Shown here: piece by piece, positions 1-64,000 of the stretch
How the letters are laid out: the number at the start of each line of letters is the position of its first letter
How positions within the stretch are numbered: position 1 is the stretch's first letter
Assembly (NCBI GenBank): GCA_028282585.1
Contig: JANQHR010000062.1
Location: 6,916-70,915 of the forward strand
Direction of reading: 5' to 3'
DNA from: Bacteroidales bacterium
Lineage (GTDB): Bacteria; Bacteroidota; Bacteroidia; Bacteroidales; UBA12077
Length of the DNA stretch: 64,000 nucleotides
Translations under genes and position numbers: made by a program
The notes under the pieces: generated by a model
Database searches by the model: none
Told to the model about the DNA's origin: nothing
The model's input: only the letters and a program-made list of their open reading frames with translations

Positions 1-542
1 AAAATATACCTTTCCTTACTTTCAAGACAAGTAGCAATTCCGCTTTCATCAAATTCCAATCGGTGCCCATACTCACTCATCCATCCTACTTGTTTCCCTG
101 GATTACCTACCACTAAAGCATATGGTTTTACTTCTTTAGTAATTACAGCACCCGCCCCGATAAAAGCAAATTCTCCGATATCATTTCCACAAACAATGGT
201 CGCATTTGCGCCAATCGATGCTCCTTTTTTTACAACCGTTTTTTCATATTGATCTCTTCTAATAACTGCGGATCTGGGATTAGTAACATTTGTGAATACC
301 ATAGAAGGGCCCAAGAAAACATCATCTTCACAAATAACACCTGTATAAATCGAAACATTATTTTGAACCTTTACATTGTTTCCTAAAATAACATCAGGAG
401 ATACTACAACATTCTGTCCAATATTACAATTGTGGCCAATAATGCAGTCTTTCATAATATGAGAAAAATGCCAAATCTTGGTTCCTTCTCCTATTTGACA
501 CCCTTCGTCTATTACAGCAGTTTCATGAGCAAAGTAGTCCAT
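1..542 (-). CDS. Hexapeptide-repeat (left-handed beta-helix) sugar N-acetyltransferase, WbpD/WlbB-like; C-terminal end lies beyond the window edge
   Basis: Absent from the ORF track because it runs off the left edge. Reverse complement from ATG 540-542 reads [47 protein letters not shown]..., with imperfect hexapeptide repeats. Lies downstream of a DegT-type aminotransferase in the same orientation. Confidence 0.8.
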
Positions 543-556
543 TATCTAATATTTTT

Positions 557-1015
557 CTATGATTTTTTAAATAAAGCCTGGCAATAAGATTTAGTAGAAT
601 TTATAATCTCCATCAGTTTTGGAGCAAAAAAAAATGTCTCTTTAAAGATATTTTTAATATCTTCCATAACATATTCATGTGTTATTTCATTTCTTAAATC
701 TTTTATCCGACGAATTTCATCAACACTTTTAAACAACCTTCTTTTATGAGCACGGTTCACAACATCTATCATGGTTCCATGACCTTCAAATTCTACAGCA
801 TCAATACTCCTGAAAACCTTTTGGATTAGGATATCTACTACTCTTGCATACCGACTTGTAAGAGTTTCAAAAATATCGAACTCATCAGCAGTATAATTCT
901 CTTTTATTCCAATTCCGGAACACTTTTTATAAGACCTGTTAAACCATGAAAGTGCGTCATCAAGAATATCAAGATTCTCTTTTAAATTAGCAATATAATC
1001 CTTTTGATTCCTCAT
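557..1015 (-). CDS. HEPN-domain protein (putative toxin of a HEPN/MNT pair)
   Basis: 152 aa, helical, with the Rx4H HEPN motif near the C-terminus (RNEITHEY). Lies 18 nt downstream of a minimal nucleotidyltransferase gene. Confidence 0.7.
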   Translation of the reverse strand: MRNQKDYIANLKENLDILDDALSWFNRSYKKCSGIGIKENYTADEFDIFETLTSRYARVVDILIQKVFRSIDAVEFEGHGTMIDVVNRAHKRRLFKSVDEIRRIKDLRNEITHEYVMEDIKNIFKETFFFAPKLMEIINSTKSYCQALFKKS

Positions 1016-1033
1016 TTTCAGTTCATTTAAGAA

Positions 1034-1351
1034 TTACAATAAAATAGCATTCTCCAATGCAATACGAACAAATGGTTTTTTATCATCTTTAGCAATTATC
1101 ATATCTATTTTTTGCTCTCCTATTTTTTTATACAACTGAACTTTTATCTTTAATTTATCACTAAAGCTAAGCTTTTGACTAAAAATCAACAAATCAATAT
1201 CCCCTCCTCTTTTACTATCATCAGTTCTTGAACCATAAAGCCAAACTTCTGCATCTGAATCAAAACATTCAATTGTTTCTTTTATTGCTGATATTTCCTT
1301 TTCTTTTAATCGCACAAAATGACCTGGTCTGTAATTAACTTTATAAACCAA
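1034..1351 (-). CDS. Minimal nucleotidyltransferase (MNT) domain protein, putative antitoxin partner of the HEPN protein
   Basis: 105 aa. Has the pol-beta-type NTase signature G-S-x(9-10)-D-x-D (LYGSRTDDSKRGGDIDLLI). Overlaps the 3' end of the aminotransferase gene by 11 nt. Confidence 0.8.
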   Translation of the reverse strand: MVYKVNYRPGHFVRLKEKEISAIKETIECFDSDAEVWLYGSRTDDSKRGGDIDLLIFSQKLSFSDKLKIKVQLYKKIGEQKIDMIIAKDDKKPFVRIALENAILL

Positions 1352-2468
1352 ATAAAAAATCTTTTATCGAAAATACAATAAATTCCTGCTCTTCTTTGGT
1401 TATTTCAGTATGAATTGGTAAAGATAATACTGATTTTGATAACTTTTCAGTTATTTCAAAAGTTTCGCCATTATCTTTTATATAGGCTTTCTGTTTATAT
1501 AAAGGAACAGGATAATATATCATTGTAGGAATCCCCTTTTCTTTCAAAAAATTCTGCAGATCATCTCTGTTAACGGTCTTGTCTAAAACAATTGTATACT
1601 GATGATATACATGATCTGTATAATTAGCAGCCTGGGGTATTCTTATTTTATCAATATTTCTTAATAAATCATTATAGATATCTGCAGCTTTCTGTCTGGC
1701 TAAAGAATATTCATCAAGGTATTTTAATTTAACATCTAATATTGCTGCTTGTAAACTATCCAGTCTGGAATTACAGCCTATGATATCATGATGATATTTT
1801 TTACTTTGACCATGATTGGCTATCATTTTGCATTTTTTTGCAAGGTCATCATCACTAATAAAAATTGCACCACCATCTCCATAACAACCTAAATTTTTTG
1901 AAGGAAAGAATGATGTTGTGCCTATATTTCCTATTGTGCCAGCTCTAACCGTTTTTCCATCCGAAAAAGTGTATTTAGCACCAATGGCTTGAGCGGTATC
2001 TTCAATTACGTATAAATTATATTTAGAAGCAATTTTCATTAAAGATTCCATATCAGCACATTGTCCATAAAGATGAACCGGAACAATCGCTTTGGTTTTT
2101 GAAGTTATTTTTTCTTCAATTTGATTTATATCTATTGTAAAATAATCAGGATGTACATCAATAAATACCGGTTCAAGTCTTAAAAGTGCAATAACCTCTG
2201 CAGTAGCGACATATGTATGAACAGGCAAAATAACTTCATCACCTGGTTCTAATCCTAAGGCCATTAAAGCTATTTGCAATGCGTCAGTACCATTCGCACA
2301 AGGAATAACATTTGTTCCACCTAAATATTTGGAAAGATTTTTTGCAAATTCCCATACCTTCGGACCATTTATAAATGCAGTAGAATCTAATACGTTTTGA
2401 ATTTCATAATTTATTTCTTCTCTGATTTTTTCATACTGACTCTTAAGGTCAACCATTTTTATATTCAT
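1341..2468 (-). CDS. DegT/DnrJ/EryC1/StrS-family PLP-dependent sugar aminotransferase
   Basis: 375 aa. Family-typical N-terminus (DLKSQY...I...V..S..FI.G) and a PLP-lysine region (TTSFFPSKNLGCYGDGGAI). Confidence 0.9.
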   Translation of the reverse strand: MNIKMVDLKSQYEKIREEINYEIQNVLDSTAFINGPKVWEFAKNLSKYLGGTNVIPCANGTDALQIALMALGLEPGDEVILPVHTYVATAEVIALLRLEPVFIDVHPDYFTIDINQIEEKITSKTKAIVPVHLYGQCADMESLMKIASKYNLYVIEDTAQAIGAKYTFSDGKTVRAGTIGNIGTTSFFPSKNLGCYGDGGAIFISDDDLAKKCKMIANHGQSKKYHHDIIGCNSRLDSLQAAILDVKLKYLDEYSLARQKAADIYNDLLRNIDKIRIPQAANYTDHVYHQYTIVLDKTVNRDDLQNFLKEKGIPTMIYYPVPLYKQKAYIKDNGETFEITEKLSKSVLSLPIHTEITKEEQEFIVFSIKDFLFGL

Positions 2469-2507
2469 AAAGTTATTTTTTAAAGAATAAATAGTTTGAA
2501 TATGGCA

Positions 2508-2906
2508 TTAAAATTCTTTTTTATTTGTAAGTTTCTTTTTACTTGTTAACCAGTTATTTTTTACATATTGTATGAATTTATTTATCTTTTTTCCTAAAAT
2601 CTCATATTCTTCCATAAGTTCTATTAAAGGATTATCAGGAAAATGAATATCACTAATCATATTTAATTGAGAAATGGCTTCATCACAAGAGCTTTGAGAG
2701 TATGTTAAAAATCTTATAAAGTCATCCTTATATCTTTTTCTTCCATACCCTTCAACAATTGTATCTTTTACACTTTTACTTGATCTTCTAACCTGGCTTC
2801 CTTGTTCATATAACTCGTATTTTGGCAAAGTCAAACTCATTTTATGAACTTTAGCGGCTAGTTTATAATCAATTTGATAAATTTCTAAATCTCTATAGCT
2901 TTTCAT
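2508..2906 (-). CDS. Four-helix-bundle protein (23S rRNA intervening-sequence / S23-type family)
   Basis: 132 aa. N-terminus SYRDLEIYQ...A..V......P..E.Y....Q.RRSS.S....I.EGYGR is the signature of this family. Confidence 0.8.
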   Translation of the reverse strand: MKSYRDLEIYQIDYKLAAKVHKMSLTLPKYELYEQGSQVRRSSKSVKDTIVEGYGRKRYKDDFIRFLTYSQSSCDEAISQLNMISDIHFPDNPLIELMEEYEILGKKINKFIQYVKNNWLTSKKKLTNKKEF

Positions 2907-2965
2907 ATTTTATTAAATCAAAACTAGAAACCTGCAACCAGTAACTATTATTTAAACTGTAAAAA

Positions 2966-2998
2966 TAAAAAAAAGCCCCAATAAATAATCAGGGCTCT
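2966..2998 (-). terminator. Weak candidate intrinsic terminator after rny
   Basis: On the minus strand, AGCCC/GGGCT 5-bp stem (2974-2978 with 2992-2996), a 13-nt loop, then a U8 run. The short stem makes this tentative. Confidence 0.35.
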
Positions 2999-3017
2999 TA
3001 AAATTTACGTACAAAAC

Positions 3018-4589
3018 TTATTTAGCATAGTTTATCGCTCTTGTCTCCCTAATAACCGTAATCTTTATTTGACCGGGATAAGTCATTTCATTTTGGATTT
3101 TTTGTGAAATCTCATATGATAGTTTTTCAGCATCCTCATCACTTACTTTTTCGCTCCCAACTATTACGCGCAATTCTCTTCCTGCTTGTATAGCATAAGT
3201 TTTCATTACTCCAGGATGTTGTAAAGCTAAATCTTCCAAATCTTTTAATCTTTTAATGTACGATTCAACAACCTCACGACGGGCGCCCGGCCTTGCACCA
3301 GAAATGGCATCACAAACCTGAATAATTGGTGATAACAGCGATGTCATTTCAATTTCATCATGGTGAGCTCCGATGGCATTGCACACCTCTGGCTTTTCTT
3401 TGTATTTCTCAGCGATTTTCATACCCAAGATAGCATGTGGTAATTCTGGTTCATCATCTGGTACTTTACCTATGTCATGCAATAATCCAGCTCTTTTGGC
3501 TAATTTTGGATTAAGTCCTAATTCCGACGCCATAATCGCAGATAAGTTAGCTACTTCGCGGGAGTGCTGCAATAAATTCTGTCCGTACGACGAACGATAT
3601 TTCATCTTACCAATTAACCTGATTATTTCTGGATGCAATCCATGAATCCCCAAATCAATTGCAGTTCTTTTACCAACCTCAACAATCTCCTCTTCAATTT
3701 GTTTTTGAGTTTTTTGAACTATTTCTTCGATTCTAGCCGGATGAATTCTACCATCAGTTACTAGTTGGTGAAGAGCTAATCTTGCGGTCTCTCTGCGCAC
3801 CGGATCAAATGCCGATAAAATAATTGCTTCCGGTGTATCATCTACTATAATTTCAACACCGGTAGCAGCTTCTAAAGCTCGTATATTTCTTCCTTCACGC
3901 CCAATGATACGTCCTTTAATTTCATCATTATCAATGTTAAAAACAGTAACAGAGTTCTCTATAGCAGTTTCTGTAGCAACTCGCTGAACAGTTTGTACTA
4001 CAATACGCTTTGCTTCTTTACTAGCCGTCATTCTGGCCTCCTCCATAATCTCATTAATTTCAGACATAGCTTCGGTTTTAGCTTCCGCCCTTAAAGATTC
4101 AGTAAGCTGATTTTTAGCATCTTCAGCTGAAAGTCCTGAAATTGCTTCCAATTGTTCTACCTGCTGTTTGTGCATTTTATCCAGTTCTTCACTTCTTTTC
4201 TCAACCAAATCCATTTGTACCTGCAGGTTCTCTCGAATTACTTCGGTTTCCTTTCTTTTACGCTGATTTTCTTCAATCCTTTGTGAAAGTGAAATTTCTT
4301 TTTGTTTAAATTTATTTTCAGCAGTAATTAATTTATTCGATCTTTCATTAATCTCCTTTTCATGCTCACCCTTTAACTGAAGAAATTTTTCTTTAGCTTG
4401 AAGAATTTTGTCTTTCCTAATAACTTCAGCCTCAGCTTCTGCTTCCTTAATTATTTTTCTACTTTTGGACCTTAGAGCTTTATCCCATAAAAAATAAGAC
4501 AAAAAACCTCCAATAACCAAAGCAGCAGAAGCAGCAATAATAACAATTATTGCTACCGACATTGCTCCAAATATTGTTGAAATAATCAT
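3018..4589 (-). CDS. rny: Ribonuclease Y
   Basis: 523 aa. N-terminal TM helix, long coiled coil, KH domain ([15 protein letters not shown]) and HD domain (LLHDIGK...GAHH). Confidence 0.95.
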
Positions 4590-4618
4590 ATCTATATATA
4601 TTAATTTATATTAAAAAA

Positions 4619-4807
4619 CCCGTATTATTTTCTCTAATTCTCTAAAAACCCCAGATTAACATGGGTGGAGCTGCTATTCGAATTCGGCCATCCCCTGTTC
4701 CCGAAGGAATTCCGACGAATCGGAATGGGGCCCGCCCTCAATCAAATAAGCTTTACTCCAATTAGTAAAGTGTTGAGTTTCACAGACATTAAAGAAATAA
4801 TACGGGC
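4619..4807 (-). ncRNA. Structured ~190-nt RNA between zapA and rny; 6S (SsrS)-like candidate
   Basis: A locally GC-rich island in AT-rich DNA. A 12-bp perfect closing helix pairs CCCGTATTATTT (4619-4630) with AAATAATACGGG (4796-4807). On the minus strand two hairpins carry UUCG tetraloops (UUCC-UUCG-GGAA and AUUCCGA-UUCG-UCGGAAU), and the closing helix is followed by U6. No ORF. The size and the position downstream of zapA match E. coli ssrS. Confidence 0.5.
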
Positions 4808-4835
4808 AAAATCGTAATTATATTTTAAAGAACGT

Positions 4836-5129
4836 TTAGTATTCTCCTTTTAAAAATTCATTTAATTCGTTATCCAACTCTTTCAATTCTTCTAAAACAG
4901 GTGATGCTTCTACATTTGTGTCACACTCAATAACCTTAATCACATATTGTAAAGCTGCCATAGCCAAGAAATCTTGCGTATCTTTATCCGTATATCTTTG
5001 TTTATATTGCAAGACCTTCTCATTTATCATTTTTGCTGCCTTACGAATTTTCTCTTCATCTTTTCTATCTATTTTTAGTGGATAATATCTATCAGCAACA
5101 TTAACCCTTATTGATAATTTATCTTCCAT
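4836..5129 (-). CDS. zapA: Cell division protein ZapA
   Basis: 97 aa. Contains SIRVNVADRYYPLKI..KDEEKIRKAAKMIN......DTQDFLAMAALQ, the typical ZapA pattern. Confidence 0.8.
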   Translation of the reverse strand: MEDKLSIRVNVADRYYPLKIDRKDEEKIRKAAKMINEKVLQYKQRYTDKDTQDFLAMAALQYVIKVIECDTNVEASPVLEELKELDNELNEFLKGEY

Positions 5130-5143
5130 TATCTATTCAGATT

Positions 5144-5443
5144 CTATCTGTTTAAAAGAGCAATACATTTGTCGATCTCCCGCACAATTCTATTTATCTT
5201 TATTTTTGCATCGTGGCTATCGCCCGTTGATGCAACAAGACTTTTTGCTAATTTAAGCTTATTATGTTTATTTTTCAAAAAGTCAAGTTCTGCTTCTTTA
5301 TTTTTTAGTTGAGTATTATAATCTTCTATTTGTTTTTTTAATTCAGTATTTTCTGCTTTTAAATTATTGTACAAAGATAATAACTTTTTAACCTTATCCT
5401 TTAAAGTAATTACAATATCTTTTTGTTCAACTTCCATAAACAT
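5144..5443 (-). CDS. Small coiled-coil protein upstream of zapA (function unknown, possibly division-associated)
   Basis: 99 aa with heptad-rich K/E/L composition. Lies 14 nt upstream of zapA on the same strand. Confidence 0.5.
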   Translation of the reverse strand: MFMEVEQKDIVITLKDKVKKLLSLYNNLKAENTELKKQIEDYNTQLKNKEAELDFLKNKHNKLKLAKSLVASTGDSHDAKIKINRIVREIDKCIALLNR

Positions 5444-5589
5444 TTAATTAAAAGCAAAGGCAAAATTAATATAGCTAATGTTATTTTAAAAATATTAATT
5501 ACGTATTTTTATTATAAAACAAATTAAATTTTAGATTTGTTGTTTTAAAACGTACATACTAATTAACCTGTATAAATTTATATAAAATA

Positions 5590-7305
5590 ATGCAATATAA
5601 AAAGTCCGGTCTAATAATTTACTTAATTTCAATATTCTTAGCAACATTTGGTCAAAATAATAATCAAAATATAAATTTTGCATCTCCGGTTGATATACCT
5701 ATATTTTTATCCGGTAACTTTGGAGAAATAAGATCAACACATTTTCATGCTGGTATAGATATAAAAACACAAGGAGTTATTGGAAAGAAAATCTATGCTG
5801 TTGAAGATGGATTCATATCAAGAATTAAAATTTCTATTAACAGTTACGGGAAAACCCTTTACATTACCCATCCAAATGGTTACACTACGGTTTACGGACA
5901 TTTAAATAGTTTTATACCCGATATTGATTATTTTATTAAGAATCTTCAATATCAAAATGAAGAGTTTGAAATAAATTATTTTCCAAAACAAGACCAATTC
6001 GTTGTTAAAAAAGGTGACCTAATAGGATATTCTGGAAATACAGGAAGTTCTCTTGGCCCTCATCTGCATTTTGAAGTTCGCGAAACTAATAATCAAATTC
6101 CTGTTAACCCTTTACAATTTAACTTCGACATAAAAGACAATCTTCCTCCTGTTTTATATCATATATTTGTTTACCCTTTGGGCAATTCAAGCCATATTAA
6201 TCAAAATAGACAAAAGAAAAGCTTTAAGCTCAAAAAGCATAATGGAACATATTCATTAGTAGATACAAATAAGATTTATTTATCCGGACAAATTGGATTT
6301 GGTATTGAAATGTATGATTATTTAAATGGCTCAAAGAATCGCTGCGGAGTCCATACTTTATCACTTTTTATTGATAGTCTTTTAATATACCAACATGTTA
6401 TTAATAAATTTTCGTTTTACGAAGCTAGTTTTGTTAAAGGACATATTGATTATGCAGAAAAAGTAAGGTCAAAAAAAACTGTTCAGAAAATGTTTATATC
6501 TCCAAATAATAAACTAAGCATTTATAAAGCCAATAAAAATAAAGGAGTATTTACTTTTCAAGATGATACCACTTACAAAATACATCTCATAGTAACCGAC
6601 ACTTATGGGAATGAATCAGAGTTGAATTTCTATGTAACTGGGAAAGAGCCAAATCTTGAATATGATGAATTAATCTCGGATAATGGAAAACTAATGAATT
6701 GGGATCAGGAAAATTTATATGAAAATGATGAGATAAAAGTTCAAATACCGAAAGGGGCATTGTTTGATACTCTTTATTTTAAATATTCATCAAAACAACC
6801 CGAACTTAAAGCCTACTCCAGTTTACACCAAGTACATAACATATATACACCGGTATTAAAACCATATTCGCTTAATATCAAAACCAAGAATTTACCTGCC
6901 GAATTAAAGGAAAAGGCATTTATTGCCGAAATTCAGGATGATGAGATAAACTCCATTGGAGGAGACATAATAAATGGATATATTACCGGCCAAGCAAGAT
7001 CATTTGGTGATTTTGTTGTTCTAGTTGATACTGTATCACCTATAATTAAACCATTATCAGATTTTAGTAACTTGCAAAATGAAGTAATAAAATTTAAAAT
7101 TACTGATAAATTAACAGGTATTAAATCATTTAATGGTTACATAGATAATAAATGGGCTCTTTTCGAATTTGATCAAAAAAATGATTTACTATTTTATACA
7201 ATTGATACAGCTAGAATTGAAAAAGGAATTGAACATGAACTGGAGTTATTTGTAATTGATAATTTGGACAATATATCAACCTATTACACCACTTTTTATT
7301 GGTAA
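5590..7305 (+). CDS. M23-family metallopeptidase (peptidoglycan endopeptidase-like)
   Basis: 571 aa with a signal peptide. M23 motifs HFHAGIDI (HxxxD) and GPHLHFEV (HxH). Confidence 0.85.
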   Translation: MQYKKSGLIIYLISIFLATFGQNNNQNINFASPVDIPIFLSGNFGEIRSTHFHAGIDIKTQGVIGKKIYAVEDGFISRIKISINSYGKTLYITHPNGYTTVYGHLNSFIPDIDYFIKNLQYQNEEFEINYFPKQDQFVVKKGDLIGYSGNTGSSLGPHLHFEVRETNNQIPVNPLQFNFDIKDNLPPVLYHIFVYPLGNSSHINQNRQKKSFKLKKHNGTYSLVDTNKIYLSGQIGFGIEMYDYLNGSKNRCGVHTLSLFIDSLLIYQHVINKFSFYEASFVKGHIDYAEKVRSKKTVQKMFISPNNKLSIYKANKNKGVFTFQDDTTYKIHLIVTDTYGNESELNFYVTGKEPNLEYDELISDNGKLMNWDQENLYENDEIKVQIPKGALFDTLYFKYSSKQPELKAYSSLHQVHNIYTPVLKPYSLNIKTKNLPAELKEKAFIAEIQDDEINSIGGDIINGYITGQARSFGDFVVLVDTVSPIIKPLSDFSNLQNEVIKFKITDKLTGIKSFNGYIDNKWALFEFDQKNDLLFYTIDTARIEKGIEHELELFVIDNLDNISTYYTTFYW

Positions 7306-7315
7306 AACTTTAATT

Positions 7316-9088
7316 ATGAAAAAAAGAACACTATTTACCTTAATCGCAATTATTCTTGGAATTTGGTATTCATGTACATCTTCCAATGGAAACCCTGAGA
7401 TAACAAAAGAAGAATTATATAATCATATTAAGTTCCTTGCAAGTGATTCTTTAAAAGGAAGATATCCAGGCACGCCTGAAGATAAGGTAGCTGCATTATA
7501 CATTGCCAATGAACTTAAAAAAGATGGCTTAGAACTGATGTTCAATGAAGGTTTGCAAACCTTCGAAATAAGTGGAGGTATAAAAGCCGGTCCTAATAAT
7601 CATTTATCTATCAACACAGTTGAATTCAAGTTAGGAGAAGATTTTATTCCCGTTGTTTTTAGTAAAAACAAATTTTTAAAAGCAGAAGTTGTTTTTGCAG
7701 GATATGGGTTCTTTATTAAACAAGGTGATTCGAAATGGAACGATTATAAAAATATTGATGTAAAAGATAAATGGGTTTTAATACTTCGAGGAGAACCTAA
7801 AAATCCTGAAACGGAATTTTCGTTTTCTATGTATAGCGGACTTCGTTCAAAAGCAATTACAGCTAAAGATCAAGGTGCTGCAGGAGTAATATTTGTTTCA
7901 GGAGAAAGATTCGATGAAGGTGATGAACTTTTAACACTTTCAAAACCTGAGGGAGAAATTGATATTCCTGTAATTCAAGTAAAAAGGGATATTGCTAATC
8001 ATATTTTAAAGAAACATGGTAAAACTATCAACGAAATTGCATCAAACATAAAAAATGATCATAATTCTTTTTCAACAGAGGTTACCTTAAATGGACAAAC
8101 AGAATTGATGGTTGAAGAAAAAGAAACTTTTAACGTTGTTGCAAAGCTTATAAATGACCCAAAACGTGAATACATTATCATTGGTGGGCATTATGACCAT
8201 TTAGGATTTGGAGGGCAGGGAACGGGCACCCGAGCCCCCGGAGTTAATGAACCGCATTATGGTGCAGATGACAATGCATCTGGCGTAGCATCCATGTTAG
8301 AAATTGCCGAAAAACTTTCGAACAAGAAGGATAGTTTATATTACAACTACCTTTTTATAGCCTTTGGTGCTGAAGAAATGGGATTAATTGGTTCCAAGTT
8401 TTTTGTTAATAATTTGCCATTCCCGGATAGTTTGATAAAAGCTATGATAAATTTAGATATGCTTGGAAGAATGAAGGTAGACAGAAGTCTCCAAATTAGT
8501 GGTGTTGGAACATCTGTTGAAGGAGAATCTATTTTAAATGATTTAAACTCAGGTTATAATTTTAAGCTTGGTTTTTCACAAGAAGGATATGGACCATCCG
8601 ATCATTCATCTTTCTATTCAAAAGATATACCTGTATTTTTCTTTTCTACAGGAGCGCATATTGATTATCACACGCCTGGGGATAGTCTTGGAAAGATAAA
8701 CTTTCCAGGTCTTTTAGAAGCATCAAATTATATTTATGATTTTACGTTGGAGATTTCAAATCCGGATCAAATGATAACTTTCCAGGAAGCAGGACCTAAA
8801 ATGCCTAGTGGCAACACAAGAAATCAAAAACTAAAAGTGACATTAGGTATTATGCCAGATTTCTCAGGAGTTGAAAAAAGAGGATTAAGAGCTGATTTGG
8901 TGATTAAGGATAAACCTGCCGATAAAGCAGGAATGTTATCGGGAGACGTTATTATAGCAATTGATGGATATTCGGTTAGTGACGTTTATGAGTATATGGA
9001 AAGACTGTCAAAGCTAAAAACTGGTCAGATTATAACTCTGGAGGTAATAAGAGATGATCAAAAAGAAGTATTAATTGTACAATTGTAA
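7316..9088 (+). CDS. M28-family peptidase with PA and C-terminal PDZ domains (lipoprotein)
   Basis: Start moved to ATG 7316 (MKKRTLFTLIAIILGIWYSC, lipobox-like). M28 metal-ligand regions are GGHYDHLG, GADDNASG, FGAEEMGLIGS and DYHTPGD. The C-terminal part looks like a PDZ domain (GMLSGDVIIAIDG). Confidence 0.85.
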   Translation: MKKRTLFTLIAIILGIWYSCTSSNGNPEITKEELYNHIKFLASDSLKGRYPGTPEDKVAALYIANELKKDGLELMFNEGLQTFEISGGIKAGPNNHLSINTVEFKLGEDFIPVVFSKNKFLKAEVVFAGYGFFIKQGDSKWNDYKNIDVKDKWVLILRGEPKNPETEFSFSMYSGLRSKAITAKDQGAAGVIFVSGERFDEGDELLTLSKPEGEIDIPVIQVKRDIANHILKKHGKTINEIASNIKNDHNSFSTEVTLNGQTELMVEEKETFNVVAKLINDPKREYIIIGGHYDHLGFGGQGTGTRAPGVNEPHYGADDNASGVASMLEIAEKLSNKKDSLYYNYLFIAFGAEEMGLIGSKFFVNNLPFPDSLIKAMINLDMLGRMKVDRSLQISGVGTSVEGESILNDLNSGYNFKLGFSQEGYGPSDHSSFYSKDIPVFFFSTGAHIDYHTPGDSLGKINFPGLLEASNYIYDFTLEISNPDQMITFQEAGPKMPSGNTRNQKLKVTLGIMPDFSGVEKRGLRADLVIKDKPADKAGMLSGDVIIAIDGYSVSDVYEYMERLSKLKTGQIITLEVIRDDQKEVLIVQL

Positions 9089-9091
9089 ACT

Positions 9092-9913
9092 ATGAAAAAG
9101 ACATTATTTTGGACGTTAGCCATAATTATAACGTTAGCATCAGCCTATTATCAGCGAAAAACGGGACCGACTTATCCTAAGAATGTCGAGGTAGAACTTG
9201 AAAGCGAGATTGTTAAATTTAAACTACCAAGAAGTGGAGATTCAAATAAAGATCAGGAAATTAAAATTCCGCTTCAAGATAAATCCTATAGAGTAATATT
9301 GAATTATCGCCGTTATCCAATAAATGAACCTTTCCAAATGACTGATTTTGTGGCAGAGGAAGAAAATCTTGTTGCCTTTCTTCCAAAACAACCACCCGCA
9401 GGTAAATTAGAGTATTATCTCGTTTTTAAAGATTTGAGTAACAATATTATTTTTGAAACTGAACATGCAATTATCAGATTTAAAGGTAGTGTACCAGCTT
9501 GGGCTTTAATTCCGCATGTTATTTTCATGTTTGTTGCTATGCTATTATCCAATATTGCAGGCCTTTTTGCTATAGGTAAAATGGGAAAACATGTTTTATA
9601 CGGTAAATTAACTTTACTATTACTTTTAATTGGAGGTTTAGTATTCGGACCCATTATACAATATTATGCATTTGGTCAAGCATGGACCGGTGTACCATTT
9701 GGATGGGATTTAACTGATAATAAAACATTAGTAGGAGTTCTATTTTGGTTGGTAGCAGTTTTAAGCAATAGAAAGAACCCAAAATACAGATATACTATAA
9801 TTGCTTCTATAGTATTGCTAATTGTTTATATCATTCCGCATAGCTTATTTGGATCAGAATTGGACTATGAAACTGGTAAAGTCGTGACAGGATTTATAAA
9901 ACTATTTTTCTAA
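9092..9913 (+). CDS. Integral membrane protein, function unknown
   Basis: 273 aa. N-terminal TM helix, a ~120-aa soluble segment, then about 4-5 hydrophobic helices. The start lies 3 nt after the M28 stop. Confidence 0.6.
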   Translation: MKKTLFWTLAIIITLASAYYQRKTGPTYPKNVEVELESEIVKFKLPRSGDSNKDQEIKIPLQDKSYRVILNYRRYPINEPFQMTDFVAEEENLVAFLPKQPPAGKLEYYLVFKDLSNNIIFETEHAIIRFKGSVPAWALIPHVIFMFVAMLLSNIAGLFAIGKMGKHVLYGKLTLLLLLIGGLVFGPIIQYYAFGQAWTGVPFGWDLTDNKTLVGVLFWLVAVLSNRKNPKYRYTIIASIVLLIVYIIPHSLFGSELDYETGKVVTGFIKLFF

Positions 9914-9922
9914 AATAAAGAA

Positions 9923-9945
9923 AGCAGGACTGGAGTAGTCCTGCT
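9923..9945. terminator. Bidirectional hairpin between convergent genes
   Basis: AGCAGGACT (9923-9931) pairs with AGTCCTGCT (9937-9945) around a 5-nt loop. The flanks are T-rich on the plus side and A-rich upstream. Confidence 0.6.
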
Positions 9946-9969
9946 TAAATTTCTTTTTCACTTTCTAGC

Positions 9970-10203
9970 CTATTCCTCAGGAGCTTCTTCAGCTTCTTCA
10001 GTTTCTTCAGCAACTTCTTCCGCTGGTTGAGTTGTATCAGCAACTTCTTCCATTGCTTCTTCAATTTCTTCAGCGGCCTCTTCCATTTCTTCTTGTACCT
10101 CTTCTACTGCTTCAGCAGCTTTTTCTTTCATATTTCCACAAGAATAAAAAGCTGTAAAACTTACAAGAGCTAAGGCTACCAGTAATAATTGTAATTTTTT
10201 CAT
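9970..10203 (-). CDS. Small acidic Glu/Ala-rich lipoprotein
   Basis: 77 aa. Signal peptide plus lipobox (FTAFYSC), then low-complexity EEAxEE repeats. Confidence 0.55.
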   Translation of the reverse strand: MKKLQLLLVALALVSFTAFYSCGNMKEKAAEAVEEVQEEMEEAAEEIEEAMEEVADTTQPAEEVAEETEEAEEAPEE

Positions 10204-10318
10204 GTTGTAATTTGATTTAATTATAATTTAGGATTCCTAACAAAAATAGCAAAATATTTAAAAAATCAATACGTTAACAATGGTTTTGTTTTTTATTTTT
10301 TTGTTAATATATCGATAA

Positions 10319-12373
10319 TCAATAATCAAATTTAACATTAAATCCAGCCTTAAACCACCTGCCTGGCATTGCTATATTTCCTATATCTGAATACGACTTA
10401 TTAAGAATATTACTGGCTTCTGCAAATACATTAACAATACTAAACCGGTAAGAGATTTTAGCATCAAATAACCAATAAGGATCAAATTCCTGATCACCAA
10501 TATAATCATTTATGTTAAAATCATATTTTAAATAACTACCTGCTCTATCTTGATACCTGAACGACCATAGAAGTTTTAAATTTTTATAAATAGTTTGATT
10601 TAAATTAATTATCAAATTATGCTTTAAGTAATTTAAGGAGTATTTAGTATCAAAATTATTATTGTCAGTTGAAGCTTCCTGATCAATAAAAGTGTAATTT
10701 AATCGGATATTATCTACAGTATATTTGTTAAGATTTATCTTGTTATTAAAAGTAAATCCATTAGTTTTAACGTTAGTTAAGTTTTGTGTTTCCCATTTAA
10801 GATTTTCATCTGCCGAAATATCACGTACCCATTCAATAACATTACTAGCATCTCTTAAAAAATAACTCAAATGTGATTGCAGTATTTTATTATTATATTT
10901 TAATCCTCCTTCAAAGCTCCATGCTTCTTCCGGTTTTAAATCAGGGTTCCCTACGTTACTTGGTCCATTATAATATAAATCTGTAAAGGTCGGTAGTCGA
11001 AGAGATCTGTTTGCTGTTAAAAATAATCTAAAATAATTTTTAAAACTGTAACCTAAATCTACGCCCGGATATATATTAAAATCAAAATTATTGGTTGATA
11101 CCCAACTTGCTAACACTCCTGCCGACATACTAAATTTTCCTATAAAGACGGTTTGCTCCAAAAAGTAATTTGATATGGTTCTTGAATAATTTCTTGAATA
11201 AAATCCATCCGGTTCACCAATTGCATTGATTGTATCATTCATTGATTCTCCCAAAACATTACTCCAAATGTTTTCTGAACGTAACTCAGCACCAAAAGAA
11301 GTAGTCCCAAGCTTTGTAGTAATTCGTGAATCTAATTTAATACCATAAACATCGGTTAAGTGATAATTATGTCCCGAATACCAGCTTGCCGGTTCGTAAC
11401 GAAATAATTCAAATCTATCCTGATGCCTACGAAAATATACCGATGGTATTAATTTTATTTTATCTCCTGTTTCAAATTTTAAACTGGTAAACGTAGTTTT
11501 AATTTCTTCAAATTGATCAGGATATTCCGGAGTATAAAAACTATTCGCCCCAAACTCCTTATTTGTATAACCTATCTGGAAATCGACATTCCCATTTTTT
11601 GAATTAAAATTTGAATTGTAATATACATTATATTGACGGAAGTCTGTATTTTCTGTATATCCCTTACTTTCTGATCTTGAAACCGATAAAAAATGTTTTG
11701 TGTTTCCTAATTTATAAGAACTGGTAAAATTTCCTGAAAATAATCCAAAATCTCCAGCCGTAAATCCAACTTTGGTATAATTCTGTTCTGATTGATTTGT
11801 GATGATATTAATTGCACCGCTAAATGCATTAGGGCCAAAAACTCGCGAACCTGGTCCCTCTAAGATTTCTATTCGCTCTACGGAATTTAGGTCGATTGGA
11901 AGGTTTAAACTATGATGTCCTGTTTGAGGATCTGTAATGTTAACGCCGTTTAGAAGAATTAAATTTTGGTCAAAAGATCCGCCTCTTATACTTATATCTG
12001 ATTGTATACCATTTGCTCCTCTCTGTCTAATGTCTAGTCCTGAGAAATTTTCAAGCAACTCATCAACACTTTGAACAGGCATTAGTTTTATTTCATCGTC
12101 ATTAATTACGGTCACCATCCTGGATAATTGCGAATATATTATTGGGGCTTTTTGGGCACTTACAACGACTTCTTCTAAATCAAGGTTTTTTGTTATAGTT
12201 GTATCTGTTTGGCTTAAAACCTTAATTGGAAGTAAAACAATTGTGTATGACAATGCTAAAGTTGTAATTTTTATTATTTTCTTTAATGAATTAAAAACAG
12301 AATAGCTTTTTCTGTTCCAACGTTTAAATACTAAAGTTGAGTTTTCTGATTGTGTTTTAAATTGAGTTTTCAT
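10319..12373 (-). CDS. TonB-dependent outer-membrane receptor
   Basis: 684 aa. Plug domain motifs (VVVSA..., DISIRGG, ILLNGV.I.D) and a C-terminal beta-barrel ending in an aromatic residue. Confidence 0.9.
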   Translation of the reverse strand: MKTQFKTQSENSTLVFKRWNRKSYSVFNSLKKIIKITTLALSYTIVLLPIKVLSQTDTTITKNLDLEEVVVSAQKAPIIYSQLSRMVTVINDDEIKLMPVQSVDELLENFSGLDIRQRGANGIQSDISIRGGSFDQNLILLNGVNITDPQTGHHSLNLPIDLNSVERIEILEGPGSRVFGPNAFSGAINIITNQSEQNYTKVGFTAGDFGLFSGNFTSSYKLGNTKHFLSVSRSESKGYTENTDFRQYNVYYNSNFNSKNGNVDFQIGYTNKEFGANSFYTPEYPDQFEEIKTTFTSLKFETGDKIKLIPSVYFRRHQDRFELFRYEPASWYSGHNYHLTDVYGIKLDSRITTKLGTTSFGAELRSENIWSNVLGESMNDTINAIGEPDGFYSRNYSRTISNYFLEQTVFIGKFSMSAGVLASWVSTNNFDFNIYPGVDLGYSFKNYFRLFLTANRSLRLPTFTDLYYNGPSNVGNPDLKPEEAWSFEGGLKYNNKILQSHLSYFLRDASNVIEWVRDISADENLKWETQNLTNVKTNGFTFNNKINLNKYTVDNIRLNYTFIDQEASTDNNNFDTKYSLNYLKHNLIINLNQTIYKNLKLLWSFRYQDRAGSYLKYDFNINDYIGDQEFDPYWLFDAKISYRFSIVNVFAEASNILNKSYSDIGNIAMPGRWFKAGFNVKFDY

Positions 12374-12579
12374 GTTAAAATATTATATTAATTAGTAAGC
12401 TTGCAAATTTACGTAAAATGCGTTTGAACTAAATTATACCTGTATATTACAAAACATTTTTAGAAAGGTTTATTTAGTTATATGGTAATTATAATTTGCT
12501 TTAGAAGCAATCATGTTTTTTAATAAATTACAATCGTCATGCAGCGTTAACTTTAAGTTAACGTCTTTTTAATGGAAAT

Positions 12580-13152
12580 ATGAATAAACAGGAAAGTATA
12601 TACATGAATATCCATCAGGATATTATAGACCGGTGTAAATCGGGAGAGCAAAAGGCACAGTTTCAATTATATAAACTGTACTACAAAGCAATGTACAATA
12701 CCTGCTTGCGCATTGTAAATGACAGTCTCGAGGCTGAAGATATTATGCAGGAATCGTTCTTAAAAGCGTTTGAAAAAATAAATTTCTATAAAGGAGAAGT
12801 AAGTTTCGGTGCCTGGTTAAAGAGAATTGTAATAAACCATTCTTTGGATGAATTAAGAAAGCGTAGGTTAAATACTAACTCTATTGAAGATTCGGTATAT
12901 GAAATAAAAGAAGAAACTTATGAAGACCTGGAAGAAATTGAAGTAAAAGCTGATGAAATTCGCGATGAAATACTAAAGCTTCCGGAAGGTTATAGAATAG
13001 TTGTTTCGCTTTACCTAATTGAAGGATATGATCATGATGAAATAGGTAAAATACTTAAAGTGAGTAGTTCTACATCCAGATCGCAATTTGCAAGAGGAAA
13101 AAAGAAACTAATCGAAGGTTTGAAGAAAAAAGAAATTAAAAAAATAAACTAA
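12580..13152 (+). CDS. ECF-type RNA polymerase sigma-70 factor
   Basis: 190 aa. Region 2 (EDIMQESFLKAF....F.....F.AWL.RIVIN...D..R) and a region 4 HTH (YRIVVSLYLIEGYDHDEIGKILKVSSSTSRSQ). Confidence 0.9.
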   Translation: MNKQESIYMNIHQDIIDRCKSGEQKAQFQLYKLYYKAMYNTCLRIVNDSLEAEDIMQESFLKAFEKINFYKGEVSFGAWLKRIVINHSLDELRKRRLNTNSIEDSVYEIKEETYEDLEEIEVKADEIRDEILKLPEGYRIVVSLYLIEGYDHDEIGKILKVSSSTSRSQFARGKKKLIEGLKKKEIKKIN

Positions 13153-13154
13153 AT

Positions 13155-13712
13155 ATGAAAAATCTAGATAAATTAATACAGGAAAATCGTCAAAGTTTCG
13201 ACGTGTTCGAACCTGGAGATGGCCATTTTGAAAGATTTGAAGCTAAGTTAAAAGAATTCAATACAAAGGAAAAATCATTTACATTTGGTTTTATACTTAG
13301 GGCCGCTGTTGTAGCGGTTTTAGTCGTTCTATCGGGGCTTTGGGTTTATGACAATTTTAGTTCAAAAAACCAAAAAGGAATCGCTTTAAGTGAAATATCT
13401 GAAGAATACGGCGAAGTTGAAATGTATTATACTCATTTGGTAAATCAGAAATACGAGGAACTTCATCAGTTTCAGTTCATGGACAGTACTCAAAAAGTAA
13501 TGTTAATACAGGAACTTAGTCAAATGGATTCTATTTATGAAAATCTAAAAAAAGATCTAACTACAAATCCAAACGACCAACGGGTTATTAATGCCATGAT
13601 TAGGCATTATCAACTTAAAGTTGAAGTAATGAGTCACATATTAAATCAATTACAACAAGCACAAGATATAAATAAACAAAAATCAGAAAACTATGAAAGC
13701 ACCAATATTTAA
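13155..13712 (+). CDS. Putative anti-sigma factor (single-pass membrane protein)
   Basis: 185 aa with one TM helix (ILRAAVVAVLVVLSGLWVY). Starts 2 nt after the sigma gene stop. Assigned by position only. Confidence 0.6.
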   Translation: MKNLDKLIQENRQSFDVFEPGDGHFERFEAKLKEFNTKEKSFTFGFILRAAVVAVLVVLSGLWVYDNFSSKNQKGIALSEISEEYGEVEMYYTHLVNQKYEELHQFQFMDSTQKVMLIQELSQMDSIYENLKKDLTTNPNDQRVINAMIRHYQLKVEVMSHILNQLQQAQDINKQKSENYESTNI

Positions 13713-14775
13713 ATCCGCTTTATTACTAATAACCGTCCAATTATTGGTAATAACCTCAGTATTCGCTCTGAGTGAAGAATTCTCTAAAAATTTGCAAAAA
13801 GATTTTGATGCAGATGAAAATACTCTCTTAGTTATTGAAAATAGGTTCGGAGATGTTGACATAAACAATTGGGATAAAGATCAAGTAACGATTGATGTTA
13901 CTATTACAGTTGATCACAGAAATGAAGAAAGAGCTAAAGAACTTATTGATTATATTGAAGTTCATTTTAGTCATTCAGCTAATATCATTAAAGCAGTTAC
14001 AGATATTGATGATAGATTTAGCAGATGGAATTCATTTACATCAAGTGATAACAAAGAATTTAGTATCGACTACAAAGTAAAAATTCCAAAGAATATTAAA
14101 ATTGACATTGAAAACCGTTATGGTAGCGTTTTTATAAACGAAATTGATGGTCATGCAAAAATTGCTGTTAAATATGGTAATTTAAAAGTAAATAAAATGA
14201 CCAGAGGAAAAACAAAACCTTTTAATGAAGTTTATCTTGGTTATTCAAATGGAATAATTGAAGAAAGTAACTGGTTAAATCTTACGTTAAGATATTCAAA
14301 GCTGGAAATTGAAGATGTAAGGGCTTTGATGGCTGCAACTAAATATTCAAAATTATATGTTGATAAGGCTAGTTCAATTGTTTGCGAATCAAAATATGAT
14401 GAATATAGATTAGGGAAAATTACAAACTTTGTTGCCAGTTCAGGTTACACTGGATTCGATATTAATGAAATTTATAAAAAGCTTGAATTTGATAATCGAT
14501 ATGGGAGTATAGATGTAGATTACGTTGCGGCAGATTTTGAAAAAATCAGCATTGAAAATGAATATGGAAACATTGACATTGGTATCGATCCTGGCGCATC
14601 TTACAACATAAAAGGTTATGCAAGATATGCTGATATTGATTACCCGAATGAAGGTAGAGTAAGTAGAATTAAGGAAAGTACCTCATTACAAATTGAAGGT
14701 TTGGTGGGAACGGATAGTAACACTAAATCCTTTGTTGAAATACAAACAAAATACGGGAATGTGGATTTGGAGTAA
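13693..14775 (+). CDS. Secreted beta-strand-repeat protein (DUF4097 / putative adhesin-like)
   Basis: 360 aa with a signal peptide. Recurring [RKE]YG[SN][IVL]-x-[IV] repeats (RFGDVDIN, RYGSVFIN, KYGNLKVN, RYGSIDVD, EYGNIDIG, KYGNVDLE). Confidence 0.65.
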   Translation: MKAPIFKSALLLITVQLLVITSVFALSEEFSKNLQKDFDADENTLLVIENRFGDVDINNWDKDQVTIDVTITVDHRNEERAKELIDYIEVHFSHSANIIKAVTDIDDRFSRWNSFTSSDNKEFSIDYKVKIPKNIKIDIENRYGSVFINEIDGHAKIAVKYGNLKVNKMTRGKTKPFNEVYLGYSNGIIEESNWLNLTLRYSKLEIEDVRALMAATKYSKLYVDKASSIVCESKYDEYRLGKITNFVASSGYTGFDINEIYKKLEFDNRYGSIDVDYVAADFEKISIENEYGNIDIGIDPGASYNIKGYARYADIDYPNEGRVSRIKESTSLQIEGLVGTDSNTKSFVEIQTKYGNVDLE

Positions 14776-14797
14776 CCCGAATATAATAACCAGAGAT

Positions 14798-14826
14798 AAG
14801 AGATTGGAATTTCCAATCTCTTTTTA
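14798..14826 (+). terminator. Intrinsic terminator after the DUF4097 gene
   Basis: 10-bp perfect stem pairs AAGAGATTGG (14798-14807) with CCAATCTCTT (14813-14822), followed by a T run. Confidence 0.65.
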
Positions 14827-14950
14827 GTTTATGCATGTTTATATAAAAACAGAATATTTACAACATGAGATAAACCAGGATTGACAAAATTATTTTTTCT
14901 TTAATATTTTTTCATATCTTCGAAATTTAAACAACTCCTTTATTATAGCC

Positions 14951-15814
14951 TTGCAAATTGATAGAGACATAATTATTGATTTTCTGTTTGACACTCTTCC
15001 AAAGGAGGAAATGTCAAAAGTGGCAAATGCCATACTTTCAGATGATGAATTAAAGAAAATTTACGAAGAAGAAAAAAATAAAATCATTACACACCTTTAT
15101 GTTGATGATGAATTACCACCATACGAACGTATTGAATTTGAATACAAATTAAAAAAAGACAATCAGATCTCAAAAGAAGTGCAACTGCAAAAAGGAATTA
15201 ACAATTCTATAGAAAATCTTAATCTGAAAGAAACACTTGAAGAAGCTTATAGAAATAGCAACCAAAGGAAACATCTTTTCTCGCCAATCTTATTTGAGAA
15301 TAGGAAATTTAAACATTGGTTAGTAGCTGCTTCAATAACCATCCTTCTTATTTTTGGAGCAGGAACAACTTATCATTTTCAAACAAGGGATTCATTAGAA
15401 AACAGGCTGTATGCGAAGTTTTATGAGCCTTACAATTATGATGATAACTATATATTAAATAGCAGTTCGTTCAGTTTAGCCAAACAAAAATATAAGGAAG
15501 GTGATTACATGAATGCCTTATTACTTCTAAAGAAACAACCATCATTAATAACTATCGAAACTGAAAGAGATTTCTTAATCGGATTATCATTAATGGAAAT
15601 TGGCAATTATGATACCGCATCAAAATATTTCGCAAAGGTCCTTTTGGAGCAAAAGGAATTTGAACACATTCCACAGGTCAGGTGGTATCTGGCACTTTGT
15701 TATTTAAAAGGGGGAGATACTGATAAAGCTGAAGAAACTTTTGGTATTATCGTAACTAAGAACAGCTATAACTATAAAAAAGCTAAAAGAATATTAAAAA
15801 AGCTTGGCAATTGA
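14951..15814 (+). CDS. Single-pass membrane protein with C-terminal TPR-like repeats
   Basis: 287 aa with a TTG start per the ORF track (alternative ATG at 15011). Has a central TM helix (WLVAASITILLIFGAG) and a TPR-like C-terminus (ALLLLK..., GNYDTASKYFAKVL, ALCYLKGGDTDKAEETF). Confidence 0.55.
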   Translation: MQIDRDIIIDFLFDTLPKEEMSKVANAILSDDELKKIYEEEKNKIITHLYVDDELPPYERIEFEYKLKKDNQISKEVQLQKGINNSIENLNLKETLEEAYRNSNQRKHLFSPILFENRKFKHWLVAASITILLIFGAGTTYHFQTRDSLENRLYAKFYEPYNYDDNYILNSSSFSLAKQKYKEGDYMNALLLLKKQPSLITIETERDFLIGLSLMEIGNYDTASKYFAKVLLEQKEFEHIPQVRWYLALCYLKGGDTDKAEETFGIIVTKNSYNYKKAKRILKKLGN

Positions 15815-18544
15815 TTTCCTTTTCTTCATTAAAAAAAATAATACTCCTATCATACTAATTATGTAAATCAATCTCTTTAGGTACCAATTTTTATATAATT
15901 CCTTTTGGTTGCCATTTATTACAATTCCTGCCCAAAAACGCGGATGAGCAGATATCGGGTCGGTCTGTTCAAGATATCTTAATTTAGCAAGCCTTAAGGC
16001 TTCATCTTTTCGCATTCCTTTTAGCAGATTCAGGTAAAAAGAATTTAATATGTTATTTGTTGCTTTTTGGGGTGCTAACCATAACGACATAACTATCGAT
16101 TCGCTTCCGGCATACATGAAACTCCGGCTTAGGCTCAAAACACCTTCTCCTTTGGATAGTTTCCCACCCCCGGAATAACACGATGCTAAAACGACAAGTT
16201 TAGCATTTATTTGCAAGTTATATACTTCCCAGGCGTGAAGGTAGCTGTCATTTAAAGAATCATCCGGTTCGGATAAAATTAACTTCGAATTGGCAGGGTT
16301 GAGCGTATCTTCAAAACCATGCGCATAAAGTTGTATAACATCGTATTTGTTAGAGTATTCCTTAAATTTCTGTTCTGTTGCTTTTTCTCCTGTTAAGGAT
16401 TTTCCTAACATTAATAATGCAATCTTCCTTACGCTTTTTAATCCTAATGGCATATGTATTAAGGAATCTTTCGAGTTTTCGTAACCGGGTGCAATTCCCA
16501 AAAATTTGAATCTGTTATTTTGTAATGCGGTTAAACTGTTTTTATATAATGTAGCAGAATATGCATAAGCTATCGGGTATTTCTTTAATAAAAATGGTTC
16601 TTCGCGGTAATAAAGTTCATCAACACTCTTATAGGGTTTATCAACAAGTACGTCAAATGAAATAAAGTTCATTTTATCATCCGGAATTATCAGCAGGTTT
16701 TTGTTTTGCAATAAAGGTTCTACAGGGAAAATAAGCTTCTTATAAAGATTATATGCCGAATTTCTGTATAAACGATAGTTGGATGTATGGTCCCGGTGCA
16801 AAACGGTTTTGTAGAAATCAAGGCTGGAATGAAATACACTGTCGGTGTCCTGTTTTAATAGTAAAAATGTATCCTGCGTAACAACAAAAGTATAAAGTGA
16901 ACTATCTCCTAATACATACTCCAGAATAGCTTCTTTTTTATCGATGGACTGTTGCAGTTGATTGATACTGACAATTTCCTGATTGTATTTTTGCTTATAA
17001 TATTCAGGGTAACCGGATTCAAGTTTTTCAACCAGGTTTTCGAGCTCTTGTGTTAAACTAAATATTTTTTCGTTCCATTTGTCTATTTTTACCCTATCAG
17101 GAGTTTCCTGTTTGCTTTCTTCTTCCATTTGCATCCTGATACTGCCAATTTGCTCTTTTAACCTTCGCTCATAATTTCCTAAACTGTCGGGCACTCCTGC
17201 AATCCCCCGCGCTGCCTCTTCATTTTTCAGTTCCCTTAAAACAGCATATTTGCTAAGTTCTGCGTACTTAAATGCAATTTCGGCATATTTACCATCACCG
17301 TTAATTTCATACAAAGAATTGGCAATGTTTATTATCGACAGGTATATATCGTGTTCTTGTGATGCGAGTTGTAATTTTGAACTTTCGTACAAATATCCCG
17401 TTCGTAACTGTTCAATAAAACCAACCGTGAGCTCTAAGGTAGAAAGAGCTGTTTTTAGATTAATTTCTTTATCTTCAAGTTCTGCTAACTTTTCAAAGGC
17501 TTGTGCTTTTGCTTTTAAAATATCAATTAAATCTAGGTCGGGAAATACATCCGGCCACGGGTTTACATAAATGGAACGATCATTGAAATCATATATTTTG
17601 GAAATTAATGATTGCTGGTAATAGTGTAGTGCTTGTTTGTAATTCTCCTTCTTGTAATGTAATTGCCCTAAGTTTTGTACACATAAAGACGTGTATGGAT
17701 GTTTTTCGCCAAGCATTTTAATTAAGATTTTATGAGCTTTCTGGTAAAGCTGTTCACTTTTTGAAAAATATCCTGTTTCAGAATAAAAAACAGCATAATT
17801 AACATAAGCCATTGCGGTCATGTAATGCTTTTCTCCGAACTCTTTTTTATATGATTCAATAGCCTTTTTAAAATAAATATTTGCTTTATCCAAGCTGTCA
17901 AGGTTTTGATAAATTAATCCACAATTATAATATGCATTCCCAGCAATTTTAATTTGGTTTTTTTTAGCAATCTGTATACTTTGCAAACTTTTTTTTAAAG
18001 CGAGATTCATTTGCCCAGATTTATAATAGGTGTATCCCTGATTAAGATAATTATTTACAATCCAATGGTATTTATTTACCTTGTCACTTTTTTTAAGTAT
18101 TGATAGTGAACTTTCATAATAAAAGATAGCCTTTGAGTAATCTCCTGTTAAAGAATAAATCATGGCAATGTTTCCATTAATAACTGATAAAATGTAATCA
18201 TCATCGGTAAATTCCAGTGCCTTATTATAATAATTAATTGCTTTAGATAAATTACCCTGCCTTTTAAATATCACCCCTAACCTATTAAAAACTTTGTAGT
18301 AAGCAGGCTGTATATCATTAGGCATTTCACCTTTTAACAAAAGAATTTCATTTAAACCATCAATAGCTCCGTTATAATCCCCTGACTGATATAGAACTTT
18401 TGTACTATCATAAAGCTTGGTAAGATAATTTTTATCAGTAAGTTGTTGTGCTCCTAACTTTGATACACTAAGGAATGTATTGATCAACAATAAAATAATT
18501 AGTTTGAAAATCAAGGAATTAAATTGTTGTTTAAAAGAATTCAT
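15794..18544 (-). CDS. TPR-repeat CHAT-domain protein (caspase-fold Cys protease), predicted extracytoplasmic with a C-terminal membrane anchor
   Basis: 916 aa. N-terminal signal-like segment (LIFKLIILLLINTFLSVSKLGAQQ) and many TPR units (GDYxxAIxYYxxAL pattern). The C-terminal CHAT domain has a candidate His-Cys dyad: LYAHG (His742, nt 16319-16321) and VLASCYSGGG (Cys789, nt 16178-16180). Terminal hydrophobic helix LIYIISMIGVLFFLM. Confidence 0.85.
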   Translation of the reverse strand: MNSFKQQFNSLIFKLIILLLINTFLSVSKLGAQQLTDKNYLTKLYDSTKVLYQSGDYNGAIDGLNEILLLKGEMPNDIQPAYYKVFNRLGVIFKRQGNLSKAINYYNKALEFTDDDYILSVINGNIAMIYSLTGDYSKAIFYYESSLSILKKSDKVNKYHWIVNNYLNQGYTYYKSGQMNLALKKSLQSIQIAKKNQIKIAGNAYYNCGLIYQNLDSLDKANIYFKKAIESYKKEFGEKHYMTAMAYVNYAVFYSETGYFSKSEQLYQKAHKILIKMLGEKHPYTSLCVQNLGQLHYKKENYKQALHYYQQSLISKIYDFNDRSIYVNPWPDVFPDLDLIDILKAKAQAFEKLAELEDKEINLKTALSTLELTVGFIEQLRTGYLYESSKLQLASQEHDIYLSIINIANSLYEINGDGKYAEIAFKYAELSKYAVLRELKNEEAARGIAGVPDSLGNYERRLKEQIGSIRMQMEEESKQETPDRVKIDKWNEKIFSLTQELENLVEKLESGYPEYYKQKYNQEIVSINQLQQSIDKKEAILEYVLGDSSLYTFVVTQDTFLLLKQDTDSVFHSSLDFYKTVLHRDHTSNYRLYRNSAYNLYKKLIFPVEPLLQNKNLLIIPDDKMNFISFDVLVDKPYKSVDELYYREEPFLLKKYPIAYAYSATLYKNSLTALQNNRFKFLGIAPGYENSKDSLIHMPLGLKSVRKIALLMLGKSLTGEKATEQKFKEYSNKYDVIQLYAHGFEDTLNPANSKLILSEPDDSLNDSYLHAWEVYNLQINAKLVVLASCYSGGGKLSKGEGVLSLSRSFMYAGSESIVMSLWLAPQKATNNILNSFYLNLLKGMRKDEALRLAKLRYLEQTDPISAHPRFWAGIVINGNQKELYKNWYLKRLIYIISMIGVLFFLMKKRKSIAKLF

Positions 18545-18603
18545 TATATTTTGCCCGTGTTCTTAGTTAGAACAAAAATAAGTTTAATTTAAATTTTATA
18601 ATT

Positions 18604-18732
18604 ATGAAAACAAGAAAAAAAAGAAAAGTGAAAAAAGGATTCAAAGTATTCAGTATCCTTAAAACAAAAGAATTATTGCAAATCAGAGGTGGTGATGGAG
18701 CCCCAACAGGGAATGATAACGATTTTGATTAG
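18604..18732 (+). CDS. 42-aa double-glycine-leader peptide, copy 1 (unannotated small ORF)
   Basis: Translated by hand as MKTRKKRKVKKGFKVFSILKTKELLQIRGG|DGAPTGNDNDFD*. The leader ends in the LLxIxGG motif of bacteriocin-type GG leaders. A paralog lies 150 nt downstream. Confidence 0.6.
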   Translation: MKTRKKRKVKKGFKVFSILKTKELLQIRGGDGAPTGNDNDFD

Positions 18733-18882
18733 TACTATTAATCATTGTTGTTTAATCCATCCTGTTGGTTGGCCAGTGTCAATAAGTTAAGGAATATTCA
18801 CCCTCTGTCCTTTGGACAGGAGGATAGGGGGTGAGCCTTAATTAATTACCATACGCCGGTTGACAGGTTAAAATCTTAAATT

Positions 18883-19008
18883 ATGAAAACAAGAAAAAAA
18901 AGAAAAGTGAAAAAAATGGCAAAAGCGGTTCAAATTCTTAAAGCAAAAGAATTGTTAAATATCAGGGGTGGTGGAGACCCAACAGGGAATGATAACGATT
19001 TTGATTAA
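18883..19008 (+). CDS. 41-aa double-glycine-leader peptide, copy 2 (unannotated small ORF)
   Basis: Translated as MKTRKKRKVKKMAKAVQILKAKELLNIRGG|GDPTGNDNDFD*. The first 33 nt and the last 27 coding nt are identical to copy 1. The length difference is exactly 3 nt, so the frame is preserved, which argues for coding. Confidence 0.6.
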   Translation: MKTRKKRKVKKMAKAVQILKAKELLNIRGGGDPTGNDNDFD

Positions 19009-19144
19009 TTGCATAACCATATTAAACTAACCGGATTGTATTATTGGAGCAGTTTAAAAATTTAACTGCTTATTTAATCAGAACAACAGGTAATGTGGGA
19101 AACCAAACCTTGTTGAAAGGAAATTGGTAGTATCTAAATAGTGT

Positions 19145-19172
19145 AAAAGGTTCGGAGCAATTCGAACCTTTT
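19145..19172. terminator. Bidirectional hairpin terminator between the peptide genes (+) and the phosphatase gene (-)
   Basis: 10-bp perfect stem pairs AAAAGGTTCG (19145-19154) with CGAACCTTTT (19163-19172) around an 8-nt loop. Both flanks are T-rich. Confidence 0.65.
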
Positions 19173-19187
19173 ATACTGTTTACTTTT

Positions 19188-20303
19188 TTAATTATCTGCT
19201 TGATTGTGCCCTGAAAATACCTTCTTTTCAAAACCAAATGCTTTCATCATTTTTTCAAAGATATCCGTGTTTTCATAAATCCCACCAAATTCTTCAGCAC
19301 CAGGGCCATAAGCGAAAACCGGAACCATGTTCGAAGTATGATGCTCTGTTGAAAAATGAGTTTCAATGGTTCTGGTTTCCATATTGCCTTCAACTATTGT
19401 AAGTCCTCCAGTTTCGTGATCAGAAGTAACTATTAACAAGGTTTCACCATCTGCTTTTGCAAACTCTAGCGCTTTTGCCACCGCATTATCAAAATCAATA
19501 GTTTCAGTGATAACATAATCGATATCATTATCATGTCCTGCCCAATCAATTTGAGATCCTTCAACCATTAAGAAAAATCCTGTATCATTTTTCTTTAAAA
19601 TCTCGATAGCCTTTTGAGTTGATTGCGGAAGCATATCTCCTCGTCCATTTAATATCTCGGGATTATGACCTTCTGCTGTAAACACAGCATATTTTCCATC
19701 ATTTCTTGTATTCAGATTTTCGATACCGTTCACAATATTATATTTTCTCTGCCTTAGAGAGTCCAATAAATTCAAACCGTCTTCTCGTTGCACAAAATGT
19801 TTTCTCCCTCCTCCGATGAATAAATCAATATCAACATCTAAAAAATCGCGCGCTATATTTTCATAATTATTTCTATGTAGCTCATGAGCAATAAACGATG
19901 CAGGTGTTGCATGTAAAATTGAACTTGTGGAAACTAATCCGGTAGCTAATTTATATTCCTCAGCATATTCCAATATAGTTTTAACTGCATTACCTGCAGT
20001 ATCAACACTAATACTTTGATTGTTAGTTTTAACTCCTGTTGCTATTGCCGTTCCTGCCGCTCCGGAATCGGTAATATAATCAGATGCGGAGTATGTTTTT
20101 TGTAACCCAACAACTTTAAATTTTTCCATATGAAGAGGTTTCTCTGAAACAGACATTGCCGCATATAGTTGACTGACACCCATTCCATCACCAATCATTA
20201 ATATTATATTTTTTGCCTTTTGGGTCTGAATTTGGTTTGTTTGGTCTTGCTTACATGAAAATAGTAAGGCAAAAACGGCAAGAACAATTATGATTCTTTT
20301 CAT
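19188..20303 (-). CDS. Alkaline phosphatase (PhoA family), lipoprotein
   Basis: 371 aa. MIGDGMG metal site, nucleophile region ITDSGAAGTA, and the late motifs DWAGHDND and TSDHETGG. Confidence 0.9.
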   Translation of the reverse strand: MKRIIIVLAVFALLFSCKQDQTNQIQTQKAKNIILMIGDGMGVSQLYAAMSVSEKPLHMEKFKVVGLQKTYSASDYITDSGAAGTAIATGVKTNNQSISVDTAGNAVKTILEYAEEYKLATGLVSTSSILHATPASFIAHELHRNNYENIARDFLDVDIDLFIGGGRKHFVQREDGLNLLDSLRQRKYNIVNGIENLNTRNDGKYAVFTAEGHNPEILNGRGDMLPQSTQKAIEILKKNDTGFFLMVEGSQIDWAGHDNDIDYVITETIDFDNAVAKALEFAKADGETLLIVTSDHETGGLTIVEGNMETRTIETHFSTEHHTSNMVPVFAYGPGAEEFGGIYENTDIFEKMMKAFGFEKKVFSGHNQADN

Positions 20304-22085
20304 TTAATTTTTCGAGTTTAAAAGTTTTTCATCTTTATTTTTAGCTTTTTCCCACCAATCCTTTGGAATTATGGCCCATTCATTCTTTAATTTAGGATCA
20401 ATGGTTTCTTTATCTTCAATATATCTCATCAAAAAATATCTAATATCTTTATTTGTGGAATTAATAATTCGTCCTGAGAGCTCATCTTTATCTAAGCCAA
20501 CCCCAACTGTAAAATGGCCTCCCCCTCCGTTCGCTCTATAGCTATTAACTGCAACAGTATAGGTGCTATCTACGAAAAATTCACGTCCATCTGATAATGT
20601 TGAAATAGTAACCTTTTCATTTATCGGTCTGGTTATATCTATTGTATAATTAATTCCGGATGCTACATCAAAATTATAGAATGACTTTTCAAGTTGATAT
20701 GATTGATACCTCTCCGAAAATATCATTTCTCTGTTGTTATCTCTTTTGAAATAAAGAAGGTGATCATTTTCATTATTCATAGTATTAAACCAATAAGCGA
20801 ATGAATATTCAAGATATTTATCAATTTCACTACCAGTTAAATTAATTGTATAAAGAAAATTCTCGTATCGGTATAATTTAAACATATCTCTTACATATAC
20901 CGGACCCTTTTCTATAACTGCATTAAAAGACAAGGGCGCTGCAAAAGAAATATCCGCATTACTCCTTATGAACTGAACTTCATGGATTAAATCCAAAAAT
21001 TCGGATGGACCATATAACGCTTTATGCGCATAAACATCCTTTTCAAAAACACCTACCTGTTTTGATACAAAATCTTTAACTTCCTTAAATTCTTTTTCAA
21101 ACTCTAAATTAAATAAAGAGTCTGCTTTATAATCAGACATCTCAACTACGTTTCCTTTAATATTTTTTTCATATTTACCTTCCGAATCTAAATTAAATTC
21201 AACTGTAGCCGTTGCAACTTGCTGACCATGTGCACCAGGTCCTAAAATCAATACATCATCACCATTTATATTTTTCACGGTATTGTTCCAAGTTCTGTGA
21301 TCGTGCCCAATGAAAATAACATCAAAACCAGGTACCTGCTCTGCTACTAAAACAGAAGCATTTTCATTTTTATAGGTATTCTTATCATTGTTACCATACT
21401 TATAATCATAACCTGCATGAAACAAACCTACTATCAAATTAGGTTCTTCTGTTTCAAGAATTAGTGGAATCCATTTTTTTGCAGTAACAATCATGTCTTC
21501 AAATTCCATTCCTGACCATAATTTTTCAGGCAACCATTTGGGAATACCTGGAGTAATGAGTCCAAAAACTGCGATTTTAAACCCATCTTTATTAATAATG
21601 GTATAGGGTTCAAAATAAGGTTCTCCGGTATTTGTGTCAATTGCATTAGCAGCTAACCACGGGAAATTAAAATCCTTTACTAGTTTATCATAAACCAGGG
21701 GCCCTGCTTCAATATCATGGTTTCCAATGGTTGCAACATCATACTCCATATAGTTCATTACTTCAGAGCAAATATGTTTATCTGATGTATTTTCAAAATT
21801 ATAATAATATACAACAGGTTGTCCCTGCAGTATGTCTCCATTATCCATCAAAATAACATTGTTATTGCCTCTTAATTCTTTTACATAAGAATGTACTTTT
21901 GATAAAGACCCTGAAGAATTTCTATCATTTACAAAATCATAATCGAATATTGCTCCATGTACATCACTAGTTTCAACTAAAATCAAACTATAAGAATCTG
22001 TTTTTGGAGAATCAGAACATGAGTAAAGGAAAGTAAAAAATATTACTGATATTAATAAAAAATAATGGTGTTTTGAGTTATTCAT
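20304..22085 (-). CDS. Bifunctional metallophosphatase / 5'-nucleotidase (UshA/CpdB-like)
   Basis: 593 aa. Calcineurin-like motifs TSDVHG, GDILQG, GNHD and GHDH, plus a C-terminal 5'-nucleotidase substrate-binding region. The stop abuts the phosphatase start. Confidence 0.85.
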   Translation of the reverse strand: MNNSKHHYFLLISVIFFTFLYSCSDSPKTDSYSLILVETSDVHGAIFDYDFVNDRNSSGSLSKVHSYVKELRGNNNVILMDNGDILQGQPVVYYYNFENTSDKHICSEVMNYMEYDVATIGNHDIEAGPLVYDKLVKDFNFPWLAANAIDTNTGEPYFEPYTIINKDGFKIAVFGLITPGIPKWLPEKLWSGMEFEDMIVTAKKWIPLILETEEPNLIVGLFHAGYDYKYGNNDKNTYKNENASVLVAEQVPGFDVIFIGHDHRTWNNTVKNINGDDVLILGPGAHGQQVATATVEFNLDSEGKYEKNIKGNVVEMSDYKADSLFNLEFEKEFKEVKDFVSKQVGVFEKDVYAHKALYGPSEFLDLIHEVQFIRSNADISFAAPLSFNAVIEKGPVYVRDMFKLYRYENFLYTINLTGSEIDKYLEYSFAYWFNTMNNENDHLLYFKRDNNREMIFSERYQSYQLEKSFYNFDVASGINYTIDITRPINEKVTISTLSDGREFFVDSTYTVAVNSYRANGGGGHFTVGVGLDKDELSGRIINSTNKDIRYFLMRYIEDKETIDPKLKNEWAIIPKDWWEKAKNKDEKLLNSKN

Positions 22086-22214
22086 TTTATTGAAATATAA
22101 GTTCCGTATAAGCTGTTTTTAGATTTTATAAAGAAACAATATAATTATAATTTGGTTCTACAAGGATTCTTTAAATTAATGTTAACAAATTTAATGGAAT
22201 TAATTTGAAATAAT

Positions 22215-22480
22215 TAGATTTCTTTAATCTCGGTTGGAATCGTGACGTAAAATATAGTTACTTTGTTAACTTCTGAATCCAACTAAATCTCCACTCCCAA
22301 TTGTTCTATTAAGCTTTTTGCCGAGGATAATCCCATATCCGTACCTTTAAAATAATTGAATTATTGGTTAGAGCCTTGTAAAACATCTTAAAAATTCTGT
22401 CATGGCATTTGGGATCAATTAATCCTTAAGTATAACTAAAAGGCTTTCAAGTTCTAATTGAGATGAAGCTGCACGATTTA
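22215..22480 (-). pseudogene. Decayed C-terminal (HATPase_c) fragment of a sensor histidine kinase
   Basis: The minus strand reads DPKCHDRIFKMFYKA (nt ~22372-22416, like the IFERFYR box) in one frame. A second frame reads GTDMGLSSAKSLIEQLGVEI*LDSEVNKVTIFYVTIPTEIKEI* (from nt 22345 down to ~22215, G2 box plus terminal strands). There is a frameshift and an internal stop, and no HisKA region between it and the upstream GAF/PAS gene. The upstream boundary is uncertain. Confidence 0.5.
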
Positions 22481-22607
22481 CGGGAGAGTGCAAGGTATCA
22501 ATAATGCTCTTACAACTTTCACAACAAGATAAAAAATTAATTATCTATCAATCAAATATATTGTTTCTTTATTCTTAATAGCTTAGATTAAGTAATATTA
22601 AATGATT

Positions 22608-24908
22608 TTAAAATAGGTCAACAGAAATATTTTGGATAAAGGCGGTATAAGTAACTTCATTTTCCAAGATGGCTCTTGATAGAATAATAATTACGGGAAT
22701 ATCTTCTCCTTCACTATCCGTAATTTCTATTTCTCTGCGCTCTCCTACTAGTTTATCGGCCTTTGGATCAAGAAATGATTTAGTAAACTCATTATTATAA
22801 TCGGCTTTAGAAAACAATTTTTTTATGTTTCTACCTAATACAACATCACGCTCCAATTTCCAGAGCTCTTCAGCAGCCTTATTAAAGAACTTAACTACAC
22901 CATTTTGATCAATAGTTATAATTGCATCTGCAGCTCCTTCAAGAGTTCTCTCATTACGTAATTTTGCTTGTTCTACTTCTCGAATTTGTTTTTCGGCTTG
23001 AATCTTATTTTGTTTTAATTGCTCTTTTAATTCAGCTCTTGATTTATTTAATTCTCCCTCTTGTTTTTTAAGAAGTTCTGTTTGCTTAAGAGTCTCCATT
23101 TCCATTAGTTTTTCCTTGGTTTCGTCATAACCAATAAAAATCACTTTAGAAATATCATCATACATATCGCGCACCGGCGATAAATTTAATTTTAACCAAA
23201 GGCTTTTATCTTCTTTTGTTCTATGTCTTAATGTACCTTCCCAAGATTCACCCAATGAAACTCTTTCCCAAATTTCACGAAGCTTATTCAAATCTGACTT
23301 ATCAATAAAATCAAAAATTGTTTTTTCTTTTAGCTCGTAAAGAGAAAACTCCATAAGGTCTACAAACTTATTATTACATTCCATTAGATCGCCTGTTGGA
23401 AGAAACTCAACCTTTATACTCGATTGATTTAACGCATTTATTTGTGCTTCATGATCAAGACTAACCTTACGCTGCTCTGTAGTATCAATAGCTAAAAACA
23501 AAATCTTTTCAACGCTTCCATCTTCTCTTCTCATACAAGTATAGGTAGACATTGTCCATAAATCATGTCCCTGTTTGGTTACGTGTTTCATGAATCCTTC
23601 GAAGTGTTTTCCTCCATTTGCAAGGCTATTCCAAAGCTTATTAAACCAATTTCTATCTTTCTCATTTATAAACATCTGGATGTTTTTTCCTTCTACATCC
23701 GAGTTGCTCTCATAACCAAGTTTTTTCAAAAATTTGGTGTTTGCATAAATCAGTGTACCATCATTTTCGTATTCCGCTCTTATTAATGTATGGTTCACTG
23801 CATTTGTGAAAGTTATAAATTTTTCACTTTGTCGGGCAGCTTCTTCTTGCGTAGCTTGCAACTCTTCCATATTTTGCCGCATTTGTTCTTCTTGCGCAGC
23901 AAGTATTTCTGCTTGTTCCTGAGAATCCTTTAAGAGCTTTGCAGTCTTTGTATTAATTTTTACGTTAGAAATTGTTGATCCAATGCTCTCAGCAATCTTC
24001 TCGACAAAATCAACAGTAAATCTTTCTATATTATGAAAGGCACCTATTTCAAGAACACCATGTACCTCATCATTAAATTTCAATGGCACAACCAGTAAAC
24101 AAGTAGGAGTAGCTTCACCTAGTCCCGATGTAATGTGGACATAAGTACTCGGTATGTCTGTCATGTATATTGTTTCTTGCTCCAATATCGCTGCTCCTAT
24201 GGCTCCCTCGCCCCATTCGACTCTTTTATCTGCGAATTTTCTTCTTTCGTAAGCATAACAAGCCGTCATTCTCATATGTTTATCTGCTTCATTTTCATCT
24301 TCAATAATAAATAAAGCACCCTGATTTGCATTTATATATTTTATAAGATTACTTATCAGGTTATATGAAAGTTCTTCAAGATTATCCGTATCTTTTCGTA
24401 AAATCTCACCAAATTTTGCCAATCCTTCTGCAATCCAATTTCTTTGGTTATCTTCGTTACGCCTTTTTTCTTCTTCATCGCGATTCTTTTTTAAATTATC
24501 TCTCAGATCAAGAATTGATTGCCCTAATACGTCGTCTGCTCCTTGAACCTTATAATCGGCATCAATATTACCTAAACGTATTTTTTCGACAAATCGAAAT
24601 ATCTTTTGGTTTTTGTCGAATTCTTTTTTTAAAGAAGAATGTAAAGCCTCTGAAGCTGTTGCGTATTTTTTACTTAAAACATATGCATAAAACGCAAGCA
24701 CAAATGGTGCTAAATCTAAAATTAAGTATACCGGATTATTACGGTGTAGTTCAGCAATCTCAGAAAAACTTACTTTTTTTATAAAAAAATCTACAATTAA
24801 TATAAATAATACCGTTAATAATCCAACAACAAATCCGCTAATTGTATATTTAAAGATTATTGCTTGAGAGTTTCTTTCCTTCATTGATTGCTTTAAATTT
24901 ATAGGCAA
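22608..24908 (-). CDS. Membrane-anchored GAF + multi-PAS sensor protein with no output domain
   Basis: 766 aa. Two N-terminal TM helices, a GAF-like region (...GALFIIEDE...LLVVPLKFNDEVHGVLEIGAF), a Gln/Glu-rich coiled coil, then about three PAS-like repeats. It ends right after the last PAS. Confidence 0.8.
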   Translation of the reverse strand: MPINLKQSMKERNSQAIIFKYTISGFVVGLLTVLFILIVDFFIKKVSFSEIAELHRNNPVYLILDLAPFVLAFYAYVLSKKYATASEALHSSLKKEFDKNQKIFRFVEKIRLGNIDADYKVQGADDVLGQSILDLRDNLKKNRDEEEKRRNEDNQRNWIAEGLAKFGEILRKDTDNLEELSYNLISNLIKYINANQGALFIIEDENEADKHMRMTACYAYERRKFADKRVEWGEGAIGAAILEQETIYMTDIPSTYVHITSGLGEATPTCLLVVPLKFNDEVHGVLEIGAFHNIERFTVDFVEKIAESIGSTISNVKINTKTAKLLKDSQEQAEILAAQEEQMRQNMEELQATQEEAARQSEKFITFTNAVNHTLIRAEYENDGTLIYANTKFLKKLGYESNSDVEGKNIQMFINEKDRNWFNKLWNSLANGGKHFEGFMKHVTKQGHDLWTMSTYTCMRREDGSVEKILFLAIDTTEQRKVSLDHEAQINALNQSSIKVEFLPTGDLMECNNKFVDLMEFSLYELKEKTIFDFIDKSDLNKLREIWERVSLGESWEGTLRHRTKEDKSLWLKLNLSPVRDMYDDISKVIFIGYDETKEKLMEMETLKQTELLKKQEGELNKSRAELKEQLKQNKIQAEKQIREVEQAKLRNERTLEGAADAIITIDQNGVVKFFNKAAEELWKLERDVVLGRNIKKLFSKADYNNEFTKSFLDPKADKLVGERREIEITDSEGEDIPVIIILSRAILENEVTYTAFIQNISVDLF

Positions 24909-25003
24909 CTAAAAATAATAATATTTTCAACAAATCTTCTAAAAATAAGCGACAATTAAAAATCTTTGCTTTAAAAATTAGATTTTATTAATAAACGATT
25001 TTT

Positions 25004-26080
25004 TTAATTAACAGTTTCAAGAAGGTAAACCGAAATTTTTTCTAATGGTAATACTTTATCCGCTGCCTCAAGTTTTATCGCTTCTTTGGGCATACCAAAA
25101 ACAATAGAAGTTTCCTGATCTTGAGCAATCGTTTTAGCTCCTGCTTGCTTCATTTCAAGCAATCCCCTGGCTCCATCATCTCCCATACCTGTCATAATTA
25201 TTCCAATTGCATTAGCACCAGCATATTTCGCTGTTGAACGAAACAATACATCAACCGAAGGGCGATGGCGATTAACAAATGGCCCGCTTTTTACTTCAAC
25301 ATAATATCTTGCACCGCTTCGTTTAACCATAGTATGAAAATTTCCAGGTGCAATTAAAGCTCTGCCTCTGATAATCGAATCTCCGTTTTCGGCCTCTTTT
25401 ACAGTAATTTGGCAGATTTCATTTAATCTATTTGCAAATGATTTGGTAAATTGTTCGGGCATATGTTGCACCATAACAATTCCCGGGCAATCGGCGGGTA
25501 AACCCTGCAAGAAAGTAGTTATGGCTTCTGTACCTCCTGTTGATGCTCCAACTGCTACCACAACTTCAGTTGTTTTTATCATACTGTGTTTACTGGTTGG
25601 AGGAATTATTACGTCAGCTGAATATTTGGGAACTACTTTTATTGATTGTGGTTTGTTAGTTTTACGTCGAATTTTAGCATGAGCAGCACCTTTAACAGCT
25701 TCACAAATTCTAATTTTTGATTCCCGAATAAATTCCTTAGTTGATAAAAAAGGTTTTGTTATAATTTCAACAGCACCATACTCAAGTGCTTTAAATCCGG
25801 TCTCCGTTCCTTCTCCCGTTAAACTTGAAATAACAACTACTGGCATTGGGTGTTGGCTCATAATCTTTTGCAAGAAAGTTAAACCATCCATTCGTGGCAT
25901 TTCTATATCGAGCGTAATTACATCCGGAATCTCTTGTTTTATTTTTTTTGCAGCAACAAAAGGATCTGAGGCCGTGCCCATAACTTCAAGCTCAGGATCA
26001 GAATTAATAATTTCCGTAAGATTTTGACGAACTACAGCAGAATCGTCCACAATTAAAACTCTGATCTTCTTTTTATCCAT
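25004..26080 (-). CDS. cheB: Chemotaxis response regulator protein-glutamate methylesterase CheB
   Basis: 358 aa. Receiver domain (RVLIVDDS...[14 protein letters not shown]) plus methylesterase domain (GASTGG, HMP, GMGDDG). Confidence 0.95.
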
Positions 26081-26126
26081 GCAATATTCGTTTAATTGGT
26101 CTTATGTTAAAATTACAAAAAAACAT

Positions 26127-26609
26127 TTACTTTTTTATTTTCTTAATTTCTCTTTTTACATATCGTTGTTTGATTTCTCCGGAAACTGTATTCATAATAA
26201 TCTTTCGCCCATATTTTCCTCCAACACTCGAGCTAACAATAGGAATTCTCAATTCTTCCAAGGTTTCATGTGCCAATTTAATATTTCTTTCTCCTATTTG
26301 AAAATATTGAGTTTCCGTATCTAAAACTTCACCGCCACCAAAAACTTTAGCAACGATATGGTTCTTTTTGGAGCCAAAAGAAATTATTTTATCCAGTAAT
26401 TTTTCTATTGCTATGTTTCCATATTTTGGAGATGCTAATCCTTCTCCATTCCATAGCGGTAACATATAATGTGACATTCCTCCATACTTTAAGATAGGGT
26501 CCCACATACATACAGCCACACACGAACCTAAAATCGTACTTATGTTATAAGGCTCTTTTGATGCAAAAATTGCAGAAGGATATAAGAAATAAGAAGAAGT
26601 ATTTTCCAT
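26127..26609 (-). CDS. cheD: Chemoreceptor glutamine deamidase CheD
   Basis: 160 aa with the characteristic LGSCVAV catalytic-Cys motif and a GGxxHxMLP region. Confidence 0.9.
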   Translation of the reverse strand: MENTSSYFLYPSAIFASKEPYNISTILGSCVAVCMWDPILKYGGMSHYMLPLWNGEGLASPKYGNIAIEKLLDKIISFGSKKNHIVAKVFGGGEVLDTETQYFQIGERNIKLAHETLEELRIPIVSSSVGGKYGRKIIMNTVSGEIKQRYVKREIKKIKK

Positions 26610-26618
26610 AAAAATTAT

Positions 26619-27527
26619 TTAAAATGTTTCTTTTTCGCCTTCATCATCTTCAAAGAATAGCTCATTACCATCTAATGCAAATCCTTGAGTATCAATTTCT
26701 GATTCGGGAATTGTAACGGTGAATTCAGAACCTTTATCAAGTTCACTTTCAAGTTCAATTTTACCATCAAAAAGATCAATCAGCGCTTTATTCACTGATA
26801 ATCCTAATCCGTGCCCTCTATTTAATGAGTTAATTCCTGAATCAAGTCTTTTAAACCGATCAAAAATGATTTTTTTATTCTCTTCAGATACACCGCAACC
26901 AAAATCTTTTACTGAAATCATTAAGCTTTTATCCACAATCCAAACTTTTAAAATTATCCTGCTTTCATCATCACTAAATTTAATCGCATTAAATAACAGA
27001 TTTGCAATTATTAATCTCAACTTTTCAGCATCTGTTTTAAAATAAAAAGGATTTTCAATGGAAGATTCTATTTTAAAATCTAGTTCAACTTTAATATTCT
27101 TCTTATCTGACTCATAAGTAAATGATTCAACAATACTTTCAACTAATTGTAAGATATCTACATTTAGCACCTCCGGTAAAACTTCTCCAGCTTCCAGTTT
27201 TGCTGCAACAAATATGTTTCTTAACTGAAAATCCAGATTAAATGCTTCTGAATAAATTAACGTAACCATTTTATGCACTTCACTCCAATTTTGTTTCCCA
27301 ACTTTTATAATGTTTTTTGACAATGCCAAAATAGATGCAAAAGGGTTTATAATCTCGTTGGTAATATTTGAGATAAAATGACTTTTTAGGGCTTCAGATT
27401 CTTCGAGTTTTTTATTAACTTCTTTCAGTTCTTTATTGAGTTGTTGAACTTCCAAAAGAGCTTTTTTTGTTTTATCGAAGCGCTTCATTAGTTCTTCGAT
27501 TAGTTCGTGATCTTTTAATTCGCTCAT
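26619..27527 (-). CDS. Soluble histidine-kinase-like protein (HisKA-like + HATPase_c) lacking the canonical phospho-acceptor His
   Basis: 302 aa. The H-box position reads KSHFISNITNEIINPF where kinases have KSxFLANMSHELRTPL, giving Asn57 (nt 27357-27359) in place of His. The N box (NLLFNAIKF), G1 (DFGCGV) and G2 (GHGLGLS) are intact. Confidence 0.8.
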   Translation of the reverse strand: MSELKDHELIEELMKRFDKTKKALLEVQQLNKELKEVNKKLEESEALKSHFISNITNEIINPFASILALSKNIIKVGKQNWSEVHKMVTLIYSEAFNLDFQLRNIFVAAKLEAGEVLPEVLNVDILQLVESIVESFTYESDKKNIKVELDFKIESSIENPFYFKTDAEKLRLIIANLLFNAIKFSDDESRIILKVWIVDKSLMISVKDFGCGVSEENKKIIFDRFKRLDSGINSLNRGHGLGLSVNKALIDLFDGKIELESELDKGSEFTVTIPESEIDTQGFALDGNELFFEDDEGEKETF

Positions 27528-27537
27528 AGTTTTTTAT

Positions 27538-28392
27538 TTAATTTCTTACGAAAATTGTGGGTTTTATTTGCTTTAAAGGTAAATTCATTCCTAAAATAGA
27601 TTCCGAATGTCCGATAAATAAATATCCTCCTGATTTTAATTTTTGACACAATCTATTTAATACCATTTCCTGGGTTTCTCTGTTAAAATAGATCAAAACA
27701 TTTCGACAAAATATCACATCAAAAACATCTGCAACATTATATGATGAATCCATAAAATTTAAACGTTGATATCTTATCTTATCTCTTAATAATTTAACAA
27801 CACGAACAGTTTTGTTGTCTTTATTTTTACTTTTTAAGAAATACCTTTTTTTAATGTTCAGAGGAATTACATTAATCCTATCTTCTTTATAAATTGCTGT
27901 ATTAGCCTGTTGAAGTATTTTTGTTGAAATATCAGTACCTAAAATATCATAATCGAAACCGGAATATTCATATTTAAATTCGTTCAAGGTAATTGCAATT
28001 GTATAAGGTTCTTCACCACTTGAACAACCTGCACTCCAGGCTTTAAAAATGGCTCTTCTTTCCTTTTCTATGAAATCAGGTAAGATTTTATTTCTGAGAA
28101 AATCAAAATGAACCGGTTCTCTGTAAAAATCTGTTTTGTTTGTACTAACAGCATCGAGCATATGAACGATTTCATTTTTTTGTCCCTCATCACTAAAAAC
28201 AAAATCGGCATATTCCTTAAAACTAAGTATTTCTAATTCTCTTAATCGTTTTTGTAAACGACTTTGCAACATAATCTTTTTAATGGGAGGCATTTTAATT
28301 CCCGATTGTTGAAAAACAAATCTACTCAGACGATTAAAATCATCATCTGTCATTCGTGCATTAAAAATTTTATTTAATAAAGGATCCACCAT
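27538..28392 (-). CDS. cheR: Chemotaxis protein methyltransferase CheR
   Basis: 284 aa. FFRE-type region (TDFYREPVHF) and a SAM-binding motif (AWSAGCSSGEEPYTIA). Confidence 0.95.
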   Translation of the reverse strand: MVDPLLNKIFNARMTDDDFNRLSRFVFQQSGIKMPPIKKIMLQSRLQKRLRELEILSFKEYADFVFSDEGQKNEIVHMLDAVSTNKTDFYREPVHFDFLRNKILPDFIEKERRAIFKAWSAGCSSGEEPYTIAITLNEFKYEYSGFDYDILGTDISTKILQQANTAIYKEDRINVIPLNIKKRYFLKSKNKDNKTVRVVKLLRDKIRYQRLNFMDSSYNVADVFDVIFCRNVLIYFNRETQEMVLNRLCQKLKSGGYLFIGHSESILGMNLPLKQIKPTIFVRN

Positions 28393-28412
28393 TTTTTATT
28401 TCAGTTTTAAAA

Positions 28413-28573
28413 GGGGGTGTCCAAAAAGTACAATAGTTAAATCTTGTTCTTATTTTTTACTTTGAGTAACTTTGTGTCTTCTCTGTGGTTCTCTGTGTAA
28501 CAGCCTTTTATAATTATACCACAAAGTTTCGCAAAGCAGGCACAAAGAACACTAAGACTTTTTGGACACCTCC
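28413..28573. repeat. 161-bp inverted-repeat-bounded intergenic element inside the che operon
   Basis: 17-bp terminal inverted repeat: GGGGGTGTCCAAAAAGT (28413-28429) and ACTTTTTGGACACCTCC (28557-28573), with 1 mismatch. The interior is rich in CTTTGTG/CTCTGTG and CACAAAG motifs that can fold into a long imperfect hairpin. No ORF. Confidence 0.6.
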
Positions 28574-28649
28574 TGTTTATTAATCCAAAGAATATAATTA
28601 CTTAACCCTAACCTTTAATTATAAACCCTTTAGACTAACTTGAATTTAA

Positions 28650-30671
28650 TCAAAAATTTTCGTAATCACCATTTATCTTTTTATCATTCATTTGCATATC
28701 AATACCAGCCGTTCTGTTATTACTTACCTTAACCTCTATTTTAGTTTCTTTAGGCTTATTTTCAGATGTCTTAAATTCTTTCTTCTTCTCCTCTATTTTG
28801 AAATAAGATATGTTTTGCTTAAGTTGTTCTGCCTGGCTTGCAAGTTCTTCTGAACTTGTTGCTAACTCTTCTGAAGACGCAGCATTTTGCTGTGTCACCT
28901 GATTAAGTTGTTGAATTGCACTATTTACTTGATCTGCTCCGGAATTTTGCTTTAAACTTGCCAAAGAGATTTCTTGAATAAATTTAACCGTTTTTTCAAT
29001 TTCAGGTACGATATCCAGCAACTGCTTTCCTGCCTCTTCTGAGATCTTTACTCCTTCCCGGGACAACTGATCAATTTCGTCAGCTGCTACTTTACTGCGT
29101 TCTGCAAGCTTTCGAACTTCGTTAGCAACAACTGCAAAACCTTTACCATGTTCTCCTGCCCGAGCTGCTTCCACAGCTGCATTTAATGCCAGAATATTTG
29201 TTTGAAAAGCAATATCATTAACAATTGTAATTTTTTCAGCAATTTTTTTCATTGCATTCATTGAAACTTCGGACGATGAGCTTCCCTTTTTAATACCTTC
29301 AGCAGTTTTTACGACAATTTGCTCGGTTTGCTGTGCATTTTTATTATTTTGCTGTGTATTTGAAACCATTTCTTGCATTGATGAAGAAACTTCTTCTGCT
29401 GAAGATGCTTGTTGATTTGCTCCTAGAGACATTTGTTGAGCGTTTGAACTCATTTCGTGGCTTGCAGAATTTATATTTTCTGCACTAATATTTACGCTTA
29501 CAACTATCTCCCTTAATTTCAATACCATTTGATTTAATGCATTTGCCAGGTCACCTATTTCATCTTTTTGTTTTATATCGAATGTAGCTACTAAATCGCC
29601 ACCTGCAACGTTTTGAGCAAAGATTACACCCTTTTTAAGGGCTGTTGTTATAGTTCTACTAATTAAAGAAACTATTACTGCTAATATTATAAGGCCAATT
29701 ACACCAATAAATATTGAAATTCTGAAATTTCTATTTGCCTTTGCCATAATCTCTGAAACTGGTACTGAAATTGCAAGGGACCATGGAGTGTTCGTTTTCC
29801 CAACATAAACTGGTGTGTATGTTACAAAATTCTCTTTACCATTTTTATCAACACCTATATAATTGAAACTTTCTCCGTTTCTTATTTGTTGAATAATATT
29901 TTGGTTTTTAACATCTTCTACATATATTTCCTGTATATGTTTACTTAAAAAATCTTTATTAGGATGTCCCGCTATTAATCCACCATTTGAAACCAAATAA
30001 GCAAAACTGCCTGTATAAGGATTAATCTCTTGTATTAATTTTTGGAAACTTTCCAAGGTAATATCTATAGCCACAATTCCAATGTATCTTCCGTTATCTA
30101 ATATGGGAGCATTAATACTTGTCATAAGAAATTTTTCTGCCTTATTTTCGGCAAAAACATCCTCATAAGGTTCCCAAATAGAGGGTTTAGTTCGCTTTTT
30201 TATCTCTGCATATAACTCAGGATCACCATCTAAACTTCTAAGTTCTGTGTTACTTTTTATCAAACCATTTTCTCTCCAATATATAATTACATACCTACCG
30301 GTTGGCTGATTCCATTCCGGGTCTATAGCGTTTAGTTCCCAGCTATCCCATAAACTATATATGTGAGGATTACTTGAGAATATTTCCTCGTACATTTTAG
30401 TAAATAACTCTTTCCATTGGTCTGTTGGTAAATATTTGTACGTTCTATATGCTTCAGCTAAAGTTTTAACTATTGATAAATCTGCATCAAGTTGGGCTTT
30501 TATATCTTTAGAAACTTCTTTTGCATAACTATTTGTTTTGTCAATAGCATCTTTATACGCTGATTTACGAGCATTAAGGCTAATATAACCCAAAGCTGAT
30601 ATGTATATAATTATTGAAACTCCTATAATAAACAATTGAACCTTTTGTTGAATTTTTAAATTTACCCTCAT
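28650..30671 (-). CDS. Methyl-accepting chemotaxis protein, double-Cache-type sensor
   Basis: 673 aa. TM1, a ~290-aa periplasmic Cache-like domain, TM2, HAMP, and an MCP signalling domain with the conserved hairpin ([37 protein letters not shown]). The C-terminus is ...GDYENF. Confidence 0.95.
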
Positions 30672-30755
30672 AGTAATTCACTTTTTAAGGTTAATCCATA
30701 TTGTTTCACATAATTGTTACATTTCACATTCTTATTGAACGTACACAATTAAAAA

Positions 30756-32798
30756 TCAGAAGCTTTCGTATTGATTATCAATCTTTTTATCATTCATATG
30801 CAAATCAATACCGGTCGTTTTATCATTGCTTGCTGTAACGTCTATTTTAGTTTCTTTTGGCTTGTTTTCAGATATCTTAAATTTTTTCTTCTTCTCTCCT
30901 ATTTTAAAATAGGATATGTTTTGCTTAAGTTGTTCTGCCTGGCCTGCAAGTTCCTCTGAACTAGTTGCTAATTCTTCAGAAGCTGCAGCATTTTGTTGAG
31001 TAACCTGATTCAACTGCTGAATTGCGCTATTTACCTGATCTGAACCGGAATTTTGCTCTAAACTTGCGGCAGAAATTTCTTGAACCAGTTTTGCTGTTTT
31101 ATCAATTTCAGGAGTAATCTCTTCCATTCGCTTTGCTACCTCTTCATTTACGGTTACACTTGATTTTGATAATACGTCTATTTCATCAGCTGCTACTTTA
31201 CTTCGTTCTGCGAGTTTTCGAACTTCGTTAGCAACTACAGCAAAGCCTTTTCCATGTTCACCAGCACGAGCTGCCTCTACTGCAGCATTTAACGCTAAAA
31301 TATTAGTTTGGAAAGCTATATCATTTATAATTGATATTTTTTCAGCAATATTGTTAATCGATTTTCTGTTTTCCTGAGCTGCATGCATAACTGCTATCAT
31401 GCCTTCTGCAGCTTTTATAGATATCTTTTCTGTTTGTTGAGCGTTATCCGTATTCTGTTGAATATTTGAAGCCATCTCTTCCATCGAAGAAGAAACTTCC
31501 TCTGCAGAAGATGCCTGCTCACTTGCTCCTTGAGACATTTGTTGAGAATTTGAACTCATTTCCAAACTGGCGCCTGCAATATTGTCAGCGCTCGTTTCAA
31601 CACTTTCAACAATTTCCTGAAGTTTAATAACCATTGAATTTAATGAATTTGCAAGCACTCCTACCTCATCTTCCTGGTCAATATCAATAGTTGCTGTCAA
31701 ATCACCTTCAGAAACTCTTTGTGCAAACTCAACGCCCTTATTTATAGCTTTCGCTACATTTCTAACAACACTGGTAACTATGAAAATAAATATTAATACT
31801 GCAATAACAACTGATGCAAAGACTGTTAATCTTAAGCTCCTTAAATATTTAAAAAGAATCTCTTCATAAAAAGATGCAACTACATATGAATCTATTTCAG
31901 GTATATATTCAAAATATTGAAATTTCCACTTGCCTTCATCCGTTTCGGGCCATTTATATCTTGATTTACCTTTCCTATCCTCATTGGCTTTAATCTGTTT
32001 ATAAAAAGTAAATTCAGTACCTTCCTTACCTTCGTCTGTTGGGTGAACAATAAAAGTACCATCAGCACTAATTAAAAATGGGTAACCTGTTTCAAAATAA
32101 ATTTTATTATCGAAAACCCCTTTTAAACTAATTAAATTTTTTTCCTTTATACCTACATATAATATTCCTTGTACTTCTCCATTAATCCAAATTGGTTCAT
32201 AAGCCGTAAGATAATAATCATCAACAACAAAAGCTCTACCTCTGTATGTTTGCCCTGATTCAACTGCCTGAATTACAGGTGAATTGTTTGGGATATAAGT
32301 ACCAATAGCTCTTTCTCCATTTTCTTTTAATACATTTGTTGATATTCTTAAATATCCACCAGGGATTTTCTGAAATATGGTAGAAGTAGCACCTGTCATC
32401 TCTTGTACCTTATCAACAAAGGAATAATTATTGTAGATTCTTTCACCTCCAATTATAAAGTCTTTGATTGTAATTTGTGTAGCATGTTTAGATATTTGAT
32501 TTATCGCAGTAACCTGAGAAAATGTATCTTCCATAGAAGGCTCACCTAAGCCCTGAAACATTTCATGTGCCGTTTTTAAAGCATAATTTACTCTATTTTG
32601 CCTTTCATTCAACTGAACTTTAATAATGCTAACTAAATCACCAAGTTGTTCATACATTCTTATATCCGCATCTTCAGTGATTCTAGTTTTAGTATCTTTA
32701 TAAGTTAAAATACCAAGTGTAGAGATCACAATAACAGTTGCTAAACCTAATATAAGGTTTAGTCGAAGCCCTATTTTTAAATTGTTTAATGATTTCAT
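30756..32798 (-). CDS. Methyl-accepting chemotaxis protein, Cache_3/Cache_2-type sensor
   Basis: 680 aa with the same membrane topology but a different periplasmic domain (...[19 protein letters not shown]...RAIGTYI...). The HAMP and signalling domains are nearly identical to the neighbouring MCP. The C-terminus is ...NQYESF. Confidence 0.95.
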
Positions 32799-32849
32799 AT
32801 CTCTAGTTTTTTTACTAGTTATAATTCTTAGTTTGTTGTTGTTAGGAGT

Positions 32850-33365
32850 TTACTCTTTGTTTTCTATCTTTTTTTCTCCTTCCTGAGTTTTTTCTTTAAC
32901 AAGTACAACTTCATCTACCGAGAATACTTTATCCATATCTAAAAGCATAATAAATTTCTCGTCTATCTTTGCCATTCCATAAATAAAATCCGATTTATAT
33001 TTGCTTCCGATACCCGGAGATGGCTGAATTTGATTATCAGCAATTTCAAGAACCGCCTGAACCGAATCAACCAGGGCTCCAACCTGTACCTCATCGCCCT
33101 CGATATTTACTTCCATTACTATTATACATGTGTTAGTGGTATATTCGGTAGGTGTCATACCGAATTTTATTCTTGTATCAACTACTGGTAAAACCGTACC
33201 TCTAAGATTGATAACTCCTTTCATATATTCTGGCGATTTCGGAACTTCTGTAATTTTTGTCATCTCTAAAATATTGAGAACTTTACTTACGTGAGCAGCA
33301 AATTCTTCCTCGCCTAAATTAAATGATAGGAAAGAGTTAACTTTTTCTATTGTTTCTTTACTCAT
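32850..33365 (-). CDS. cheW: Chemotaxis coupling protein CheW
   Basis: 171 aa single CheW-like domain (...GVINLRGTVLPVVD.R..FG...). Confidence 0.9.
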   Translation of the reverse strand: MSKETIEKVNSFLSFNLGEEEFAAHVSKVLNILEMTKITEVPKSPEYMKGVINLRGTVLPVVDTRIKFGMTPTEYTTNTCIIVMEVNIEGDEVQVGALVDSVQAVLEIADNQIQPSPGIGSKYKSDFIYGMAKIDEKFIMLLDMDKVFSVDEVVLVKEKTQEGEKKIENKE

Positions 33366-33374
33366 AATTGTCTC

Positions 33375-35438
33375 CTATTTTGATTCTGTTTTTAGATTAT
33401 CTTTTGAAAATTGTAATATCATTTTGTTAGTATCCATTACCAATGCGACTGTCCCATCACCAAGAATTGTAGCACCCGAGATAATCTCCTGATTTTTAAA
33501 CAATTTACCTAGTGCCTTTAAAACAGCTTGATATTCTCCAACTACTTCATCCACAACAATTCCTATTTTTTTGTCTTCATAACTTACAACAATTATTTGT
33601 TCATGCTCTTCTTTATTATTAGGAAGATTAAATTCTTCCCGTAAATAATAAAACGGAATTCGTTCTCCATCAAGAACAATTAAGTTATTAAATTTATTTA
33701 CTACACTTTCCTGGTCGGTAGAATATATTTTGCCAACAACAGAAAGTGGAATAATATAATGGTTATCGGAAATTTTAACTAGTAAGCCATCGATAATGGA
33801 TAATGTTAGTGGTAATTTTATTGTAATTGTAGTACCTTCATTAATTTCTGAATCAACTTCAACTTCACCCCTAACTTCAGCAAGTTTTCGTTTAACTACA
33901 TCCATACCAACCCCTCTGCCTGATACATCAGTTACGTTCTTGGCCGTAGAAAAACCAGGTTCAAATAATAGGTCAAAAATTTCCTTACGGGATAATTCTG
34001 CATCTTTACTTATTAAGCCTTTTTCAACTCCCTTTAATCTTATTTTTTCCGGATCAATTCCGGCACCATCATCTTTAATTTTTATATGAACATTAGTTCC
34101 TGAATAGTATGCTTTTAAAAGAATCGTACCTTGTTCGGGTTTACCTGATTTAATTCTTTCATCAGGTGACTCAATACCATGATCAATACAATTTCTTAAA
34201 ATATGTAATAACGGATCAGTTAATGTTTCGATAATGGTTTTATCTAATTCTGTTTCTGCACCTTCTGCTATAAATTTTACACTTTTATTTAATTCATTCG
34301 AAAGGTCTCGAACTAATCTTTGAAAACGGGTTAACATCGTTTCGATTGGAACTAAAACAATATCAAACGCATTATCTCTTAATTGTCGGGTTATTTTTTG
34401 CACATTTTCCGCTATAGAAACCAGTTCCGAACTTCCTGAGTTTTCAGCATATAGGCTTAAGCGGGCCTGCGTAGTTACAAGTTCACTTACCAGGTTCATC
34501 AAATTGTCCAGTTTTATAGATGAAACCCGAATACTTGATATAATATTTTCCTTTACACTAGGCGCATTTGTAAATCTTTTACTAACATCATCTACTTGCT
34601 CGTCTGATATTTTTTGCTCAGCATATTTCTTAATGATCGTTTGAATTTCTAATAACCCAACATCGTTTTTAGATAAAGCAAGATTTGATATTTCTTGCAT
34701 AATATTTTCGTTTTGAACGATATTATGATCAACAATCTCGTTAATCTCAAGCTTACAATCATCTTCAACAAAAATGAAAACATCTGATATTGAATTTACG
34801 TCTTCTGAAGTTGCCAAAATAGCTTCCCAGTATACATAACATCTGGTTATATCAATATTTTCAGAATCAGGCACTTTATTAAAATGAGAAAACACTTTAC
34901 AATCACCTAACCCATGTAATTCATCAATTAAGAACAATGGGTTCGTACCATCATTAAAAATATAATCGTTGGGCTCGAAATATATATAATAACTCCGTAT
35001 CCCGGAAGATTCTTTTTCATACTCCCCTTTTTCTTCCCGAATATTATTTTTATTGTCGTCGTCAATTATTTTTTTGATTTGCACAACCAGTTCGGTGTGT
35101 CTGTTTTTTGTCTGTTGCGAACTTAAATCAGGATCAGATAAAAGAGTTTTAAGATGATCAACAGATGCTAACGTAACATCAAGTAAATTTCTTGTGATTT
35201 TTAATTTACCATTTCGGACTAAATCATAAATATTTTCCAAATCATGCGTGAATTCACTTAATTTGGCAAATCCAAACATGGCACCACCACCTTTAAGTGA
35301 ATGCATATCCCTGAAAACACTCTCAATAATTTCTTTATTTTCCGCATCATTCTCTAAAGCAAGAAGAGATTGTTCAAGGTTTTCAGTCTTTTCAGCTGCC
35401 TCTTCAAGAAATTTACTTCGAAATTTATCTATATTCAT
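33375..35438 (-). CDS. cheA: Chemotaxis histidine kinase CheA
   Basis: 687 aa. Hpt domain (FRDMHSLKGGGAMFGF), dimerisation region, HATPase (HILRNCIDHGIE, DDGAGID, GRGVGMDVV) and a C-terminal CheW-like domain. Confidence 0.95.
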   Translation of the reverse strand: MNIDKFRSKFLEEAAEKTENLEQSLLALENDAENKEIIESVFRDMHSLKGGGAMFGFAKLSEFTHDLENIYDLVRNGKLKITRNLLDVTLASVDHLKTLLSDPDLSSQQTKNRHTELVVQIKKIIDDDNKNNIREEKGEYEKESSGIRSYYIYFEPNDYIFNDGTNPLFLIDELHGLGDCKVFSHFNKVPDSENIDITRCYVYWEAILATSEDVNSISDVFIFVEDDCKLEINEIVDHNIVQNENIMQEISNLALSKNDVGLLEIQTIIKKYAEQKISDEQVDDVSKRFTNAPSVKENIISSIRVSSIKLDNLMNLVSELVTTQARLSLYAENSGSSELVSIAENVQKITRQLRDNAFDIVLVPIETMLTRFQRLVRDLSNELNKSVKFIAEGAETELDKTIIETLTDPLLHILRNCIDHGIESPDERIKSGKPEQGTILLKAYYSGTNVHIKIKDDGAGIDPEKIRLKGVEKGLISKDAELSRKEIFDLLFEPGFSTAKNVTDVSGRGVGMDVVKRKLAEVRGEVEVDSEINEGTTITIKLPLTLSIIDGLLVKISDNHYIIPLSVVGKIYSTDQESVVNKFNNLIVLDGERIPFYYLREEFNLPNNKEEHEQIIVVSYEDKKIGIVVDEVVGEYQAVLKALGKLFKNQEIISGATILGDGTVALVMDTNKMILQFSKDNLKTESK

Positions 35439-35803
35439 TATCTTAATACTTTTTTAAGTGCTGCAATTAGTTTGGCAGGTACAAATGGTTTAATAATCCA
35501 TCCGGTTGCTCCAGCTTCCTTGGCTTCCATTTTTTTAGAAGCCTGAGACTCAGTAGTAAGAAATAAGATTGGAATTCGCTTATATTGATCCGTTGCGCGA
35601 ACGCTTTTTATAAACTCAATACCATTCATTTCAGGCATGTGAAGGTCGGTTATTATTAAATCGATATGTGAACCGTCCAGAAATTTTAAAGCGTCTTTTC
35701 CATCCACTCCGACTAATACATCGTAACCCTCATTTTTAAGAGTGAAGCTTACAACTTCACGTATACTTTCTGAGTCATCGACAATTAAGATAGTTTTACT
35801 CAT
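35438..35803 (-). CDS. cheY: Chemotaxis response regulator CheY
   Basis: 121 aa single receiver domain (ILIVDDS, DLIITDLHMPEMNG, T at LTTES, K at IIKPF). The stop overlaps the cheA start by 1 nt. Confidence 0.9.
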   Translation of the reverse strand: MSKTILIVDDSESIREVVSFTLKNEGYDVLVGVDGKDALKFLDGSHIDLIITDLHMPEMNGIEFIKSVRATDQYKRIPILFLTTESQASKKMEAKEAGATGWIIKPFVPAKLIAALKKVLR

Positions 35804-35816
35804 AATAATATCAATA

Positions 35817-36134
35817 TTATTTAATTATTTTTGTAATATCTGAATTACTGAACAGAACATTCTGTTCTTCATTTAAATCAATGTTTAAAATCAAATTCTT
35901 TTTAGTTTTTTCAGCAGTTTTTTGAATTGATTTTATCAACTGAACAAAGGTTAAATCCATATTCTTTATTGACTTTCCAATAATTTCGATAGTTTCGTAT
36001 TTGTTTACTGCATTTATTATATCATTTTTAATATCCTCAATTGAATATATGGTAAGCTCATCAATTAAATTGATTTCTACTTTACTTTCTCCTTTTTTTC
36101 TTGAGGGTTTAATCTGAATTTTCTTTGTACTCAT
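35817..36134 (-). CDS. Small STAS-like domain protein (anti-sigma-antagonist fold)
   Basis: 105 aa. The pattern L.G.LTI..I..IK..I.......IEI.......MDLTFVQLI...QK.A......L.L resembles STAS/SpoIIAA. Assigned by eye only. Confidence 0.5.
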   Translation of the reverse strand: MSTKKIQIKPSRKKGESKVEINLIDELTIYSIEDIKNDIINAVNKYETIEIIGKSIKNMDLTFVQLIKSIQKTAEKTKKNLILNIDLNEEQNVLFSNSDITKIIK

Positions 36135-36146
36135 AAGATCGTTATT

Positions 36147-37961
36147 TTAGAAAAACTCTATTTCATCATCTTCTTTAATATCAAAATCTATTTCAGCTTC
36201 TTCTCCTTTAGCAACTTTGTCATGAATGTTATGCTCCGTTTCCATGGTATAATATTGCTTAATATTTTCCAGATTCTCTTCTCTTGAAATTCCGTCAAGC
36301 TCCTTATTTAACTTAAGTTTATAATTCACTGTATTTAACTCTGTAATAATTTCCTGAATTACCTTTTCGAAATACTCATAGTATTTAATTCTTGAAATAG
36401 AATTTTTAATATTTTTAATTACTACTTTGCTATCGTTGTTATTATTTTGTAGAAGCGTTTCAATCTCATTCCCGGAAGCTTTCAACAAGTCAATTTGAGT
36501 TCTTAGTTCTGAAAAATTAGTTTCACTCAATAAACCTTGATCTGTTTTATTTACAAATCCTTCAATATTATCTTTTAATGTAAACAAATAGTCGTATAAT
36601 GAATTAAGTTTTTGTGAATTATCTTTTGTTTCTTTCAGCAAATTAATGAATTGGCTATTTGCCTTTTTTAGGTTTGAATCACTATTAAAAAGTTCCTCAA
36701 AATATTTTTTTGATTCGTTCAGCAATTCTTCTAACTTAAAAGATGATTTTCTAAAGTTTTCAATAATGTTCTCTGACTGAAGGTACTTATCGTGAATATT
36801 ATTTAGTTCTGCATCAAGAATCTTAGTTTGATGGTTATAATTGTCGATAAATAAGTTTGCTTTATTAATATAAGAATCAATTCGTTCAAACATTCTATTA
36901 TAGTTAACTTTTCCGTATGAATAAACTCTTTGAGACTTATATGTAATTTCCTGGATATTATCTCCGATTAGAATAAAATTATCAATAATAACCTCTATTG
37001 CGGATTGATACTCTTTATTTGCCTGTATTAACTGTGCAGCTTGTAATCCGGAAATATCTCGTATTCTTAAAAAACATTTTACTTTTTCATTTAGTTTATT
37101 TGCTTCTAAATTGGTTTCATTAAACTCAACAAGTTCCTTAATTAGATCTTTATGCGTATTCTGGATATGCTCCATCTTTTGTTTTATAATGTCCTGATAT
37201 TGAAGCTTTTTTACTATTTCCGTGTTACTATTTTCTAAACTTCCTATTTTTTCTTTTATATTAGGAATTAAGTTTTTGTTATCCTCATTTTTTTTATCGA
37301 TCAGTTCAATGCTTGATTGAATTTCTTTTAATAAGCTTTCAAGATTTACTTCATGTAATCCATTTAAATCCTTAATTCTTTTGTAAGAACTTTTAGCAAT
37401 TTTACTTAACTGATTAAATGAGTTAATAATATTATCGGTAATAAGCTTAATACTTTCAATTAACTTTTCGGTTTGCAAATAAATATTTTCCAAATATTCG
37501 TTTTCTGATCCTTTGCTATATGAAAGGGATACTTTTAAATTTGCAATTAAGTAATTTAAGCTCATTAAATTTTGGCTATAACTTTTGATTGGGAAAAAAA
37601 TATGTCTTATATGATTAGATAACTTCTCTAACTGATCAGATATAACAACGATTCTATAATCCAGAACTTCAAACTGGATCTTCAATTTTTCGTATAGCTC
37701 ATTAATTATTTGATAAAGATTATTGTTTTTATTAATATTTGAAGTATTACAAACTACTCCAACATTATTAGTTATTCGGTTAGACTGGCTATAAATTTCT
37801 TTATAACTTTTGTTCAACTGCAAAAAATCCTCTGCTGACTTATTATGTAATGATATTAATCTCTTATCTATTTTTGTAAATAGATCTGTAATATCCTTAA
37901 CCGAATAAGTTTTCAGCAGTGAATTTAGATGTATAGTAAATTCTTCTTCTCGTTCAGACAT
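36147..37961 (-). CDS. 604-aa soluble coiled-coil protein of the che operon with a CheZ-like [FY]QDxxxQ motif
   Basis: Long N/K/E/L-rich helical protein with no TM segment. Contains KKLQYQDIIKQKMEHIQ (Asp257, Gln261; nt 37161-37206) and an acidic C-terminal tail ...EEAEIDFDIKEDDEIEFF. Confidence 0.6.
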   Translation of the reverse strand: MSEREEEFTIHLNSLLKTYSVKDITDLFTKIDKRLISLHNKSAEDFLQLNKSYKEIYSQSNRITNNVGVVCNTSNINKNNNLYQIINELYEKLKIQFEVLDYRIVVISDQLEKLSNHIRHIFFPIKSYSQNLMSLNYLIANLKVSLSYSKGSENEYLENIYLQTEKLIESIKLITDNIINSFNQLSKIAKSSYKRIKDLNGLHEVNLESLLKEIQSSIELIDKKNEDNKNLIPNIKEKIGSLENSNTEIVKKLQYQDIIKQKMEHIQNTHKDLIKELVEFNETNLEANKLNEKVKCFLRIRDISGLQAAQLIQANKEYQSAIEVIIDNFILIGDNIQEITYKSQRVYSYGKVNYNRMFERIDSYINKANLFIDNYNHQTKILDAELNNIHDKYLQSENIIENFRKSSFKLEELLNESKKYFEELFNSDSNLKKANSQFINLLKETKDNSQKLNSLYDYLFTLKDNIEGFVNKTDQGLLSETNFSELRTQIDLLKASGNEIETLLQNNNNDSKVVIKNIKNSISRIKYYEYFEKVIQEIITELNTVNYKLKLNKELDGISREENLENIKQYYTMETEHNIHDKVAKGEEAEIDFDIKEDDEIEFF

Positions 37962-37982
37962 GTTAATTCAAATAAAGAAATA

Positions 37983-38363
37983 TTATGCTTTTATTGTTAA
38001 CGCATTACCTATTTTCTCAAGAAATTCCGGAATATTAATAGGTTTTTCAATCACATCAATAGCTCCTAATTCTTTTGCCATCAATCTATTTTCTTTATTG
38101 GCAAAAGCTGTAACAATAATTATAGGTATATCTTTAAAAATTCCATTTGACTTTAGTCTTTTCAATAAATCAAATCCGTTTTCATTCGGCATAAGCAGAT
38201 CTAACAAAATTAGATTAGGAATGCTTCTTGTTAAAGAAACAAGTGCCTCTTTAGCACTATAAGCCTTTTCTACATTACATCCAGCATCTTCCAGAATAGC
38301 CTCTAACAAAACCAAATTAGTTTCTGAATCATCCACAATAAGTATGTTATTTCCTTTTATCAT
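37983..38363 (-). CDS. Single-domain response regulator (receiver only), first gene of the che operon
   Basis: 126 aa (ILIVDDSE, LILLDLLMPNENG, IIVTA, EKP). Confidence 0.9.
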   Translation of the reverse strand: MIKGNNILIVDDSETNLVLLEAILEDAGCNVEKAYSAKEALVSLTRSIPNLILLDLLMPNENGFDLLKRLKSNGIFKDIPIIIVTAFANKENRLMAKELGAIDVIEKPINIPEFLEKIGNALTIKA

Positions 38364-38479
38364 AATGTATAATTTTTATTCAAATGTTATAAAAACGCTC
38401 TTTCTAAATTAACAATGTAAAAGTAAGGATTGAACATAATTGCATACAAATAAAACATGATGACATAGATTACCACGAA

Positions 38480-38496
38480 GTGATGATTTAAATCAC
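38480..38496. promoter_or_regulatory. Palindrome GTGAT-N7-ATCAC in the divergent che / crp-like promoter region; possible Crp/Fnr-family operator
   Basis: Seen directly as GTGATGATTTAAATCAC, ~64 nt upstream of the Crp-family gene start and ~117 nt upstream of the che operon start. The half-sites resemble the TGTGA/TCACA class, but the spacing is not canonical. Confidence 0.25.
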
Positions 38497-38559
38497 CAAA
38501 AATAATAATGATGAGGAGTTTTCAAAAGAATTTAATAAATTTACGGAAATGGCAACCTT

Positions 38560-39243
38560 ATGATTACAAACAAACCTAATGTTCTTAACACTCTTTTACC
38601 GGAAGGTGATATTTTAACAAATCAACAAACTGAATTAATTAAATCGAAAGGTAAAATAATTTCTTTTCAAAAAAAGGATGTTATTTTTAGACAAGGTACG
38701 ATTACTTCACACGTAATGTTTTTGGAATCGGGTCTTGTTAAACTTTCCAGGGAAGGAAAAAATGAAAGATCTTTAATAATTAAAATCGCTAAAGCGGGTG
38801 AATTTATTGGGTTAATATCGATGTTTGATAATGAGATTTACCAATATTCTGCTACCGCTATTGAAGATGCTAAAGTATTTTTTATTGATTTTAAAATCTT
38901 TAATACAATTCTATTAGAAAATGGAAGCTATACCGTTTATCTGTTAAAAGAAATTGCAAAAGACAATTTAAGTATTTTTGATCGTATTATTTCCCAGTAT
39001 CATAAGCAACTACCTGGTAAGATTGCCGATATTATTTTATACTTTTCTACTCACATTTATAATTCTGAAACTTTTGAATTTCCCATAACACGTAATGAAT
39101 TAGCAGAACTAGCCGGTACCACAAAAGAAAGTTTTATCCGTACTCTTGCCGAATTTAAAAATGATAAAATAATTGAAATTCAAGGTAAGCTGATAAAAAT
39201 TAATAGCATAGATATTATAAAAACTCTTAGCAGACTTGGATAA
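38560..39243 (+). CDS. Crp/Fnr-family transcriptional regulator
   Basis: 227 aa. cNMP-binding-like beta-barrel (F.QG......MFLESGLVKLS....G....I.I...GEFIG) plus a C-terminal HTH (TRNELAELAGTTKESFIRTLAEF). Confidence 0.85.
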   Translation: MITNKPNVLNTLLPEGDILTNQQTELIKSKGKIISFQKKDVIFRQGTITSHVMFLESGLVKLSREGKNERSLIIKIAKAGEFIGLISMFDNEIYQYSATAIEDAKVFFIDFKIFNTILLENGSYTVYLLKEIAKDNLSIFDRIISQYHKQLPGKIADIILYFSTHIYNSETFEFPITRNELAELAGTTKESFIRTLAEFKNDKIIEIQGKLIKINSIDIIKTLSRLG

Positions 39244-39614
39244 TGAGAAAATATAATATTCTAATTGTTGATGACATTTTAATGAACAGGGTTTTACTAA
39301 AAGAATTATTGCTCGATATAGCAAATGAAATCAAAGAAGCAAAAAATGGCCTTGAGGCATTAGATATAGTAAAAACAAACAACATCGACATAATTTTAAT
39401 GGACATTGAGATGCCAAAAATGAATGGTTTGGAAACAACTAAATATATAAGAACAGTATTACCTCGTCCTAAAAGTAATTTACCTATAATCGCGTTAACC
39501 GCGCATAACCCGAATGATTTTTTTGAAGATTTTTCGGAAGCGGGATTTAATGATCTTCTAACTAAACCATATTCTTTTGATAAAATCAAAAAAGCAATTG
39601 ATTCAGCATTATAA
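39243..39614 (+). CDS. Single-domain response regulator (receiver only)
   Basis: 123 aa (ILIVDD, DIILMDIEMPKMNG, IIALTA, TKP). The start overlaps the Crp-family stop (TAATG). Confidence 0.9.
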   Translation: MRKYNILIVDDILMNRVLLKELLLDIANEIKEAKNGLEALDIVKTNNIDIILMDIEMPKMNGLETTKYIRTVLPRPKSNLPIIALTAHNPNDFFEDFSEAGFNDLLTKPYSFDKIKKAIDSAL

Positions 39615-39628
39615 TAAACTTGTTAAAT

Positions 39629-42214
39629 ATGAAAAAAATAAATCGATTATTTGTAATCTTTATTCTTTCTTCTATTGTATATAGTAGCTGTAAAGACATT
39701 AATCCAAAACTAATTGAACCAGGAGTATCTAAAGAATTAGCGACTCTAAGAGAAAAACAATTAAGTGATATAAAATACTTTTTGTCTTTTTCAGTTCCCG
39801 ATTCTGTAAACGAAAAGGTACAAGGACATAGCATTATTGAATTCAATTTTAATAAGGAATTAAACAAACCTCTTATTCTTGATTTTAGAAACCCGGAGAC
39901 TTTCGTAAAATCAGTTAAGATTGATAAAAAGGAAATTAATTATGAATTTAAAAACGAACATATTATTATAAATGCCAAATTACTTCAAAATGGGAAGAAC
40001 AAACTTGAAATTGAATTTGTAGCCGGTGATCGCGCATTAAATAGAAACACTGAATATTTATATACATTATTTGTACCTGACAGGGCCTGTACAGCTTTTC
40101 CAAGCTTTGACCAACCTTCTTTAAAAGCTAAGTTCCAAACTGAAATAAACGTTCCTGGAGAATGGATATCTGTAGCAAATTCTCCATTAATTGATAAAAA
40201 AGAAGAAAATAGTCGTTCTATCTATATTTTTGATGAAACAGAACCAATTTCAACTTATATCTTTTCGTTTGTTGCGGGAAAATTTCAATCTGTTTCTAAA
40301 ACCTACGATGAAAGAGAAATTATTATGTATCATCGCGAAGATGATTTGGATAAGGTAAAAAATAATACCAATAAGATCTTTGATTTACATTACGGCTCTC
40401 TAAAATGGCTTGAGGAATATACACAAATAGAATATCCGTTCACCAAATTTGATTTTGTAATTATACCTTCCTTCCAATATTCCGGCATGGAACATCCGGG
40501 TGCAATTCTTTATCGCGACTCCAGGTTATTTCTTGAAAAAAATGCTACAATAAGAGAAAAATTGAACAGAGCCAATTTAATTGCACATGAAACTGCCCAT
40601 ATGTGGTTTGGAGATTTAGTTACAATGGAATGGTTTAGTGAAGTTTGGTTAAAAGAAGTTTTTGCCAATTTTATGGCAGGCAAAATTGTAAATCCTCAAT
40701 ATCCAGAGGTAAACCATGATCTTAACTTTTTAATTAATCATTATCCTTCATCTTACTCTGTTGATAGAACAAAAGGAGCAAATCCAATTGAACAAGAATT
40801 GGATAATATGAAAAATGCAGGAACTTTATATGGAAGTATCATTTATCATAAAGCCCCAATTATAATGAATCAACTAGAAAAAATTATAGGGAATGATTTG
40901 TTAAAAGAAGGTATCCAGGAATACTTAATCCAAAATATGTATGGAAATGCAACCTGGGATGATTTAATTAATATATTAGATAACAAAACAGATAAAGATT
41001 TAAAAAGATGGAGTCACGCGTGGGTATATGAACCAAGAATGCCTCATTATAACGTTCAAAAAGCATATAATGTCAACAATAAGTTGGAGTCAATAATCAT
41101 TGAACAATTAGACCCTGCGGGTAAAGGCAGACAATGGAATCAGGAGATTAAAGTTTTATTGGCACATGAGAAAGGAACCCAAGAATTTCAGGTTGAATTA
41201 AAAGATACATTTTCTGTTGTTAATCTATTAAAAAAGGAGTTGATACCCGAATATGTTTTCCCAAATTCTGATGGTCTGGGATATGGTTATTTTGAAATTG
41301 ATAGTATTTCAATCATTGGTATTTTAAATCAATTATCAGAAATAAAAGATCCTGTATTACGATGTTCAATGTATATTTCTCTTTGGGAAAATATGTTAAA
41401 TGAAAATATCAATCCGAGCGATCTTTATAAAACATTTTTAGAAACTCTGGATTCTGAAAACAATGCGCAAAATATTAATCTTTTGCTCGGATATGTAAAA
41501 TCTATTTATTGGAAATTTACACCAAATAAACAAAGGGATTTATTAGCTAAAGATCTGGAATCCTTCCTTTGGGAAAAAGTTCTTAGAGCTGGTTCTGCGG
41601 GTTTAAAATCTTCTTTTTTCAATGCTTACAGATCAATCATTTTAACTGAAAATGGTATAAATAATCTTTACCATCTATGGAAAGATAAAATTGAAATTTC
41701 CAACCTGGAACTTACTGAAAAGGATTTTACAAAGATTTCATTCGAATTAGCGTTAAGAAATATTCCAAACACGGAATCAGTTCTTGATAAACAGTATGAA
41801 AGAATAAAAAACACTGAGAAAAAAGATCGGTTTAATTTTATGAGACAAGCTGTTTCAACTCAAGAAAAAGTTCGTGATAATTTCTTTGAAAAATTAAAAG
41901 ACGAAAAGAATAGGGAAAAAGAACCATGGGTTATTGATGCTCTTTATTATTTACATCACCCTTTACGCAGTGAGGGATCTGTAAAATATTTAAGACCTTC
42001 ATTAGATATTCTGGAAGAAATTCAGGTTACCGGCGATATCTTTTTTCCAAAAAGATGGCTAGATGCAAGTTTTGCTGGTCATAATTCAGTTGATGCAGTA
42101 ACAGAAGTTAATTTATTTTTAAATGAAAATCCAGGTTATCCTGACAATTTAAAGAATAAAATTCTTCAATCAACAGATTTAGTATTCAGAGCAAGCATTA
42201 TTAATAATGAATAG
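39629..42214 (+). CDS. M1-family zinc aminopeptidase (lipoprotein)
   Basis: Start moved to ATG 39629 (MKKINRLFVIFILSSIVYSSC). HEXXH-x18-E zinc site (HETAHMWFGDLVTMEWFSEVWLKE) and a GxMEN-like exopeptidase motif (YSGMEHPG). Confidence 0.9.
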   Translation: MKKINRLFVIFILSSIVYSSCKDINPKLIEPGVSKELATLREKQLSDIKYFLSFSVPDSVNEKVQGHSIIEFNFNKELNKPLILDFRNPETFVKSVKIDKKEINYEFKNEHIIINAKLLQNGKNKLEIEFVAGDRALNRNTEYLYTLFVPDRACTAFPSFDQPSLKAKFQTEINVPGEWISVANSPLIDKKEENSRSIYIFDETEPISTYIFSFVAGKFQSVSKTYDEREIIMYHREDDLDKVKNNTNKIFDLHYGSLKWLEEYTQIEYPFTKFDFVIIPSFQYSGMEHPGAILYRDSRLFLEKNATIREKLNRANLIAHETAHMWFGDLVTMEWFSEVWLKEVFANFMAGKIVNPQYPEVNHDLNFLINHYPSSYSVDRTKGANPIEQELDNMKNAGTLYGSIIYHKAPIIMNQLEKIIGNDLLKEGIQEYLIQNMYGNATWDDLINILDNKTDKDLKRWSHAWVYEPRMPHYNVQKAYNVNNKLESIIIEQLDPAGKGRQWNQEIKVLLAHEKGTQEFQVELKDTFSVVNLLKKELIPEYVFPNSDGLGYGYFEIDSISIIGILNQLSEIKDPVLRCSMYISLWENMLNENINPSDLYKTFLETLDSENNAQNINLLLGYVKSIYWKFTPNKQRDLLAKDLESFLWEKVLRAGSAGLKSSFFNAYRSIILTENGINNLYHLWKDKIEISNLELTEKDFTKISFELALRNIPNTESVLDKQYERIKNTEKKDRFNFMRQAVSTQEKVRDNFFEKLKDEKNREKEPWVIDALYYLHHPLRSEGSVKYLRPSLDILEEIQVTGDIFFPKRWLDASFAGHNSVDAVTEVNLFLNENPGYPDNLKNKILQSTDLVFRASIINNE

Positions 42215-42217
42215 AAA

Positions 42218-42245
42218 AGCCGGATTTCTCCGGCTCTATTTTTCA
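42218..42245. terminator. Hairpin terminator between convergent genes
   Basis: AGCCGGA (42218-42224) pairs with TCCGGCT (42229-42235) around a TTTC loop, followed by a T-rich run. Overlaps the stop of the minus-strand gene. Confidence 0.6.
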
Positions 42246-42514
42246 TTTAAACTATTTAGCTCGTCAAGTAGTTTCATATTCATTTCATACATCTCCTCTA
42301 TAATATCTCTGTAATATTCTTTTTTACTCCCATTTTCCGGTGGGTTGTTAACTTTGTATAATAGATTTCTTCTCAACTGCTCTGCATCATGCATAATATC
42401 CAAAACATTTTCCTGATTGTTTACAGGAGAATATTCCATATACGAGAAACACTCAAGAATAACTTGATTTGCCAAGAAATTAATATCCTTTTTTAAATCT
42501 CGACTACTCGCCAT
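42236..42514 (-). CDS. Hypothetical small helical protein
   Basis: 92-aa ORF with no recognisable motif. Clean intergenic flanks. Confidence 0.5.
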   Translation of the reverse strand: MASSRDLKKDINFLANQVILECFSYMEYSPVNNQENVLDIMHDAEQLRRNLLYKVNNPPENGSKKEYYRDIIEEMYEMNMKLLDELNSLNEK

Positions 42515-42641
42515 TTCGATCTTAAATAATACAAAATTTAATAGAAAGATAGAAGTAAATATTTAAAAATCAAAATCGTTTATAAAAAAACACTCTGCCG
42601 TTTGAAGCAGAGTGTTAATAATATTCTCATATATTTTATTT

Positions 42642-44639
42642 CTATTCAATACTTTGCGAATATGAGGTCGTATAGTTTTTAAGCTCATCGATTCTAAAGA
42701 TGTTATACCCTTTATAGTACTTTATTATATCAACGTTTACATTCTCAAAACCAGAGTCTTTATACCATTTAACAAATCGATAATTAGCCTGCAATAAATC
42801 AATTTGATGATTGTAAATACAATGCTCAAAATTTTCTCCATAATTCAACATTGCTGAAAGAAAATAAAGCCCCACATCATAGGCATGAATTGCCATTTGG
42901 TTGGGTTCTGTATGGTAAGTATCTCTAAATTTCTTAATGAATCGCTTTACATCCTCATGATGGTAGTCAATAAAAAACGGAGAAGCTATACAAAGTTCAA
43001 GATTGAAATAATATTCCGGATCAATATTTCTAAAACGTTGCCAGCGTGATAATCCAATAACACGAACTTCTTTACCAAAAGCTCTTAATGTATTAAGTTT
43101 AGTTACAACATTTGTTACAAAAGCTTCTTCATTTGAAGGAACAACAAATACATTTTCAATTTCCTCGCTTAAAGCATGTTCTAATACATAAATACTATCT
43201 TCGAAAACAACCTCTTTAAACTGTATATTATTAATCAAAGTATCAATAGATAAGCTCGCAAAGATTTTATCTTTAACCATTTTCACATTACTATAACCCA
43301 AGCTATCACCGTTATGCACTAGTATGATGTTTTTGTCTCCGAAATCCGAAACAAAACGAGCAAATTCATTAATTTGTGATTCATATGATGGATATACCTG
43401 AAATAAATAAGGATTCTCATCAACCAGTTTCAAATTATCGCGTAAAGGTGAAACCATTTTAATCCCGTGTTGCTTTGAAAACTCTGAAACCAATTTAACT
43501 TCGTGATTATAAATCGGGCCGATTATTAAATCAGAATATTCTAATTCAGGAAAACTCAATATTTCTTTTATTCTTGCCGTATCATTTTGTGTATCATAAA
43601 CATGCAAGTTAATTGATAGCCCTCTTTGTTTTAAGCTATCGATAGCCATTAATAACCCTTCGTAAAACTCAACAAATGCTATTGATTTTGGATAAATATA
43701 AAATGGTTCATAAAAAACTTTTTCATAGATTTTTTTTCCGTATTCATCTACTTCCGAAGAATCAATAAAGAATTCCTCATCGTTCTTTTCTAAGTAAAAC
43801 GGCAGTAGCAATGATACATGATAAGGTTCACTTTTCGGTCTGAATATTTTCTGACATTCGGTAAAATTCATTGAATCAGAATAAGCAATGCTGGTACGTT
43901 TTTCATAGAAAATAGAATCAGTCACTTGTTCTTCCTGCCTTAATAAAACCGTTGTAGCTTCAAATCCTTCTTCGACAATTGGAATCTTTAAAACCTGCCC
44001 ATACTTTAATCCATCTTTTAAAAAAGGGTTATGTTCATTTAAAATCTCTTCCGTAATATTATATTCACGGGTAAGTGAAAATACTGTCTCTTTCTGTTCA
44101 ACTTTATGATAAATAAATTTACTAGGAATTCTTATAGTATCTTCTAATATATTATTTGATGGTGTTAAGTTTACAACATTCTTGTTTTCTCTCGTTTTTG
44201 GAATTCTTATAATTTGATTTACTTTAATTACGTATTCAATTGAAGGGTCATTAAATGCTATTATATCTTCCTTTGGTACATTATACATTTGTGAAAGTGA
44301 AAACAAAGTTTGGCCAGGTTGAACTCTATGATATAATACATATTTTTCTCCTCCTGATTTTTCCTCGGTTTGTTCTTTAACCACAGGAATTTTTAGCGCC
44401 TGTCCGGGTTGTAAACCTAAAAAGATTTCAGGATTTTCTTTTGCAACTTGTTTTTGACTAACATTATATGCTTTACAAAGTGAAAATAATGTTTCTCCCT
44501 GTTTTACAATGTGAACATAATAATGCTGTCCTCCAATTATTACTTTATTTTTTGAAATTTCAATTTTAGTCGAATCACTTTGTGCAAAAGCGTTAAAAGT
44601 GATCAGTAGTAAAACGAAAATATTACGAAGCCTTTTCAC
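42642..44639 (-). CDS. Secreted protein with three LysM domains and a periplasmic-binding-protein-like C-terminal domain
   Basis: 665 aa with a signal peptide. Three LysM repeats (HIVKQGETLFSLCKAYNVS, HRVQPGQTLFSLSQMYNVP, HKVEQKETVFSLTREYNIT), then a type-I PBP-like region. Confidence 0.8.
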   Translation of the reverse strand: MKRLRNIFVLLLITFNAFAQSDSTKIEISKNKVIIGGQHYYVHIVKQGETLFSLCKAYNVSQKQVAKENPEIFLGLQPGQALKIPVVKEQTEEKSGGEKYVLYHRVQPGQTLFSLSQMYNVPKEDIIAFNDPSIEYVIKVNQIIRIPKTRENKNVVNLTPSNNILEDTIRIPSKFIYHKVEQKETVFSLTREYNITEEILNEHNPFLKDGLKYGQVLKIPIVEEGFEATTVLLRQEEQVTDSIFYEKRTSIAYSDSMNFTECQKIFRPKSEPYHVSLLLPFYLEKNDEEFFIDSSEVDEYGKKIYEKVFYEPFYIYPKSIAFVEFYEGLLMAIDSLKQRGLSINLHVYDTQNDTARIKEILSFPELEYSDLIIGPIYNHEVKLVSEFSKQHGIKMVSPLRDNLKLVDENPYLFQVYPSYESQINEFARFVSDFGDKNIILVHNGDSLGYSNVKMVKDKIFASLSIDTLINNIQFKEVVFEDSIYVLEHALSEEIENVFVVPSNEEAFVTNVVTKLNTLRAFGKEVRVIGLSRWQRFRNIDPEYYFNLELCIASPFFIDYHHEDVKRFIKKFRDTYHTEPNQMAIHAYDVGLYFLSAMLNYGENFEHCIYNHQIDLLQANYRFVKWYKDSGFENVNVDIIKYYKGYNIFRIDELKNYTTSYSQSIE

Positions 44640-44726
44640 ACATTAATTATTTAGGTTTAAACTTTAACTTTTAGAGGATAATTTTATTGTTCAGTGACAA
44701 AATTAATTGAACTCTCGGAATAAAAA

Positions 44727-44756
44727 AATAAGCATGACAATTTTGTCATGCTTATT
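44727..44756 (-). terminator. Intrinsic terminator after the ferritin-like gene
   Basis: Near-perfect palindrome pairs AATAAGCATGACAA with TTGTCATGCTTATT, followed by a U run on the minus strand. Confidence 0.6.
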
Positions 44757-44775
44757 TTTATGTTTGGTTTAAAAT

Positions 44776-45231
44776 TTAATTTTCTCTTAAAACATACTCA
44801 TCATACTCTATTTCAAAACGTAATTTATGTTTTGACTCTTCCTGGGCCAAAACTATAAACACTTCCCTTATCTCCTCATTACTTGATGCTTTTGCCAGAT
44901 CATAATATAATTTAAAAGCCGCCTTTTCTTTACTCATAGCCACTACCAAGGCTTCTGAGTAAGTCATATCCGGCTTTACCGAAACCTCTGCTATATAATC
45001 ACTTATTTTTAAATCAGCAATTTGTTTTTGTTCTATTTTAAATGAACCTTCATTTTTAATTTTTGTTAAACGAGCTTTATGTTCAATTTCTTCTTGTGCA
45101 AAAGAAGTAAACACAATTCGCATATCTTCCGTTTTTGCATTTTTAGCTAACTCATTATAGAAATCTACAGCTTCTTGTTCTGCATTTATTGCAAAATCAA
45201 GGATATCGTTAATAGAGTTAAATTCTTTCAT
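44776..45231 (-). CDS. Ferritin-like / rubrerythrin-family diiron protein
   Basis: 151 aa four-helix-type protein with two E-x-x-H motifs (QEEIEHKARL and QEESKHKLRF) plus upstream Glu residues. Confidence 0.75.
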   Translation of the reverse strand: MKEFNSINDILDFAINAEQEAVDFYNELAKNAKTEDMRIVFTSFAQEEIEHKARLTKIKNEGSFKIEQKQIADLKISDYIAEVSVKPDMTYSEALVVAMSKEKAAFKLYYDLAKASSNEEIREVFIVLAQEESKHKLRFEIEYDEYVLREN

Positions 45232-45567
45232 CTTTTTTTGTATTTAGTTTTAATGTTAACAATATTTAATTCTTTTTGTTTTTGATAATTTTATTATGCA
45301 TTGCAAATCTTACACTTTTCTCCTTTTATTAGCTACTCGGCTGCTATAAGAACACTTTACTTTTAATGATATGAAATTATATATGGTTATCATTATATAA
45401 TTATTGAATGTTTCAAGTCTCTTATTTCTACAATACTTTGAGATTTTTAAAATATATAAATTATCAAATAAATGCTTATAATGCAAGCTTTTCAGATTAT
45501 TTATTGAAGTTTAATTCTAAATAAATGCATTATAAGATTAGAGCGTATTTTATCAGAGGATCGGAAA

Positions 45568-45599
45568 ATAAGGGATACAATATTTAATGTATCCCTTAT
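45568..45599 (-). terminator. Intrinsic terminator after the NuoE/F-like operon
   Basis: 11-bp stem pairs ATAAGGGATAC with GTATCCCTTAT around a 10-nt loop, followed by U4 on the minus strand. Confidence 0.55.
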
Positions 45600-45615
45600 A
45601 TATTGTAATTTATTA

Positions 45616-48600
45616 TTAATTAAAAGCTTCTTTAAAATTATCGTCAAAAACCTTTACTAAATTATCACAACCATGCTTAAATAACTTATTCAAGTTATCC
45701 TTTTCGGTATAAACAAACTCAAAACCTTCTGTTTTCTTAACATCAGATAGAATATCGAAGATTTCTTTTCTGATATCATCCACAGATTCCACCTTAGTTT
45801 CGATAAGTTGATTAAAAATTTGATGCAATTGTTGGTAATTCTCCATTTCAATCTTGCCATCAAACTGTTTTTCAAATACCTGAATATTTTTTTGAGTGTT
45901 TGTAAAACTTCCGGATGTTTCTACTGGGAAAGTAGCTGGAAGAATTAAATTAGCCTTTTGAGCCGTTTCAGTCATAAAGTAATCCTGAACCATTACAAAT
46001 TCCGCATCAGCAAACCATTTTTGCACTTTTTCTTTTTCAGTGGCACATCCAATAGGATCTTCGCCGAAAATGTAGAATTTCTTTAATAAACCTTCATTTA
46101 ATAACTCTTTCATACATTTATCTCCTTGCTCAGGTAAACCATCAACCTTCCAAGTTTTAGCAAGTTTTTTAGCATATTTGGTATCTGCTAAGTCAACATT
46201 GCCAACACCATTTTTAGATGAAACTCCCATGTCAAATAATCCTTGTGAGTTATTTTTTTCTTTCAATGAGATTAATCCATTAGCAATTTTACTTAATTTA
46301 CCAGTTATCATTGCCAAGTTAAATAGCTCACGGCTTACATTCGACGAAACTTCTTTTTCGGAAAATACCAATATAGCATTCATCTCATTGTTATATGATT
46401 TAGCAAAGCTTTCTAAAGTTTCTTTGCTAGTACCGGATTCTTTAACCAATTGGTCGTAATTTTCCGTAGCTAATTCCTTCTTGTATTCATCAAAACCAGC
46501 GCAATTATCTTTAATGAACATTGCATTTTGCAATCTATTTTCCACTAAATAGTAATTAATTGCCTTAACAAAATGATAGTAAGAATTAACCTTAATGGTT
46601 TTATCAACTTTATGTTCCAATGCACTTAATTCTCTATTAGTAATTAACTCTATAGGAGTATTTTCAATTTCACGCACATTATTGATCATAAAGCTTGCGA
46701 CCGGATTATCCATATTTACCTCTGATCCTAATATATAAATTCGCGAGGCATCTTTGATTTGCTCAAAAGGAACATTTGCTTCTGAATTTCCACTATACCA
46801 CCTTCCTTGCCCAACATAATGGAAACTTGAAATGTTATTGGTTTTAGCTCCTGCCCTTGCAAGTTTCTGAATCATATACATTTCTTCATTACTTAAACGA
46901 GCTCCAGCGAAAAAACCATTTTCACTAGAGTCAGCTCCTTTAATTTCATCTGCAATTACATCAAATGCCTTTTCCCAACTAATTACTTCAAATTTTCCAT
47001 CCACTTTTATTAATGGTTGAGTAATTCTGGAAGCATCGTTCATAACCGGATAACCAAATCGAGAATAACGGCAAATATTTCCATCTTTATTTATCTGCCC
47101 TTCATATCCATTTACATTCCATACAAATTCTGATTTGTGGTTATATTCAACTTCACAACCAATCGAGCAATAATGGCATAATGTATTTGCTTTGTCAAGC
47201 TCAACCGGTCCAGGTTTAAAGTTTACATTCTCGGTAATTGCTCCTGTTGGGCATGTTGAAATACATGAACCGCAAGATTCACAATCCGTTTCAACCAGTG
47301 AATTACCCATACTAGGTGCAATAAATGTATTAAATCCACGATTTACCAACCCCAAAGCATTAGCACCAACTACCTCCTTACAGATTCTAACACATCGGGC
47401 ACAAAGTATACATTTATTGTTATCTATTTCAACATAAGGATGAGAAAAATCTAATTCGTGAGCATGATAATCACCAGCAAAATTCTTTTGCTCAGCTTCA
47501 TATTGAGTTGCATATTTTTTTAAGTCACAAGTAAAAAATTCTGTACATCCACATTCCAGGCAACGCTCAGCTTCGTGTTGTGCAACATTTTCAGCATAAC
47601 CCAGTTCAACTTCATTAAAATTAATTCTTTCGTCAGCTGGAAGCACAGGCATTTCCTCACGCAATTGCTTTTGATACCTTCCCAAAAAATCTTCTGTCTT
47701 TAGTTCTTTATAACTATCCTTTTTACTAATAAACTCTTTTGGTTCCGGTGTTAATTCTTCGCCCATTAAAAATTGATGGCAACTGCGGCTTGCAGTTTTA
47801 GCCTGTTCAATTGCTTCAATAATTGTTGCTGGACCTGTAACACCATCACCTGCAGCAAACATAGACTTTATTCCTGTTTGTAATGTGTTTTTATCCGCAT
47901 CTATATCACCCCAACGATTAACCTCTAACTTTCCTTCGGTAGCTGATTCATTAATATCATCTAAGAAATTAACCACTGTTTTCTGTCCAATAGCAGCTAA
48001 AATATAATCCAGTTCAATATCAAAATCAGAACCTTCAACCGGTACAGGGCGTCGTCGCCCTGAAGCATCAGGTTCACCCAGCTCCATTTTTAAGCATGTC
48101 ATTGATTTTACTTTACCATCTTTGTCCTTATTAACTTTTGATGGATTAGTCAAGAATAAATATTCTACACCCTCAACTTTCGATTCGTGAATCTCAATTG
48201 GATTTGCGGGCATTTCTTTTTCTGTCCGACGATAAATGACATAAACCTTTTCTGCTCCACATCTCAATGAAGTGCGACAGCAATCCATTGCTGTATTACC
48301 ACCTCCAACTACGGCAATCGTTTTTCCTTTAAAGTTGTATTTTTGGCCTGTCATTTCCATATTTCTTAGGAAATCAATACCTGAAAATACATTCTCTGCA
48401 TCATCACCTTCGCAGCCAATTAATGTTCCTCGCTGTGAACCAATAGTTAAGATTACAGAATCATAATCACTTTTTAATTCTTTATAACTTAAGTTATCAC
48501 CTAATTTTTTGTTGTAAAAGATATTTGTACCTAATTCAGTTACAGCAGCCACTTCCTGATCTAATATATCATTTGGTAAACGATACTCAGGAATACCATA

Positions 48601-49308
48601 ACGTAACCAACCTCCAGGATTTGGGCTTGCTTCAAAAATATCACATTGGTGACCTTTTTGTTGTAGAAAGTATGCTGATGATAACCCACCAGGTCCGGCA
48701 CCAATGATTGCTACTTTTTTTCCAGTTGATTTCGCTACTTCAGGAACAAATCTTGTTTCTGATAATAAATCTTGGTCAGCTGCAAAACGCTTCATATAAT
48801 CAATACCTACCGCAGCCCCCTCATCTAAATGATTACGTCGACAAGCTACCTCACAAGGACGTACACAAACACGACCACAAATTGCCGGTAACGGATTTGT
48901 CTCTTTAATTAACGCAACTGCTTCGTTATATAAGCCTTTTTCTATTAATGCAATATAGCCTTGTACATCAACACCCGCCGGGCAAGTTTGCTTACACGGA
49001 GCCTCACAATCGGCATAATGGTTACTTACTAATAAATCTAAAGCTGTTTTTCGAGCTTTTTTAACTTTTTCGTTTTCAGTCTCAATCTTCATCCCTTCCT
49101 GGATCTTAGTGGAACAAGAAGGTTGCATGCCTCGCATACCATCTACTTCAACAACACAAACAAAACAGGATGAGAATGGCTTCAATCGATTATCATAGCA
49201 TAATGTTGGAATTTCAATTCCATTTCTTTTGGCTAGCTGAAGAATCGTTTCTCCTGGCTTTCCTTTTATATTTTTTCCGTTAAGAATTATATTTAGTTGA
49301 TTGCTCAT
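45616..49308 (-). CDS. 1230-aa fusion oxidoreductase: 2Fe-2S ferredoxin + GltD/NfnB-like NADPH-FAD module + NuoG/FdhA-type FeS clusters + degenerate molybdopterin-oxidoreductase-fold domain (StnC-like)
   Basis: N-terminal 2Fe-2S region (LCYD...SSCFVCVVEV). GltD-type cluster motifs (CEAPCKQTCPAG, GRVCVRPCEVAC), FAD site (IIGAGPGGL) and NADPH site (VVGGGNTAMDC). FeS motifs CLECGC, CILCARCVRIC, CESCGSCISTCP and CHYCSIGCE. MopB-like motifs RITQPLIKVDGKFEVISWEKAFD. No [FeFe]-hydrogenase H-cluster motifs. Confidence 0.85.
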   Translation of the reverse strand: MSNQLNIILNGKNIKGKPGETILQLAKRNGIEIPTLCYDNRLKPFSSCFVCVVEVDGMRGMQPSCSTKIQEGMKIETENEKVKKARKTALDLLVSNHYADCEAPCKQTCPAGVDVQGYIALIEKGLYNEAVALIKETNPLPAICGRVCVRPCEVACRRNHLDEGAAVGIDYMKRFAADQDLLSETRFVPEVAKSTGKKVAIIGAGPGGLSSAYFLQQKGHQCDIFEASPNPGGWLRYGIPEYRLPNDILDQEVAAVTELGTNIFYNKKLGDNLSYKELKSDYDSVILTIGSQRGTLIGCEGDDAENVFSGIDFLRNMEMTGQKYNFKGKTIAVVGGGNTAMDCCRTSLRCGAEKVYVIYRRTEKEMPANPIEIHESKVEGVEYLFLTNPSKVNKDKDGKVKSMTCLKMELGEPDASGRRRPVPVEGSDFDIELDYILAAIGQKTVVNFLDDINESATEGKLEVNRWGDIDADKNTLQTGIKSMFAAGDGVTGPATIIEAIEQAKTASRSCHQFLMGEELTPEPKEFISKKDSYKELKTEDFLGRYQKQLREEMPVLPADERINFNEVELGYAENVAQHEAERCLECGCTEFFTCDLKKYATQYEAEQKNFAGDYHAHELDFSHPYVEIDNNKCILCARCVRICKEVVGANALGLVNRGFNTFIAPSMGNSLVETDCESCGSCISTCPTGAITENVNFKPGPVELDKANTLCHYCSIGCEVEYNHKSEFVWNVNGYEGQINKDGNICRYSRFGYPVMNDASRITQPLIKVDGKFEVISWEKAFDVIADEIKGADSSENGFFAGARLSNEEMYMIQKLARAGAKTNNISSFHYVGQGRWYSGNSEANVPFEQIKDASRIYILGSEVNMDNPVASFMINNVREIENTPIELITNRELSALEHKVDKTIKVNSYYHFVKAINYYLVENRLQNAMFIKDNCAGFDEYKKELATENYDQLVKESGTSKETLESFAKSYNNEMNAILVFSEKEVSSNVSRELFNLAMITGKLSKIANGLISLKEKNNSQGLFDMGVSSKNGVGNVDLADTKYAKKLAKTWKVDGLPEQGDKCMKELLNEGLLKKFYIFGEDPIGCATEKEKVQKWFADAEFVMVQDYFMTETAQKANLILPATFPVETSGSFTNTQKNIQVFEKQFDGKIEMENYQQLHQIFNQLIETKVESVDDIRKEIFDILSDVKKTEGFEFVYTEKDNLNKLFKHGCDNLVKVFDDNFKEAFN

Positions 49309-49352
49309 TTTCTTTTTAATTTAATTAATGATCTAATTACCAGGCAGCTTGA

Positions 49353-51131
49353 TTATGATAATAAAACAGCATCAAACTTGCACTTACTATAACACATACC
49401 GCACTGTATACAGTCCTCTTGTCTGATTTCATGCAATTCTTTTCTTTCACCATCAATTGCGTTGGTTGGACAATTTTTAGCACATACAGTACATCCGGTA
49501 CAATTTTCAGGGCTAATGGTATATGTAAGTAGTTTCTTACAATGCTTGGCAGGGCATTTTTTATCATTAATATGAGCTTCGTACTCAGGCCTGAAATATT
49601 TAATAGCAGTAAGCACAGGATTTGGAGCAGTTTGCCCTAAACCACAAAGTGAGCTATCCTTAATTTGATAAGCTAATTCTTCTAACTTCTCAATATCTCC
49701 ATCTTGTCCTTCACCTACAGTAATTTTTTCAAGAATTTCAAGCATTCGTTTTGTACCAACACGACAGAAAGTACATTTTCCGCATGATTCTTTTACGGTA
49801 AAATCAAGGAAAAATCTTGCAATATCAACCATACAGGTTGTTTCATCCATTACCACCATACCACCAGATCCCATAATTGCTCCGGTAGCTGTAACAGAAT
49901 CATAGTCTACTTCAGTATCTGCCAGATACTCGGGAATACAGCCACCAGATGGTCCCCCCAACTGTACTGCTTTAAATTTTTTATCATCAATAATTCCACC
50001 ACCTAATTTAAAAATAATATCACGAATAGAAACTCCCATTGGAACCTCAACTGAACCACCATGTTTAATCTTGCCTGTTAAAGCAAATACTTTTGTTCCT
50101 TTACTTTTTTCAGATCCGTATTTAGAATAGGATTCCGGACCATTTAAAAATATATATGGAACATTTGCATAAGTTTCAACATTATTATTGTTAGTTGGCT
50201 TAGCCCACAATCCTGCTTCTGCCGGAAATGGTGGGCGTTTGCGAGGCATACCCCTTTCTCCTTCAATAGATGCAATTAGCGCAGTTTCTTCACCGCACAC
50301 AAAAGCTCCTGCTCCTTCTTTTACAAATAAATCAAAATCAAAGCCTTTCACTCCCATTACATCTTTACCAAGAAAACCTTTTTCCCTTGCCTGCTCAATG
50401 GCAATATTTAACCGCTTAATTGCCAATGGGTATTCAGCACGGCAATAAATCACTCCTTCGCTTGCTCCAATTGCATAACCAGCAATTGCTAAACCTTCGA
50501 GAACCGCATGAGGGTCACCTTCAAGTAACGAACGGTCCATAAAAGCACCGGGATCGCCTTCATCTGCATTACAAATAACGTATTTTTGTTCTGATTTATA
50601 ATTGAATGCGAATCTCCATTTAAGCCCCGTTGGGAAGCCTCCGCCTCCTCTACCACGAATTCCTGAGTCTAAAACAGTTTGAATAACCTGTTCCTGGCTA
50701 ATTTTTTCTTTTAAAATTTTCTCCAAAGCCTTATAACCGCCCTGTTCTTGGTACTCATCAATATTTTCAGGGTCAATTATTCCGCAATTTCGTAAGGCAA
50801 TTTTCACCTGTCCTTCCCAAAATGCATCATCCTGGGTTTCAATAAAATCACTTTTAACAATATAATCTTTAACAGGTTCACCTTGTTTTAAGTGCTTATC
50901 GAAAATTGACACGGCTTTTTCTTCATCAATTTCTCCGTATAAATATGAACCTGTATCATCAATTATTTCTACTAATGGTTCACGGTAACACATTCCGATA
51001 CAACCTGTTTTTTTTATTTCTATATCAAGTTTATCAGCACCTTGTAATGCCAATAATTTGTTAAATACTTTGTTAGCACCTGCTGCTATTCCACAACTTG
51101 CTAGTCCGACTAAAACTTTTGTTTTTTCCAT
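49353..51131 (-). CDS. NuoF/HydB-like NADH-binding FMN/FeS subunit with an extra N-terminal 2Fe-2S-type domain and a C-terminal 2x[4Fe-4S] ferredoxin domain
   Basis: 592 aa. GRGGGGFPTGLKW (FMN), CNADEGDPGAFMDR (NADH), ESCGKCTFCRVG (N3-type cluster), and a C-terminal CTGCTVCAKNCP ... CIQCGMCYSKC. Confidence 0.9.
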   Translation of the reverse strand: MEKTKVLVGLASCGIAAGANKVFNKLLALQGADKLDIEIKKTGCIGMCYREPLVEIIDDTGSYLYGEIDEEKAVSIFDKHLKQGEPVKDYIVKSDFIETQDDAFWEGQVKIALRNCGIIDPENIDEYQEQGGYKALEKILKEKISQEQVIQTVLDSGIRGRGGGGFPTGLKWRFAFNYKSEQKYVICNADEGDPGAFMDRSLLEGDPHAVLEGLAIAGYAIGASEGVIYCRAEYPLAIKRLNIAIEQAREKGFLGKDVMGVKGFDFDLFVKEGAGAFVCGEETALIASIEGERGMPRKRPPFPAEAGLWAKPTNNNNVETYANVPYIFLNGPESYSKYGSEKSKGTKVFALTGKIKHGGSVEVPMGVSIRDIIFKLGGGIIDDKKFKAVQLGGPSGGCIPEYLADTEVDYDSVTATGAIMGSGGMVVMDETTCMVDIARFFLDFTVKESCGKCTFCRVGTKRMLEILEKITVGEGQDGDIEKLEELAYQIKDSSLCGLGQTAPNPVLTAIKYFRPEYEAHINDKKCPAKHCKKLLTYTISPENCTGCTVCAKNCPTNAIDGERKELHEIRQEDCIQCGMCYSKCKFDAVLLS

Positions 51132-51162
51132 TTTATAAATTTTAGGATTCGAGTGGAAATAA

Positions 51163-51681
51163 TTAATTACTTTCGCTAATCTTGATTTCCTTTACAATTT
51201 TTACAGCTTGTTTTCCGGAAAGTTTTCCGTAAGTCTCATCACCAATCATCATAACCGGAGCAAGAGAACAACAACCGAGACAAGCAACAGACTCCAGTGT
51301 AAAAAGACCATCTTCAGTAGTTTCACCATCCTTGATACTTAAAGCGTCTTCCAAGGCTTCAGAAACAGCAGTAGCGTTTTGCACATGGCAAGCAGTACCA
51401 TGGCAAACTTTAACAATATGTTTTCCAACCGGATTTAATCTGAATTGAGTATAAAACGTGGCAACTCCATACATTTCACTGAGTTTTAAACCTGTTAATT
51501 CAGAAATTTTAATAAAAGTTTCAGCAGGCAGGTATCCGTAAATATCCTGTGTTCCTTGTAAAATTGGAATCAGACTACCTTTTTTACTTTTGTATTTTTC
51601 AATTAGCGGATCAATTAATGATAGATCCACCGAAGCCTGATTAGCAACTTCTTTTTCTTGTAGTATTCGTTTAACACGCAT
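51163..51681 (-). CDS. NuoE/HydC-like thioredoxin-fold [2Fe-2S] subunit
   Basis: 172 aa with cluster ligands CHGTAC ... CLGCC in the canonical spacing pattern. Confidence 0.9.
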   Translation of the reverse strand: MRVKRILQEKEVANQASVDLSLIDPLIEKYKSKKGSLIPILQGTQDIYGYLPAETFIKISELTGLKLSEMYGVATFYTQFRLNPVGKHIVKVCHGTACHVQNATAVSEALEDALSIKDGETTEDGLFTLESVACLGCCSLAPVMMIGDETYGKLSGKQAVKIVKEIKISESN

Positions 51682-52120
51682 AGCTTATTACGCTTAGTTT
51701 ATAATTAATGGTTTCAGAAATAATTGCATAATTTAGAATTAAGATTTATGATAAACAAAATCTAAAATATGTCCTACAATAGTTTTTCACTAAAACATAG
51801 CTATATCAATACTTACAAAAGCTATTTAAATTTATTCTAATATACTTTTTACTTTTATTATAGTTATGCTTATAACCATAATTCCAAACTCTAACAAATT
51901 AGTTCAGCTTATCTTGAATACAAATTGTTTGTTAAAAATTATGTAAATCAAATACATACTTTATCGATTCATTTCATCCTATCACTCCATTAAAAAAAGA
52001 AAAATCTTTAATTGGAAAAGAAATGTTTAAAACAGATAGAGTCAGCTCACAGCAAGAAGTTATAATGGTAAATGATATTTTGATACCAACTTCTGCTTGC
52101 TGTGAACCAGAAACATTAAG

Positions 52121-53227
52121 CTATAAATTTAATAAGCTATTTGCATACCTTAGCAACCGAATCATATCAAAGAATTTTCCTAATTTCCATTGCATAGCGG
52201 CTAAGATTCCATGCACTGCAAGTAGTTCTGTTTCAATCAATTTTTCTTCTTGAATTATAAGATTATATATCCCGTTTTTAGCGGTTTTGTAACCTTCATT
52301 TTCATAATTCATAAGAATATCGATGGTATTCTCCTCAGCTGTAATTTCTCTTTTTACAGGTTCATACCCAAGTTTTTTAATCATAGCTTCAGCTAAAGCC
52401 CAAGTCGACCATGGGTTTTGTCCTGTTAACAAATTACCATCTTCACAAATATTTTTGAGATACTGATGACCTCGTTTGAAATAGGCTCCTTTGGCTATTA
52501 ACTCATCTTCTAAAAGAAAGGGGAAAATATTTTCTGCATCGGGTATTAAGAATAACTCTTCTTCATTTGTAAAGGAACAAACTTCTTTACCGGCTAAAAG
52601 AAAGCTCCCATCTTTAAGTGTTACATTAACTAATGCTGCCGGCCCATGACAAACCGCGCCAATTATTTTCCCTGATTCGTAATATTCCTGAACTATAGAC
52701 TGAATTCTGGCATTGTTTGGAAAATCAAACATAGTACCCTTTCCTCCTGCGAAATAAATGGCATCATATTCTTTACTATCCACTTTTTCAATTGGAATTG
52801 TATTTAGTACCTTTTGTTGAGCGATTGAATCATTCAGGAAGGCGTAATCATAGATTCCCATGTCTTCAGAATCTATAATTACTGGTGGATTCCCTCCTTT
52901 TATACTCGCTATATCAACTTCAAATCCATTAGTCATAAATACATAATAAGCACGGGATAATTCTGTTAACTCATATCCTGTTTTTTTACCACTACTTCCC
53001 ATAATCTCACAACTGGTAACTACAGCAAGAATTTTACCTCTTTTTTCAGGTTTATCCTGGGATATGTATGGGACATCCTTTGGTTGTATTTTAGTAATAT
53101 CAACATTCAGATCTTCGGATGGAAGCAAACTCATAAACCATAATCCGAAAGAAACCAATATAATAATCAGACTCAAAAAAATGGTAAGACTCCATTTCAG
53201 GATTGGATACTTTTTAAATTTTAACAT
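52121..53227 (-). CDS. Membrane-anchored DJ-1/PfpI (class I glutamine-amidotransferase-like) family protein
   Basis: 368 aa. N-terminal TM helix and a nucleophile-elbow motif (IGAVCHGPAAL). Confidence 0.75.
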   Translation of the reverse strand: MLKFKKYPILKWSLTIFLSLIIILVSFGLWFMSLLPSEDLNVDITKIQPKDVPYISQDKPEKRGKILAVVTSCEIMGSSGKKTGYELTELSRAYYVFMTNGFEVDIASIKGGNPPVIIDSEDMGIYDYAFLNDSIAQQKVLNTIPIEKVDSKEYDAIYFAGGKGTMFDFPNNARIQSIVQEYYESGKIIGAVCHGPAALVNVTLKDGSFLLAGKEVCSFTNEEELFLIPDAENIFPFLLEDELIAKGAYFKRGHQYLKNICEDGNLLTGQNPWSTWALAEAMIKKLGYEPVKREITAEENTIDILMNYENEGYKTAKNGIYNLIIQEEKLIETELLAVHGILAAMQWKLGKFFDMIRLLRYANSLLNL

Positions 53228-53319
53228 AACTTTTAGTTTTTGATTTTTAAATTCTTTTCAAATCAACTACTTATATTTGTCAAAATCTTTCGAAATGATC
53301 ATTTTAACATACTAAATGG

Positions 53320-54354
53320 TCATTTAATCATCTTTTCTCTGTATGCTTTTGGAGTATTTTGAGTATAATGTTTAAAGGCCGCATTGAAACTAGATATGCT
53401 ATTGAATCCAACTTCGAATGAAATAGATGCAATAGTGTGGTCTTTATATTTTTCATCCTGAAACATTCTAATGGTTTCTTCAACACGAAATTTATTGATG
53501 TAACCATTAAAATTCATTTTAGTTTTTGTATTTATAACCATCGATAAAGTCTGAGAAGTAACATTTAACAATTTACTGAGTGATTTCAGCGTTAAGTTTC
53601 CGTTCTTGAATTGTTCCTCATCAACAATAATTCTTTTGACACTTGCAAATAATTGATCAATTTGTTCTTGCGTGGCCGATGTTGTTTTGTATTTAACAGT
53701 TTCAAGGTATCCCTTTTTTATAACAATTATACTAATTACGTATGCAAGAATAGTATATAGAATAGGACCGACAATATAGGGAACTACGTCATCAAACAGG
53801 TTCAATACATAAACGAGCCATATTGCCAATAATGAGTACCATAATATTCGCATAATAGCAACAGAATTTGGATTTAGCTCCAATTTTCTTTTGTTTGAAA
53901 TAAGCCTGTAACAAACTAATAAATAAAACAAATAATGACAGTAATAGAAGGTAAATAGAAATACAAAAAATGACCTTGGTAATGTTTCATAAATATCTTC
54001 ATTTATCCACAATCCAAATAGTATTCCCAAAAATGAAGCAGTAAAGTGGATTAAATGAATTGTTTTAAGTTTAAATTTTGGATTTTCCAGTGATTTGATA
54101 TAAAAATAAAATAAGGGTCCGATGGCTAATAAAGTTGCCAATCCTATAAAAATGATTCGAACCTCTAGGTTTTCTGTAAACTCCAATATAACCGATTTAC
54201 CTACACGAAAAGAAAAAATTATTAATAATAAGCTCAATAATTTGTTGGAAGTAGTATTGTATTTTGATTCAATATTTAGGAAAAGAGCCAGAAACACTCC
54301 ATGGAGCACTCCCATTCCGCTAATAAGTATTAAAAATATATTGAATGCTGTCAT
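53320..54354 (-). CDS. AraC-family transcriptional regulator with an N-terminal multi-TM domain
   Basis: 344 aa. About 6-7 hydrophobic helices, then an AraC-type double HTH (LSKLLNVTSQTLSMVIN ... IASISFEVGFNSISSFNAAFKHYT). Confidence 0.85.
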   Translation of the reverse strand: MTAFNIFLILISGMGVLHGVFLALFLNIESKYNTTSNKLLSLLLIIFSFRVGKSVILEFTENLEVRIIFIGLATLLAIGPLFYFYIKSLENPKFKLKTIHLIHFTASFLGILFGLWINEDIYETLPRSFFVFLFTFYYCHYLFYLLVCYRLISNKRKLELNPNSVAIMRILWYSLLAIWLVYVLNLFDDVVPYIVGPILYTILAYVISIIVIKKGYLETVKYKTTSATQEQIDQLFASVKRIIVDEEQFKNGNLTLKSLSKLLNVTSQTLSMVINTKTKMNFNGYINKFRVEETIRMFQDEKYKDHTIASISFEVGFNSISSFNAAFKHYTQNTPKAYREKMIK

Positions 54355-54770
54355 AACATCTTAAATAACTTACGATTTATTAATTTTTTATAAATAAAAT
54401 TAGCATTTATTCTACTGTAAAGTTAGTACATAAAAATTTGAACGAAATAATAAATTATTAAGTTATAATGCACAAAAATGTAGTATACAAATATTTTTTC
54501 GTGCATAAATAAAACACCTAACAAAAGTATTTACACAAATTTCATAATACTATACAGGTCATTTTATAAGGCTTTTGAATACCCTGAAATATAAAAAGAC
54601 TTAATATTAATGCAACTTTTAAAACTATTAAAATAGGTCTTTAGAATATTTGTGCTTAGAGATGCAAGATATTATGAAAAAATAAAATTTGAGGTGTCAG
54701 CATTCGTCCATTATTATAACTATTCCAATTCGTGAAGATTCATTTTTCCAAATATTTGAGTAAGTGTTGG

Positions 54771-54798
54771 ATATGAATTTCTTTTAAAAAATTCATAT
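54771..54798. promoter_or_regulatory. 10-bp perfect inverted repeat upstream of the SNF2 helicase gene (possible operator)
   Basis: ATATGAATTT (54771-54780) and AAATTCATAT (54789-54798) with an 8-nt spacer, ~70 nt upstream of ATG 54868. Function unknown. Confidence 0.25.
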
Positions 54799-54867
54799 AA
54801 ACTCATTTTCGATTCATATCAATTTGATATTTTTATAGGATTTTTGAGTAATGGGATTTATAATTTT

Positions 54868-57813
54868 ATGCAACGAAAAGAATTTGTAATAGGCATTGTC
54901 GATCATCATTTATTTGGTTTAATAATAGTTCCGTACATTGTTATTATTAAGCCTAATCATGGATTTTATAATATCGAAGCAAAAATCTCCCAATTAAATA
55001 TTAGTCGGTATCTTGATAAATTCTCGGATAAAGAGAAACAACTCATTAAATGGATTGAAGAGTATAGCGATCAGAATCTTCATAAAGTTTTCTGTAAGAA
55101 AAAAGGGCAATCAGTGGTCGATTTTATATCAAAAATAAACAAAGATTTTGCTAAAAAATATATAAGGCCTTACATTGAAAAAAGATTGGTAAAGTGTACC
55201 GAACTGTTACAAGAGATGGATATTAATCTTTATTTCAAGGAAAAACCTAAATACGTGAACTCTGATGAGATAATTCATGTACAAAAAGGCTATGCCCAGG
55301 CAGTCTTTAATATAAGTAAACTGGAAAATGAAACACAATATTATTTAAGTATAAAACATAATAATAAGGAACTTAGTTTACTTGATAAATCAAGCTTTAT
55401 ATTAACCCAGGACCCTTGTAGAATTATTATAGAAAATCAGCTCTTTATTTTTAAAGATATTGATGCCAAAAAACTTTTGCCATTTTTTAATAAAGATTGC
55501 ATTCATATTCCAGAATCTTCAGAGAAAAAGTGGTTTGAAACTTTTGCTTTAGAAAGTATTAAACAATACAATGTAAAACCAAAGGGTTTCGAAATAAATA
55601 AGATTATTTCAAACAAAGAAGCTAAATTAAGCTTTGAATATAACTTACAGGGAAATCCAACTTTAATACTCTCATTCGTCTACAACAACCAAGTAAAGTT
55701 CTTAGCTAACAAAGGCTCGAAATCATTTGTTCGTTTTGAAGAAAGTAATAGAAAATACTTTTTTCATCAAATAGATAGAGATCAGATTTGGGAAAATGAA
55801 ATCATTGATAAATTATTAAAAATTGGTTTAAAAAATTACCAGGATTCTCATTTTAGCCCAATTAACGATAATTTACTTAATAAAGATGAGCTTCTTTATG
55901 AATTTATTCAATGGCTTAGCGTTCATAAACCCGAAATTGAAGCTCTAGATATTCAATTAACTCAAAAGAATCCCCAATTTTTCTTATATAAACCTAGTTT
56001 ACAATCTGATATAAAAGAAGAAAATGACTGGTTTGATTTAAAAATTATTGTTCAAATTGGCGAGTTTAGTATTCCGTTTCCTAAGTTTCGGAAAAATATT
56101 TTAAATGGTAACCGAGAATATAAACTACCAAATGGGGAAATCGCTGTTTTACCTAAAGAATGGTTTGAGCAATATTTAGAATTATTCCAATTTGGCAGAG
56201 ATTTAGGTAAGAACATTCAATTGGACAAACACCATTTTGGTTTAATTGAAACAAGTATTCCTGAAAAAAGCAAATCGATCGTTGAGAAATATAGAAACTT
56301 GATCGCTAGTTATTCCAAAAACAATTATGAATTACCAAAAGGTTTAAACGCTAATTTACGACCTTATCAAAAAGAGGGATATTCGTGGATGCAATTGCTA
56401 CAAGAAAATCATTTTGGAGGCTGTTTGGCCGATGATATGGGGTTAGGAAAAACTGTTCAGACATTAACTCTTTTATTAAACTCAAAAGGTAAATTGAATG
56501 GCGAAGAATATGACCCTGAAGATAAACCAGCTTTATCTCAACTAAGTATCTTTGATCAAATCAATTCAACGAATGTTAGTTCTTCTATCACCTCATTAAT
56601 AGTAATGCCAACATCTTTGATCCACAATTGGGAAGAAGAAATTAAGAAATTTACACCGGAGTTAAAATGTTATAAGTTTATTAAGCAGAACCGTCCAAAA
56701 GATTTAAATAAATTTAAAGACTATGATATTATTTTAACTACTTATGGTATTGTAAGGAATGATTTTGAGCTTTTAAGAGCTTACAAATTCTTTTACATTA
56801 TTCTGGATGAAAGTCAGTATATTAAAAATCCCGATTCTAAAATATATAAAGCTGTTAATCAACTAAATTCCAAGTACAGATTAGTATTAACAGGAACTCC
56901 AATTGAAAATTCTTTAACTGATCTTTGGGCTCAAATTAATTTTCTGAACAAAGGTCTTCTAGGTAATTTACGATTTTTTAAAAGAGAATTTGTTCAACCT
57001 ATTGAAAGAAATACCGATTCGGATAAAAAAGAAAGGTTACAACAATTTATTCAACCATTTGTATTGCGACGCACCAAACACCAGGTTGCTAAAGATTTAC
57101 CAGATAAAATAGAATCGGTAATTTACTGCGACATGTCTGAGGAGCAAAAATCTTTGTATGAAGAGGAAAAATCTAAAATTCGCAACTCGATTATGGAAAC
57201 TATCGAAAAATCAGAAGATAAACCCACCATACTCGCAATTGAAGGATTAAATAAATTAAGGCAGATTGCTAATCACCCGGTTTTAATCGATGAAGATTAT
57301 TCTGCAGAATCTGGTAAATACGAAGAAATAACTCGTAATATTGAAAACCTGATAGCCGAAAACCATAAAGTACTAATATTTTCAGCATATGTTAAGCATT
57401 TGAATTTGTTTGCTAATTACTTAAAAAAAAGCAATCATCCTTATTCAATGCTAACTGGTAGCACTCGAAACAGAGAAGAAATAATTAAAGATTTTCAGGA
57501 TTCTAAAGATAAATATGTATTTCTAATTCAAATAAAAGCGGGTGGAGTTGGCCTTAACTTAACTGCGGCTGATTATGTTTTTATCATTGATCCGTGGTGG
57601 AACCCAGCAGTAGAAGAACAAGCAATTAATAGAACCCATCGCATAGGCCAGGATAAAAAAGTATTGGTGTATCGATTCATTTCATCAGAAACTGTTGAAG
57701 AAAAAATACAGCAATTAAAAGCCAGAAAATCGAAGCTAGCCGATTCATTTATAAATACGGAACACGCGGTTGAAAAAATGAGTTTAGAAAGGATATTAGA
57801 GTTTCTGAATTAA
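54868..57813 (+). CDS. SNF2-family DEAD/DEAH-box helicase / ATP-dependent translocase
   Basis: Start moved to the first ATG, 54868. Motif I (LADDMGLGKT), motif II (LDESQYIKN), LTGTPIEN, and helicase C motifs (GGVGLNLTAADYVFIIDPWWNPAVEEQAINRTHRIGQ). The N-terminal ~490 aa is uncharacterised. Confidence 0.9.
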   Translation: MQRKEFVIGIVDHHLFGLIIVPYIVIIKPNHGFYNIEAKISQLNISRYLDKFSDKEKQLIKWIEEYSDQNLHKVFCKKKGQSVVDFISKINKDFAKKYIRPYIEKRLVKCTELLQEMDINLYFKEKPKYVNSDEIIHVQKGYAQAVFNISKLENETQYYLSIKHNNKELSLLDKSSFILTQDPCRIIIENQLFIFKDIDAKKLLPFFNKDCIHIPESSEKKWFETFALESIKQYNVKPKGFEINKIISNKEAKLSFEYNLQGNPTLILSFVYNNQVKFLANKGSKSFVRFEESNRKYFFHQIDRDQIWENEIIDKLLKIGLKNYQDSHFSPINDNLLNKDELLYEFIQWLSVHKPEIEALDIQLTQKNPQFFLYKPSLQSDIKEENDWFDLKIIVQIGEFSIPFPKFRKNILNGNREYKLPNGEIAVLPKEWFEQYLELFQFGRDLGKNIQLDKHHFGLIETSIPEKSKSIVEKYRNLIASYSKNNYELPKGLNANLRPYQKEGYSWMQLLQENHFGGCLADDMGLGKTVQTLTLLLNSKGKLNGEEYDPEDKPALSQLSIFDQINSTNVSSSITSLIVMPTSLIHNWEEEIKKFTPELKCYKFIKQNRPKDLNKFKDYDIILTTYGIVRNDFELLRAYKFFYIILDESQYIKNPDSKIYKAVNQLNSKYRLVLTGTPIENSLTDLWAQINFLNKGLLGNLRFFKREFVQPIERNTDSDKKERLQQFIQPFVLRRTKHQVAKDLPDKIESVIYCDMSEEQKSLYEEEKSKIRNSIMETIEKSEDKPTILAIEGLNKLRQIANHPVLIDEDYSAESGKYEEITRNIENLIAENHKVLIFSAYVKHLNLFANYLKKSNHPYSMLTGSTRNREEIIKDFQDSKDKYVFLIQIKAGGVGLNLTAADYVFIIDPWWNPAVEEQAINRTHRIGQDKKVLVYRFISSETVEEKIQQLKARKSKLADSFINTEHAVEKMSLERILEFLN

Positions 57814-57819
57814 AAAACT
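57726..57819 (+). repeat. Direct repeat copy A (last 88 nt of the SNF2 CDS plus 6 nt)
   Basis: 94 bp matching 59305-59398 with 3 mismatches, aligned by hand. Confidence 0.85.
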
Positions 57820-57992
57820 GCATATTCATCAGGTAATTTACTCTGTAAACTCTTTAATATTGAATTGTCAGGATATTTATGAATGCCCTTAATTAAAACT
57901 GCAATTGCATCAAACTTACACTCATTTTCCATATAAGAAATAAACTGAATTAATTAATCTTTCTCAGTTTTAAGTGAATTTATTATTATTTC

Positions 57993-58307
57993 CTAGCTTT
58001 GTTCTTTATTGAGTAATGTAAATTCACCTTTAATGCTATTACTCCCATTGTATAATCTCCATTCATATGTTTTTCCTTCTTTCAAAGGTACATTATATAA
58101 ATAAAATTCTTTTAATGGTTCATCTGCACTTAAAATCAAAGAATCAGAGCGCTTAACAAATAAATTAAACCTTATATCAGGAACAGGTTCTTGCAACAGA
58201 TAGAACTTTATATTTGCCTCGTTTATAACATTAGAGTGTAAAGGAAAAACTACTATTACATTTCTATCAGTATTATATGAAATCGTTAGTAATTGATATC
58301 GAAGCAC
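57993..58307 (-). CDS. Hypothetical protein, possibly a gene fragment
   Basis: 104-aa ORF with no recognisable motif. Lies inside the repeat-bracketed mosaic segment. Confidence 0.35.
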   Translation of the reverse strand: MLRYQLLTISYNTDRNVIVVFPLHSNVINEANIKFYLLQEPVPDIRFNLFVKRSDSLILSADEPLKEFYLYNVPLKEGKTYEWRLYNGSNSIKGEFTLLNKEQS

Positions 58308-58328
58308 AAAATAAAATAGGCATCGTAG

Positions 58329-58768
58329 TTAACAAAGATTTATTATCTAAAAAACAATATAACGGATGCTATTCATGCATTTAACAGTAGTTTAGATATT
58401 GCGGTTGAAATTAATGCAAAAAAACAAATTGCAGAAGCTTCCAATTTATTATTTTCGTTGTATTCTGAAAAACCTTTTAATGAAACATTAGAAATTGTTA
58501 TTTATAGAATAACACAGGAAATATTAAATAATATCCTTAAGCATGCCCACGCCACCGTTGTAAATATTTATCTTGATAAAGAACTTTATAGCATAACCTT
58601 ATCAATTAGTGACAATGGGAAAGGGGTGGAAGATATTGAACGCTATAAAAACAAAGGGTTAGGCTTGAAAAATATTTTTTCAAGGGTAGAAATGTTGGGG
58701 GGGGGAGTATAAATGTTAATACTGAAGTTAATAAAGGAACAAAAATTGTTATGGTTTTCCCGGTTTAG
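58329..58768 (+). pseudogene. Remnant of a TPR-type sensor histidine kinase (HisKA_3-class HATPase tail), internally deleted and frameshifted
   Basis: The open frame from 58329 reads ...DAIHAFNSSLDIAVEINAKKQIAEASNLLFSLYSEKPFNETLEIVIYRITQEILNNILKHAHAT...DNGKGV...GLGLKNIFSRVEMLGGGV*. It has no dimerisation/His region. A G9 run (58697-58705) breaks the frame, and one extra G would restore ...GGSINVNTEVNKGTKIVMVFPV* ending at 58768. Confidence 0.65.
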
Positions 58769-58899
58769 AGATTTAAAGTAAGATTTTAATTATGGTAACT
58801 GAAAAGGTTAATTTGATATGAAATTTTTCGCGAAAAATAAACCGAAACTTGACGGTTTTAAAATGTTCAAGATATAATTAAACTTAAAATTTTAATAAA

Positions 58900-59091
58900 A
58901 TGAAAGATTTAAAAAATCTAAACGGAGCTAAGACAATTAGTAAAAATGACCAAAGAGCAATTAAGGGTGGAAGACATATTTTTCCAACTTTATGTAGAAC
59001 AGATGCAGATTGTGCAGATGGTGAAATTTGTTTTCACGATGAAGGTAACATTAGCGTTTGTATTGCGGGCGAGGATCCTGTTCAGCCTTAA
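58900..59091 (+). CDS. 63-aa double-glycine-leader peptide with a 4-Cys core (bacteriocin/RiPP-precursor-like)
   Basis: MKDLKNLNGAKTISKNDQRAIKGG|RHIFPTLCRTDADCADGEICFHDEGNISVCIAGEDPVQP. Typical LxxxxxIxGG-type leader, followed by an intrinsic terminator. Confidence 0.65.
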   Translation: MKDLKNLNGAKTISKNDQRAIKGGRHIFPTLCRTDADCADGEICFHDEGNISVCIAGEDPVQP

Positions 59092-59100
59092 TTCCCAAAT

Positions 59101-59132
59101 GGCACGAGCTACAAGTTCGTGCCTTGTTCTTT
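59101..59132 (+). terminator. Intrinsic terminator after the GG-leader peptide gene
   Basis: GGCACGA (59101-59107) pairs with TCGTGCC (59117-59123), followed by the T-rich TTGTTCTTT. Confidence 0.65.
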
Positions 59133-59304
59133 GAAACTACATTTTTTCAAAGGTTTCTTAGCTAGTATTTTGATCTTTTCCTGTAAAATTTTATAACCAA
59201 AAGATCATTCCAAAAAGAATACCTAATATTGTTAAATGTCATTATAAATGGCAAAAGCATATCAAAACCAGATAATTGGTTTAATCAATATGATACAACA
59301 TTTA

Positions 59305-59398
59305 AAAATCGAAACTAGCCGATTCATATATAAATACGGAACACGCGGTTAAAAAAATGAGTTTAGAAAGGATATTAGAGTTTCTGAATTAAAAAACT
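59305..59398 (+). repeat. Direct repeat copy B (orphan copy of the SNF2 3' end)
   Basis: 94 bp matching 57726-57819 with 3 mismatches. Not preceded by any SNF2 coding sequence. Confidence 0.85.
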
Positions 59399-59494
59399 TT
59401 GATCGTTCCTAACTTTATTTTGACTGGTATTAATCTGTTTTGTAACTTTTCGTAATTTAAAAGAGTAGAAATAAACAAACTAACTTTAATAATT

Positions 59495-60073
59495 ATGAAA
59501 AAACAATTACTCAAACTATTCACATTTTTACTTTTAACATCCTTTTTGTCAATAGCAAATCAGCTCATTGCACAAGAAACGCCAACAGAAACTTTAAGTA
59601 AAGATGAACTTAAACTCAAAAAATTAGAGGATAAAGTAAAAAGCATCGAAGCTAAAATTGAAGCTACCCAGACTAAAATTGATTACGCTGATAGTTTAGT
59701 TCAAGCTGGATTTGAAATGGGAAAAGAAGCAAATAATGAACTAAAAATAATCGGTAAAGAAGAAAAAATGTTTATAAAAGAAAATAATACCAAAAGAAAG
59801 GAACTTAGAAAACAGTTAAAAAAGGCTGACGAAGACGATGAAAAGGCAGTAGAAGCTGAAATAAAACAGCATGATTCGATGGTAAAAGCTGAAATGAAAA
59901 TTTTCGATAAAAGGTACAGTACTGAAGAAAAAAAGCTTGAAAAAGCCAAAAAGAATGATGAAAAAGGAAAAGATAAATTGAAACAATATAATCCTAAATT
60001 AAAAGAATATGAAAAAGCGTTAGAGGAAGCTGAAGAAAACCTTGCTGAATTCAGGACTGAGAAAGAATTATAA
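59495..60073 (+). CDS. Secreted Lys/Glu-rich coiled-coil protein, paralog 1
   Basis: 192 aa with a signal peptide (LLKLFTFLLLTSFLSIANQLIAQE), then a charged helical region. Collinear similarity to the next gene. Confidence 0.6.
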   Translation: MKKQLLKLFTFLLLTSFLSIANQLIAQETPTETLSKDELKLKKLEDKVKSIEAKIEATQTKIDYADSLVQAGFEMGKEANNELKIIGKEEKMFIKENNTKRKELRKQLKKADEDDEKAVEAEIKQHDSMVKAEMKIFDKRYSTEEKKLEKAKKNDEKGKDKLKQYNPKLKEYEKALEEAEENLAEFRTEKEL

Positions 60074-60093
60074 TAAAACCTCACGCTAACCCA

Positions 60094-60131
60094 AAAAAGA
60101 TGTCTAAAAGTTAAATTAGGCATCTTTTTTT
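60094..60131 (+). terminator. Intrinsic terminator after coiled-coil paralog 1
   Basis: AAAAAGATG pairs with CATCTTTTT, with an inner extension, and a T run through 60131. Confidence 0.55.
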
Positions 60132-60244
60132 ATATCCGGAATATTTGAATTTGATAAAATATAGATTTCTGTTGATGAATAAATAAACCTTTTTTCGAAA
60201 AACAAGTAAATCTTTGCAAATAGAACTTGTTATTTCTTAAAATT

Positions 60245-60817
60245 ATGAAAGGGAACTTATTATTTTTATTTTCTTTAGTTTATTTAAACTTAGTTAATCC
60301 AAATTTTCTTGTTGCCGAAAATCCGTCTTCAATTGATATGAGTAAAGAAGATTTAAAATTAGTAAAATTACAAGAAAAATTCGATCGAACACAAATTAAA
60401 GTTAATGCTACCAAAGCAAAGTTAGAATTAGCAGATAGTCTTATCCTGTCAGGAAATATGTTAGAAAAAGAAGCGAAAAGTGAAATTAAAAAGATACGTA
60501 CAGAAGAGAAGAAATATATAAAAATCAAAAATAACGAAAGAAAAATACTTTGGAAGCAATATAAAGAATCAAAAAAAGATAATGTGAATGTAATCGAAGA
60601 CGAAGTTAAAGAACTTGATTATCAATTTAAAGCTGAATTACGTCAGTTTTATAAAAGGTATAAAGCTGAAGAAAGAAAATTAAAGAAAGCAGAAAGAAAC
60701 AATCAAAAAGGTAAGGATAAAAGAAAACTATACGAACCAAAATTAAAAGATTATCAAAATGCTTTGGAAATAGCAAAAGCTAAATTGGAAGAATATCAAG
60801 CAGAAAAAGGGTTATAG
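60245..60817 (+). CDS. Secreted Lys/Glu-rich coiled-coil protein, paralog 2
   Basis: Start moved to ATG 60245 (MKGNLLFLFSLVYLNLVNPNFLVAE). Aligns with paralog 1, e.g. SKDELKLKKLEDK/SKEDLKLVKLQEK, ADSLV/ADSLI, GKDKLKQYNPKLKEYEKALEEAE/GKDKRKLYEPKLKDYQNALEIAK. Confidence 0.6.
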   Translation: MKGNLLFLFSLVYLNLVNPNFLVAENPSSIDMSKEDLKLVKLQEKFDRTQIKVNATKAKLELADSLILSGNMLEKEAKSEIKKIRTEEKKYIKIKNNERKILWKQYKESKKDNVNVIEDEVKELDYQFKAELRQFYKRYKAEERKLKKAERNNQKGKDKRKLYEPKLKDYQNALEIAKAKLEEYQAEKGL

Positions 60818-61699
60818 AAAATCACTTTGAGACGGAAAAATATCAGGAGCGGTATTATTAATAGCTTTTTCAAGCAACATTAATAAATTGTCCTTATCTT
60901 TTGATAATGTCCCTTGTAAAGGAATATTGTTTGAAACATGATTACTTCGATATATTGCATTTTCAACTTCCAAATTTTCAATAAATAACTTTAACTCTTT
61001 AAATAGCTCAACAATAGTTTGCTGTTGGTAATTTCCATCAAATCTGTTTTGGAAATGATCCAAGCCATAGGGTAAACTTAGTGTAAGTGTTGATAAAAAT
61101 TTTGGATTTACCTTATTAATTATTTCAGCAGACTTCAAAGCATGTTGCTCAGAATAAACCTTCCCTCCTAATCCGTTAATAATCATAATTGAAGTATCAA
61201 TTCCCGCATTATGCGCCTTTATTATTCCATTAACTGTAGAATTAAAGGTTTCTCCTTTATGAATTAATTTCAGGAGTTCTTCATCTCCTGTTTCAATACC
61301 AATGTACAATAATTTTAACCCTAAGTTTCTCAATTCGTTCAGTTCCTGTTCTGATTTTGATAGAATATCTCTGGGTAATGCATAAGAAGATACTCTTTGT
61401 ATTTTTCCAAACTGCCTATTTATCTCATCTAAAATAGGAATCATTTTTTTTGTTGATAAAACAAATGCGTTTCCATCAGCTAAAAATATTTTTTTTACTC
61501 CTTTATAATATTTCACAAGATTGGATATATCACTCTTAACATCTTCAATACTTTTTGTCCTAAATTTTTTGGAAGTATACATCTCGCAAAAAGCACATCG
61601 ATTCCATGAACATCCCAGCGTAACCTGAACAATTGCAGATCTTGCCTCGGCAGGAGGACGAAAAAGTGGCTCATCATAAGCTATTGGAGTAAAAAACAT
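60812..61699 (-). CDS. Radical SAM protein (small, no SPASM or B12 domain evident)
   Basis: 295 aa. The cluster motif is GCSWNRCAFCEMY, i.e. C-x4-C-x2-C spacing as read from nt 61580-61620. TIM-barrel-like remainder (LADGNAF, YIGIETGD). Confidence 0.85.
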   Translation of the reverse strand: MFFTPIAYDEPLFRPPAEARSAIVQVTLGCSWNRCAFCEMYTSKKFRTKSIEDVKSDISNLVKYYKGVKKIFLADGNAFVLSTKKMIPILDEINRQFGKIQRVSSYALPRDILSKSEQELNELRNLGLKLLYIGIETGDEELLKLIHKGETFNSTVNGIIKAHNAGIDTSIMIINGLGGKVYSEQHALKSAEIINKVNPKFLSTLTLSLPYGLDHFQNRFDGNYQQQTIVELFKELKLFIENLEVENAIYRSNHVSNNIPLQGTLSKDKDNLLMLLEKAINNTAPDIFPSQSDFL

Positions 61700-61804
61700 A
61701 TTCCTAAATTTTATGGATCTGTAAAATTAAACTATTTGTTTGTTTTTGACATCAAACGAAAGAAATAGTAACTTACGTTCTTTATAAAAATAAATTCTTT
61801 ACCA

Positions 61805-64000
61805 ATGAAAAAAATATATCTGTTCATATTCATTATTAGTTTTATTAGTTTAAAATCTATCTCGCAAGAAAATTTAGCTTATTTTTTAACCGAACCAACT
61901 CTTTCTCCCGATGCTTCAAAAATTGTTTTTGTTTATGAAAATGATTTATGGCAGGTTGATGTAAATGGAGGAATTGCAAGTCGATTAACCGGTATGGAAG
62001 GAGCGGAAACTAATCCCCGCTTTTCTCCCGATGGAAAATGGTTGGCCTTTTCATCAAAACAGAATGGAAATGCTGATATTTATATGCTACCAGTTAATGG
62101 AGGTGAAATTGTTCAACTTACATTTCATGAAGCAGACGATTATGTAGACGGTTGGTCCTGGGATTCTAAATCAATTAACTTTAGTTCTAACCGATATAAT
62201 GTAATAGCCTCTTATAAAGTAAATATAAATGAAGGTACTCCAAGCCGACTTTTTGGCTATGATTATTTTAATAATGTTCATCATATTGCTGAAGCTCCCG
62301 ATGAAGAAGCTTTTTATTTTACCGAATCATGGGAAAGTTTTATGTTTCCCCACCGAAAAAGGTATAAAGGAGATCATAATCCTGATATAAAATATTACAA
62401 CCAAACTACAAAAGAGTATAAACAGTTAACAGACTACAATGGTAAAGATTTATGGCCAAGTGTAGATAAAGATGGTAATTTATATATAGCTTCAGATGAA
62501 ATTAATGAGGTATACAATCTTTTCATGTTAAATGCAGGTATAAAAAAACAACTTACAGATTTTAAAACTGCCATTATAAGGCCTCAAGTCAGTGTTAACG
62601 GGGAAAAAGTTGTTTTTGTAAAAGATTATCAGGTATTTGTTTATGATGTTGAATCGAAAACAACCTCAAAACCAGAAATTAAAATTTTTAAAAATGAAAC
62701 GCTGGCTACAAATAAATCATTTAAAACTCAAGGCAAGATCACAAATTTTGATATTTCTTCGGATAATAAAAAAATAGCTTTTGTTTCAAGAGGCAGACTA
62801 TTTGTTTCGGATATTAAAGGAAAATATGTAAAAGAAATTAATACAAATCCTAAAGAAAGAGTTAAAGAAGTTAAATGGTTTGATGATAATAAAACAATTC
62901 TTTATACTCGAACTAATAAAGGGTGGACAAACTTGTTTAAAGTTTCTGCTATTGGCGAAACTATTGAAACACAACTTACATCTGAAAATAAAACAGAACG
63001 ATTAATTGAACTATCTCCAAATCGTGATAAAGTGGTTTATATAAGTGGTTCAACAAATATCAACATCCTAAATATTAAATCATCACAAGTTGAAAAAATA
63101 ATTGAGGATGAGTTCTGGTTCCGAGGTGCACAGCCTTATTTTTCTCCTGATGGTAATTTTATACTATATACTGCGTTTCGAAATTTTGAACCGGATATAA
63201 TGATATATGATATTAAACTCAAAAGAAGCTTTAACTTAACAAACACTGGTGTTCCTGAAAATAATCCGGTTTGGTCGCCCGATGGAAAATATATATATGT
63301 TTCTGCCGAAAGGTATTTCCCAAGTTATCCGCGTGGGAAAGGAACGGATAAGATTTATAGAATTCCTTTGTATCGCTTTGCAAAAGATTTTAAATCGGAT
63401 GAATACGAAAGATTATTTGATAAAAATAGAAAGGACACAACTATTGATATAAAATTTGAACTAGATAACATCTCAGAACGATGGGAAACAGTTTTCAAGA
63501 AAGAGGGAGAACATTATTATCCAATAATTTTTAAGGATGAAGACAAAGACATTTTATTTTTTAATTCTTATAATGATACCGAAAAGTCTTACTTTAATTT
63601 CGCAGAAATTAAGCCTTTCGAAAAAATCAATGTTAAAACAATTCATGATACTCCATTCGAGATGTTGATTAAAGCTAAAAGTAAGTATTATGCATTGGTA
63701 AAGGGAGATATATATGAGGTAAATGTATCCGGAGGCAAGTTAGAAAAAATAAAAATTAATTACGTATTTAATAAAAACCTACTTGATGAATTTGAACAAA
63801 TGTTCCATGAAAACTGGGCCGCTTTAGCAGAAAATTTCTATGATATAAATTATCATGGAGTTGATTGGAATGCTACTAAAACTCAATACGAACAGTTTCT
63901 TCCATACATTAGAAACAGAGAAAATTTACGTCAGTTACAAATTGATATGTTAGGTGAATTAAATGCATCGCATCTTGATTTTAGAACTAAGGGTGATGAA
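61805..64000 (+). CDS. Tricorn-protease-like / PD40 beta-propeller S41-type peptidase; C-terminal end lies beyond the window edge
   Basis: Absent from the ORF track because there is no stop in the window. Hand translation from ATG 61805 stays open through 62820 (checked), reads NTGVPENNPVWSPDGKYIYVSAE in-frame at 63242, and 61805-64000 is exactly 732 codons; 62821-63241 and 63311-64000 were not read codon by codon. It reads MKKIYLFIFIISFISLKSISQENLAYFLTEPTLSPDASKIVFVYENDLWQVDVNGGIASRLTGMEGAETNPRFSPDGKWLAFSSKQNGNADIYMLPVNGGEIVQLTFHE... Confidence 0.8.
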   Translation, partial: MKKIYLFIFIISFISLKSISQENLAYFLTEPTLSPDASKIVFVYENDLWQVDVNGGIASRLTGMEGAETNPRFSPDGKWLAFSSKQNGNADIYMLPVNGGEIVQLTFHEADDYVDGWSWDSKSINFSSNRYNVIASYKVNINEGTPSRLFGYDYFNNVHHIAEAPDEEAFYFTESWESFMFPHRKRYKGDHNPDIKYYNQTTKEYKQLTDYNGKDLWPSVDKDGNLYIASDEINEVYNLFMLNAGIKKQLTDFKTAIIRPQVSVNGEKVVFVKDYQVFVYDVESKTTSKPEIKIFKNETLATNKSFKTQGKITNFDISSDNKKIAFVSRGRLFVSDIKGKYVKEINTNPKERVKEVKWFDDNKTILYTRTNKGWTNLFKVSAIGETIETQLTSENKTERLIELSPNRDKVVYISGSTNINILNIKSSQVEKIIEDEFWFRGAQPYFSPDGNFILYTAFRNFEPDIMIYDIKLKRSFNLTNTGVPENNPVWSPDGKYIYVSAERYFPSYPRGKGTDKIYRIPLYRFAKDFKSDEYERLFDKNRKDTTIDIKFELDNISERWETVFKKEGEHYYPIIFKDEDKDILFFNSYNDTEKSYFNFAEIKPFEKINVKTIHDTPFEMLIKAKSKYYALVKGDIYEVNVSGGKLEKIKINYVFNKNLLDEFEQMFHENWAALAENFYDINYHGVDWNATKTQYEQFLPYIRNRENLRQLQIDMLGELNASHLDFRTKGDE

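Follow-up and report, generated by a model that had tools for sequence, protein, structure and literature searches.

The gene cluster at positions 22608-38363, from a Bacteroidales bacterium not yet cultured, appears to encode a chemosensory pathway of F8-like type. To this reading, with the accessory roles proposed below, we give an even chance. One accessory of the operon probably switches the signal off.

Gene content and layout of the cluster

All 13 co-directional genes of the original prediction were found as open reading frames on the minus strand, and their domains were assigned with Pfam. From the 5′ end, the operon begins with RR1, a stand-alone CheY-like receiver (37983-38363; Response_reg, E = 4e-27), followed by cc604, an all-helical protein of 604 aa (36147-37961), p105, a single-domain STAS protein (35817-36134), CheY (35438-35803; Response_reg, E = 1.5e-28), CheA (33375-35438; P1 or Hpt, dimerisation, HATPase, and CheW-like domains), and a single-domain CheW (32850-33365; E = 1e-37). 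Neither cc604 nor p105 had a Pfam match. Two Cache receptors come next: MCP1 (30756-32798), with Cache3-Cache2, HAMP, a 34-heptad (34H) signalling domain, and a linker of about 40 residues before its QYESF end, and MCP2 (28650-30671), with dCache, HAMP, a 34H signalling domain, and a DYENF end. The remaining genes encode (i) the methyltransferase CheR (27538-28392; CheR and CheR_N); (ii) HATP (26619-27527), a soluble HisKA-type transmitter core without the phospho-His, matched by HATPase_c only; (iii) the deamidase CheD (26127-26609); (iv) the receiver-methylesterase CheB (25004-26080); and (v) a membrane sensor without output domain (22608-24908). For the sensor, two hydrophobic N-terminal segments and a HAMP-like stretch were read from the sequence, ahead of one GAF and three PAS domains, as predicted; it probably starts at ATG 24884 rather than at the listed TTG.

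Intergenic gaps measured 9-95 bp, with the sole exception of 257 bp between MCP2 and cheR. The predicted 1-nt overlap of cheY and cheA was confirmed, nucleotide 35438 belonging to both genes. Also as predicted, a Crp-family regulator (38560-39243, plus strand) and a third receiver, RR3 (39243-39614, plus strand), are transcribed divergently from the operon.

Conservation in relatives and in other phyla

A host within Bacteroidota was supported, because the best CheA matches came from Bacteroidales metagenome-assembled genomes (MAGs), at 56-71% identity, and the flanking genes were syntenic. In these nearest relatives the entire gene set is kept in the same order, with CheY showing the highest conservation of all its proteins (75-91% identity; CheA, 55-71%). 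A complete Che core with accessory genes in a Bacteroidales genome was upheld. The accessory genes stay beside cheA in the relatives, so that a lack of conservation falls away as an objection to the original prediction.

The block of receiver, 604-aa protein, STAS protein, CheY, and CheA is not specific to Bacteroidales, as it also occurs in Desulfobacterota, Geobacter, Nitrospirota, Ignavibacteria, and Kuenenia. The seemingly odd extra genes of the operon are conserved components of a widespread pathway type. RR1 retains the DD, D55, T, and K of a receiver and is a candidate phosphate sink or second output; in other phyla as well, the gene of the 604-aa family has a receiver gene immediately upstream. 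The Crp-RR3 pair is kept at its position in nine loci (L001-L004, L006, L007, L010, L075, and L082). The GAF-PAS sensor gene was found in eight (L002, L003, L004, L007, L009, L010, L013, and L075), with an invariant C-terminal ISVDLF in the seven of them in which the C-terminus was covered.

CheA, receptors, and pathway class

CheA carries its phospho-site, H46, in an HSLKG motif and scored 400-434 bits against the NCBIfam CheA models, under their equivalog cut-offs. The cytoplasmic domains of the two receptors aligned without gaps (72% identity over 325 residues), and each arm measures about 119 residues from tip to end. Compared with Tsr (36H), MCP1 has a single 7-residue deletion per arm; the heptad count of both receptors is 34H. 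Their terminal pentapeptides are NWETF-like, with a cross-phylum consensus of [DE][FY]E[KNR][FY].

Receptors of 34H with a pentapeptide have been assigned to class F8, a nominally flagellar class that is sister to the ancestral F7 (PMC11253619, PMC7184735, PMC9321776). The 'Type 2 E. coli-like' clusters of Geobacter combine such receptors with cheD and unknown ORFs, without cheZ (PMC2577667). We consider the present pathway F8-like, a class read from receptor length and the literature rather than from class HMMs. The accessories had been taken as marks of a pathway controlling alternative cellular functions (ACF), a reading that these receptors do not bear out, their type being linked in the literature to F8 and not to Wsp-like ACF systems. 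The block is also common to lineages in several other phyla, and a STAS protein at the same cluster position, CheS, belongs to the flagellar system of S. meliloti, where it binds CheA (PMC12654446). In sum, the original interpretation stood for the core, its conservation, and the STAS and His-less assignments, and called for revision in the ACF-type reading and in the view of the 604-aa protein, which is no orphan.

The STAS protein p105

The AF2 model of p105 (pLDDT 79) matched SpoIIAA and RsbV in Foldseek (E = 1e-5, TM 0.65-0.72). Its family profile matched RsbV at 5e-5, with D60-L61 opposite D-S(P), and its homologues carry Pfam STAS or STAS_2. The protein therefore has the anti-sigma-antagonist fold with an invariant Leu in place of the phospho-acceptor Ser, and because of this Leu it presumably cannot be a phosphorylation-driven partner switch. 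In 52 of 67 loci, CheY/CheA are preceded by an ORF related to p105. By position and STAS fold, p105 may be likened to S. meliloti CheS as its positional counterpart.

The 604-aa protein cc604

cc604, which had no match in NCBIfam either, proved to belong, as a diverged member, to a family that counts at least 1099 representative clusters (E ≤ 1e-3). Its AF2 model is all-helical (pLDDT 78). Pfam MCPsignal matched 31 of 37 cross-phylum family members, whose consensus describes soluble proteins with two receptor-tip motifs in tandem and no sensor domains; among PDB sequences, the cc604 profile matched T. maritima MCPs best. In the Bacteroidales members the two tip motifs have decayed so far that Pfam no longer detects them, and the central helix is still invariant. 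Judged from these sequences, the family, which is large and has no name, seems to derive from soluble double-tip MCPs, and cc604 is one of its decayed members. In 44 of 67 loci, a gene of this family is found immediately ahead of those for the STAS protein, CheY, and CheA; it was present in 45 of 57 loci with an adjacent CheY and in 1 of 10 without (p = 6e-5).

Across phyla, no columns are invariant except Q254, D257, and Q261 of the motif Q254-Y-Q-D257-I-I-K-Q261 (37179-37202), which aligns with F141-Q-D143-L-T-G-Q147 of CheZ. Gap-free alignments of the catalytic helix placed D143/Q147 of CheZ on the Asp/Gln pair of the family (D257/Q261 in cc604), and when E. coli CheZ was used as query against the locus ORFs, most best matches were family members. 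Pfam CheZ matched 7 of 37 members (best E = 1.6e-5, all under the gathering score), leaving cc604 itself and the mini forms of the family unmatched. In hhalign, the family against CheZ exceeded 30 of 30 column shuffles (P = 0.003) at a probability below 10%. The helix similarity is thus statistically weak, recurrent across the family, and gap-free in most members.

The C-terminal block (36150-36254) consists of YYTMETEH, an acidic linker, and a terminal EIEFF, with Y571, T572, E576, H580, E602, and F604 invariant. Residues 577-604, which include the linker, were modeled with a pLDDT below 50, as expected for a flexible linker. A YTMxxER motif and an xELF/xEFF tail also occur in cross-phylum and mini forms; the latter (210-235 aa) have no hairpin and retain just the helix together with YTMxxER and the tail with its Phe.

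No Pfam match to CheZ, CheC, or CheX was found in the cluster proteins or in the scanned neighbouring ORFs of the window (the whole 64-kb stretch of DNA analysed). CheT, a helical DxxxQ protein without sequence similarity to CheZ, is a proven CheY phosphatase (PMC12654446). We propose cc604 as a putative CheY~P phosphatase or array-associated regulator. Its motif could serve packing or partner binding instead of catalysis, because the C-terminal arms of the parent MCPs also carry conserved Gln-rich helices.

HATP and CheD

HATP comprises a coiled coil, DHp, and CA, and an acidic tail with a final ETF. It aligned end to end with the DHp and CA core of HK853 (residues 34-276, E = 4e-27), with ITNEIINP (motif at 27345-27359) opposite ISHELRTP. 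Asn57 occupies the phospho-His position, so that HATP was rightly called His-less; the acceptor position is Asn in 15 of 15 homologues, Geobacter included. E58, N61, and the ATP-binding boxes are intact. Wherever HATP is present, its gene lies directly upstream of that of CheD. The CheD of the cluster shares 56-58% identity with the HATP-linked CheD of the Geobacter loci L031 and L040 and 29-30% with their other CheD, which identifies the HATP-linked copy as its ortholog.

In the HisKA motif H-E/D-x-x-T/N, the T/N is the sole residue needed exclusively for phosphatase activity (PMC3510030). HATP is accordingly proposed to be a putative kinase-dead receiver phosphatase paired with CheD. Counting against this role, its ATP-binding site is retained in full, although a pure phosphatase has no strict need of one.

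Proposed pathway and alternatives

The domain content indicates that two transmembrane Cache 34-heptad receptors couple via CheW to a complete CheA, which is predicted to phosphorylate CheY and the CheB receiver, and probably also RR1. Adaptation would be provided by CheR, CheB, and CheD, with CheR and CheB presumably tethered by the receptors' xYExF pentapeptides. p105 may act like CheS, binding CheA and biasing which receiver is served, and the GAF-PAS membrane protein may supply cytoplasmic input. cc604 would descend from a soluble two-tip receptor whose tips decayed in this lineage, leaving the central helix with its CheZ-type D257/Q261 and a tail that is flexible, acidic, and Phe-terminated. 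This tail would dock on CheY~P or RR1~P and accelerate dephosphorylation, taking over the role of the missing CheZ, CheC, or CheX. HATP, presumably unable to autophosphorylate at the usual position and retaining N61 and the nucleotide pocket, would be a second receiver phosphatase or a regulator coupled to CheD, comparable to CheC-CheD in Bacillus. Both phosphatase roles are inferred. Flagella are not known from Bacteroidales; should they be absent from this host too, CheY would act on something other than a flagellar motor.

cc604 could instead be purely structural, a DosM-like double-hairpin remnant with a scaffolding or capping role in the receptor array, its conserved helix serving as a binding or packing surface; the signal would then be ended by RR1 as phosphate sink and by intrinsic autodephosphorylation of CheY. 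We find this conceivable and somewhat unlikely. The MCPsignal matches, the two tip motifs of the consensus, and the T. maritima MCPs as best PDB matches suit it, as do the description of DosM-type sensor-less receptors with two signalling domains as scaffolds (PMC9321776) and the two stand-alone receivers, which recall the S. meliloti sink design (PMC12654446). However, it is the CheA/CheW-contacting tips that decayed in the Bacteroidales proteins while the central helix stayed invariant, the mini forms keep helix, YTMxxER, and tail without a hairpin, and the CheZ-like helix recurs in the family. In addition, class F9, to which DosM belongs, uses triple CheW and 44H receptors (PMC9321776), whereas CheW is single-domain here and the receptors are transmembrane and 34H. 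Ordinary flagellar chemotaxis, in which the host or a recent ancestor has flagellar genes elsewhere and CheY binds FliM, seems improbable to us. The same block occurs in Geobacter, Ignavibacteria, and Nitrospirota, all of which include flagellated members, and a 64-kb window is compatible with distant flagellar genes. The 34H receptors also fall in an 'F' class (PMC9321776), although what F8 systems do is a matter of debate even for Pseudomonas, which is flagellated (PMC11253619). As originally noted, no flagellar gene lies nearby: none was found among the scanned ORFs of the window, and in a syntenic relative of 4.6 Mb none of the Pfam-assigned genes across 21.8 kb is flagellar. Gliding and T9SS genes were likewise not found among the other scanned ORFs of the window. 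Bacteroidales, Cytophagales, and Prolixibacteraceae are generally known as non-flagellated, being gliders or non-motile.

Transcriptional control by partner switching, with HATP phosphorylating the STAS protein and thereby freeing a sigma factor or another regulator, is very unlikely in our view, even though p105 is closest in fold to SpoIIAA and RsbV and HATP, a GHKL ATPase, keeps its nucleotide boxes and lacks the acceptor His. STAS and RsbW-like modules are reported to adjoin the Shewanella Che1 system, itself linked to RpoS control (PMC9855816), and the window contains an ECF sigma factor gene (12580-13152), though about 13 kb from the operon. Against this stand the invariant Leu of p105 and the HK853-like HisKA core of HATP, which is not of RsbW/SpoIIAB type and matches Pfam HATPase_c_2 well under threshold; moreover, most loci have the STAS gene and few have HATP, which is always next to CheD and not next to the STAS gene. 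We give hardly any credence to a split sensor kinase, of which the GAF-PAS protein and HATP would be two halves passing phosphate to receivers in parallel to CheA. The former has input domains only and the latter a transmitter core only, and both genes are kept in the closest relatives, but the acceptor His is absent from every HATP homologue examined, HATP occurs without the GAF-PAS gene in nine loci (L011, L014, L016, L022, L024, L031, L040, L041, and L082), and cheD and cheB stand between the two genes.

Comparison with known systems

Within the F8-like pathway favoured here, the pairing of HATP with CheD has a parallel in CheC, a phosphatase in tight genetic linkage to CheD in Bacillus and Thermotoga; the fold of HATP is unrelated to that of CheC, and its interaction with CheD is putative. 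Kinase-dead, phosphatase-competent HisKA proteins likewise have E-x-x-N after the acceptor position (PMC3510030). These are laboratory mutants, whereas the His-to-Asn replacement of HATP occurs in nature and is conserved. CheS of Sinorhizobium meliloti and Agrobacterium is also a small STAS-only protein in a che cluster with two CheY-like receivers (PMC12654446). The p105 gene lies directly upstream of cheY-cheA; the likeness is one of position and STAS fold, and binding of CheA by p105 is putative.

cc604 resembles CheZ of E. coli (PDB 1KMI) and H. pylori and CheT of S. meliloti, which likewise have a DxxxQ helix. The shared traits are a helical bundle, Asp and Gln four apart within F/Y-Q/H-D-I/L-T/I-x-Q, an acidic flexible linker, a C-terminal peptide with final Phe, and a gene beside cheY. 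Unlike CheZ, cc604 is three times longer, apparently of receptor-hairpin origin, equipped with the additional conserved YTMxxER block, and without significant Pfam CheZ match. DosM (V. cholerae cluster I) is soluble and sensor-less with two tandem tip motifs, like the cross-phylum relatives of cc604; in cc604 itself the signalling tips are degenerate.

As a whole, the cluster shares 34H receptors with NWETF-like pentapeptides, the presence of cheD, the absence of cheZ, and internal ORFs of unknown function with Geobacter Type 2 clusters and P. syringae cluster II (PMC2577667, PMC11253619). L031 and L040 also contain a gene of the 604-aa family, cheY-cheA, and the trio of receiver, His-less core, and CheD. 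In contrast to these systems, the present host belongs to Bacteroidales, MCP signalling domains are no longer recognisable in the 604-aa protein, and a GAF-PAS membrane sensor and a divergent Crp/receiver pair have been added.

Gene content and surroundings of the operon

ORF listing combined with Pfam scans confirmed almost entirely the 13-gene minus-strand order of the original prediction (from position 38363 down to 22608), and the operon finding as a whole proved real and well described. The genes encode, in order, a receiver (RR1, 37983..38363), a 604-aa protein (36147..37961), a 105-aa STAS protein (35817..36134), CheY, CheA, CheW, a Cache3-Cache2 MCP (MCP1), a dCache MCP (MCP2), CheR, a kinase-like core (HATP, 26619..27527), CheD, CheB, and a GAF-PAS protein. 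Neither the 604-aa nor the 105-aa protein has a Pfam match, HATPase_c is the sole Pfam domain of the 302-aa HATP, and the GAF plus triple-PAS protein (766 aa) carries two hydrophobic segments at its N-terminus. Divergent from the operon are the genes of a Crp-family regulator and of a third stand-alone receiver. Spacing between operon genes is 9-95 bp, with the exception of 257 bp between MCP2 and cheR; cheY and cheA share a single base at 35438.

According to Pfam, CheA comprises the Hpt histidine (H46, motif HSLKG), dimerization, ATPase, and CheW-like domains, and it is accompanied by CheW, MCPs, and CheY. The catalytic residues of the receivers are intact, and the methylation adaptation module is complete in Pfam terms (CheR with CheR_N, CheB_methylest with a receiver, and CheD). 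Conservation within the cluster peaks at CheY (75-91% identity in relatives vs 55-71% for CheA), as might be expected if several partners constrain it.

Elsewhere in the window, the scanned ORFs encode, among others, RNase Y, a TonB-dependent receptor, an ECF sigma factor, a CHAT-TPR protein, NuoF/NuoG-like proteins, rubrerythrin, and an SNF2 helicase. No flagellar, gliding, or pilus genes were found among them, and the remark that no flagellar gene was in sight holds for the scanned ORFs of the 64-kb window. The window gave no tRNA or Rfam matches, and sigma-70 promoter and terminator scans stayed at background level.

The MCP2-cheR gap holds a nested inverted repeat (28409-28577; outer arms of 21 nt, 90% complementary; inner arms of 32 nt, 75% complementary), which occurs once in the window, has no Rfam match, and folds as minus-strand RNA at -51.2 kcal/mol (z = -5.0 vs shuffles). 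Since the MCP-cheR spacing is just 124 bp in L002, a CheA-related comparison locus, the repeat could represent either an inserted element or an intercistronic RNA structure. A 916-aa TPR and CHAT (caspase-like) protein, which has no relation to the Che operon, is encoded on the minus strand at 15794-18544, adjoining the ECF sigma factor and neighboring ORFs (12580-14775). At 45616-51681 lies an anaerobe-type module resembling electron bifurcation; a 1230-aa 2Fe-2S/GltD-like/molybdopterin oxidoreductase fusion is followed by NuoF-like and NuoE-like genes, with rubrerythrin close by, and the module is syntenic with L082, a locus in a circular 4.6-Mb relative.

Receptors and class of the system

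Aligned with E. coli Tsr, a 36H receptor, MCP1 lacks exactly seven residues in each hairpin arm; the arms measure ~119 residues each, and the MCP2-MCP1 alignment is gap-free. Both receptors are therefore 34H, which supplies the heptad count that had been proposed as a check. Beyond a linker of ~40 residues they end in QYESF (30759-30773) and DYENF (28653-28667), and a [DE][FY]E[KNR][FY] terminus also occurs on MCPs of related loci in other phyla; these tails look like CheR/CheB-tethering pentapeptides. Together with HATP (KETF, 26622-26633), the 604-aa protein (IEFF, 36150-36164), and the GAF-PAS protein (VDLF, 22611-22625), 5 of the 13 cluster proteins have acidic-x-Phe ends, vs Phe ends in 3 of 30 other window ORFs. 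The Phe tails are conserved in relatives, where the ISVDLF of the GAF-PAS protein is nearly invariant, and their common form suggests a shared docking mode.

Receptors of class 34H go with class F8 (PMC11253619, PMC7184735, PMC9321776), which shares one clade with epsilon- and most delta-proteobacterial F7 systems; in F7 clusters of stage 1-2, cheY is present and cheZ is absent (PMC7184735). The window system fits an F8-like assignment, a label taken from receptor class and gene content. Clusters of the ACF (Wsp-like) class contain a non-motility output domain or regulator (e.g. receiver-GGDEF), and their receptors are typically 40H. All four receivers of the window system (three stand-alone, one in CheB) lack an effector output domain, and no GGDEF, EAL, or HD-GYP domain was detected in the cluster by Pfam; ACF membership was rejected for want of a Wsp/ACF-type output domain and because the receptors are 34H. 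Class F9 is characterized by DosM with two intact signaling domains and by a triple-domain CheW (PMC9321776), and it was likewise rejected, as the CheW found here has one domain in 171 aa and no MCPsignal domain was detected in the 604-aa protein. The earlier view of an ACF-like oddity of Bacteroidota stands only in part: the Che core with its accessories is confirmed, and the receptors are of the type paired with F8. The system belongs to a widespread, poorly understood F8-like lineage, of which the 'accessories' are typical.

Conservation in relatives

In a CheA scan covering one genome per GTDB species, the closest relatives were Bacteroidales and Bacteroidota MAGs (56-71% identity), in agreement with the earlier impression that the host looks like a Bacteroidota. 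Next came a Chlorobiota-labelled record and more Bacteroidota, namely Lentimicrobiaceae, Vicingaceae, Sunxiuqinia, and Prolixibacteraceae, as well as the cultured Cytophagales Parachryseolinea, Dawidia, and Fulvivirgaceae JP3-4. The nearest CheAs outside Bacteroidota, at 40-47% identity, come from records labelled Syntrophobacteraceae, Geobacteraceae, Nitrospirota, Ignavibacteria, Spirochaetaceae, and Kuenenia, among others. The exact window sequence lies on an NCBI contig of 71.9 kb and is also present in the Logan assembly of SRR20820736. A search of the literature on Che systems in Bacteroidota/Bacteroidetes returned nothing specific.

Conservation was mapped by tblastn of all window proteins against 80 CheA-related loci (designated L001, L002, etc.). 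Within the limits of their contigs, the closest relatives repeat the arrangement of all 15 genes, the divergent Crp and receiver genes among them. Every gene type is present in L002 and L010; L003 is complete except for the end of the GAF-PAS gene; L004, L007, and L075 are complete except for one MCP between cheW and cheR; and L001, L005, L006, L008, and L009 are contig-limited fragments with unchanged order. The CheY-CheA-CheW-MCP-CheR-HATP-CheD-CheB order reaches Cytophagales and Prolixibacteraceae. The accessory genes are therefore kept beside cheA in relatives, and the lack of such conservation, which the original prediction had named as an argument against itself, is ruled out. In the circular metagenomic genome (L082), flanking genes are also shared with the window. 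The same locus has a 239-aa ORF between cheW and MCP (L082:15181-15900), with neither a Pfam match nor a counterpart in the window.

A receptor-derived family with a CheZ-like helix

The 604-aa protein is modeled as all helices (pLDDT 78), and Pfam and other profile scans gave no family match. A word-based search retrieved 104 homologs, nearly all 'hypothetical', with Bacteroidales, Marinilabiliales, Bacteroidota, and Williamwhitmania as named sources; their alignment contains the conserved blocks LQY[QH]DII[RK]QKMEHIQ, RIRDIAGLQAAQLIxANKEYQSAIE, IKYYDYFEKVI, and YYTMxTEHxIHD, and it closes with IEFF or LELF. When the central 121 residues were used as an HMM in an exhaustive search, 1099 representative proteins matched at E<=1e-3. 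The top 150 of these 1099 are mostly ~570-640 aa long, with some shorter, apparently partial entries, and the full-length members among them carry the block near residues 205-360. In 44 of 67 CheA-related loci (those with enough upstream sequence), a family gene is the direct upstream neighbor of the STAS gene, cheY, and cheA; these 44 loci span Bacteroidota, Syntrophobacteraceae, Geobacter, Nitrospirota, Ignavibacteria, and Kuenenia. Loci with an adjacent CheY ortholog contained the family in 45 of 57 cases, vs 1 of 10 without (Fisher p=6e-5, a value that ignores phylogeny).

The cross-phylum consensus contains two receptor-tip motifs, IESARLG....GF..LA and LIALNA..KA...G.EG..LGVLA, and Pfam MCPsignal was matched by 31 of 37 cross-phylum members. 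Given both, the family appears to descend from soluble receptors with two signaling tips, an architecture known from DosM (PMC9321776). Both tips have decayed below detection in Bacteroidales members. A PDB fold search with the 604-aa model was uninformative, returning generic long coiled coils only (SMC, Rad50, cohesin). The full-length family profile against PDB sequences gave mostly coiled-coil noise, topped by T. maritima MCPs owing to the MCP ancestry of the family.

Across phyla, just three alignment columns (Q254, D257, and Q261) are invariant, and the latter two lie on a model helix spanning residues 255-278. The family helix [FY]-[HQ]-D-[IM]-[TI]-[RK]-Q resembles the CheZ active-site F-Q-D143-L-T-G-Q147, and its Asp/Gln pair (i, i+4), on a long helix within a helical bundle, aligns with CheZ D143/Q147. 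Pfam CheZ (PF04344) did not match the 604-aa window protein even at E<=10; its matches to 7 of the 37 cross-phylum members (E 1.6e-5 to 5e-3) stayed below the 30.7-bit cut-off. When E. coli CheZ (sequence verified against 1KMI) was compared with all locus ORFs, family members made up most of the best weak matches, and where the catalytic helix aligns gap-free, D143/Q147 fall on the Asp/Gln pair of the family. A first hhalign comparison of the full profile with CheZ contained a 4-residue gap (probability 0.1%). The core-only profile aligned ungapped and scored above 30 of 30 column-shuffled controls (P=0.003), at a probability of only ~9%. The CheZ profile had gained almost no depth because the 120 listed matches are 71-100% identical to E. 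coli CheZ (enterobacterial where named). Derivation of the motif from the ordinary MCP 'VTQQNAA' helix was rejected, as the MCP-homologous segment of the L027 protein ends ~20 residues before the motif.

Two kinds of unusual members were noted. Mini forms of ~210-235 aa, neither with a Pfam match, occur in L022:8588-9316 (Fulvivirgaceae bacterium JP3-4) and L030:3262-4065 (a Bacteroidota MAG). Their genes lie shortly before the STAS gene, cheY, and cheA, and of the family features the proteins retain just the QYxDxxxQ helix, the YTMxxER block, and an xFF C-terminus. No mini forms were found in L012, L014, L016, L018, L024, and L041. In Nitrospirota and Thermodesulfovibrionia, the proteins L027:7797-9143, L052:6697-7923, and L028:6445-7128 have a single, genuine MCP signaling domain (E 1e-29 to 1e-34) to which the family core, with an MQFQDITRQ helix, is fused C-terminally. 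These gave the best sub-threshold Pfam CheZ matches and hence look like receptor-phosphatase-type fusions.

We favor a candidate role of the 604-aa protein as CheZ-like phosphatase, because of the resemblance of the invariant motif, the mini forms, the co-occurrence with CheY, the lack of Pfam CheZ, CheC, or CheX matches among the cluster proteins and neighboring ORFs scanned, and the precedent of CheT, a helical DxxxQ protein that acts as CheY phosphatase despite lacking sequence similarity to CheZ (PMC12654446). Its C-terminus is acidic, conserved, and low-confidence in the model, and ends in ...EIEFF; this Phe-ending tail would serve as a putative receiver-docking peptide. The rival explanation, that the protein is purely structural and a DosM-like remnant, carries substantial weight.

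The STAS protein and the His-less kinase core

Close homologs of the 105-aa protein carry Pfam STAS or STAS_2. Its AlphaFold model (pLDDT 79) matched SpoIIAA/RsbV (Foldseek E 1e-5, probability 1.0), with a TM of 0.65-0.72 to 1H4Y and 6M36, and the family profile matches RsbV (5e-5) and SpoIIAA by sequence. Model comparison and profile thus both identify a STAS fold, as the label 'STAS-like' had proposed. D60-L61-T62 lie opposite the D-S-S/T of antagonists, and no phosphorylatable Ser follows the conserved Asp; in its place stands Leu61, invariant in 16 homologs. The phospho-Ser of SpoIIAA is S58. With the family HMM, a small matching ORF was located immediately 5' of cheY or cheA in 52 of 67 loci.

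HATP residues 34-276 align with T. maritima HK853 (E 4e-27) and form a DHp and CA core with intact N, G1, F, and G2 boxes (NLLFNAIKFS, DFGCG, FDRF, GHGLGL). HK853 'ISHELRTP' lies opposite HATP 'ITNEIINP', so that the phospho-acceptor His of H-E/D-x-x-T/N is replaced by Asn57. Asn occupies this position in all 15 homologs examined, Geobacter included, which bears out the description as 'His-less'; conservation does not extend to the His of an upstream 'KSHF'. HATP keeps E58 and N61, the latter four residues past the acceptor position, where the T/N of HisKA is the only residue needed exclusively for phosphatase activity (PMC3510030). The C-terminus has a conserved acidic F-x-x-D-G-N-E-L-F-F-[DE]... 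and a terminal ETF-type tail. The HATP gene is always directly upstream of cheD. Two Geobacteraceae loci, L031 and L040, have two cheD per cluster, one after cheR and the other after a receiver and a His-less core. The window CheD shares 56-58% identity with the HATP-following Geobacter copy and ~30% with the other; judged by these identities, it is orthologous to the second, HATP-linked copy.

We read HATP as a putative kinase-dead protein that acts on receivers as phosphatase or regulator, in functional coupling with CheD; the ATP site it retains would be compatible with other roles too. HATP and the STAS protein are unlikely to form a partner-switching pair, because the STAS protein has no phospho-Ser, the kinase subtype is wrong, and the two genes are distributed differently. 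That HATP and the GAF-PAS protein constitute a split kinase is also unlikely, given that the His is absent and that the core is found without a GAF-PAS partner in many loci.

Discussion

The main interest of the operon lies in a receptor-derived, candidate CheZ-like family, in a His-to-Asn core tied to CheD, and in the output of the pathway in a lineage not known as flagellated. To our knowledge, F7-ancestral/F8-type Che systems have no known phosphatase, and their outputs are mostly unknown. With its CheZ-like Asp/Gln helix and its gene position directly ahead of the STAS gene, cheY, and cheA, the conserved 604-aa family provides a concrete, testable phosphatase candidate; the CheD-linked kinase core with its natural His-to-Asn exchange provides a second. 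We know of no flagella in the Bacteroidales lineage, and this setting raises the question of what a full methylation-adapting array controls there. Cultured carriers of parts of the system (Geobacter, and Fulvivirgaceae bacterium JP3-4 with its mini form) make experiments feasible.

A broader combined reading is conceivable, although we rate it as rather doubtful in its entirety. The 604-aa family (at least 1099 representative clusters, from 210-aa mini to 700-aa double-hairpin forms) would be an unrecognized class of CheY~P phosphatases that evolved from chemoreceptor hairpins, perhaps as source or sister of CheZ, and that supplies the missing signal termination in related cheZ-less systems of several phyla. 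In Bacteroidales it would act alongside a naturally kinase-dead HisKA phosphatase coupled to CheD, steering a non-flagellar target, e.g. gliding or T9SS-linked behavior.

In its logic, the HATP-CheD pair can be likened to CheC-CheD. The characterized counterpart of the STAS protein is CheS of S. meliloti and Agrobacterium, likened by its STAS-only form and che-cluster location; CheS binds CheA and alters how CheA handles its two CheYs (PMC12654446). As a whole, the window system fits the Geobacter 'Type 2 E. coli-like' clusters of Tran et al., which have 34H receptors, pentapeptides, cheD, and unexplained extra ORFs, lack cheZ, and, as was pointed out in 2008, need 'a CheZ-independent mechanism' (PMC2577667).

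Follow-up and report, generated by a model that had tools for sequence, protein, structure and literature searches.

The gene considered here lies in a chemotaxis-type operon within the window, as we call the whole stretch of 64,000 nucleotides of Bacteroidales DNA that was analysed. It occupies positions 26619–27527 on the reverse strand, on which all the features located below also lie, and, as judged from the list of open reading frames and the sequence itself, it encodes from an ATG start a protein of 302 amino acids, referred to here as HKL (histidine-kinase-like). The operon has the order receiver, 604-aa protein, STAS-like protein, cheY, cheA, cheW, two chemoreceptors, cheR, HKL, cheD, cheB and a gene for a GAF/PAS protein. 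Its head (35817–38363) comprises the receiver gene (37983–38363), the gene for a conserved 604-aa protein without a Pfam match (36147–37961) and that for the 105-aa STAS-like protein (35817–36134); the window copy of the latter gives no Pfam hit, and orthologues of the operon-head genes show weak STAS hits and the same gene order. The genes cheY (a receiver of 121 aa, 35438–35803), cheA and cheW, all recognized by Pfam, fill positions 32850–35803, and the two chemoreceptors of the Cache/HAMP type, identified from the translated reading frames and in the case of the first also by Pfam, are encoded at 28650–32798. Immediately around HKL are cheR (27538–28392; Pfam CheR_N and CheR), 10 bp upstream, and cheD (26127–26609; Pfam CheD, E = 3.5e-26), 9 bp downstream, the latter followed by cheB (25004–26080), in which Pfam finds a receiver and a methylesterase domain. 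The che operon and the three stand-alone receivers mentioned in a first-pass annotation of this DNA are present as claimed there. As to whether the CheR of the window is of the pentapeptide type, the signs are mixed: its alignment with Salmonella CheR has no gap in the beta-subdomain loop, at which gaps occur in V. cholerae CheR1, and the Gly of the G-x-x insertion is missing.

HKL is a soluble protein of the histidine-kinase fold

Database searches return homologues whose full-length matches span the HKL reading frame from end to end. Pfam finds a HATPase_c domain at residues 166–276 with a strong score (E = 9e-23), and two further Pfam matches stay below their thresholds, namely HisKA (PF00512; 12.5 bits, E = 0.15, gathering score 26.9) and HATPase_c_2 (17.1 bits, E = 0.006, cut-off 27.4). 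Comparison with NCBIfam yielded generic sensor-kinase matches, far below threshold, and no dedicated family. Neither a HAMP or PAS domain, nor any other sensor domain or a transmembrane segment, was found in HKL by Pfam or in the structural model, in which one continuous helix runs from residue 6, and there is no Pfam match to CheC or CheX even at E values up to 1.

The AlphaFold model, built with 44 homologues as input (pLDDT 74), consists of a helix at residues 6–75, a second helix at residues 81–112, an alpha/beta CA domain and, beginning with residue 285, a disordered tail. When this model was used as a Foldseek query, complexes of HK853 with RR468 ranked first (E = 1e-19), and the pseudokinase DivL was matched at a TM-score of 0.86. 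From the modelled helices and the matches to HK853 and DivL we delimit a DHp-type helical hairpin at residues 6–112 (27192–27512), in which an N-terminal stalk is continuous with helix 1 and is followed by helix 2. The ATP-binding (CA) domain corresponds to residues 121–276 (26700–27167), with the N-box encoded at 26973–27014, the G1 box (DFGCG) at 26892–26906 and the G2 box (GHGLGLS) at 26796–26816. All four boxes (N, G1, F and G2) are intact, in agreement with what had been said earlier of the ATP lid. Residues 282–302 (26622–26684) make up a disordered acidic C-terminal tail, defined by pLDDT and the family alignment. HKL is a soluble protein composed of DHp and CA domains of the histidine-kinase fold, and it presumably forms a dimer.

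An asparagine occupies the phospho-acceptor position

The best relative of HKL among proteins of known structure, as found with phmmer in the PDB, is HK853 from Thermotoga (E = 4e-27). The alignment pairs ITNEIINPF of HKL with ISHELRTPL of HK853 and thus brings Asn57 (codon AAC, 27357–27359) opposite H260. BLASTP alignments with four kinase modules of one unrelated 2017-aa protein likewise place Asn57 opposite the histidine of the motifs NVSHELRTP, NVSHEFRTP, VVSHDLRNP and MASHELRTP. Asparagine hence stands at the histidine site in all five (5/5) independent kinase alignments, and the acceptor histidine of a HisKA kinase is missing from HKL. His50 (codon CAT, 27378–27380), located seven residues upstream of Asn57, was seen at the acceptor position in none of these alignments. 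The weak HisKA match, which starts at residue 48 of the protein and position 2 of the Pfam model, is compatible with the same register.

The first-pass annotation had proposed this register, and both the alignment with HK853 and those with the four kinase modules bear it out; the motifs that it quoted, KSHFISNITNEIINPF, NLLFNAIKF, DFGCGV and GHGLGLS, are all found in HKL, and the AAC codon of Asn57 (read from 27359 to 27357) is where it had been placed. The degenerate H-box, KSHFISNITNEIINPF, comprises residues 48–63 (27339–27386) and includes Asn61 (27345–27347) at the position designated His+4, the role of which is known from studies of other kinases (PMC3510030). With Asn in place of His at the acceptor site, the sequence predicts that HKL cannot autophosphorylate there.

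The histidine-less H-box is fixed in a large protein family

Sequence comparisons indicate that the HKL gene is one member of a large family spread over several phyla, a circumstance that had escaped the first-pass annotation. Relatives were gathered by similarity of the whole protein, not by motif, and the resulting alignment contains 489 sequences of 250–400 aa, which share 37–95% identity and come from Bacteroidota, a Chlorobi-labelled MAG, Nitrospirota and Magnetococcales. The substitution noted in the window protein recurs throughout this set of relatives, with Asn57 present in 488 of the 489 sequences, and the E-x-x-N motif is indeed kept (E58 in 483, N61 in 484), while P62 and F51 are found in all 489. 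The motif H-F-[ILV]-S-N-I-T-N-E-I-x-N-P is present in every one of the 120 closest relatives (62–95% identity, mostly MAGs of Bacteroidales). When 1.84 billion cluster representatives were searched exhaustively and the best 150 matches taken, these were proteins of 37–56% identity and 212–317 aa, with the single exception of the 2017-aa multi-module kinase mentioned above. Among these best representatives Asn57 is present in 147 of 148, E58 in 142, N61 in 146 and P62 in 148, and no histidine-bearing kinase of similar size occurs among the best 150. Searches started from distant members of the family added the Chlorobi-labelled MAG, Cytophagaceae, magnetotactic Nitrospirota (Ca. Magnetobacterium, Magnetominusculus and Magnetomonas) and Magnetococcales, all with Asn at the site. 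Judging from these alignments, at least four named lineages have become fixed for Asn57 together with the neighbouring Glu, Asn at +4 and Pro at +5.

Column entropy is lowest at residues 51–60 (0.79 bits), followed by residues 101–110 of helix 2 (1.06 bits) and residues 61–70 (1.11 bits), and the ATP boxes have values of 1.4–1.7 bits. Because the H-box is the best-conserved segment of the whole protein, the alignment presents it as a working site rather than a decayed one, despite the lack of His. In view of the loss of the acceptor histidine and of the HisKA score below threshold, one might take HKL for the remnant of a histidine kinase, decaying like a pseudogene and devoid of a function of its own, but against this stand a reading frame that is intact in about 490 proteins of the four named lineages, an H-box that is conserved better than any other segment and a constant synteny with cheD (see below). 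We take the relic reading to be excluded by the conservation data and accord it practically no probability.

Conservation of the nucleotide pocket and the question of another acceptor

Most residues of the nucleotide pocket, among them the Mg-binding Asn residues and the glycines of the lids, are strongly conserved in the family: N176, N180, G210, G212, F225, G238, G240 and G242 are each kept in at least 474 of the 489 sequences and D208 in 468. Two positions behave differently. K183 and R227 align with K383 and R430 of HK853, residues that we take to be contacts to the ATP phosphates, and at either position the residue of the window protein is the canonical one. In the family as a whole the former position is occupied by K in 291 and by E in 157 of the 489 sequences, and the latter by Q in 223 and R in 218. 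Considering this variability in the wider family, nucleotide handling may differ between HKL clades. The pattern as a whole fits selection for nucleotide binding with relaxed phosphotransfer chemistry, of which it gives only an indication.

The state of the pocket bears on the possibility that HKL is an active kinase with some other acceptor, be it His50 in cis or, in the manner of the serine kinases SpoIIAB and RsbW, a Ser/Thr on a protein such as the STAS protein of the operon. The fully canonical ATP-binding boxes of the window protein speak for it, and the non-conservation of K183 and R227 across the family speaks against it. The first-pass annotation had suggested His50 as an alternative acceptor, and this residue is invariant in the 120 closest homologues, where a spacing of seven residues, or two helical turns, puts it on the same face of the helix above Asn57. 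Its invariance is confined to the Bacteroidales clade: it is present in 289 of the 489 relatives overall, about 40% of the wider family having Asn, Gln, Asp or Ser in this column, and Asn occupies it in 85 of the 111 sequences of the Nitrospirota/Magnetococcales type. The next residue is an invariant Phe (F51, 489/489), whereas an acid is strictly required at His+1 for autophosphorylation of HisKA kinases (PMC3510030). Given this poor conservation and the Phe in place of an acid, the alignment makes His50 unlikely as a phospho-acceptor. There is no other conserved His column in the family, the best being H239 in the G2 box (103/150).

As for a Ser/Thr acceptor on another protein, a STAS-like gene does occur within the operon and HATPase_c_2 does match weakly (E = 0.006), but this match is below threshold and HKL has a DHp hairpin, which SpoIIAB-type kinases are not known to possess. 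There is no STAS gene near the HKL–cheD pairs of Nitrospirota and Magnetococcales, and the STAS-only proteins of che clusters are already known as CheS, a binder of CheA (PMC12654446). We therefore consider an alternative acceptor, of whichever kind, to be unlikely.

The constant genomic partner of HKL is cheD

CheZ and the members of the CheC/CheX/FliY family make up the known CheY~P phosphatases. Many chemosensory clusters that bear cheD have none of these, and it is poorly understood what CheD does without CheC. Domains of CheC, CheX and CheZ were found neither in the window nor in the ten annotated HKL neighbourhoods.

Che genes were located by tblastn in 91 fetched loci containing an HKL gene. 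In all 88 loci in which the contig continues, cheD lies directly 3' of the HKL gene, at distances of 6–129 bp, and in 84 of the 91 the gene next to HKL on the upstream side is cheR. The 80 genome loci of the synteny set were retrieved with a motif containing the Asn and hence count for synteny and not for the conservation of this residue. The pair also occurs outside che operons: Ca. Magnetominusculus and Ca. Magnetomonas (Nitrospirota) have the order dnaA-dnaN-HKL-cheD-gyrB-gyrA, the HKL gene and cheD overlapping by 7 nt in the former, and on a Magnetococcales contig the pair is placed beside unrelated genes. Downstream of the gene of a family member with 37% identity come cheD, cheB and a TPR-cyclase gene. 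In genomes, HKL is constantly paired with cheD rather than with the entire operon, a point that the first-pass annotation had not noticed. The linked CheD proteins retain intact active-site Cys and His motifs in 87 of 88 loci, and the CheD of the window aligns with that of T. maritima from the CheC–CheD complex (2F9Z). Going by gene order, HKL and CheD may be in physical contact. As a protein that always travels with cheD, HKL is a concrete and testable candidate for the missing partner of CheD.

A conserved acidic tail

The acidic C-terminal tail of HKL carries the motif G-N-E-[LF]-[FLI]-F and ends with Glu-x-Phe; F292 is kept in 471 and the terminal Phe in 432 of the 489 sequences. In the AlphaFold model residues 285–302 have a pLDDT below 50. 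The chemoreceptors of the window end with the pentapeptide-like sequences DYENF and QYESF, and 40 of 58 receptors from related loci end with x-[WFY]-x-x-F. We considered whether the HKL tail is a copy of the receptor pentapeptide, and the likeness proved to be partial, since the receptors end with x-[YF]-E-x-F and E-x-F is common to both but the aromatic residue at -4 is missing from HKL. For this reason we treat the tail as an unassigned docking peptide; the acidic Glu-x-Phe end probably tethers HKL to a partner protein.

Possible function of HKL

As its gene is always found directly upstream of cheD, HKL probably belongs to chemotaxis-type signalling as an accessory protein hitherto undescribed, and most likely it is a phosphatase or a sensor of phosphorylated CheY. 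The reading that we prefer, with a probability of about 0.5, is that of a kinase-dead HisKA protein in the phosphatase state, which docks CheY~P (or CheB~P), employs Asn61 for hydrolysis and makes a functional pair with CheD. According to this proposal, HKL would be a kinase-dead descendant of a HisKA-type histidine kinase working together with CheD. Its hairpin would still serve as a docking site for a receiver in the phosphorylated form. The most likely candidate is the pathway's own CheY, and CheB is another possible one, with cheY, cheA and cheW of the operon as the presumed source of the phospho-receiver. Asn61 would position the hydrolytic water, by which HKL would remove or read the phosphorylation of the receiver, resembling a histidine kinase that cannot leave the phosphatase state, and the nucleotide in the intact CA domain would be a cofactor or a conformational switch rather than a phosphodonor. 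The pair formed with CheD, comparable to CheC–CheD, would link the level of CheY~P to the action of CheD on receptors, and HKL would supply the phosphatase otherwise missing from gene clusters without CheC, CheX and CheZ.

Published mutagenesis provides a background for this proposal. In HisKA kinases the Asn or Thr at His+4 is required for the phosphatase reaction only, and the acid at His+1, indispensable for autophosphorylation, is dispensable for the phosphatase, as established by mutagenesis of four kinases (PMC3510030). The H371A variant of CrdS keeps most of the phosphatase activity, CrdA~P having a half-life of 2.6 min with this variant, 0.7 min with wild-type CrdS and 53.5 min without enzyme (PMC3510030), and the H139N variant of NRII acts as a phosphatase only (bioRxiv 10.1101/122606). 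The first-pass annotation had listed several roles for a pseudokinase at this locus; in view of these data on His+4 and on the loss of His, our analysis suggests that a dedicated phosphatase is the best supported of them, while a phosphate-sink regulator finds no specific support. In PleC, the H610A mutation abolishes the phosphatase as well as the kinase activity (PMC3510030), which means that the acceptor histidine is sometimes needed for the phosphatase, too.

A kept E-x-x-T/N motif does not by itself prove phosphatase activity. Indeed, DivL keeps such a motif and yet acts as a sensor of a phospho-receiver. The main rival to the phosphatase reading is accordingly a non-catalytic sensor or scaffold of the DivL type, in which the hairpin would bind CheY~P without hydrolysing it and a conformational change, possibly together with the nucleotide state, would control either CheD, through its sequestration or release, or some other Che enzyme. 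Structurally, DivL ranks among the best matches of HKL (TM 0.86), and it is described as a histidine kinase put to a new use, that of sensing whether a receiver is phosphorylated (PMC4211667). CheC is a precedent for both readings: it is a CheY~P phosphatase that binds CheD, with CheY~P strengthening the binding, and in B. subtilis it is more important as a binding partner of CheD than as a phosphatase (PMC3513319). The constant adjacency to cheD and the conserved tail would suit a binding role as well. A near-invariant catalytic N61 and a strictly invariant Asn57, on the other hand, seem to be more than binding needs, and HKL is devoid of the PAS sensor domains of DivL. Altogether we regard a purely sensory HKL as less probable than a phosphatase.

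Two features are left unexplained by the phosphatase reading in its pure form. One is the near-invariance of E58, given that the acid at His+1 is dispensable for phosphatase activity; the other is the strict occurrence of Asn, over any other residue, at position 57. A further, speculative and in our opinion unlikely idea is that the H-box helix is a meeting point of two signals rather than just a dead kinase site, which docks CheY~P and also presents its invariant Asn-Glu to the amidohydrolase CheD as a receptor-like pseudo-substrate or even a substrate (Asn57 being converted to Asp). If this were true, HKL would turn CheY~P occupancy, together with the nucleotide state, into the availability of CheD at the receptors, and it would represent a structurally new class of chemotaxis phosphatase and adaptation proteins, a histidine-kinase-derived counterpart of CheC occurring in several bacterial phyla.

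Full-text searches, covering few subscription journals, revealed no report of a histidine-less kinase linked to CheD. The homologues of HKL are annotated in public databases as 'HAMP domain-containing sensor histidine kinase', which is contradicted by the Pfam domain analysis. Hundreds of entries bear this name although their proteins have neither a HAMP domain nor a sensor nor an acceptor His, and for Bacteroidota, Nitrospirota and Magnetococcales they swell the tally of two-component kinases.

Comparison with known systems

The operon that houses HKL has the order STAS-cheY-cheA-cheW-receptor-cheR-cheD-cheB of F7 stage-1 clusters, from which it differs by the HKL gene inserted between cheR and cheD (PMC7184735), and F8 clusters are reported to have receptors with C-terminal pentapeptides (PMC11253619). 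A histidine-kinase gene denoted 'K' appears in a figure legend among the genes that make up the gene orders of five F classes (PMC9239204).

In its DHp and CA fold and in the E-x-x-N motif with Asn at His+4, HKL is similar to the bifunctional HisKA kinases HK853, EnvZ and CrdS. It differs from them by having no sensor, transmembrane or HAMP module and no DNA-binding response regulator as a partner, by the position of its gene beside cheD and by the acidic tail ending in Phe. The same change of His to Asn is known from the H139N variant of NRII (NtrB), but there it was engineered, whereas in HKL it is natural, ancient and fixed; HKL would be a natural and ancient histidine kinase fixed in a phosphatase or sensor state. 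From the serine kinases SpoIIAB and RsbW the protein is set apart by its DHp hairpin and by a HATPase_c_2 score below threshold.

The likeness to DivL of Caulobacter consists in the replacement of the acceptor histidine in a fold that is otherwise kept. DivL is a long, membrane-anchored protein with PAS domains. The residue replacing His is Tyr in DivL and Asn in HKL, and at the sequence level the match between the two (phmmer against the PDB, E = 1.3e-15) is no better than that to ordinary histidine kinases. DivL reads the phosphorylation state of a single-domain receiver instead of phosphorylating it (PMC4211667). The role of DivL is in cell-cycle control with CckA, while HKL belongs to a chemosensory cluster with CheD.

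A functional analogy may exist with the CheC–CheD pair of Bacillus and Thermotoga and with CheX and FliY. HKL shares neither sequence nor fold with CheC, CheX or FliY, its E-x-x-N is the motif of HisKA proteins, and it possesses an ATP-binding domain. The CheD-binding site of CheC resembles the deamidation site of receptors (PMC3513319); HKL, unlike CheC, has no conserved receptor-like segment that could mimic the substrate of CheD, the pattern A/S-x-x-Q/E-Q/E-x-x-A/S occurring in at most two sequences at any position among the 150 representatives. What HKL and these proteins have in common is a gene linked to cheD, an E-x-x-N motif on a helix and, if our proposal holds, the logic of a phosphatase or binder of CheY~P combined with a receptor deamidase.

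Genomic surroundings of the HKL-cheD pair in other genomes

In two magnetotactic Nitrospirota genomes, the histidine-kinase-like (HKL) gene and cheD form a pair embedded within the replication-origin gene block, in the order dnaA-dnaN-[HKL-cheD]-gyrB-gyrA (locus L089, 10001-11367; locus L093, 2459-3845), which is an odd location for chemotaxis genes. In a Chlorobi-labelled MAG (L091, 7984-8376) and one Bacteroidales MAG (L060), a gene for a single-domain receiver lies directly between cheR and HKL, which may hint at the receiver with which HKL works. Local duplications were also encountered: cheR-HKL-cheD is present twice in locus L053, two cheD matches occur in Anaerophaga thermohalophila (L087), and L088 carries a second cheR-cheB-GAF/PAS set.

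Public records name many of the HKL homologues, P0018, P0022 and P0024 among them, "HAMP domain-containing (sensor) histidine kinase"; in the proteins so named a HAMP domain is absent, as are any sensor or membrane segment and the acceptor His. A further label concerns the 105-kb contig JBKHIH010000004.1 (L005 / L011), whose operon is of the Bacteroidales type and includes an HKL at 69% identity; the contig is assigned to "Thiohalospira sp." Thiohalospira is a gammaproteobacterium, and the contig has probably been mis-binned.

End of the che operon and other genes of the window

In the window, cheB is followed on the minus strand by a gene for a 766-aa GAF/PAS protein (22608-24908), an order found in most related loci. 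The protein comprises an N-terminal hydrophobic region, a GAF domain and three PAS domains, with no output domain recognisable in its 766 residues. Divergently from the che operon, the plus strand encodes a Crp/Fnr-type regulator and the third stand-alone receiver (38560-39614), and several related loci have the same arrangement.

Elsewhere in the window, a minus-strand gene (15794-18544) encodes a 916-aa protein with TPR repeats and a CHAT (caspase-like) domain. Ahead of it on the other strand lie an ECF sigma factor gene (12580-13152) and three more ORFs, of which one encodes TPR repeats and two give no match in Pfam; these genes bear no relation to the HKL finding.

Chemoreceptors, CheR and the head of the operon

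The two chemoreceptors (28650-30671 and 30756-32798, both minus strand) end in the pentapeptide-like residues DYENF and QYESF. An x-[WFY]-x-x-F terminus is present in 40 of the 58 receptors of related loci, and several further ones have Tyr as the last residue. The window CheR aligns with Salmonella CheR ungapped across the beta-subdomain loop, and the Gly of the G-x-x insertion is missing from it.

The order receiver - 604-aa protein - STAS - cheY - cheA is kept in many Bacteroidales loci and in a Chlorobi-labelled MAG. The 604-aa protein (36147-37961, minus strand) is apparently helical, belongs to no Pfam family and may represent the output, or one input, of the chemosensory pathway encoded here. 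Between its gene and cheY lies that of a 105-aa STAS-like protein (35817-36134, minus strand), whose own sequence has no Pfam match; its same-position orthologues give weak STAS matches. The 105-aa protein thereby fits CheS, the STAS-only, CheA-binding protein of Sinorhizobium (PMC12654446).

What the first reader, a model, noticed from the sequence alone, without database searches (positions are those of the whole stretch)
45616..51681. Stn/Bfu-like three-subunit flavin-FeS complex whose large subunit fuses a GltD-type NADPH module to a degenerate formate-dehydrogenase-like domain
Seen in sequence: an operon of three genes. The first is a NuoE/HydC-like 2Fe-2S protein. The second is a NuoF/HydB-like subunit with FMN and NADH motifs, an extra N-terminal cluster domain and a C-terminal 2x[4Fe-4S] ferredoxin domain. 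The third is a 1230-aa protein with 2Fe-2S ferredoxin, GltD/NfnB-like FeS, FAD and NADPH motifs, NuoG/FdhA-type clusters, and a molybdopterin-oxidoreductase-fold domain. By-eye alignment around KLAR..TNN[VI] gives SSFHYVGQG where formate dehydrogenases have the Sec/Cys-His pair, and no H-cluster motifs are present. Established knowledge: NuoE/NuoF-like pairs with this domain set form the bifurcating core of HydABC-type hydrogenases, NAD-dependent FDHs and the Sporomusa-type Nfn (StnABC), in which a GltD-like module provides the NADP(H) site. Inference: this is probably an NADH/ferredoxin:NADP+ electron-bifurcating transhydrogenase. The additional C-terminal MopB-like domain with no obvious Mo ligand is an architecture I do not recognise as characterised. 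The neighbouring ferritin-like diiron protein fits an anaerobic redox context.
Basis: partly seen in the sequence, partly recalled or inferred. Interest (0 to 1): 0.55.

Follow-up and report, generated by a model that had tools for sequence, protein, structure and literature searches.

The report
Known Stn/Nfn-Bfu transhydrogenase operon, Bacteroidales
These three genes encode a Bacteroidales version of an already characterised enzyme (StnABC / NfnABC) that very probably uses NADH and reduced ferredoxin together to make NADPH, and the "odd" dead formate-dehydrogenase-like tail is a normal, already solved feature of the bacterial members of that family.

Summary
Three co-directional minus-strand genes (51681-51163, 51131-49353, 49308-45616) encode NuoE-like, NuoF-like and 1230-aa GltD+NuoG/Fdh-like proteins.

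The functional guess (electron-bifurcating NADH/ferredoxin:NADP+ transhydrogenase) is well supported by homology. All three proteins align end to end with the cryo-EM-solved S. ovata StnABC (8OH5) and C. saccharolyticus NfnABC (9BOV). All on-pathway cluster ligands, the family-specific Lys ligand (K173), R243 and the NADPH motif are invariant in 79/79 relatives.

The novelty claim is wrong. The C-terminal Mo-less Fdh-like domain is a described part of StnC/NfnA: catalytically inactive, no pterin density, needed for tetramer assembly. Nfn-type Bfu enzymes were already noted in Bacteroidetes.

Here the Sec/Cys segment is deleted, the catalytic Arg is Lys, and MopB domain IV is absent.

Two modest new points. 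A 151-aa rubrerythrin-like di-iron gene follows the operon in 56/73 evaluable Bacteroidota/Ignavibacteria loci. The most distal dead-end [4Fe-4S] site is lost in 23/79 sequences.

Verdict: new member of a known kind, low interest.

The parts
51163..51681 (-). stnA / nfnC-like gene (172 aa): NuoE/HydC-type thioredoxin-like [2Fe-2S] subunit
   Evidence: Pfam 2Fe-2S_thioredx, E 5.7e-51. Best PDB hits are 9bov_C (1.7e-57) and 8oh5_A (1e-52). C93/C98/C134/C138 are conserved in 69/69 relatives.
49353..51131 (-). stnB / nfnB-like gene (592 aa): NuoF-type FMN/NADH subunit with an N-terminal thioredoxin-like domain (3Cys+Glu B5 site) and a C-terminal 2x[4Fe-4S] ferredoxin domain (predicted bifurcating core, with the small subunit)
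   Evidence: Pfam Complex1_51K, NADH_4Fe-4S and Fer4. Aligns 5-591 with 8oh5_B residues 2-583, E 4e-265. The B5 site C13/C44/C48/E51 is the same as in all three solved Nfn-Bfu enzymes. All cluster Cys are conserved in 68-69 of 69 relatives.
45616..49308 (-). stnC / nfnA-like gene (1230 aa): large subunit, with the NADP(H)/FAD GltD module inserted into a NuoG-like FeS protein and a vestigial Fdh-like C-terminal domain
   Evidence: Pfam domains. Aligns 7-1035 and 1067-1192 with 9bov_A (E 7e-235) and 4-875 with 8oh5_C (E 1e-224). It is 49% identical to Csac NfnA over residues 6-671.
47614..49023 (-). GltD/NfnL-like module (aa 96-565): two [4Fe-4S] sites, FAD (GAGPGG at 203), NADPH (GGGNTA at 335, YRR at 359-361), Lys ligand K173, R243
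   Evidence: K173 corresponds to StnC K170 and R243 to StnC R239. Both, and the motifs, are invariant in 79/79.
45619..47208 (-). Fdh-like (MopB domains I-III) C-terminal domain (aa 701-1230), with no Mo ligand and no domain IV; carries the distal [4Fe-4S] site C711/C714/C718/C746
   Evidence: HMMER against FDHs. AlphaFold model pLDDT is mostly above 85 over aa 702-1230. Foldseek TMq is 0.66-0.70 to FDHs, 0.66 to 9bov_A and 0.63 to 8oh5_C. This domain is less conserved than the rest: mean identity 0.58 versus 0.77.
46804..46842 (-). Vestigial Mo-ligand site (aa 823-835, TNNISSFHYVGQG): the Sec/Cys-containing segment of FDHs is deleted
   Evidence: alignments. 77/79 relatives have no Cys in this 13-residue stretch; S828-F829-H830 is conserved in 74-78 of 79.
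46240..46266 (-). LKEKNNSQG motif (aa 1015-1023), aligned with the FDH 'LRGQNNVQG' motif; the Arg position is Lys1016
   Evidence: K in 78/79 relatives.
45568..45599 (-). Hairpin (12-bp stem as folded, 8-nt loop; perfect 10-bp core AAGGGATACA/TGTATCCCTT) followed by AUUUUCC, directly after the large-subunit stop codon; possible intrinsic terminator or attenuator
   Evidence: Sequence; RNAfold -16.8 kcal/mol. The consensus scan did not call it, because the T-run is only 4.
44776..45231 (-). 151-aa rubrerythrin/ferritin-like di-iron protein (erythrin-type, no rubredoxin domain); conserved downstream neighbour and possible fourth gene of the locus
   Evidence: Pfam Rubrerythrin, 4.2e-15. E18, E47/E48-x2-H51, E102 and E131/E132-x2-H135 are conserved in at least 90% of 55 homologues. 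It lies downstream on the same strand in 56/73 evaluable loci. The nearest PDB entry is TM1526 (1vjx), function unknown.
44724..44759 (-). 16-bp palindromic hairpin followed by a T-run after the rubrerythrin-like gene: likely terminator of the unit
   Evidence: RNAfold -19.3 kcal/mol.

Best explanation
The locus encodes a Bacteroidales orthologue of the Stn / Nfn-Bfu (BfuABC Type 1, Nfn-type) electron-bifurcating transhydrogenase. By analogy with the solved enzymes, NADP(H) binds at the FAD of the GltD-like module of the 1230-aa subunit. Single electrons travel through a chain of clusters in that subunit to the FMN of the NuoF-like subunit. These are the two GltD-module [4Fe-4S] clusters (the first with a Lys ligand, K173), the clusters formed by the HxxxCxxxCxxxCP and CxxCxCx5C insertion motifs, and the N-terminal [2Fe-2S]. 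There, FMN with its adjacent [4Fe-4S] and the [2Fe-2S] of the NuoE-like subunit form the bifurcation site. This site couples NAD+/NADH with ferredoxin, which docks at the C-terminal 2x[4Fe-4S] domain. In a fermentative anaerobe the likely physiological direction is NADH + reduced ferredoxin -> NADPH. The Fdh-like C-terminal domain is a non-catalytic remnant: it has no Mo ligand, Lys replaces the catalytic Arg, and it has no domain IV. Its role is structural (oligomerisation or stability). Shown here: gene structure, domain content, end-to-end homology, residue conservation, loss of FDH catalytic features. Inferred: activity, direction, oligomeric state.
For: ORFs and gaps are, and Pfam/NCBIfam domains. 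The best PDB relatives of all three proteins are the same two complexes, 9bov A/B/C and 8oh5 C/B/A, followed by 9n5u, T. sibiricus NfnABC. The co-linear alignment shows K173=K170, R243=R239 and identical motif spacing. All on-pathway ligands, K173, R243, GGGNTA and YRR are invariant in 79/79. B- and A-subunit ligands are conserved in 68-69 of 69. The 3Cys+Glu B5 site matches the Nfn-type enzymes and differs from the hydrogenase HydB chains. The NuoE-like and NuoF-like genes lie directly upstream wherever the contig allows, in 80 related loci. FDH catalytic features are lost and the fold is retained. The literature defines the family and its inactive Fdh-like domain.
Against: No biochemical data exist for any Bacteroidota member. 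The Fdh-like domain scores higher against genuine FDHs (155-177 bits over about 450 aa) than against the same domain of 8oh5_C or 9bov_A (108-124 bits, partial). Several pterin-pocket motifs (GARLSNEE, LKEKNNSQG, FGEDP, VQDYFMTETA...LILPA) are nearly invariant. A residual ligand-binding role in that domain is therefore not excluded. StnC C114 is Val here, but also Val in T. sibiricus NfnA.
Confidence: 0.88

Rival explanations
1. Four-component variant. The conserved rubrerythrin-like di-iron protein is a functional partner of the Nfn-Bfu complex, making a hybrid of Nfn-Bfu and the predicted 'Rub-Bfu'. It would drain electrons from the complex to H2O2 or O2, either to protect the enzyme or as an extra acceptor.
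For: The gene is downstream on the same strand in 56/73 evaluable loci, mostly with 18-100 nt gaps. It persists down to 54% large-subunit identity, in Ignavibacteria, and in 28 loci where the other flanking synteny (LysM gene) is gone. Three of four Rbr-like homologues sampled independently have Nfn-Bfu genes upstream. Di-iron ligands are conserved. The ferritin-like protein matches the ferritin part of NCBIfam PRK12775, a GltD+ferritin fusion family, at E 2.7e-4. Schut et al. predicted rubrerythrin-coupled Bfu enzymes.
Against: In this window the gene is separated by 384 nt and a -16.8 kcal/mol hairpin. One clade of about 15 loci lacks the gene. One homologue sits beside glutamate dehydrogenase with no Nfn-Bfu nearby. 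No fusion appears among the best 120 homologues, which are nearly all exactly 151 aa. The association with the distal cluster is lineage-confounded, and the SGED clade keeps the gene without the cluster. Co-location of oxidative-stress genes with O2-sensitive enzymes is common and need not mean physical coupling.
Confidence: 0.15
2. The large subunit is a functional NADP-linked formate (or other Mo/W-pterin substrate) dehydrogenase of the Fdh-Bfu type.
For: The Pfam Molybdopterin domain scores 101 bits. NCBIfam Fdh-alpha gives E 2.6e-82, below its cutoff. FDHs are the best PDB hits for the C-terminal 530 aa and the top Foldseek hits. Many databases name homologues 'formate dehydrogenase major subunit'.
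Against: The Sec/Cys-bearing segment is deleted, and there is no in-frame TGA because the ORF is uninterrupted. The catalytic Arg position is Lys in 78/79. There is no Molydop_binding domain IV, and the alignments end near FdhH residue 480 of 715. The domain evolves faster than the rest. Homologous solved structures have no pterin, and Stn has no FDH activity.
Confidence: 0.02
3. A non-bifurcating NAD(P)H-linked oxidoreductase, for example an NADPH:ferredoxin, NADPH:Fe(III) (SfrAB-like) or NAD(P)H:sulfur (the old 'Nso' assignment) reductase, that merely shares the modules.
For: Isolated StnC alone oxidises NADPH with artificial acceptors. The related Thermococcus enzyme was first named as a sulfur oxidoreductase, and SfrAB shares the GltD and NuoG/Fdh-like modules.
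Against: All cofactor sites of the BfuBC core that the solved enzymes use for bifurcation are present and invariant: FMN, B1, the NuoE-like [2Fe-2S], and the C-terminal B3/B4 domain. All three characterised homologues with this exact subunit set bifurcate.
Confidence: 0.07

Closest known systems
Caldicellulosiruptor saccharolyticus NfnABC (Nfn-Bfu; PDB 9BOV/9BP5; PMC11829005)
   Same: Same three subunits, with best PDB scores for the large and small subunits (E 7e-235, 1.7e-57). 49% identity over large-subunit residues 6-671. Same Lys-ligated cluster, same 3Cys+Glu B5 site, and an Fdh-like domain without a pterin site.
   Different: The window protein is about 52 aa longer. Its Fdh-like domain is only about 25% identical and keeps more FDH-like motifs, for example His830 where Csac has Asp. 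Different phylum. A rubrerythrin-like gene lies downstream here; I could not examine the Csac neighbourhood.
Sporomusa ovata StnABC (PDB 8OH5/8OH9; PMC7483475, PMC10482914)
   Same: Same gene order (NuoE-like, NuoF-like, large). StnB is the best hit for the NuoF-like subunit (E 4e-265). K170/R239 equivalents are conserved. The FdhF-like domain is catalytically inactive, and its C1/C2 clusters are off-pathway but needed for assembly.
   Different: StnC C114 is Val115 here. The S. ovata operon sits next to metVF in an acetogen, whereas this one is in a Bacteroidales genome with no Wood-Ljungdahl context visible in the window.
Thermococcus sibiricus NfnABC (PDB 9N5U/9N5V; PMC12018979)
   Same: Same core, Lys ligand and Zn-type B5 motif.
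   Different: The archaeal large subunit is about 200-270 aa shorter (955-963 aa), lacks the A4 cluster ligands and is monomeric. The window protein is of the long bacterial type.
Predicted Rub-Bfu (Type 4 Bfu; Schut et al. 2022, PMC9304861)
   Same: A rubrerythrin-family gene directly downstream of Bfu genes, with the idea that Bfu electrons may reach a di-iron peroxidase.
   Different: Rub-Bfu lacks BfuA and the rubrerythrin follows BfuB (BfuB clade 57). Here a complete Nfn-type BfuA is present and the di-iron protein follows it. Rub-Bfu itself is uncharacterised.
Mo/W formate dehydrogenases (E. coli FdhH 1AA6, F420-FDH 9T1S, HDCR FdhF 7QV7)
   Same: The MopB fold of domains I-III and the N-terminal [4Fe-4S] motif; 155-177 bits, TMq about 0.66.
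   Different: No Sec/Cys ligand, Arg replaced by Lys, no domain IV.

Membership tests
Stn / Nfn-Bfu (BfuABC Type 1, Nfn-type) transhydrogenase | Co-directional three-gene cluster: NuoE-like, NuoF-like and a large GltD+NuoG-like subunit | tested here: met
   The same arrangement is found in 80 related loci wherever the contig allows.
Stn / Nfn-Bfu (BfuABC Type 1, Nfn-type) transhydrogenase | BfuB-type subunit: NuoF core (FMN/NADH motifs, B1 [4Fe-4S]), N-terminal thioredoxin-like domain, and C-terminal 2x[4Fe-4S] domain | tested here: met
   Pfam. Full-length alignment to 8oh5_B and 9bov_B. GRGGGGF at 160 and GAGAFVCGE at 273. Cys ligands are conserved in 68-69 of 69. The B5 site is C13/C44/C48/E51.
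Stn / Nfn-Bfu (BfuABC Type 1, Nfn-type) transhydrogenase | BfuC/StnA subunit with a thioredoxin-like [2Fe-2S] centre (four Cys) | tested here: met
   C93/C98/C134/C138 are conserved in 69/69.
Stn / Nfn-Bfu (BfuABC Type 1, Nfn-type) transhydrogenase | Large subunit with the GltD/NfnL module (FAD plus NADPH-type GxGxxA) inserted between the N-terminal [2Fe-2S] domain and the NuoG-type clusters, flanked by the HxxxCxxxCxxxCP and Cys-rich (CxxCxC...C) insertion motifs | tested here: met
   Pfam order. Co-linear with StnC and NfnA. H97/C101/C105/C109-P110 and C583/C586/C588/C594 have the same spacing as S. ovata and are invariant in 79/79. GGGNTA and YRR are invariant in 79/79.
Stn / Nfn-Bfu (BfuABC Type 1, Nfn-type) transhydrogenase | Lys ligand of the [4Fe-4S] cluster next to FAD (StnC K170 / Tsi NfnA K165), reported as strictly conserved in the family | tested here: met
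   K173 aligns with K170 and is invariant in 79/79.
Stn / Nfn-Bfu (BfuABC Type 1, Nfn-type) transhydrogenase | Conserved Arg near FAD (StnC R239) | tested here: met
   R243 is in IPEYRL, aligned with IPQYRL, and is invariant in 79/79. Its distance from flavin N5 is not testable here.
Stn / Nfn-Bfu (BfuABC Type 1, Nfn-type) transhydrogenase | Bacterial long form: C-terminal Fdh/NuoG-like domain without a Mo-pterin site | tested here: met
   Described for StnC and Csac NfnA.
Stn / Nfn-Bfu (BfuABC Type 1, Nfn-type) transhydrogenase | Tightly coupled NADPH:NAD+/ferredoxin (reversible) activity; tetramer of heterotrimers | not testable with these tools
   Needs anaerobic purification, enzyme assays and mass photometry or cryo-EM.
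Mo/W-bis-MGD formate dehydrogenase | Sec or Cys metal ligand followed by His (FdhH U140-H141) | tested here: not met
   The segment is deleted. An SFH motif remains without Cys. 77/79 relatives have no Cys there.
Mo/W-bis-MGD formate dehydrogenase | Catalytic Arg in the LRGQNNVQG motif (FdhH R333; residue number from general knowledge) | tested here: not met
   Lys1016, in 78/79 relatives.
Mo/W-bis-MGD formate dehydrogenase | C-terminal MGD-capping domain IV (Pfam Molydop_binding) | tested here: not met
   No hit at E<=0.01. Alignments to FdhH end at about residue 480 of 715.
[FeFe]-hydrogenase HydABC | H-cluster domain in the large subunit | tested here: not met
   No Fe-hydrogenase large-subunit domain among the Pfam hits. 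Only the N-terminal 100 aa align to HydA.
Rub-Bfu (predicted Type 4 Bfu) | BfuA absent; rubrerythrin directly downstream of BfuB | tested here: not met
   A complete Nfn-type BfuA lies between BfuB and the rubrerythrin-like gene.

The most novel reading that the evidence does not exclude
In Bacteroidota and Ignavibacteriota the Nfn-Bfu transhydrogenase may be a four-component system. The conserved 151-aa erythrin-like di-iron protein would dock on the complex and use its electrons to reduce H2O2 or O2. A possible docking site is the comparatively well-preserved Fdh-like domain with its 'dead-end' cluster branch. This would give the supposedly vestigial branch a function and provide a natural Nfn/Rub-Bfu hybrid.
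Probability: 0.12. Interest if true: 0.55.

Novelty: new member of a known kind. Interest (0 to 1): 0.22.

Why it matters
As it stands, the finding mainly corrects annotation. Thousands of Bacteroidales proteins named 'formate dehydrogenase major subunit' or 'molybdopterin-dependent oxidoreductase' are very probably the NADP(H)-binding subunit of a bifurcating transhydrogenase. This matters for metabolic models of anaerobic Bacteroidota, specifically for how NADPH is supplied from NADH and ferredoxin. If the rubrerythrin-like neighbour proved to be a real partner, it would give the first function to the 'remnant' branch of these enzymes and link electron bifurcation to oxidative-stress defence. 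The present evidence for that is only conserved gene order.

Tried and rejected
- **Source contig:** an exact-sequence lookup of the large subunit (from the window and as P0001) found nothing on record. The organism was instead inferred from the closest species genomes: Bacteroidales MAGs, at most 86% identity.
- **Fold search:** the AlphaFold model compared with the PDB does not separate 'FDH' from 'Nfn-Bfu Fdh-like domain'. Both give TMq 0.63-0.70 at 22-26% identity, so the decision rests on sequence features.
- **Distal cluster as the route to the fourth gene:** I tested whether the distal [4Fe-4S] site and the rubrerythrin-like gene are coupled. The raw 2x2 table is 46/5/9/12 with Fisher p = 5e-5. 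On a rough NJ tree built from the N-terminal 700 aa this reduces to about 6 and 4 changes. The SGED clade keeps the gene without the cluster, and four CCCC sequences inside the Rbr-less clade keep the cluster without the gene. I rejected this as evidence of coupling.
- **Divergent copies:** I looked for divergent rubrerythrin-like ORFs in the 17 loci lacking the gene and found none.
- **Structured RNAs:** the Rfam gathering scan of the whole window found nothing. The consensus promoter/terminator scan was at background level and missed the post-stnC hairpin.
- **Fusions:** I searched for fused forms of the rubrerythrin-like protein and found none in the best 120 hits.
- **Hydrogenase and glutamate synthase readings:** both rejected. 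There is no H-cluster domain, and the GltD matches fall below the equivalog cutoffs. No GltB-like large-subunit gene was noticed among the ORFs listed around the operon.

Full report
**Observation.** The three ORFs are real and lie exactly where stated, all on the minus strand:
- 51681-51163 (172 aa)
- 51131-49353 (592 aa)
- 49308-45616 (1230 aa)

The intergenic gaps are 31 and 44 nt.
- The 172-aa protein is 2Fe-2S_thioredx.
- The 592-aa protein has Complex1_51K, NADH_4Fe-4S and a C-terminal di-cluster ferredoxin domain.
- The 1230-aa protein has Fer2_4, Fer4_20, Pyr_redox_2, Fer4_Nqo3, Molybdop_Fe4S4 (just at threshold) and Molybdopterin.

There is no H-cluster domain and no Molydop_binding domain IV. 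NCBIfam equivalogs for GltD, NuoG and Fdh-alpha all match strongly but stay below their cutoffs, as expected for a mosaic protein.

**What it is.** Each of the three proteins has the same best relatives among solved structures:
- C. saccharolyticus NfnABC (9BOV/9BP5): E 7e-235, 7e-255 and 2e-57 for the large, NuoF-like and NuoE-like subunits.
- S. ovata StnABC (8OH5/8OH9): E 1e-224, 4e-265 and 1e-52.
- The archaeal T. sibiricus NfnABC (9N5U) comes next.

The solved large subunits are 1178 and 1172 aa, and they align co-linearly with the 1230-aa protein. Identity to Csac NfnA is 49% over residues 6-671 and about 25% in the C-terminal domain.

- StnC is "assembled from the fusion of" GltD and NuoG domains. 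Its residues 683-1172 are FdhF-like but "catalytically inactive". Its two distal clusters are off the electron path yet are needed for tetramer assembly (PMC10482914).
- In Csac NfnA "the corresponding pterin binding site is incomplete" and there is no pterin density (PMC11829005).
- Purified Stn does not oxidise formate (PMC7483475).
- Schut et al. 2022 already list Nfn-type Bfu enzymes in Bacteroidetes (PMC9304861).

**Membership tests.** I checked the family's defining residues rather than relying on overall similarity. The comparison set was 79 sequences: the window plus 78 loci from species-representative genomes, mostly Bacteroidales MAGs with some Ignavibacteria, at 54-86% identity.

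In the large subunit:
- K173 aligns with StnC K170, the unusual Lys ligand of the cluster next to FAD, which is reported as strictly conserved.
- R243 aligns with R239.
- K173, R243, every on-pathway Cys/His ligand, the GGGNTA NADPH motif and the YRR motif are invariant in 79/79.

In the NuoF-like subunit:
- The FMN/NADH glycine motifs are present.
- The B1, B3 and B4 cluster Cys are conserved in 68-69 of 69.
- The N-terminal thioredoxin-like domain has the 3Cys+Glu site (C13, C44, C48, E51) shared by all three solved Nfn-Bfu enzymes. The hydrogenase HydB chains differ at that position. That site holds Zn in Csac and T. sibiricus, and was modelled as [2Fe-2S] in S. ovata.

In the NuoE-like subunit, the four Cys are invariant. 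The NuoE-like and NuoF-like genes lie directly upstream of the large gene in every related locus where the contig reaches far enough.

**The Fdh-like domain.**
- Opposite the FDH segment 'NNVDHCARL[U/C]HSATVVGLG' the protein reads 'NNIS-------SFHYVGQG', so the piece carrying the Sec/Cys ligand is deleted.
- Opposite 'LRGQNNVQG' it reads 'LKEKNNSQG', so the catalytic Arg position is Lys.
- Alignments to FdhH stop near residue 480 of 715, so domain IV is missing.
- Across 79 relatives, 77 have no Cys in the vestigial site and 78 have Lys at the Arg position.

An AlphaFold model made with 36 sequences is confident over residues 702-1230. It superposes about equally on real FDHs (TMq 0.66-0.70) and on 9bov_A and 8oh5_C (0.66 and 0.63). 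The fold survives and the chemistry does not.

The domain evolves faster than the rest. Mean identity to the window is 0.58, against 0.76-0.77 for the other parts. Only 11% of its columns are at least 95% conserved, against 35-41% elsewhere. This fits a structural role.

Two caveats apply. This domain scores higher against catalytic FDHs (155-177 bits) than against the equivalent domains of the solved Stn/Nfn enzymes (108-124 bits, partial). Several former pterin-pocket motifs are also nearly invariant. I cannot exclude a residual ligand-binding role.

**New observations beyond the finding.**

1. *A conserved fourth gene.* The 151-aa rubrerythrin/ferritin-like gene (44776-45231) is not just 'redox context'.
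   - It lies directly downstream on the same strand in 56 of 73 evaluable loci, mostly with 18-100 nt gaps.
   - 28 of those loci have lost the other flanking synteny, and some are Ignavibacteria.
   - Sampling from the other side, three of four rubrerythrin-like homologues have Nfn-Bfu genes upstream. One lies next to a glutamate dehydrogenase gene instead.
   - Its E / ExxH / E / ExxH di-iron ligands are conserved.
   - Its nearest solved relatives are structural-genomics proteins of unknown function.
   - Schut et al. predicted a BfuA-less 'Rub-Bfu'. The arrangement here, a full Nfn-BfuABC plus an erythrin-like gene, is different, and I did not find it described in the papers I read.
   - In this window the gene is set apart by 384 nt and a -16.8 kcal/mol hairpin that follows the large-subunit stop codon. 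A strong hairpin follows the gene itself. Here it may be transcribed on its own.

2. *Loss of the distal cluster.* The four Cys of the most distal, off-pathway [4Fe-4S] site (C711/C714/C718/C746) are present in the window but lost in 23 of 79 sequences, in at least two sequence types (DG[FY]S-like and SGED).
   - Raw co-occurrence with the rubrerythrin-like gene looks significant (p = 5e-5).
   - It reduces to a handful of events on a tree, and the SGED clade keeps the gene without the cluster.
   - This is therefore not evidence that the cluster feeds the di-iron protein.

**Mechanism.** This is inferred from the solved homologues.
- NADPH reduces FAD in the GltD module.
- Electrons pass one at a time through the Lys-ligated cluster and the following clusters to the N-terminal [2Fe-2S], and on to the FMN of the NuoF-like subunit.
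- FMN, its adjacent [4Fe-4S] and the NuoE-like [2Fe-2S] bifurcate.
- NAD+ takes the high-potential pair. Ferredoxin takes the low-potential electrons at the C-terminal di-cluster domain.
- In a fermenting Bacteroidales cell the reaction probably runs in reverse, to make NADPH.

**Verdict.** The locus is a clear new member of a known, structurally solved enzyme family, and interest is low. The only mildly novel lead is the conserved erythrin-like neighbour.

Noticed in passing
window 22608-35438 (minus strand): A complete chemosensory gene cluster: a PAS/GAF protein, CheB, CheD, an HATPase_c protein, CheR, two Cache-domain MCPs, CheW and CheA. As far as I know this is uncommon for Bacteroidales. 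A CheA gene in a similar relative position is seen in relative L083.
   Followed up: no
window 52121-54354 (minus strand): A 368-aa DJ-1/PfpI-family protein and a 344-aa ORF that I took from its sequence to be an AraC-type regulator (not run against Pfam) lie between the operon and the divergent SNF2-family helicase gene (54844-57813). Neither is found in any of the 80 related loci. In close relatives (L081, L083) the SNF2 gene directly abuts the NuoE-like gene. This looks like a lineage-specific two-gene insertion.
   Followed up: partly
window 45232-45615: The spacer between the large-subunit gene and the rubrerythrin-like gene is 384 nt, AT-rich, and begins with a 12-bp-stem hairpin (10-bp perfect core). 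Most relatives have an 18-100 nt gap, two have about 3.8 kb inserted (L003, L030), and a few have 150-770 nt.
   Followed up: partly
L032, L033, L036, L040, L042, L043, L047, L053, L059, L060, L063, L064, L066-L070, L072-L076, L078 (large-subunit positions equivalent to window aa 711/714/718/746): All four Cys of the distal Molybdop_Fe4S4-type cluster are replaced (DG[FY]S-like, SGED or SSEG) in 23 of 79 sequences. In S. ovata, mutating these ligands abolished tetramer formation, so these natural variants may have a different oligomeric state.
   Followed up: partly
window 36147-37961 (minus strand): A 604-aa ORF with no Pfam match at E<=1e-5. A 602-aa gene with only a faint hit sits among response-regulator and STAS genes upstream of CheA in relative L083. 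I did not compare the two.
   Followed up: no
L014 (JBKHIH010000004.1, labelled Thiohalospira sp.) and P0171/L088 (GCA_023155875.1, labelled Comamonadaceae): Bacteroidales-type operons, at 79% and about 70% identity to the window proteins, occur in MAGs labelled as Proteobacteria, which suggests binning contamination. In L088 the operon is broken into many short ORFs, which suggests a frameshift-rich assembly.
   Followed up: no
window 42236-44639 and 39620-42214: The LysM/periplasmic-binding-domain gene, the 92-aa gene and the M1 peptidase gene downstream of the rubrerythrin-like gene are syntenic in the closer relatives: 28 and 21 of 80 loci for the first two, and L081 for all three. Gene order in this region is therefore generally stable among close relatives. 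That weakens the weight of those close relatives as evidence for operon linkage.
   Followed up: yes
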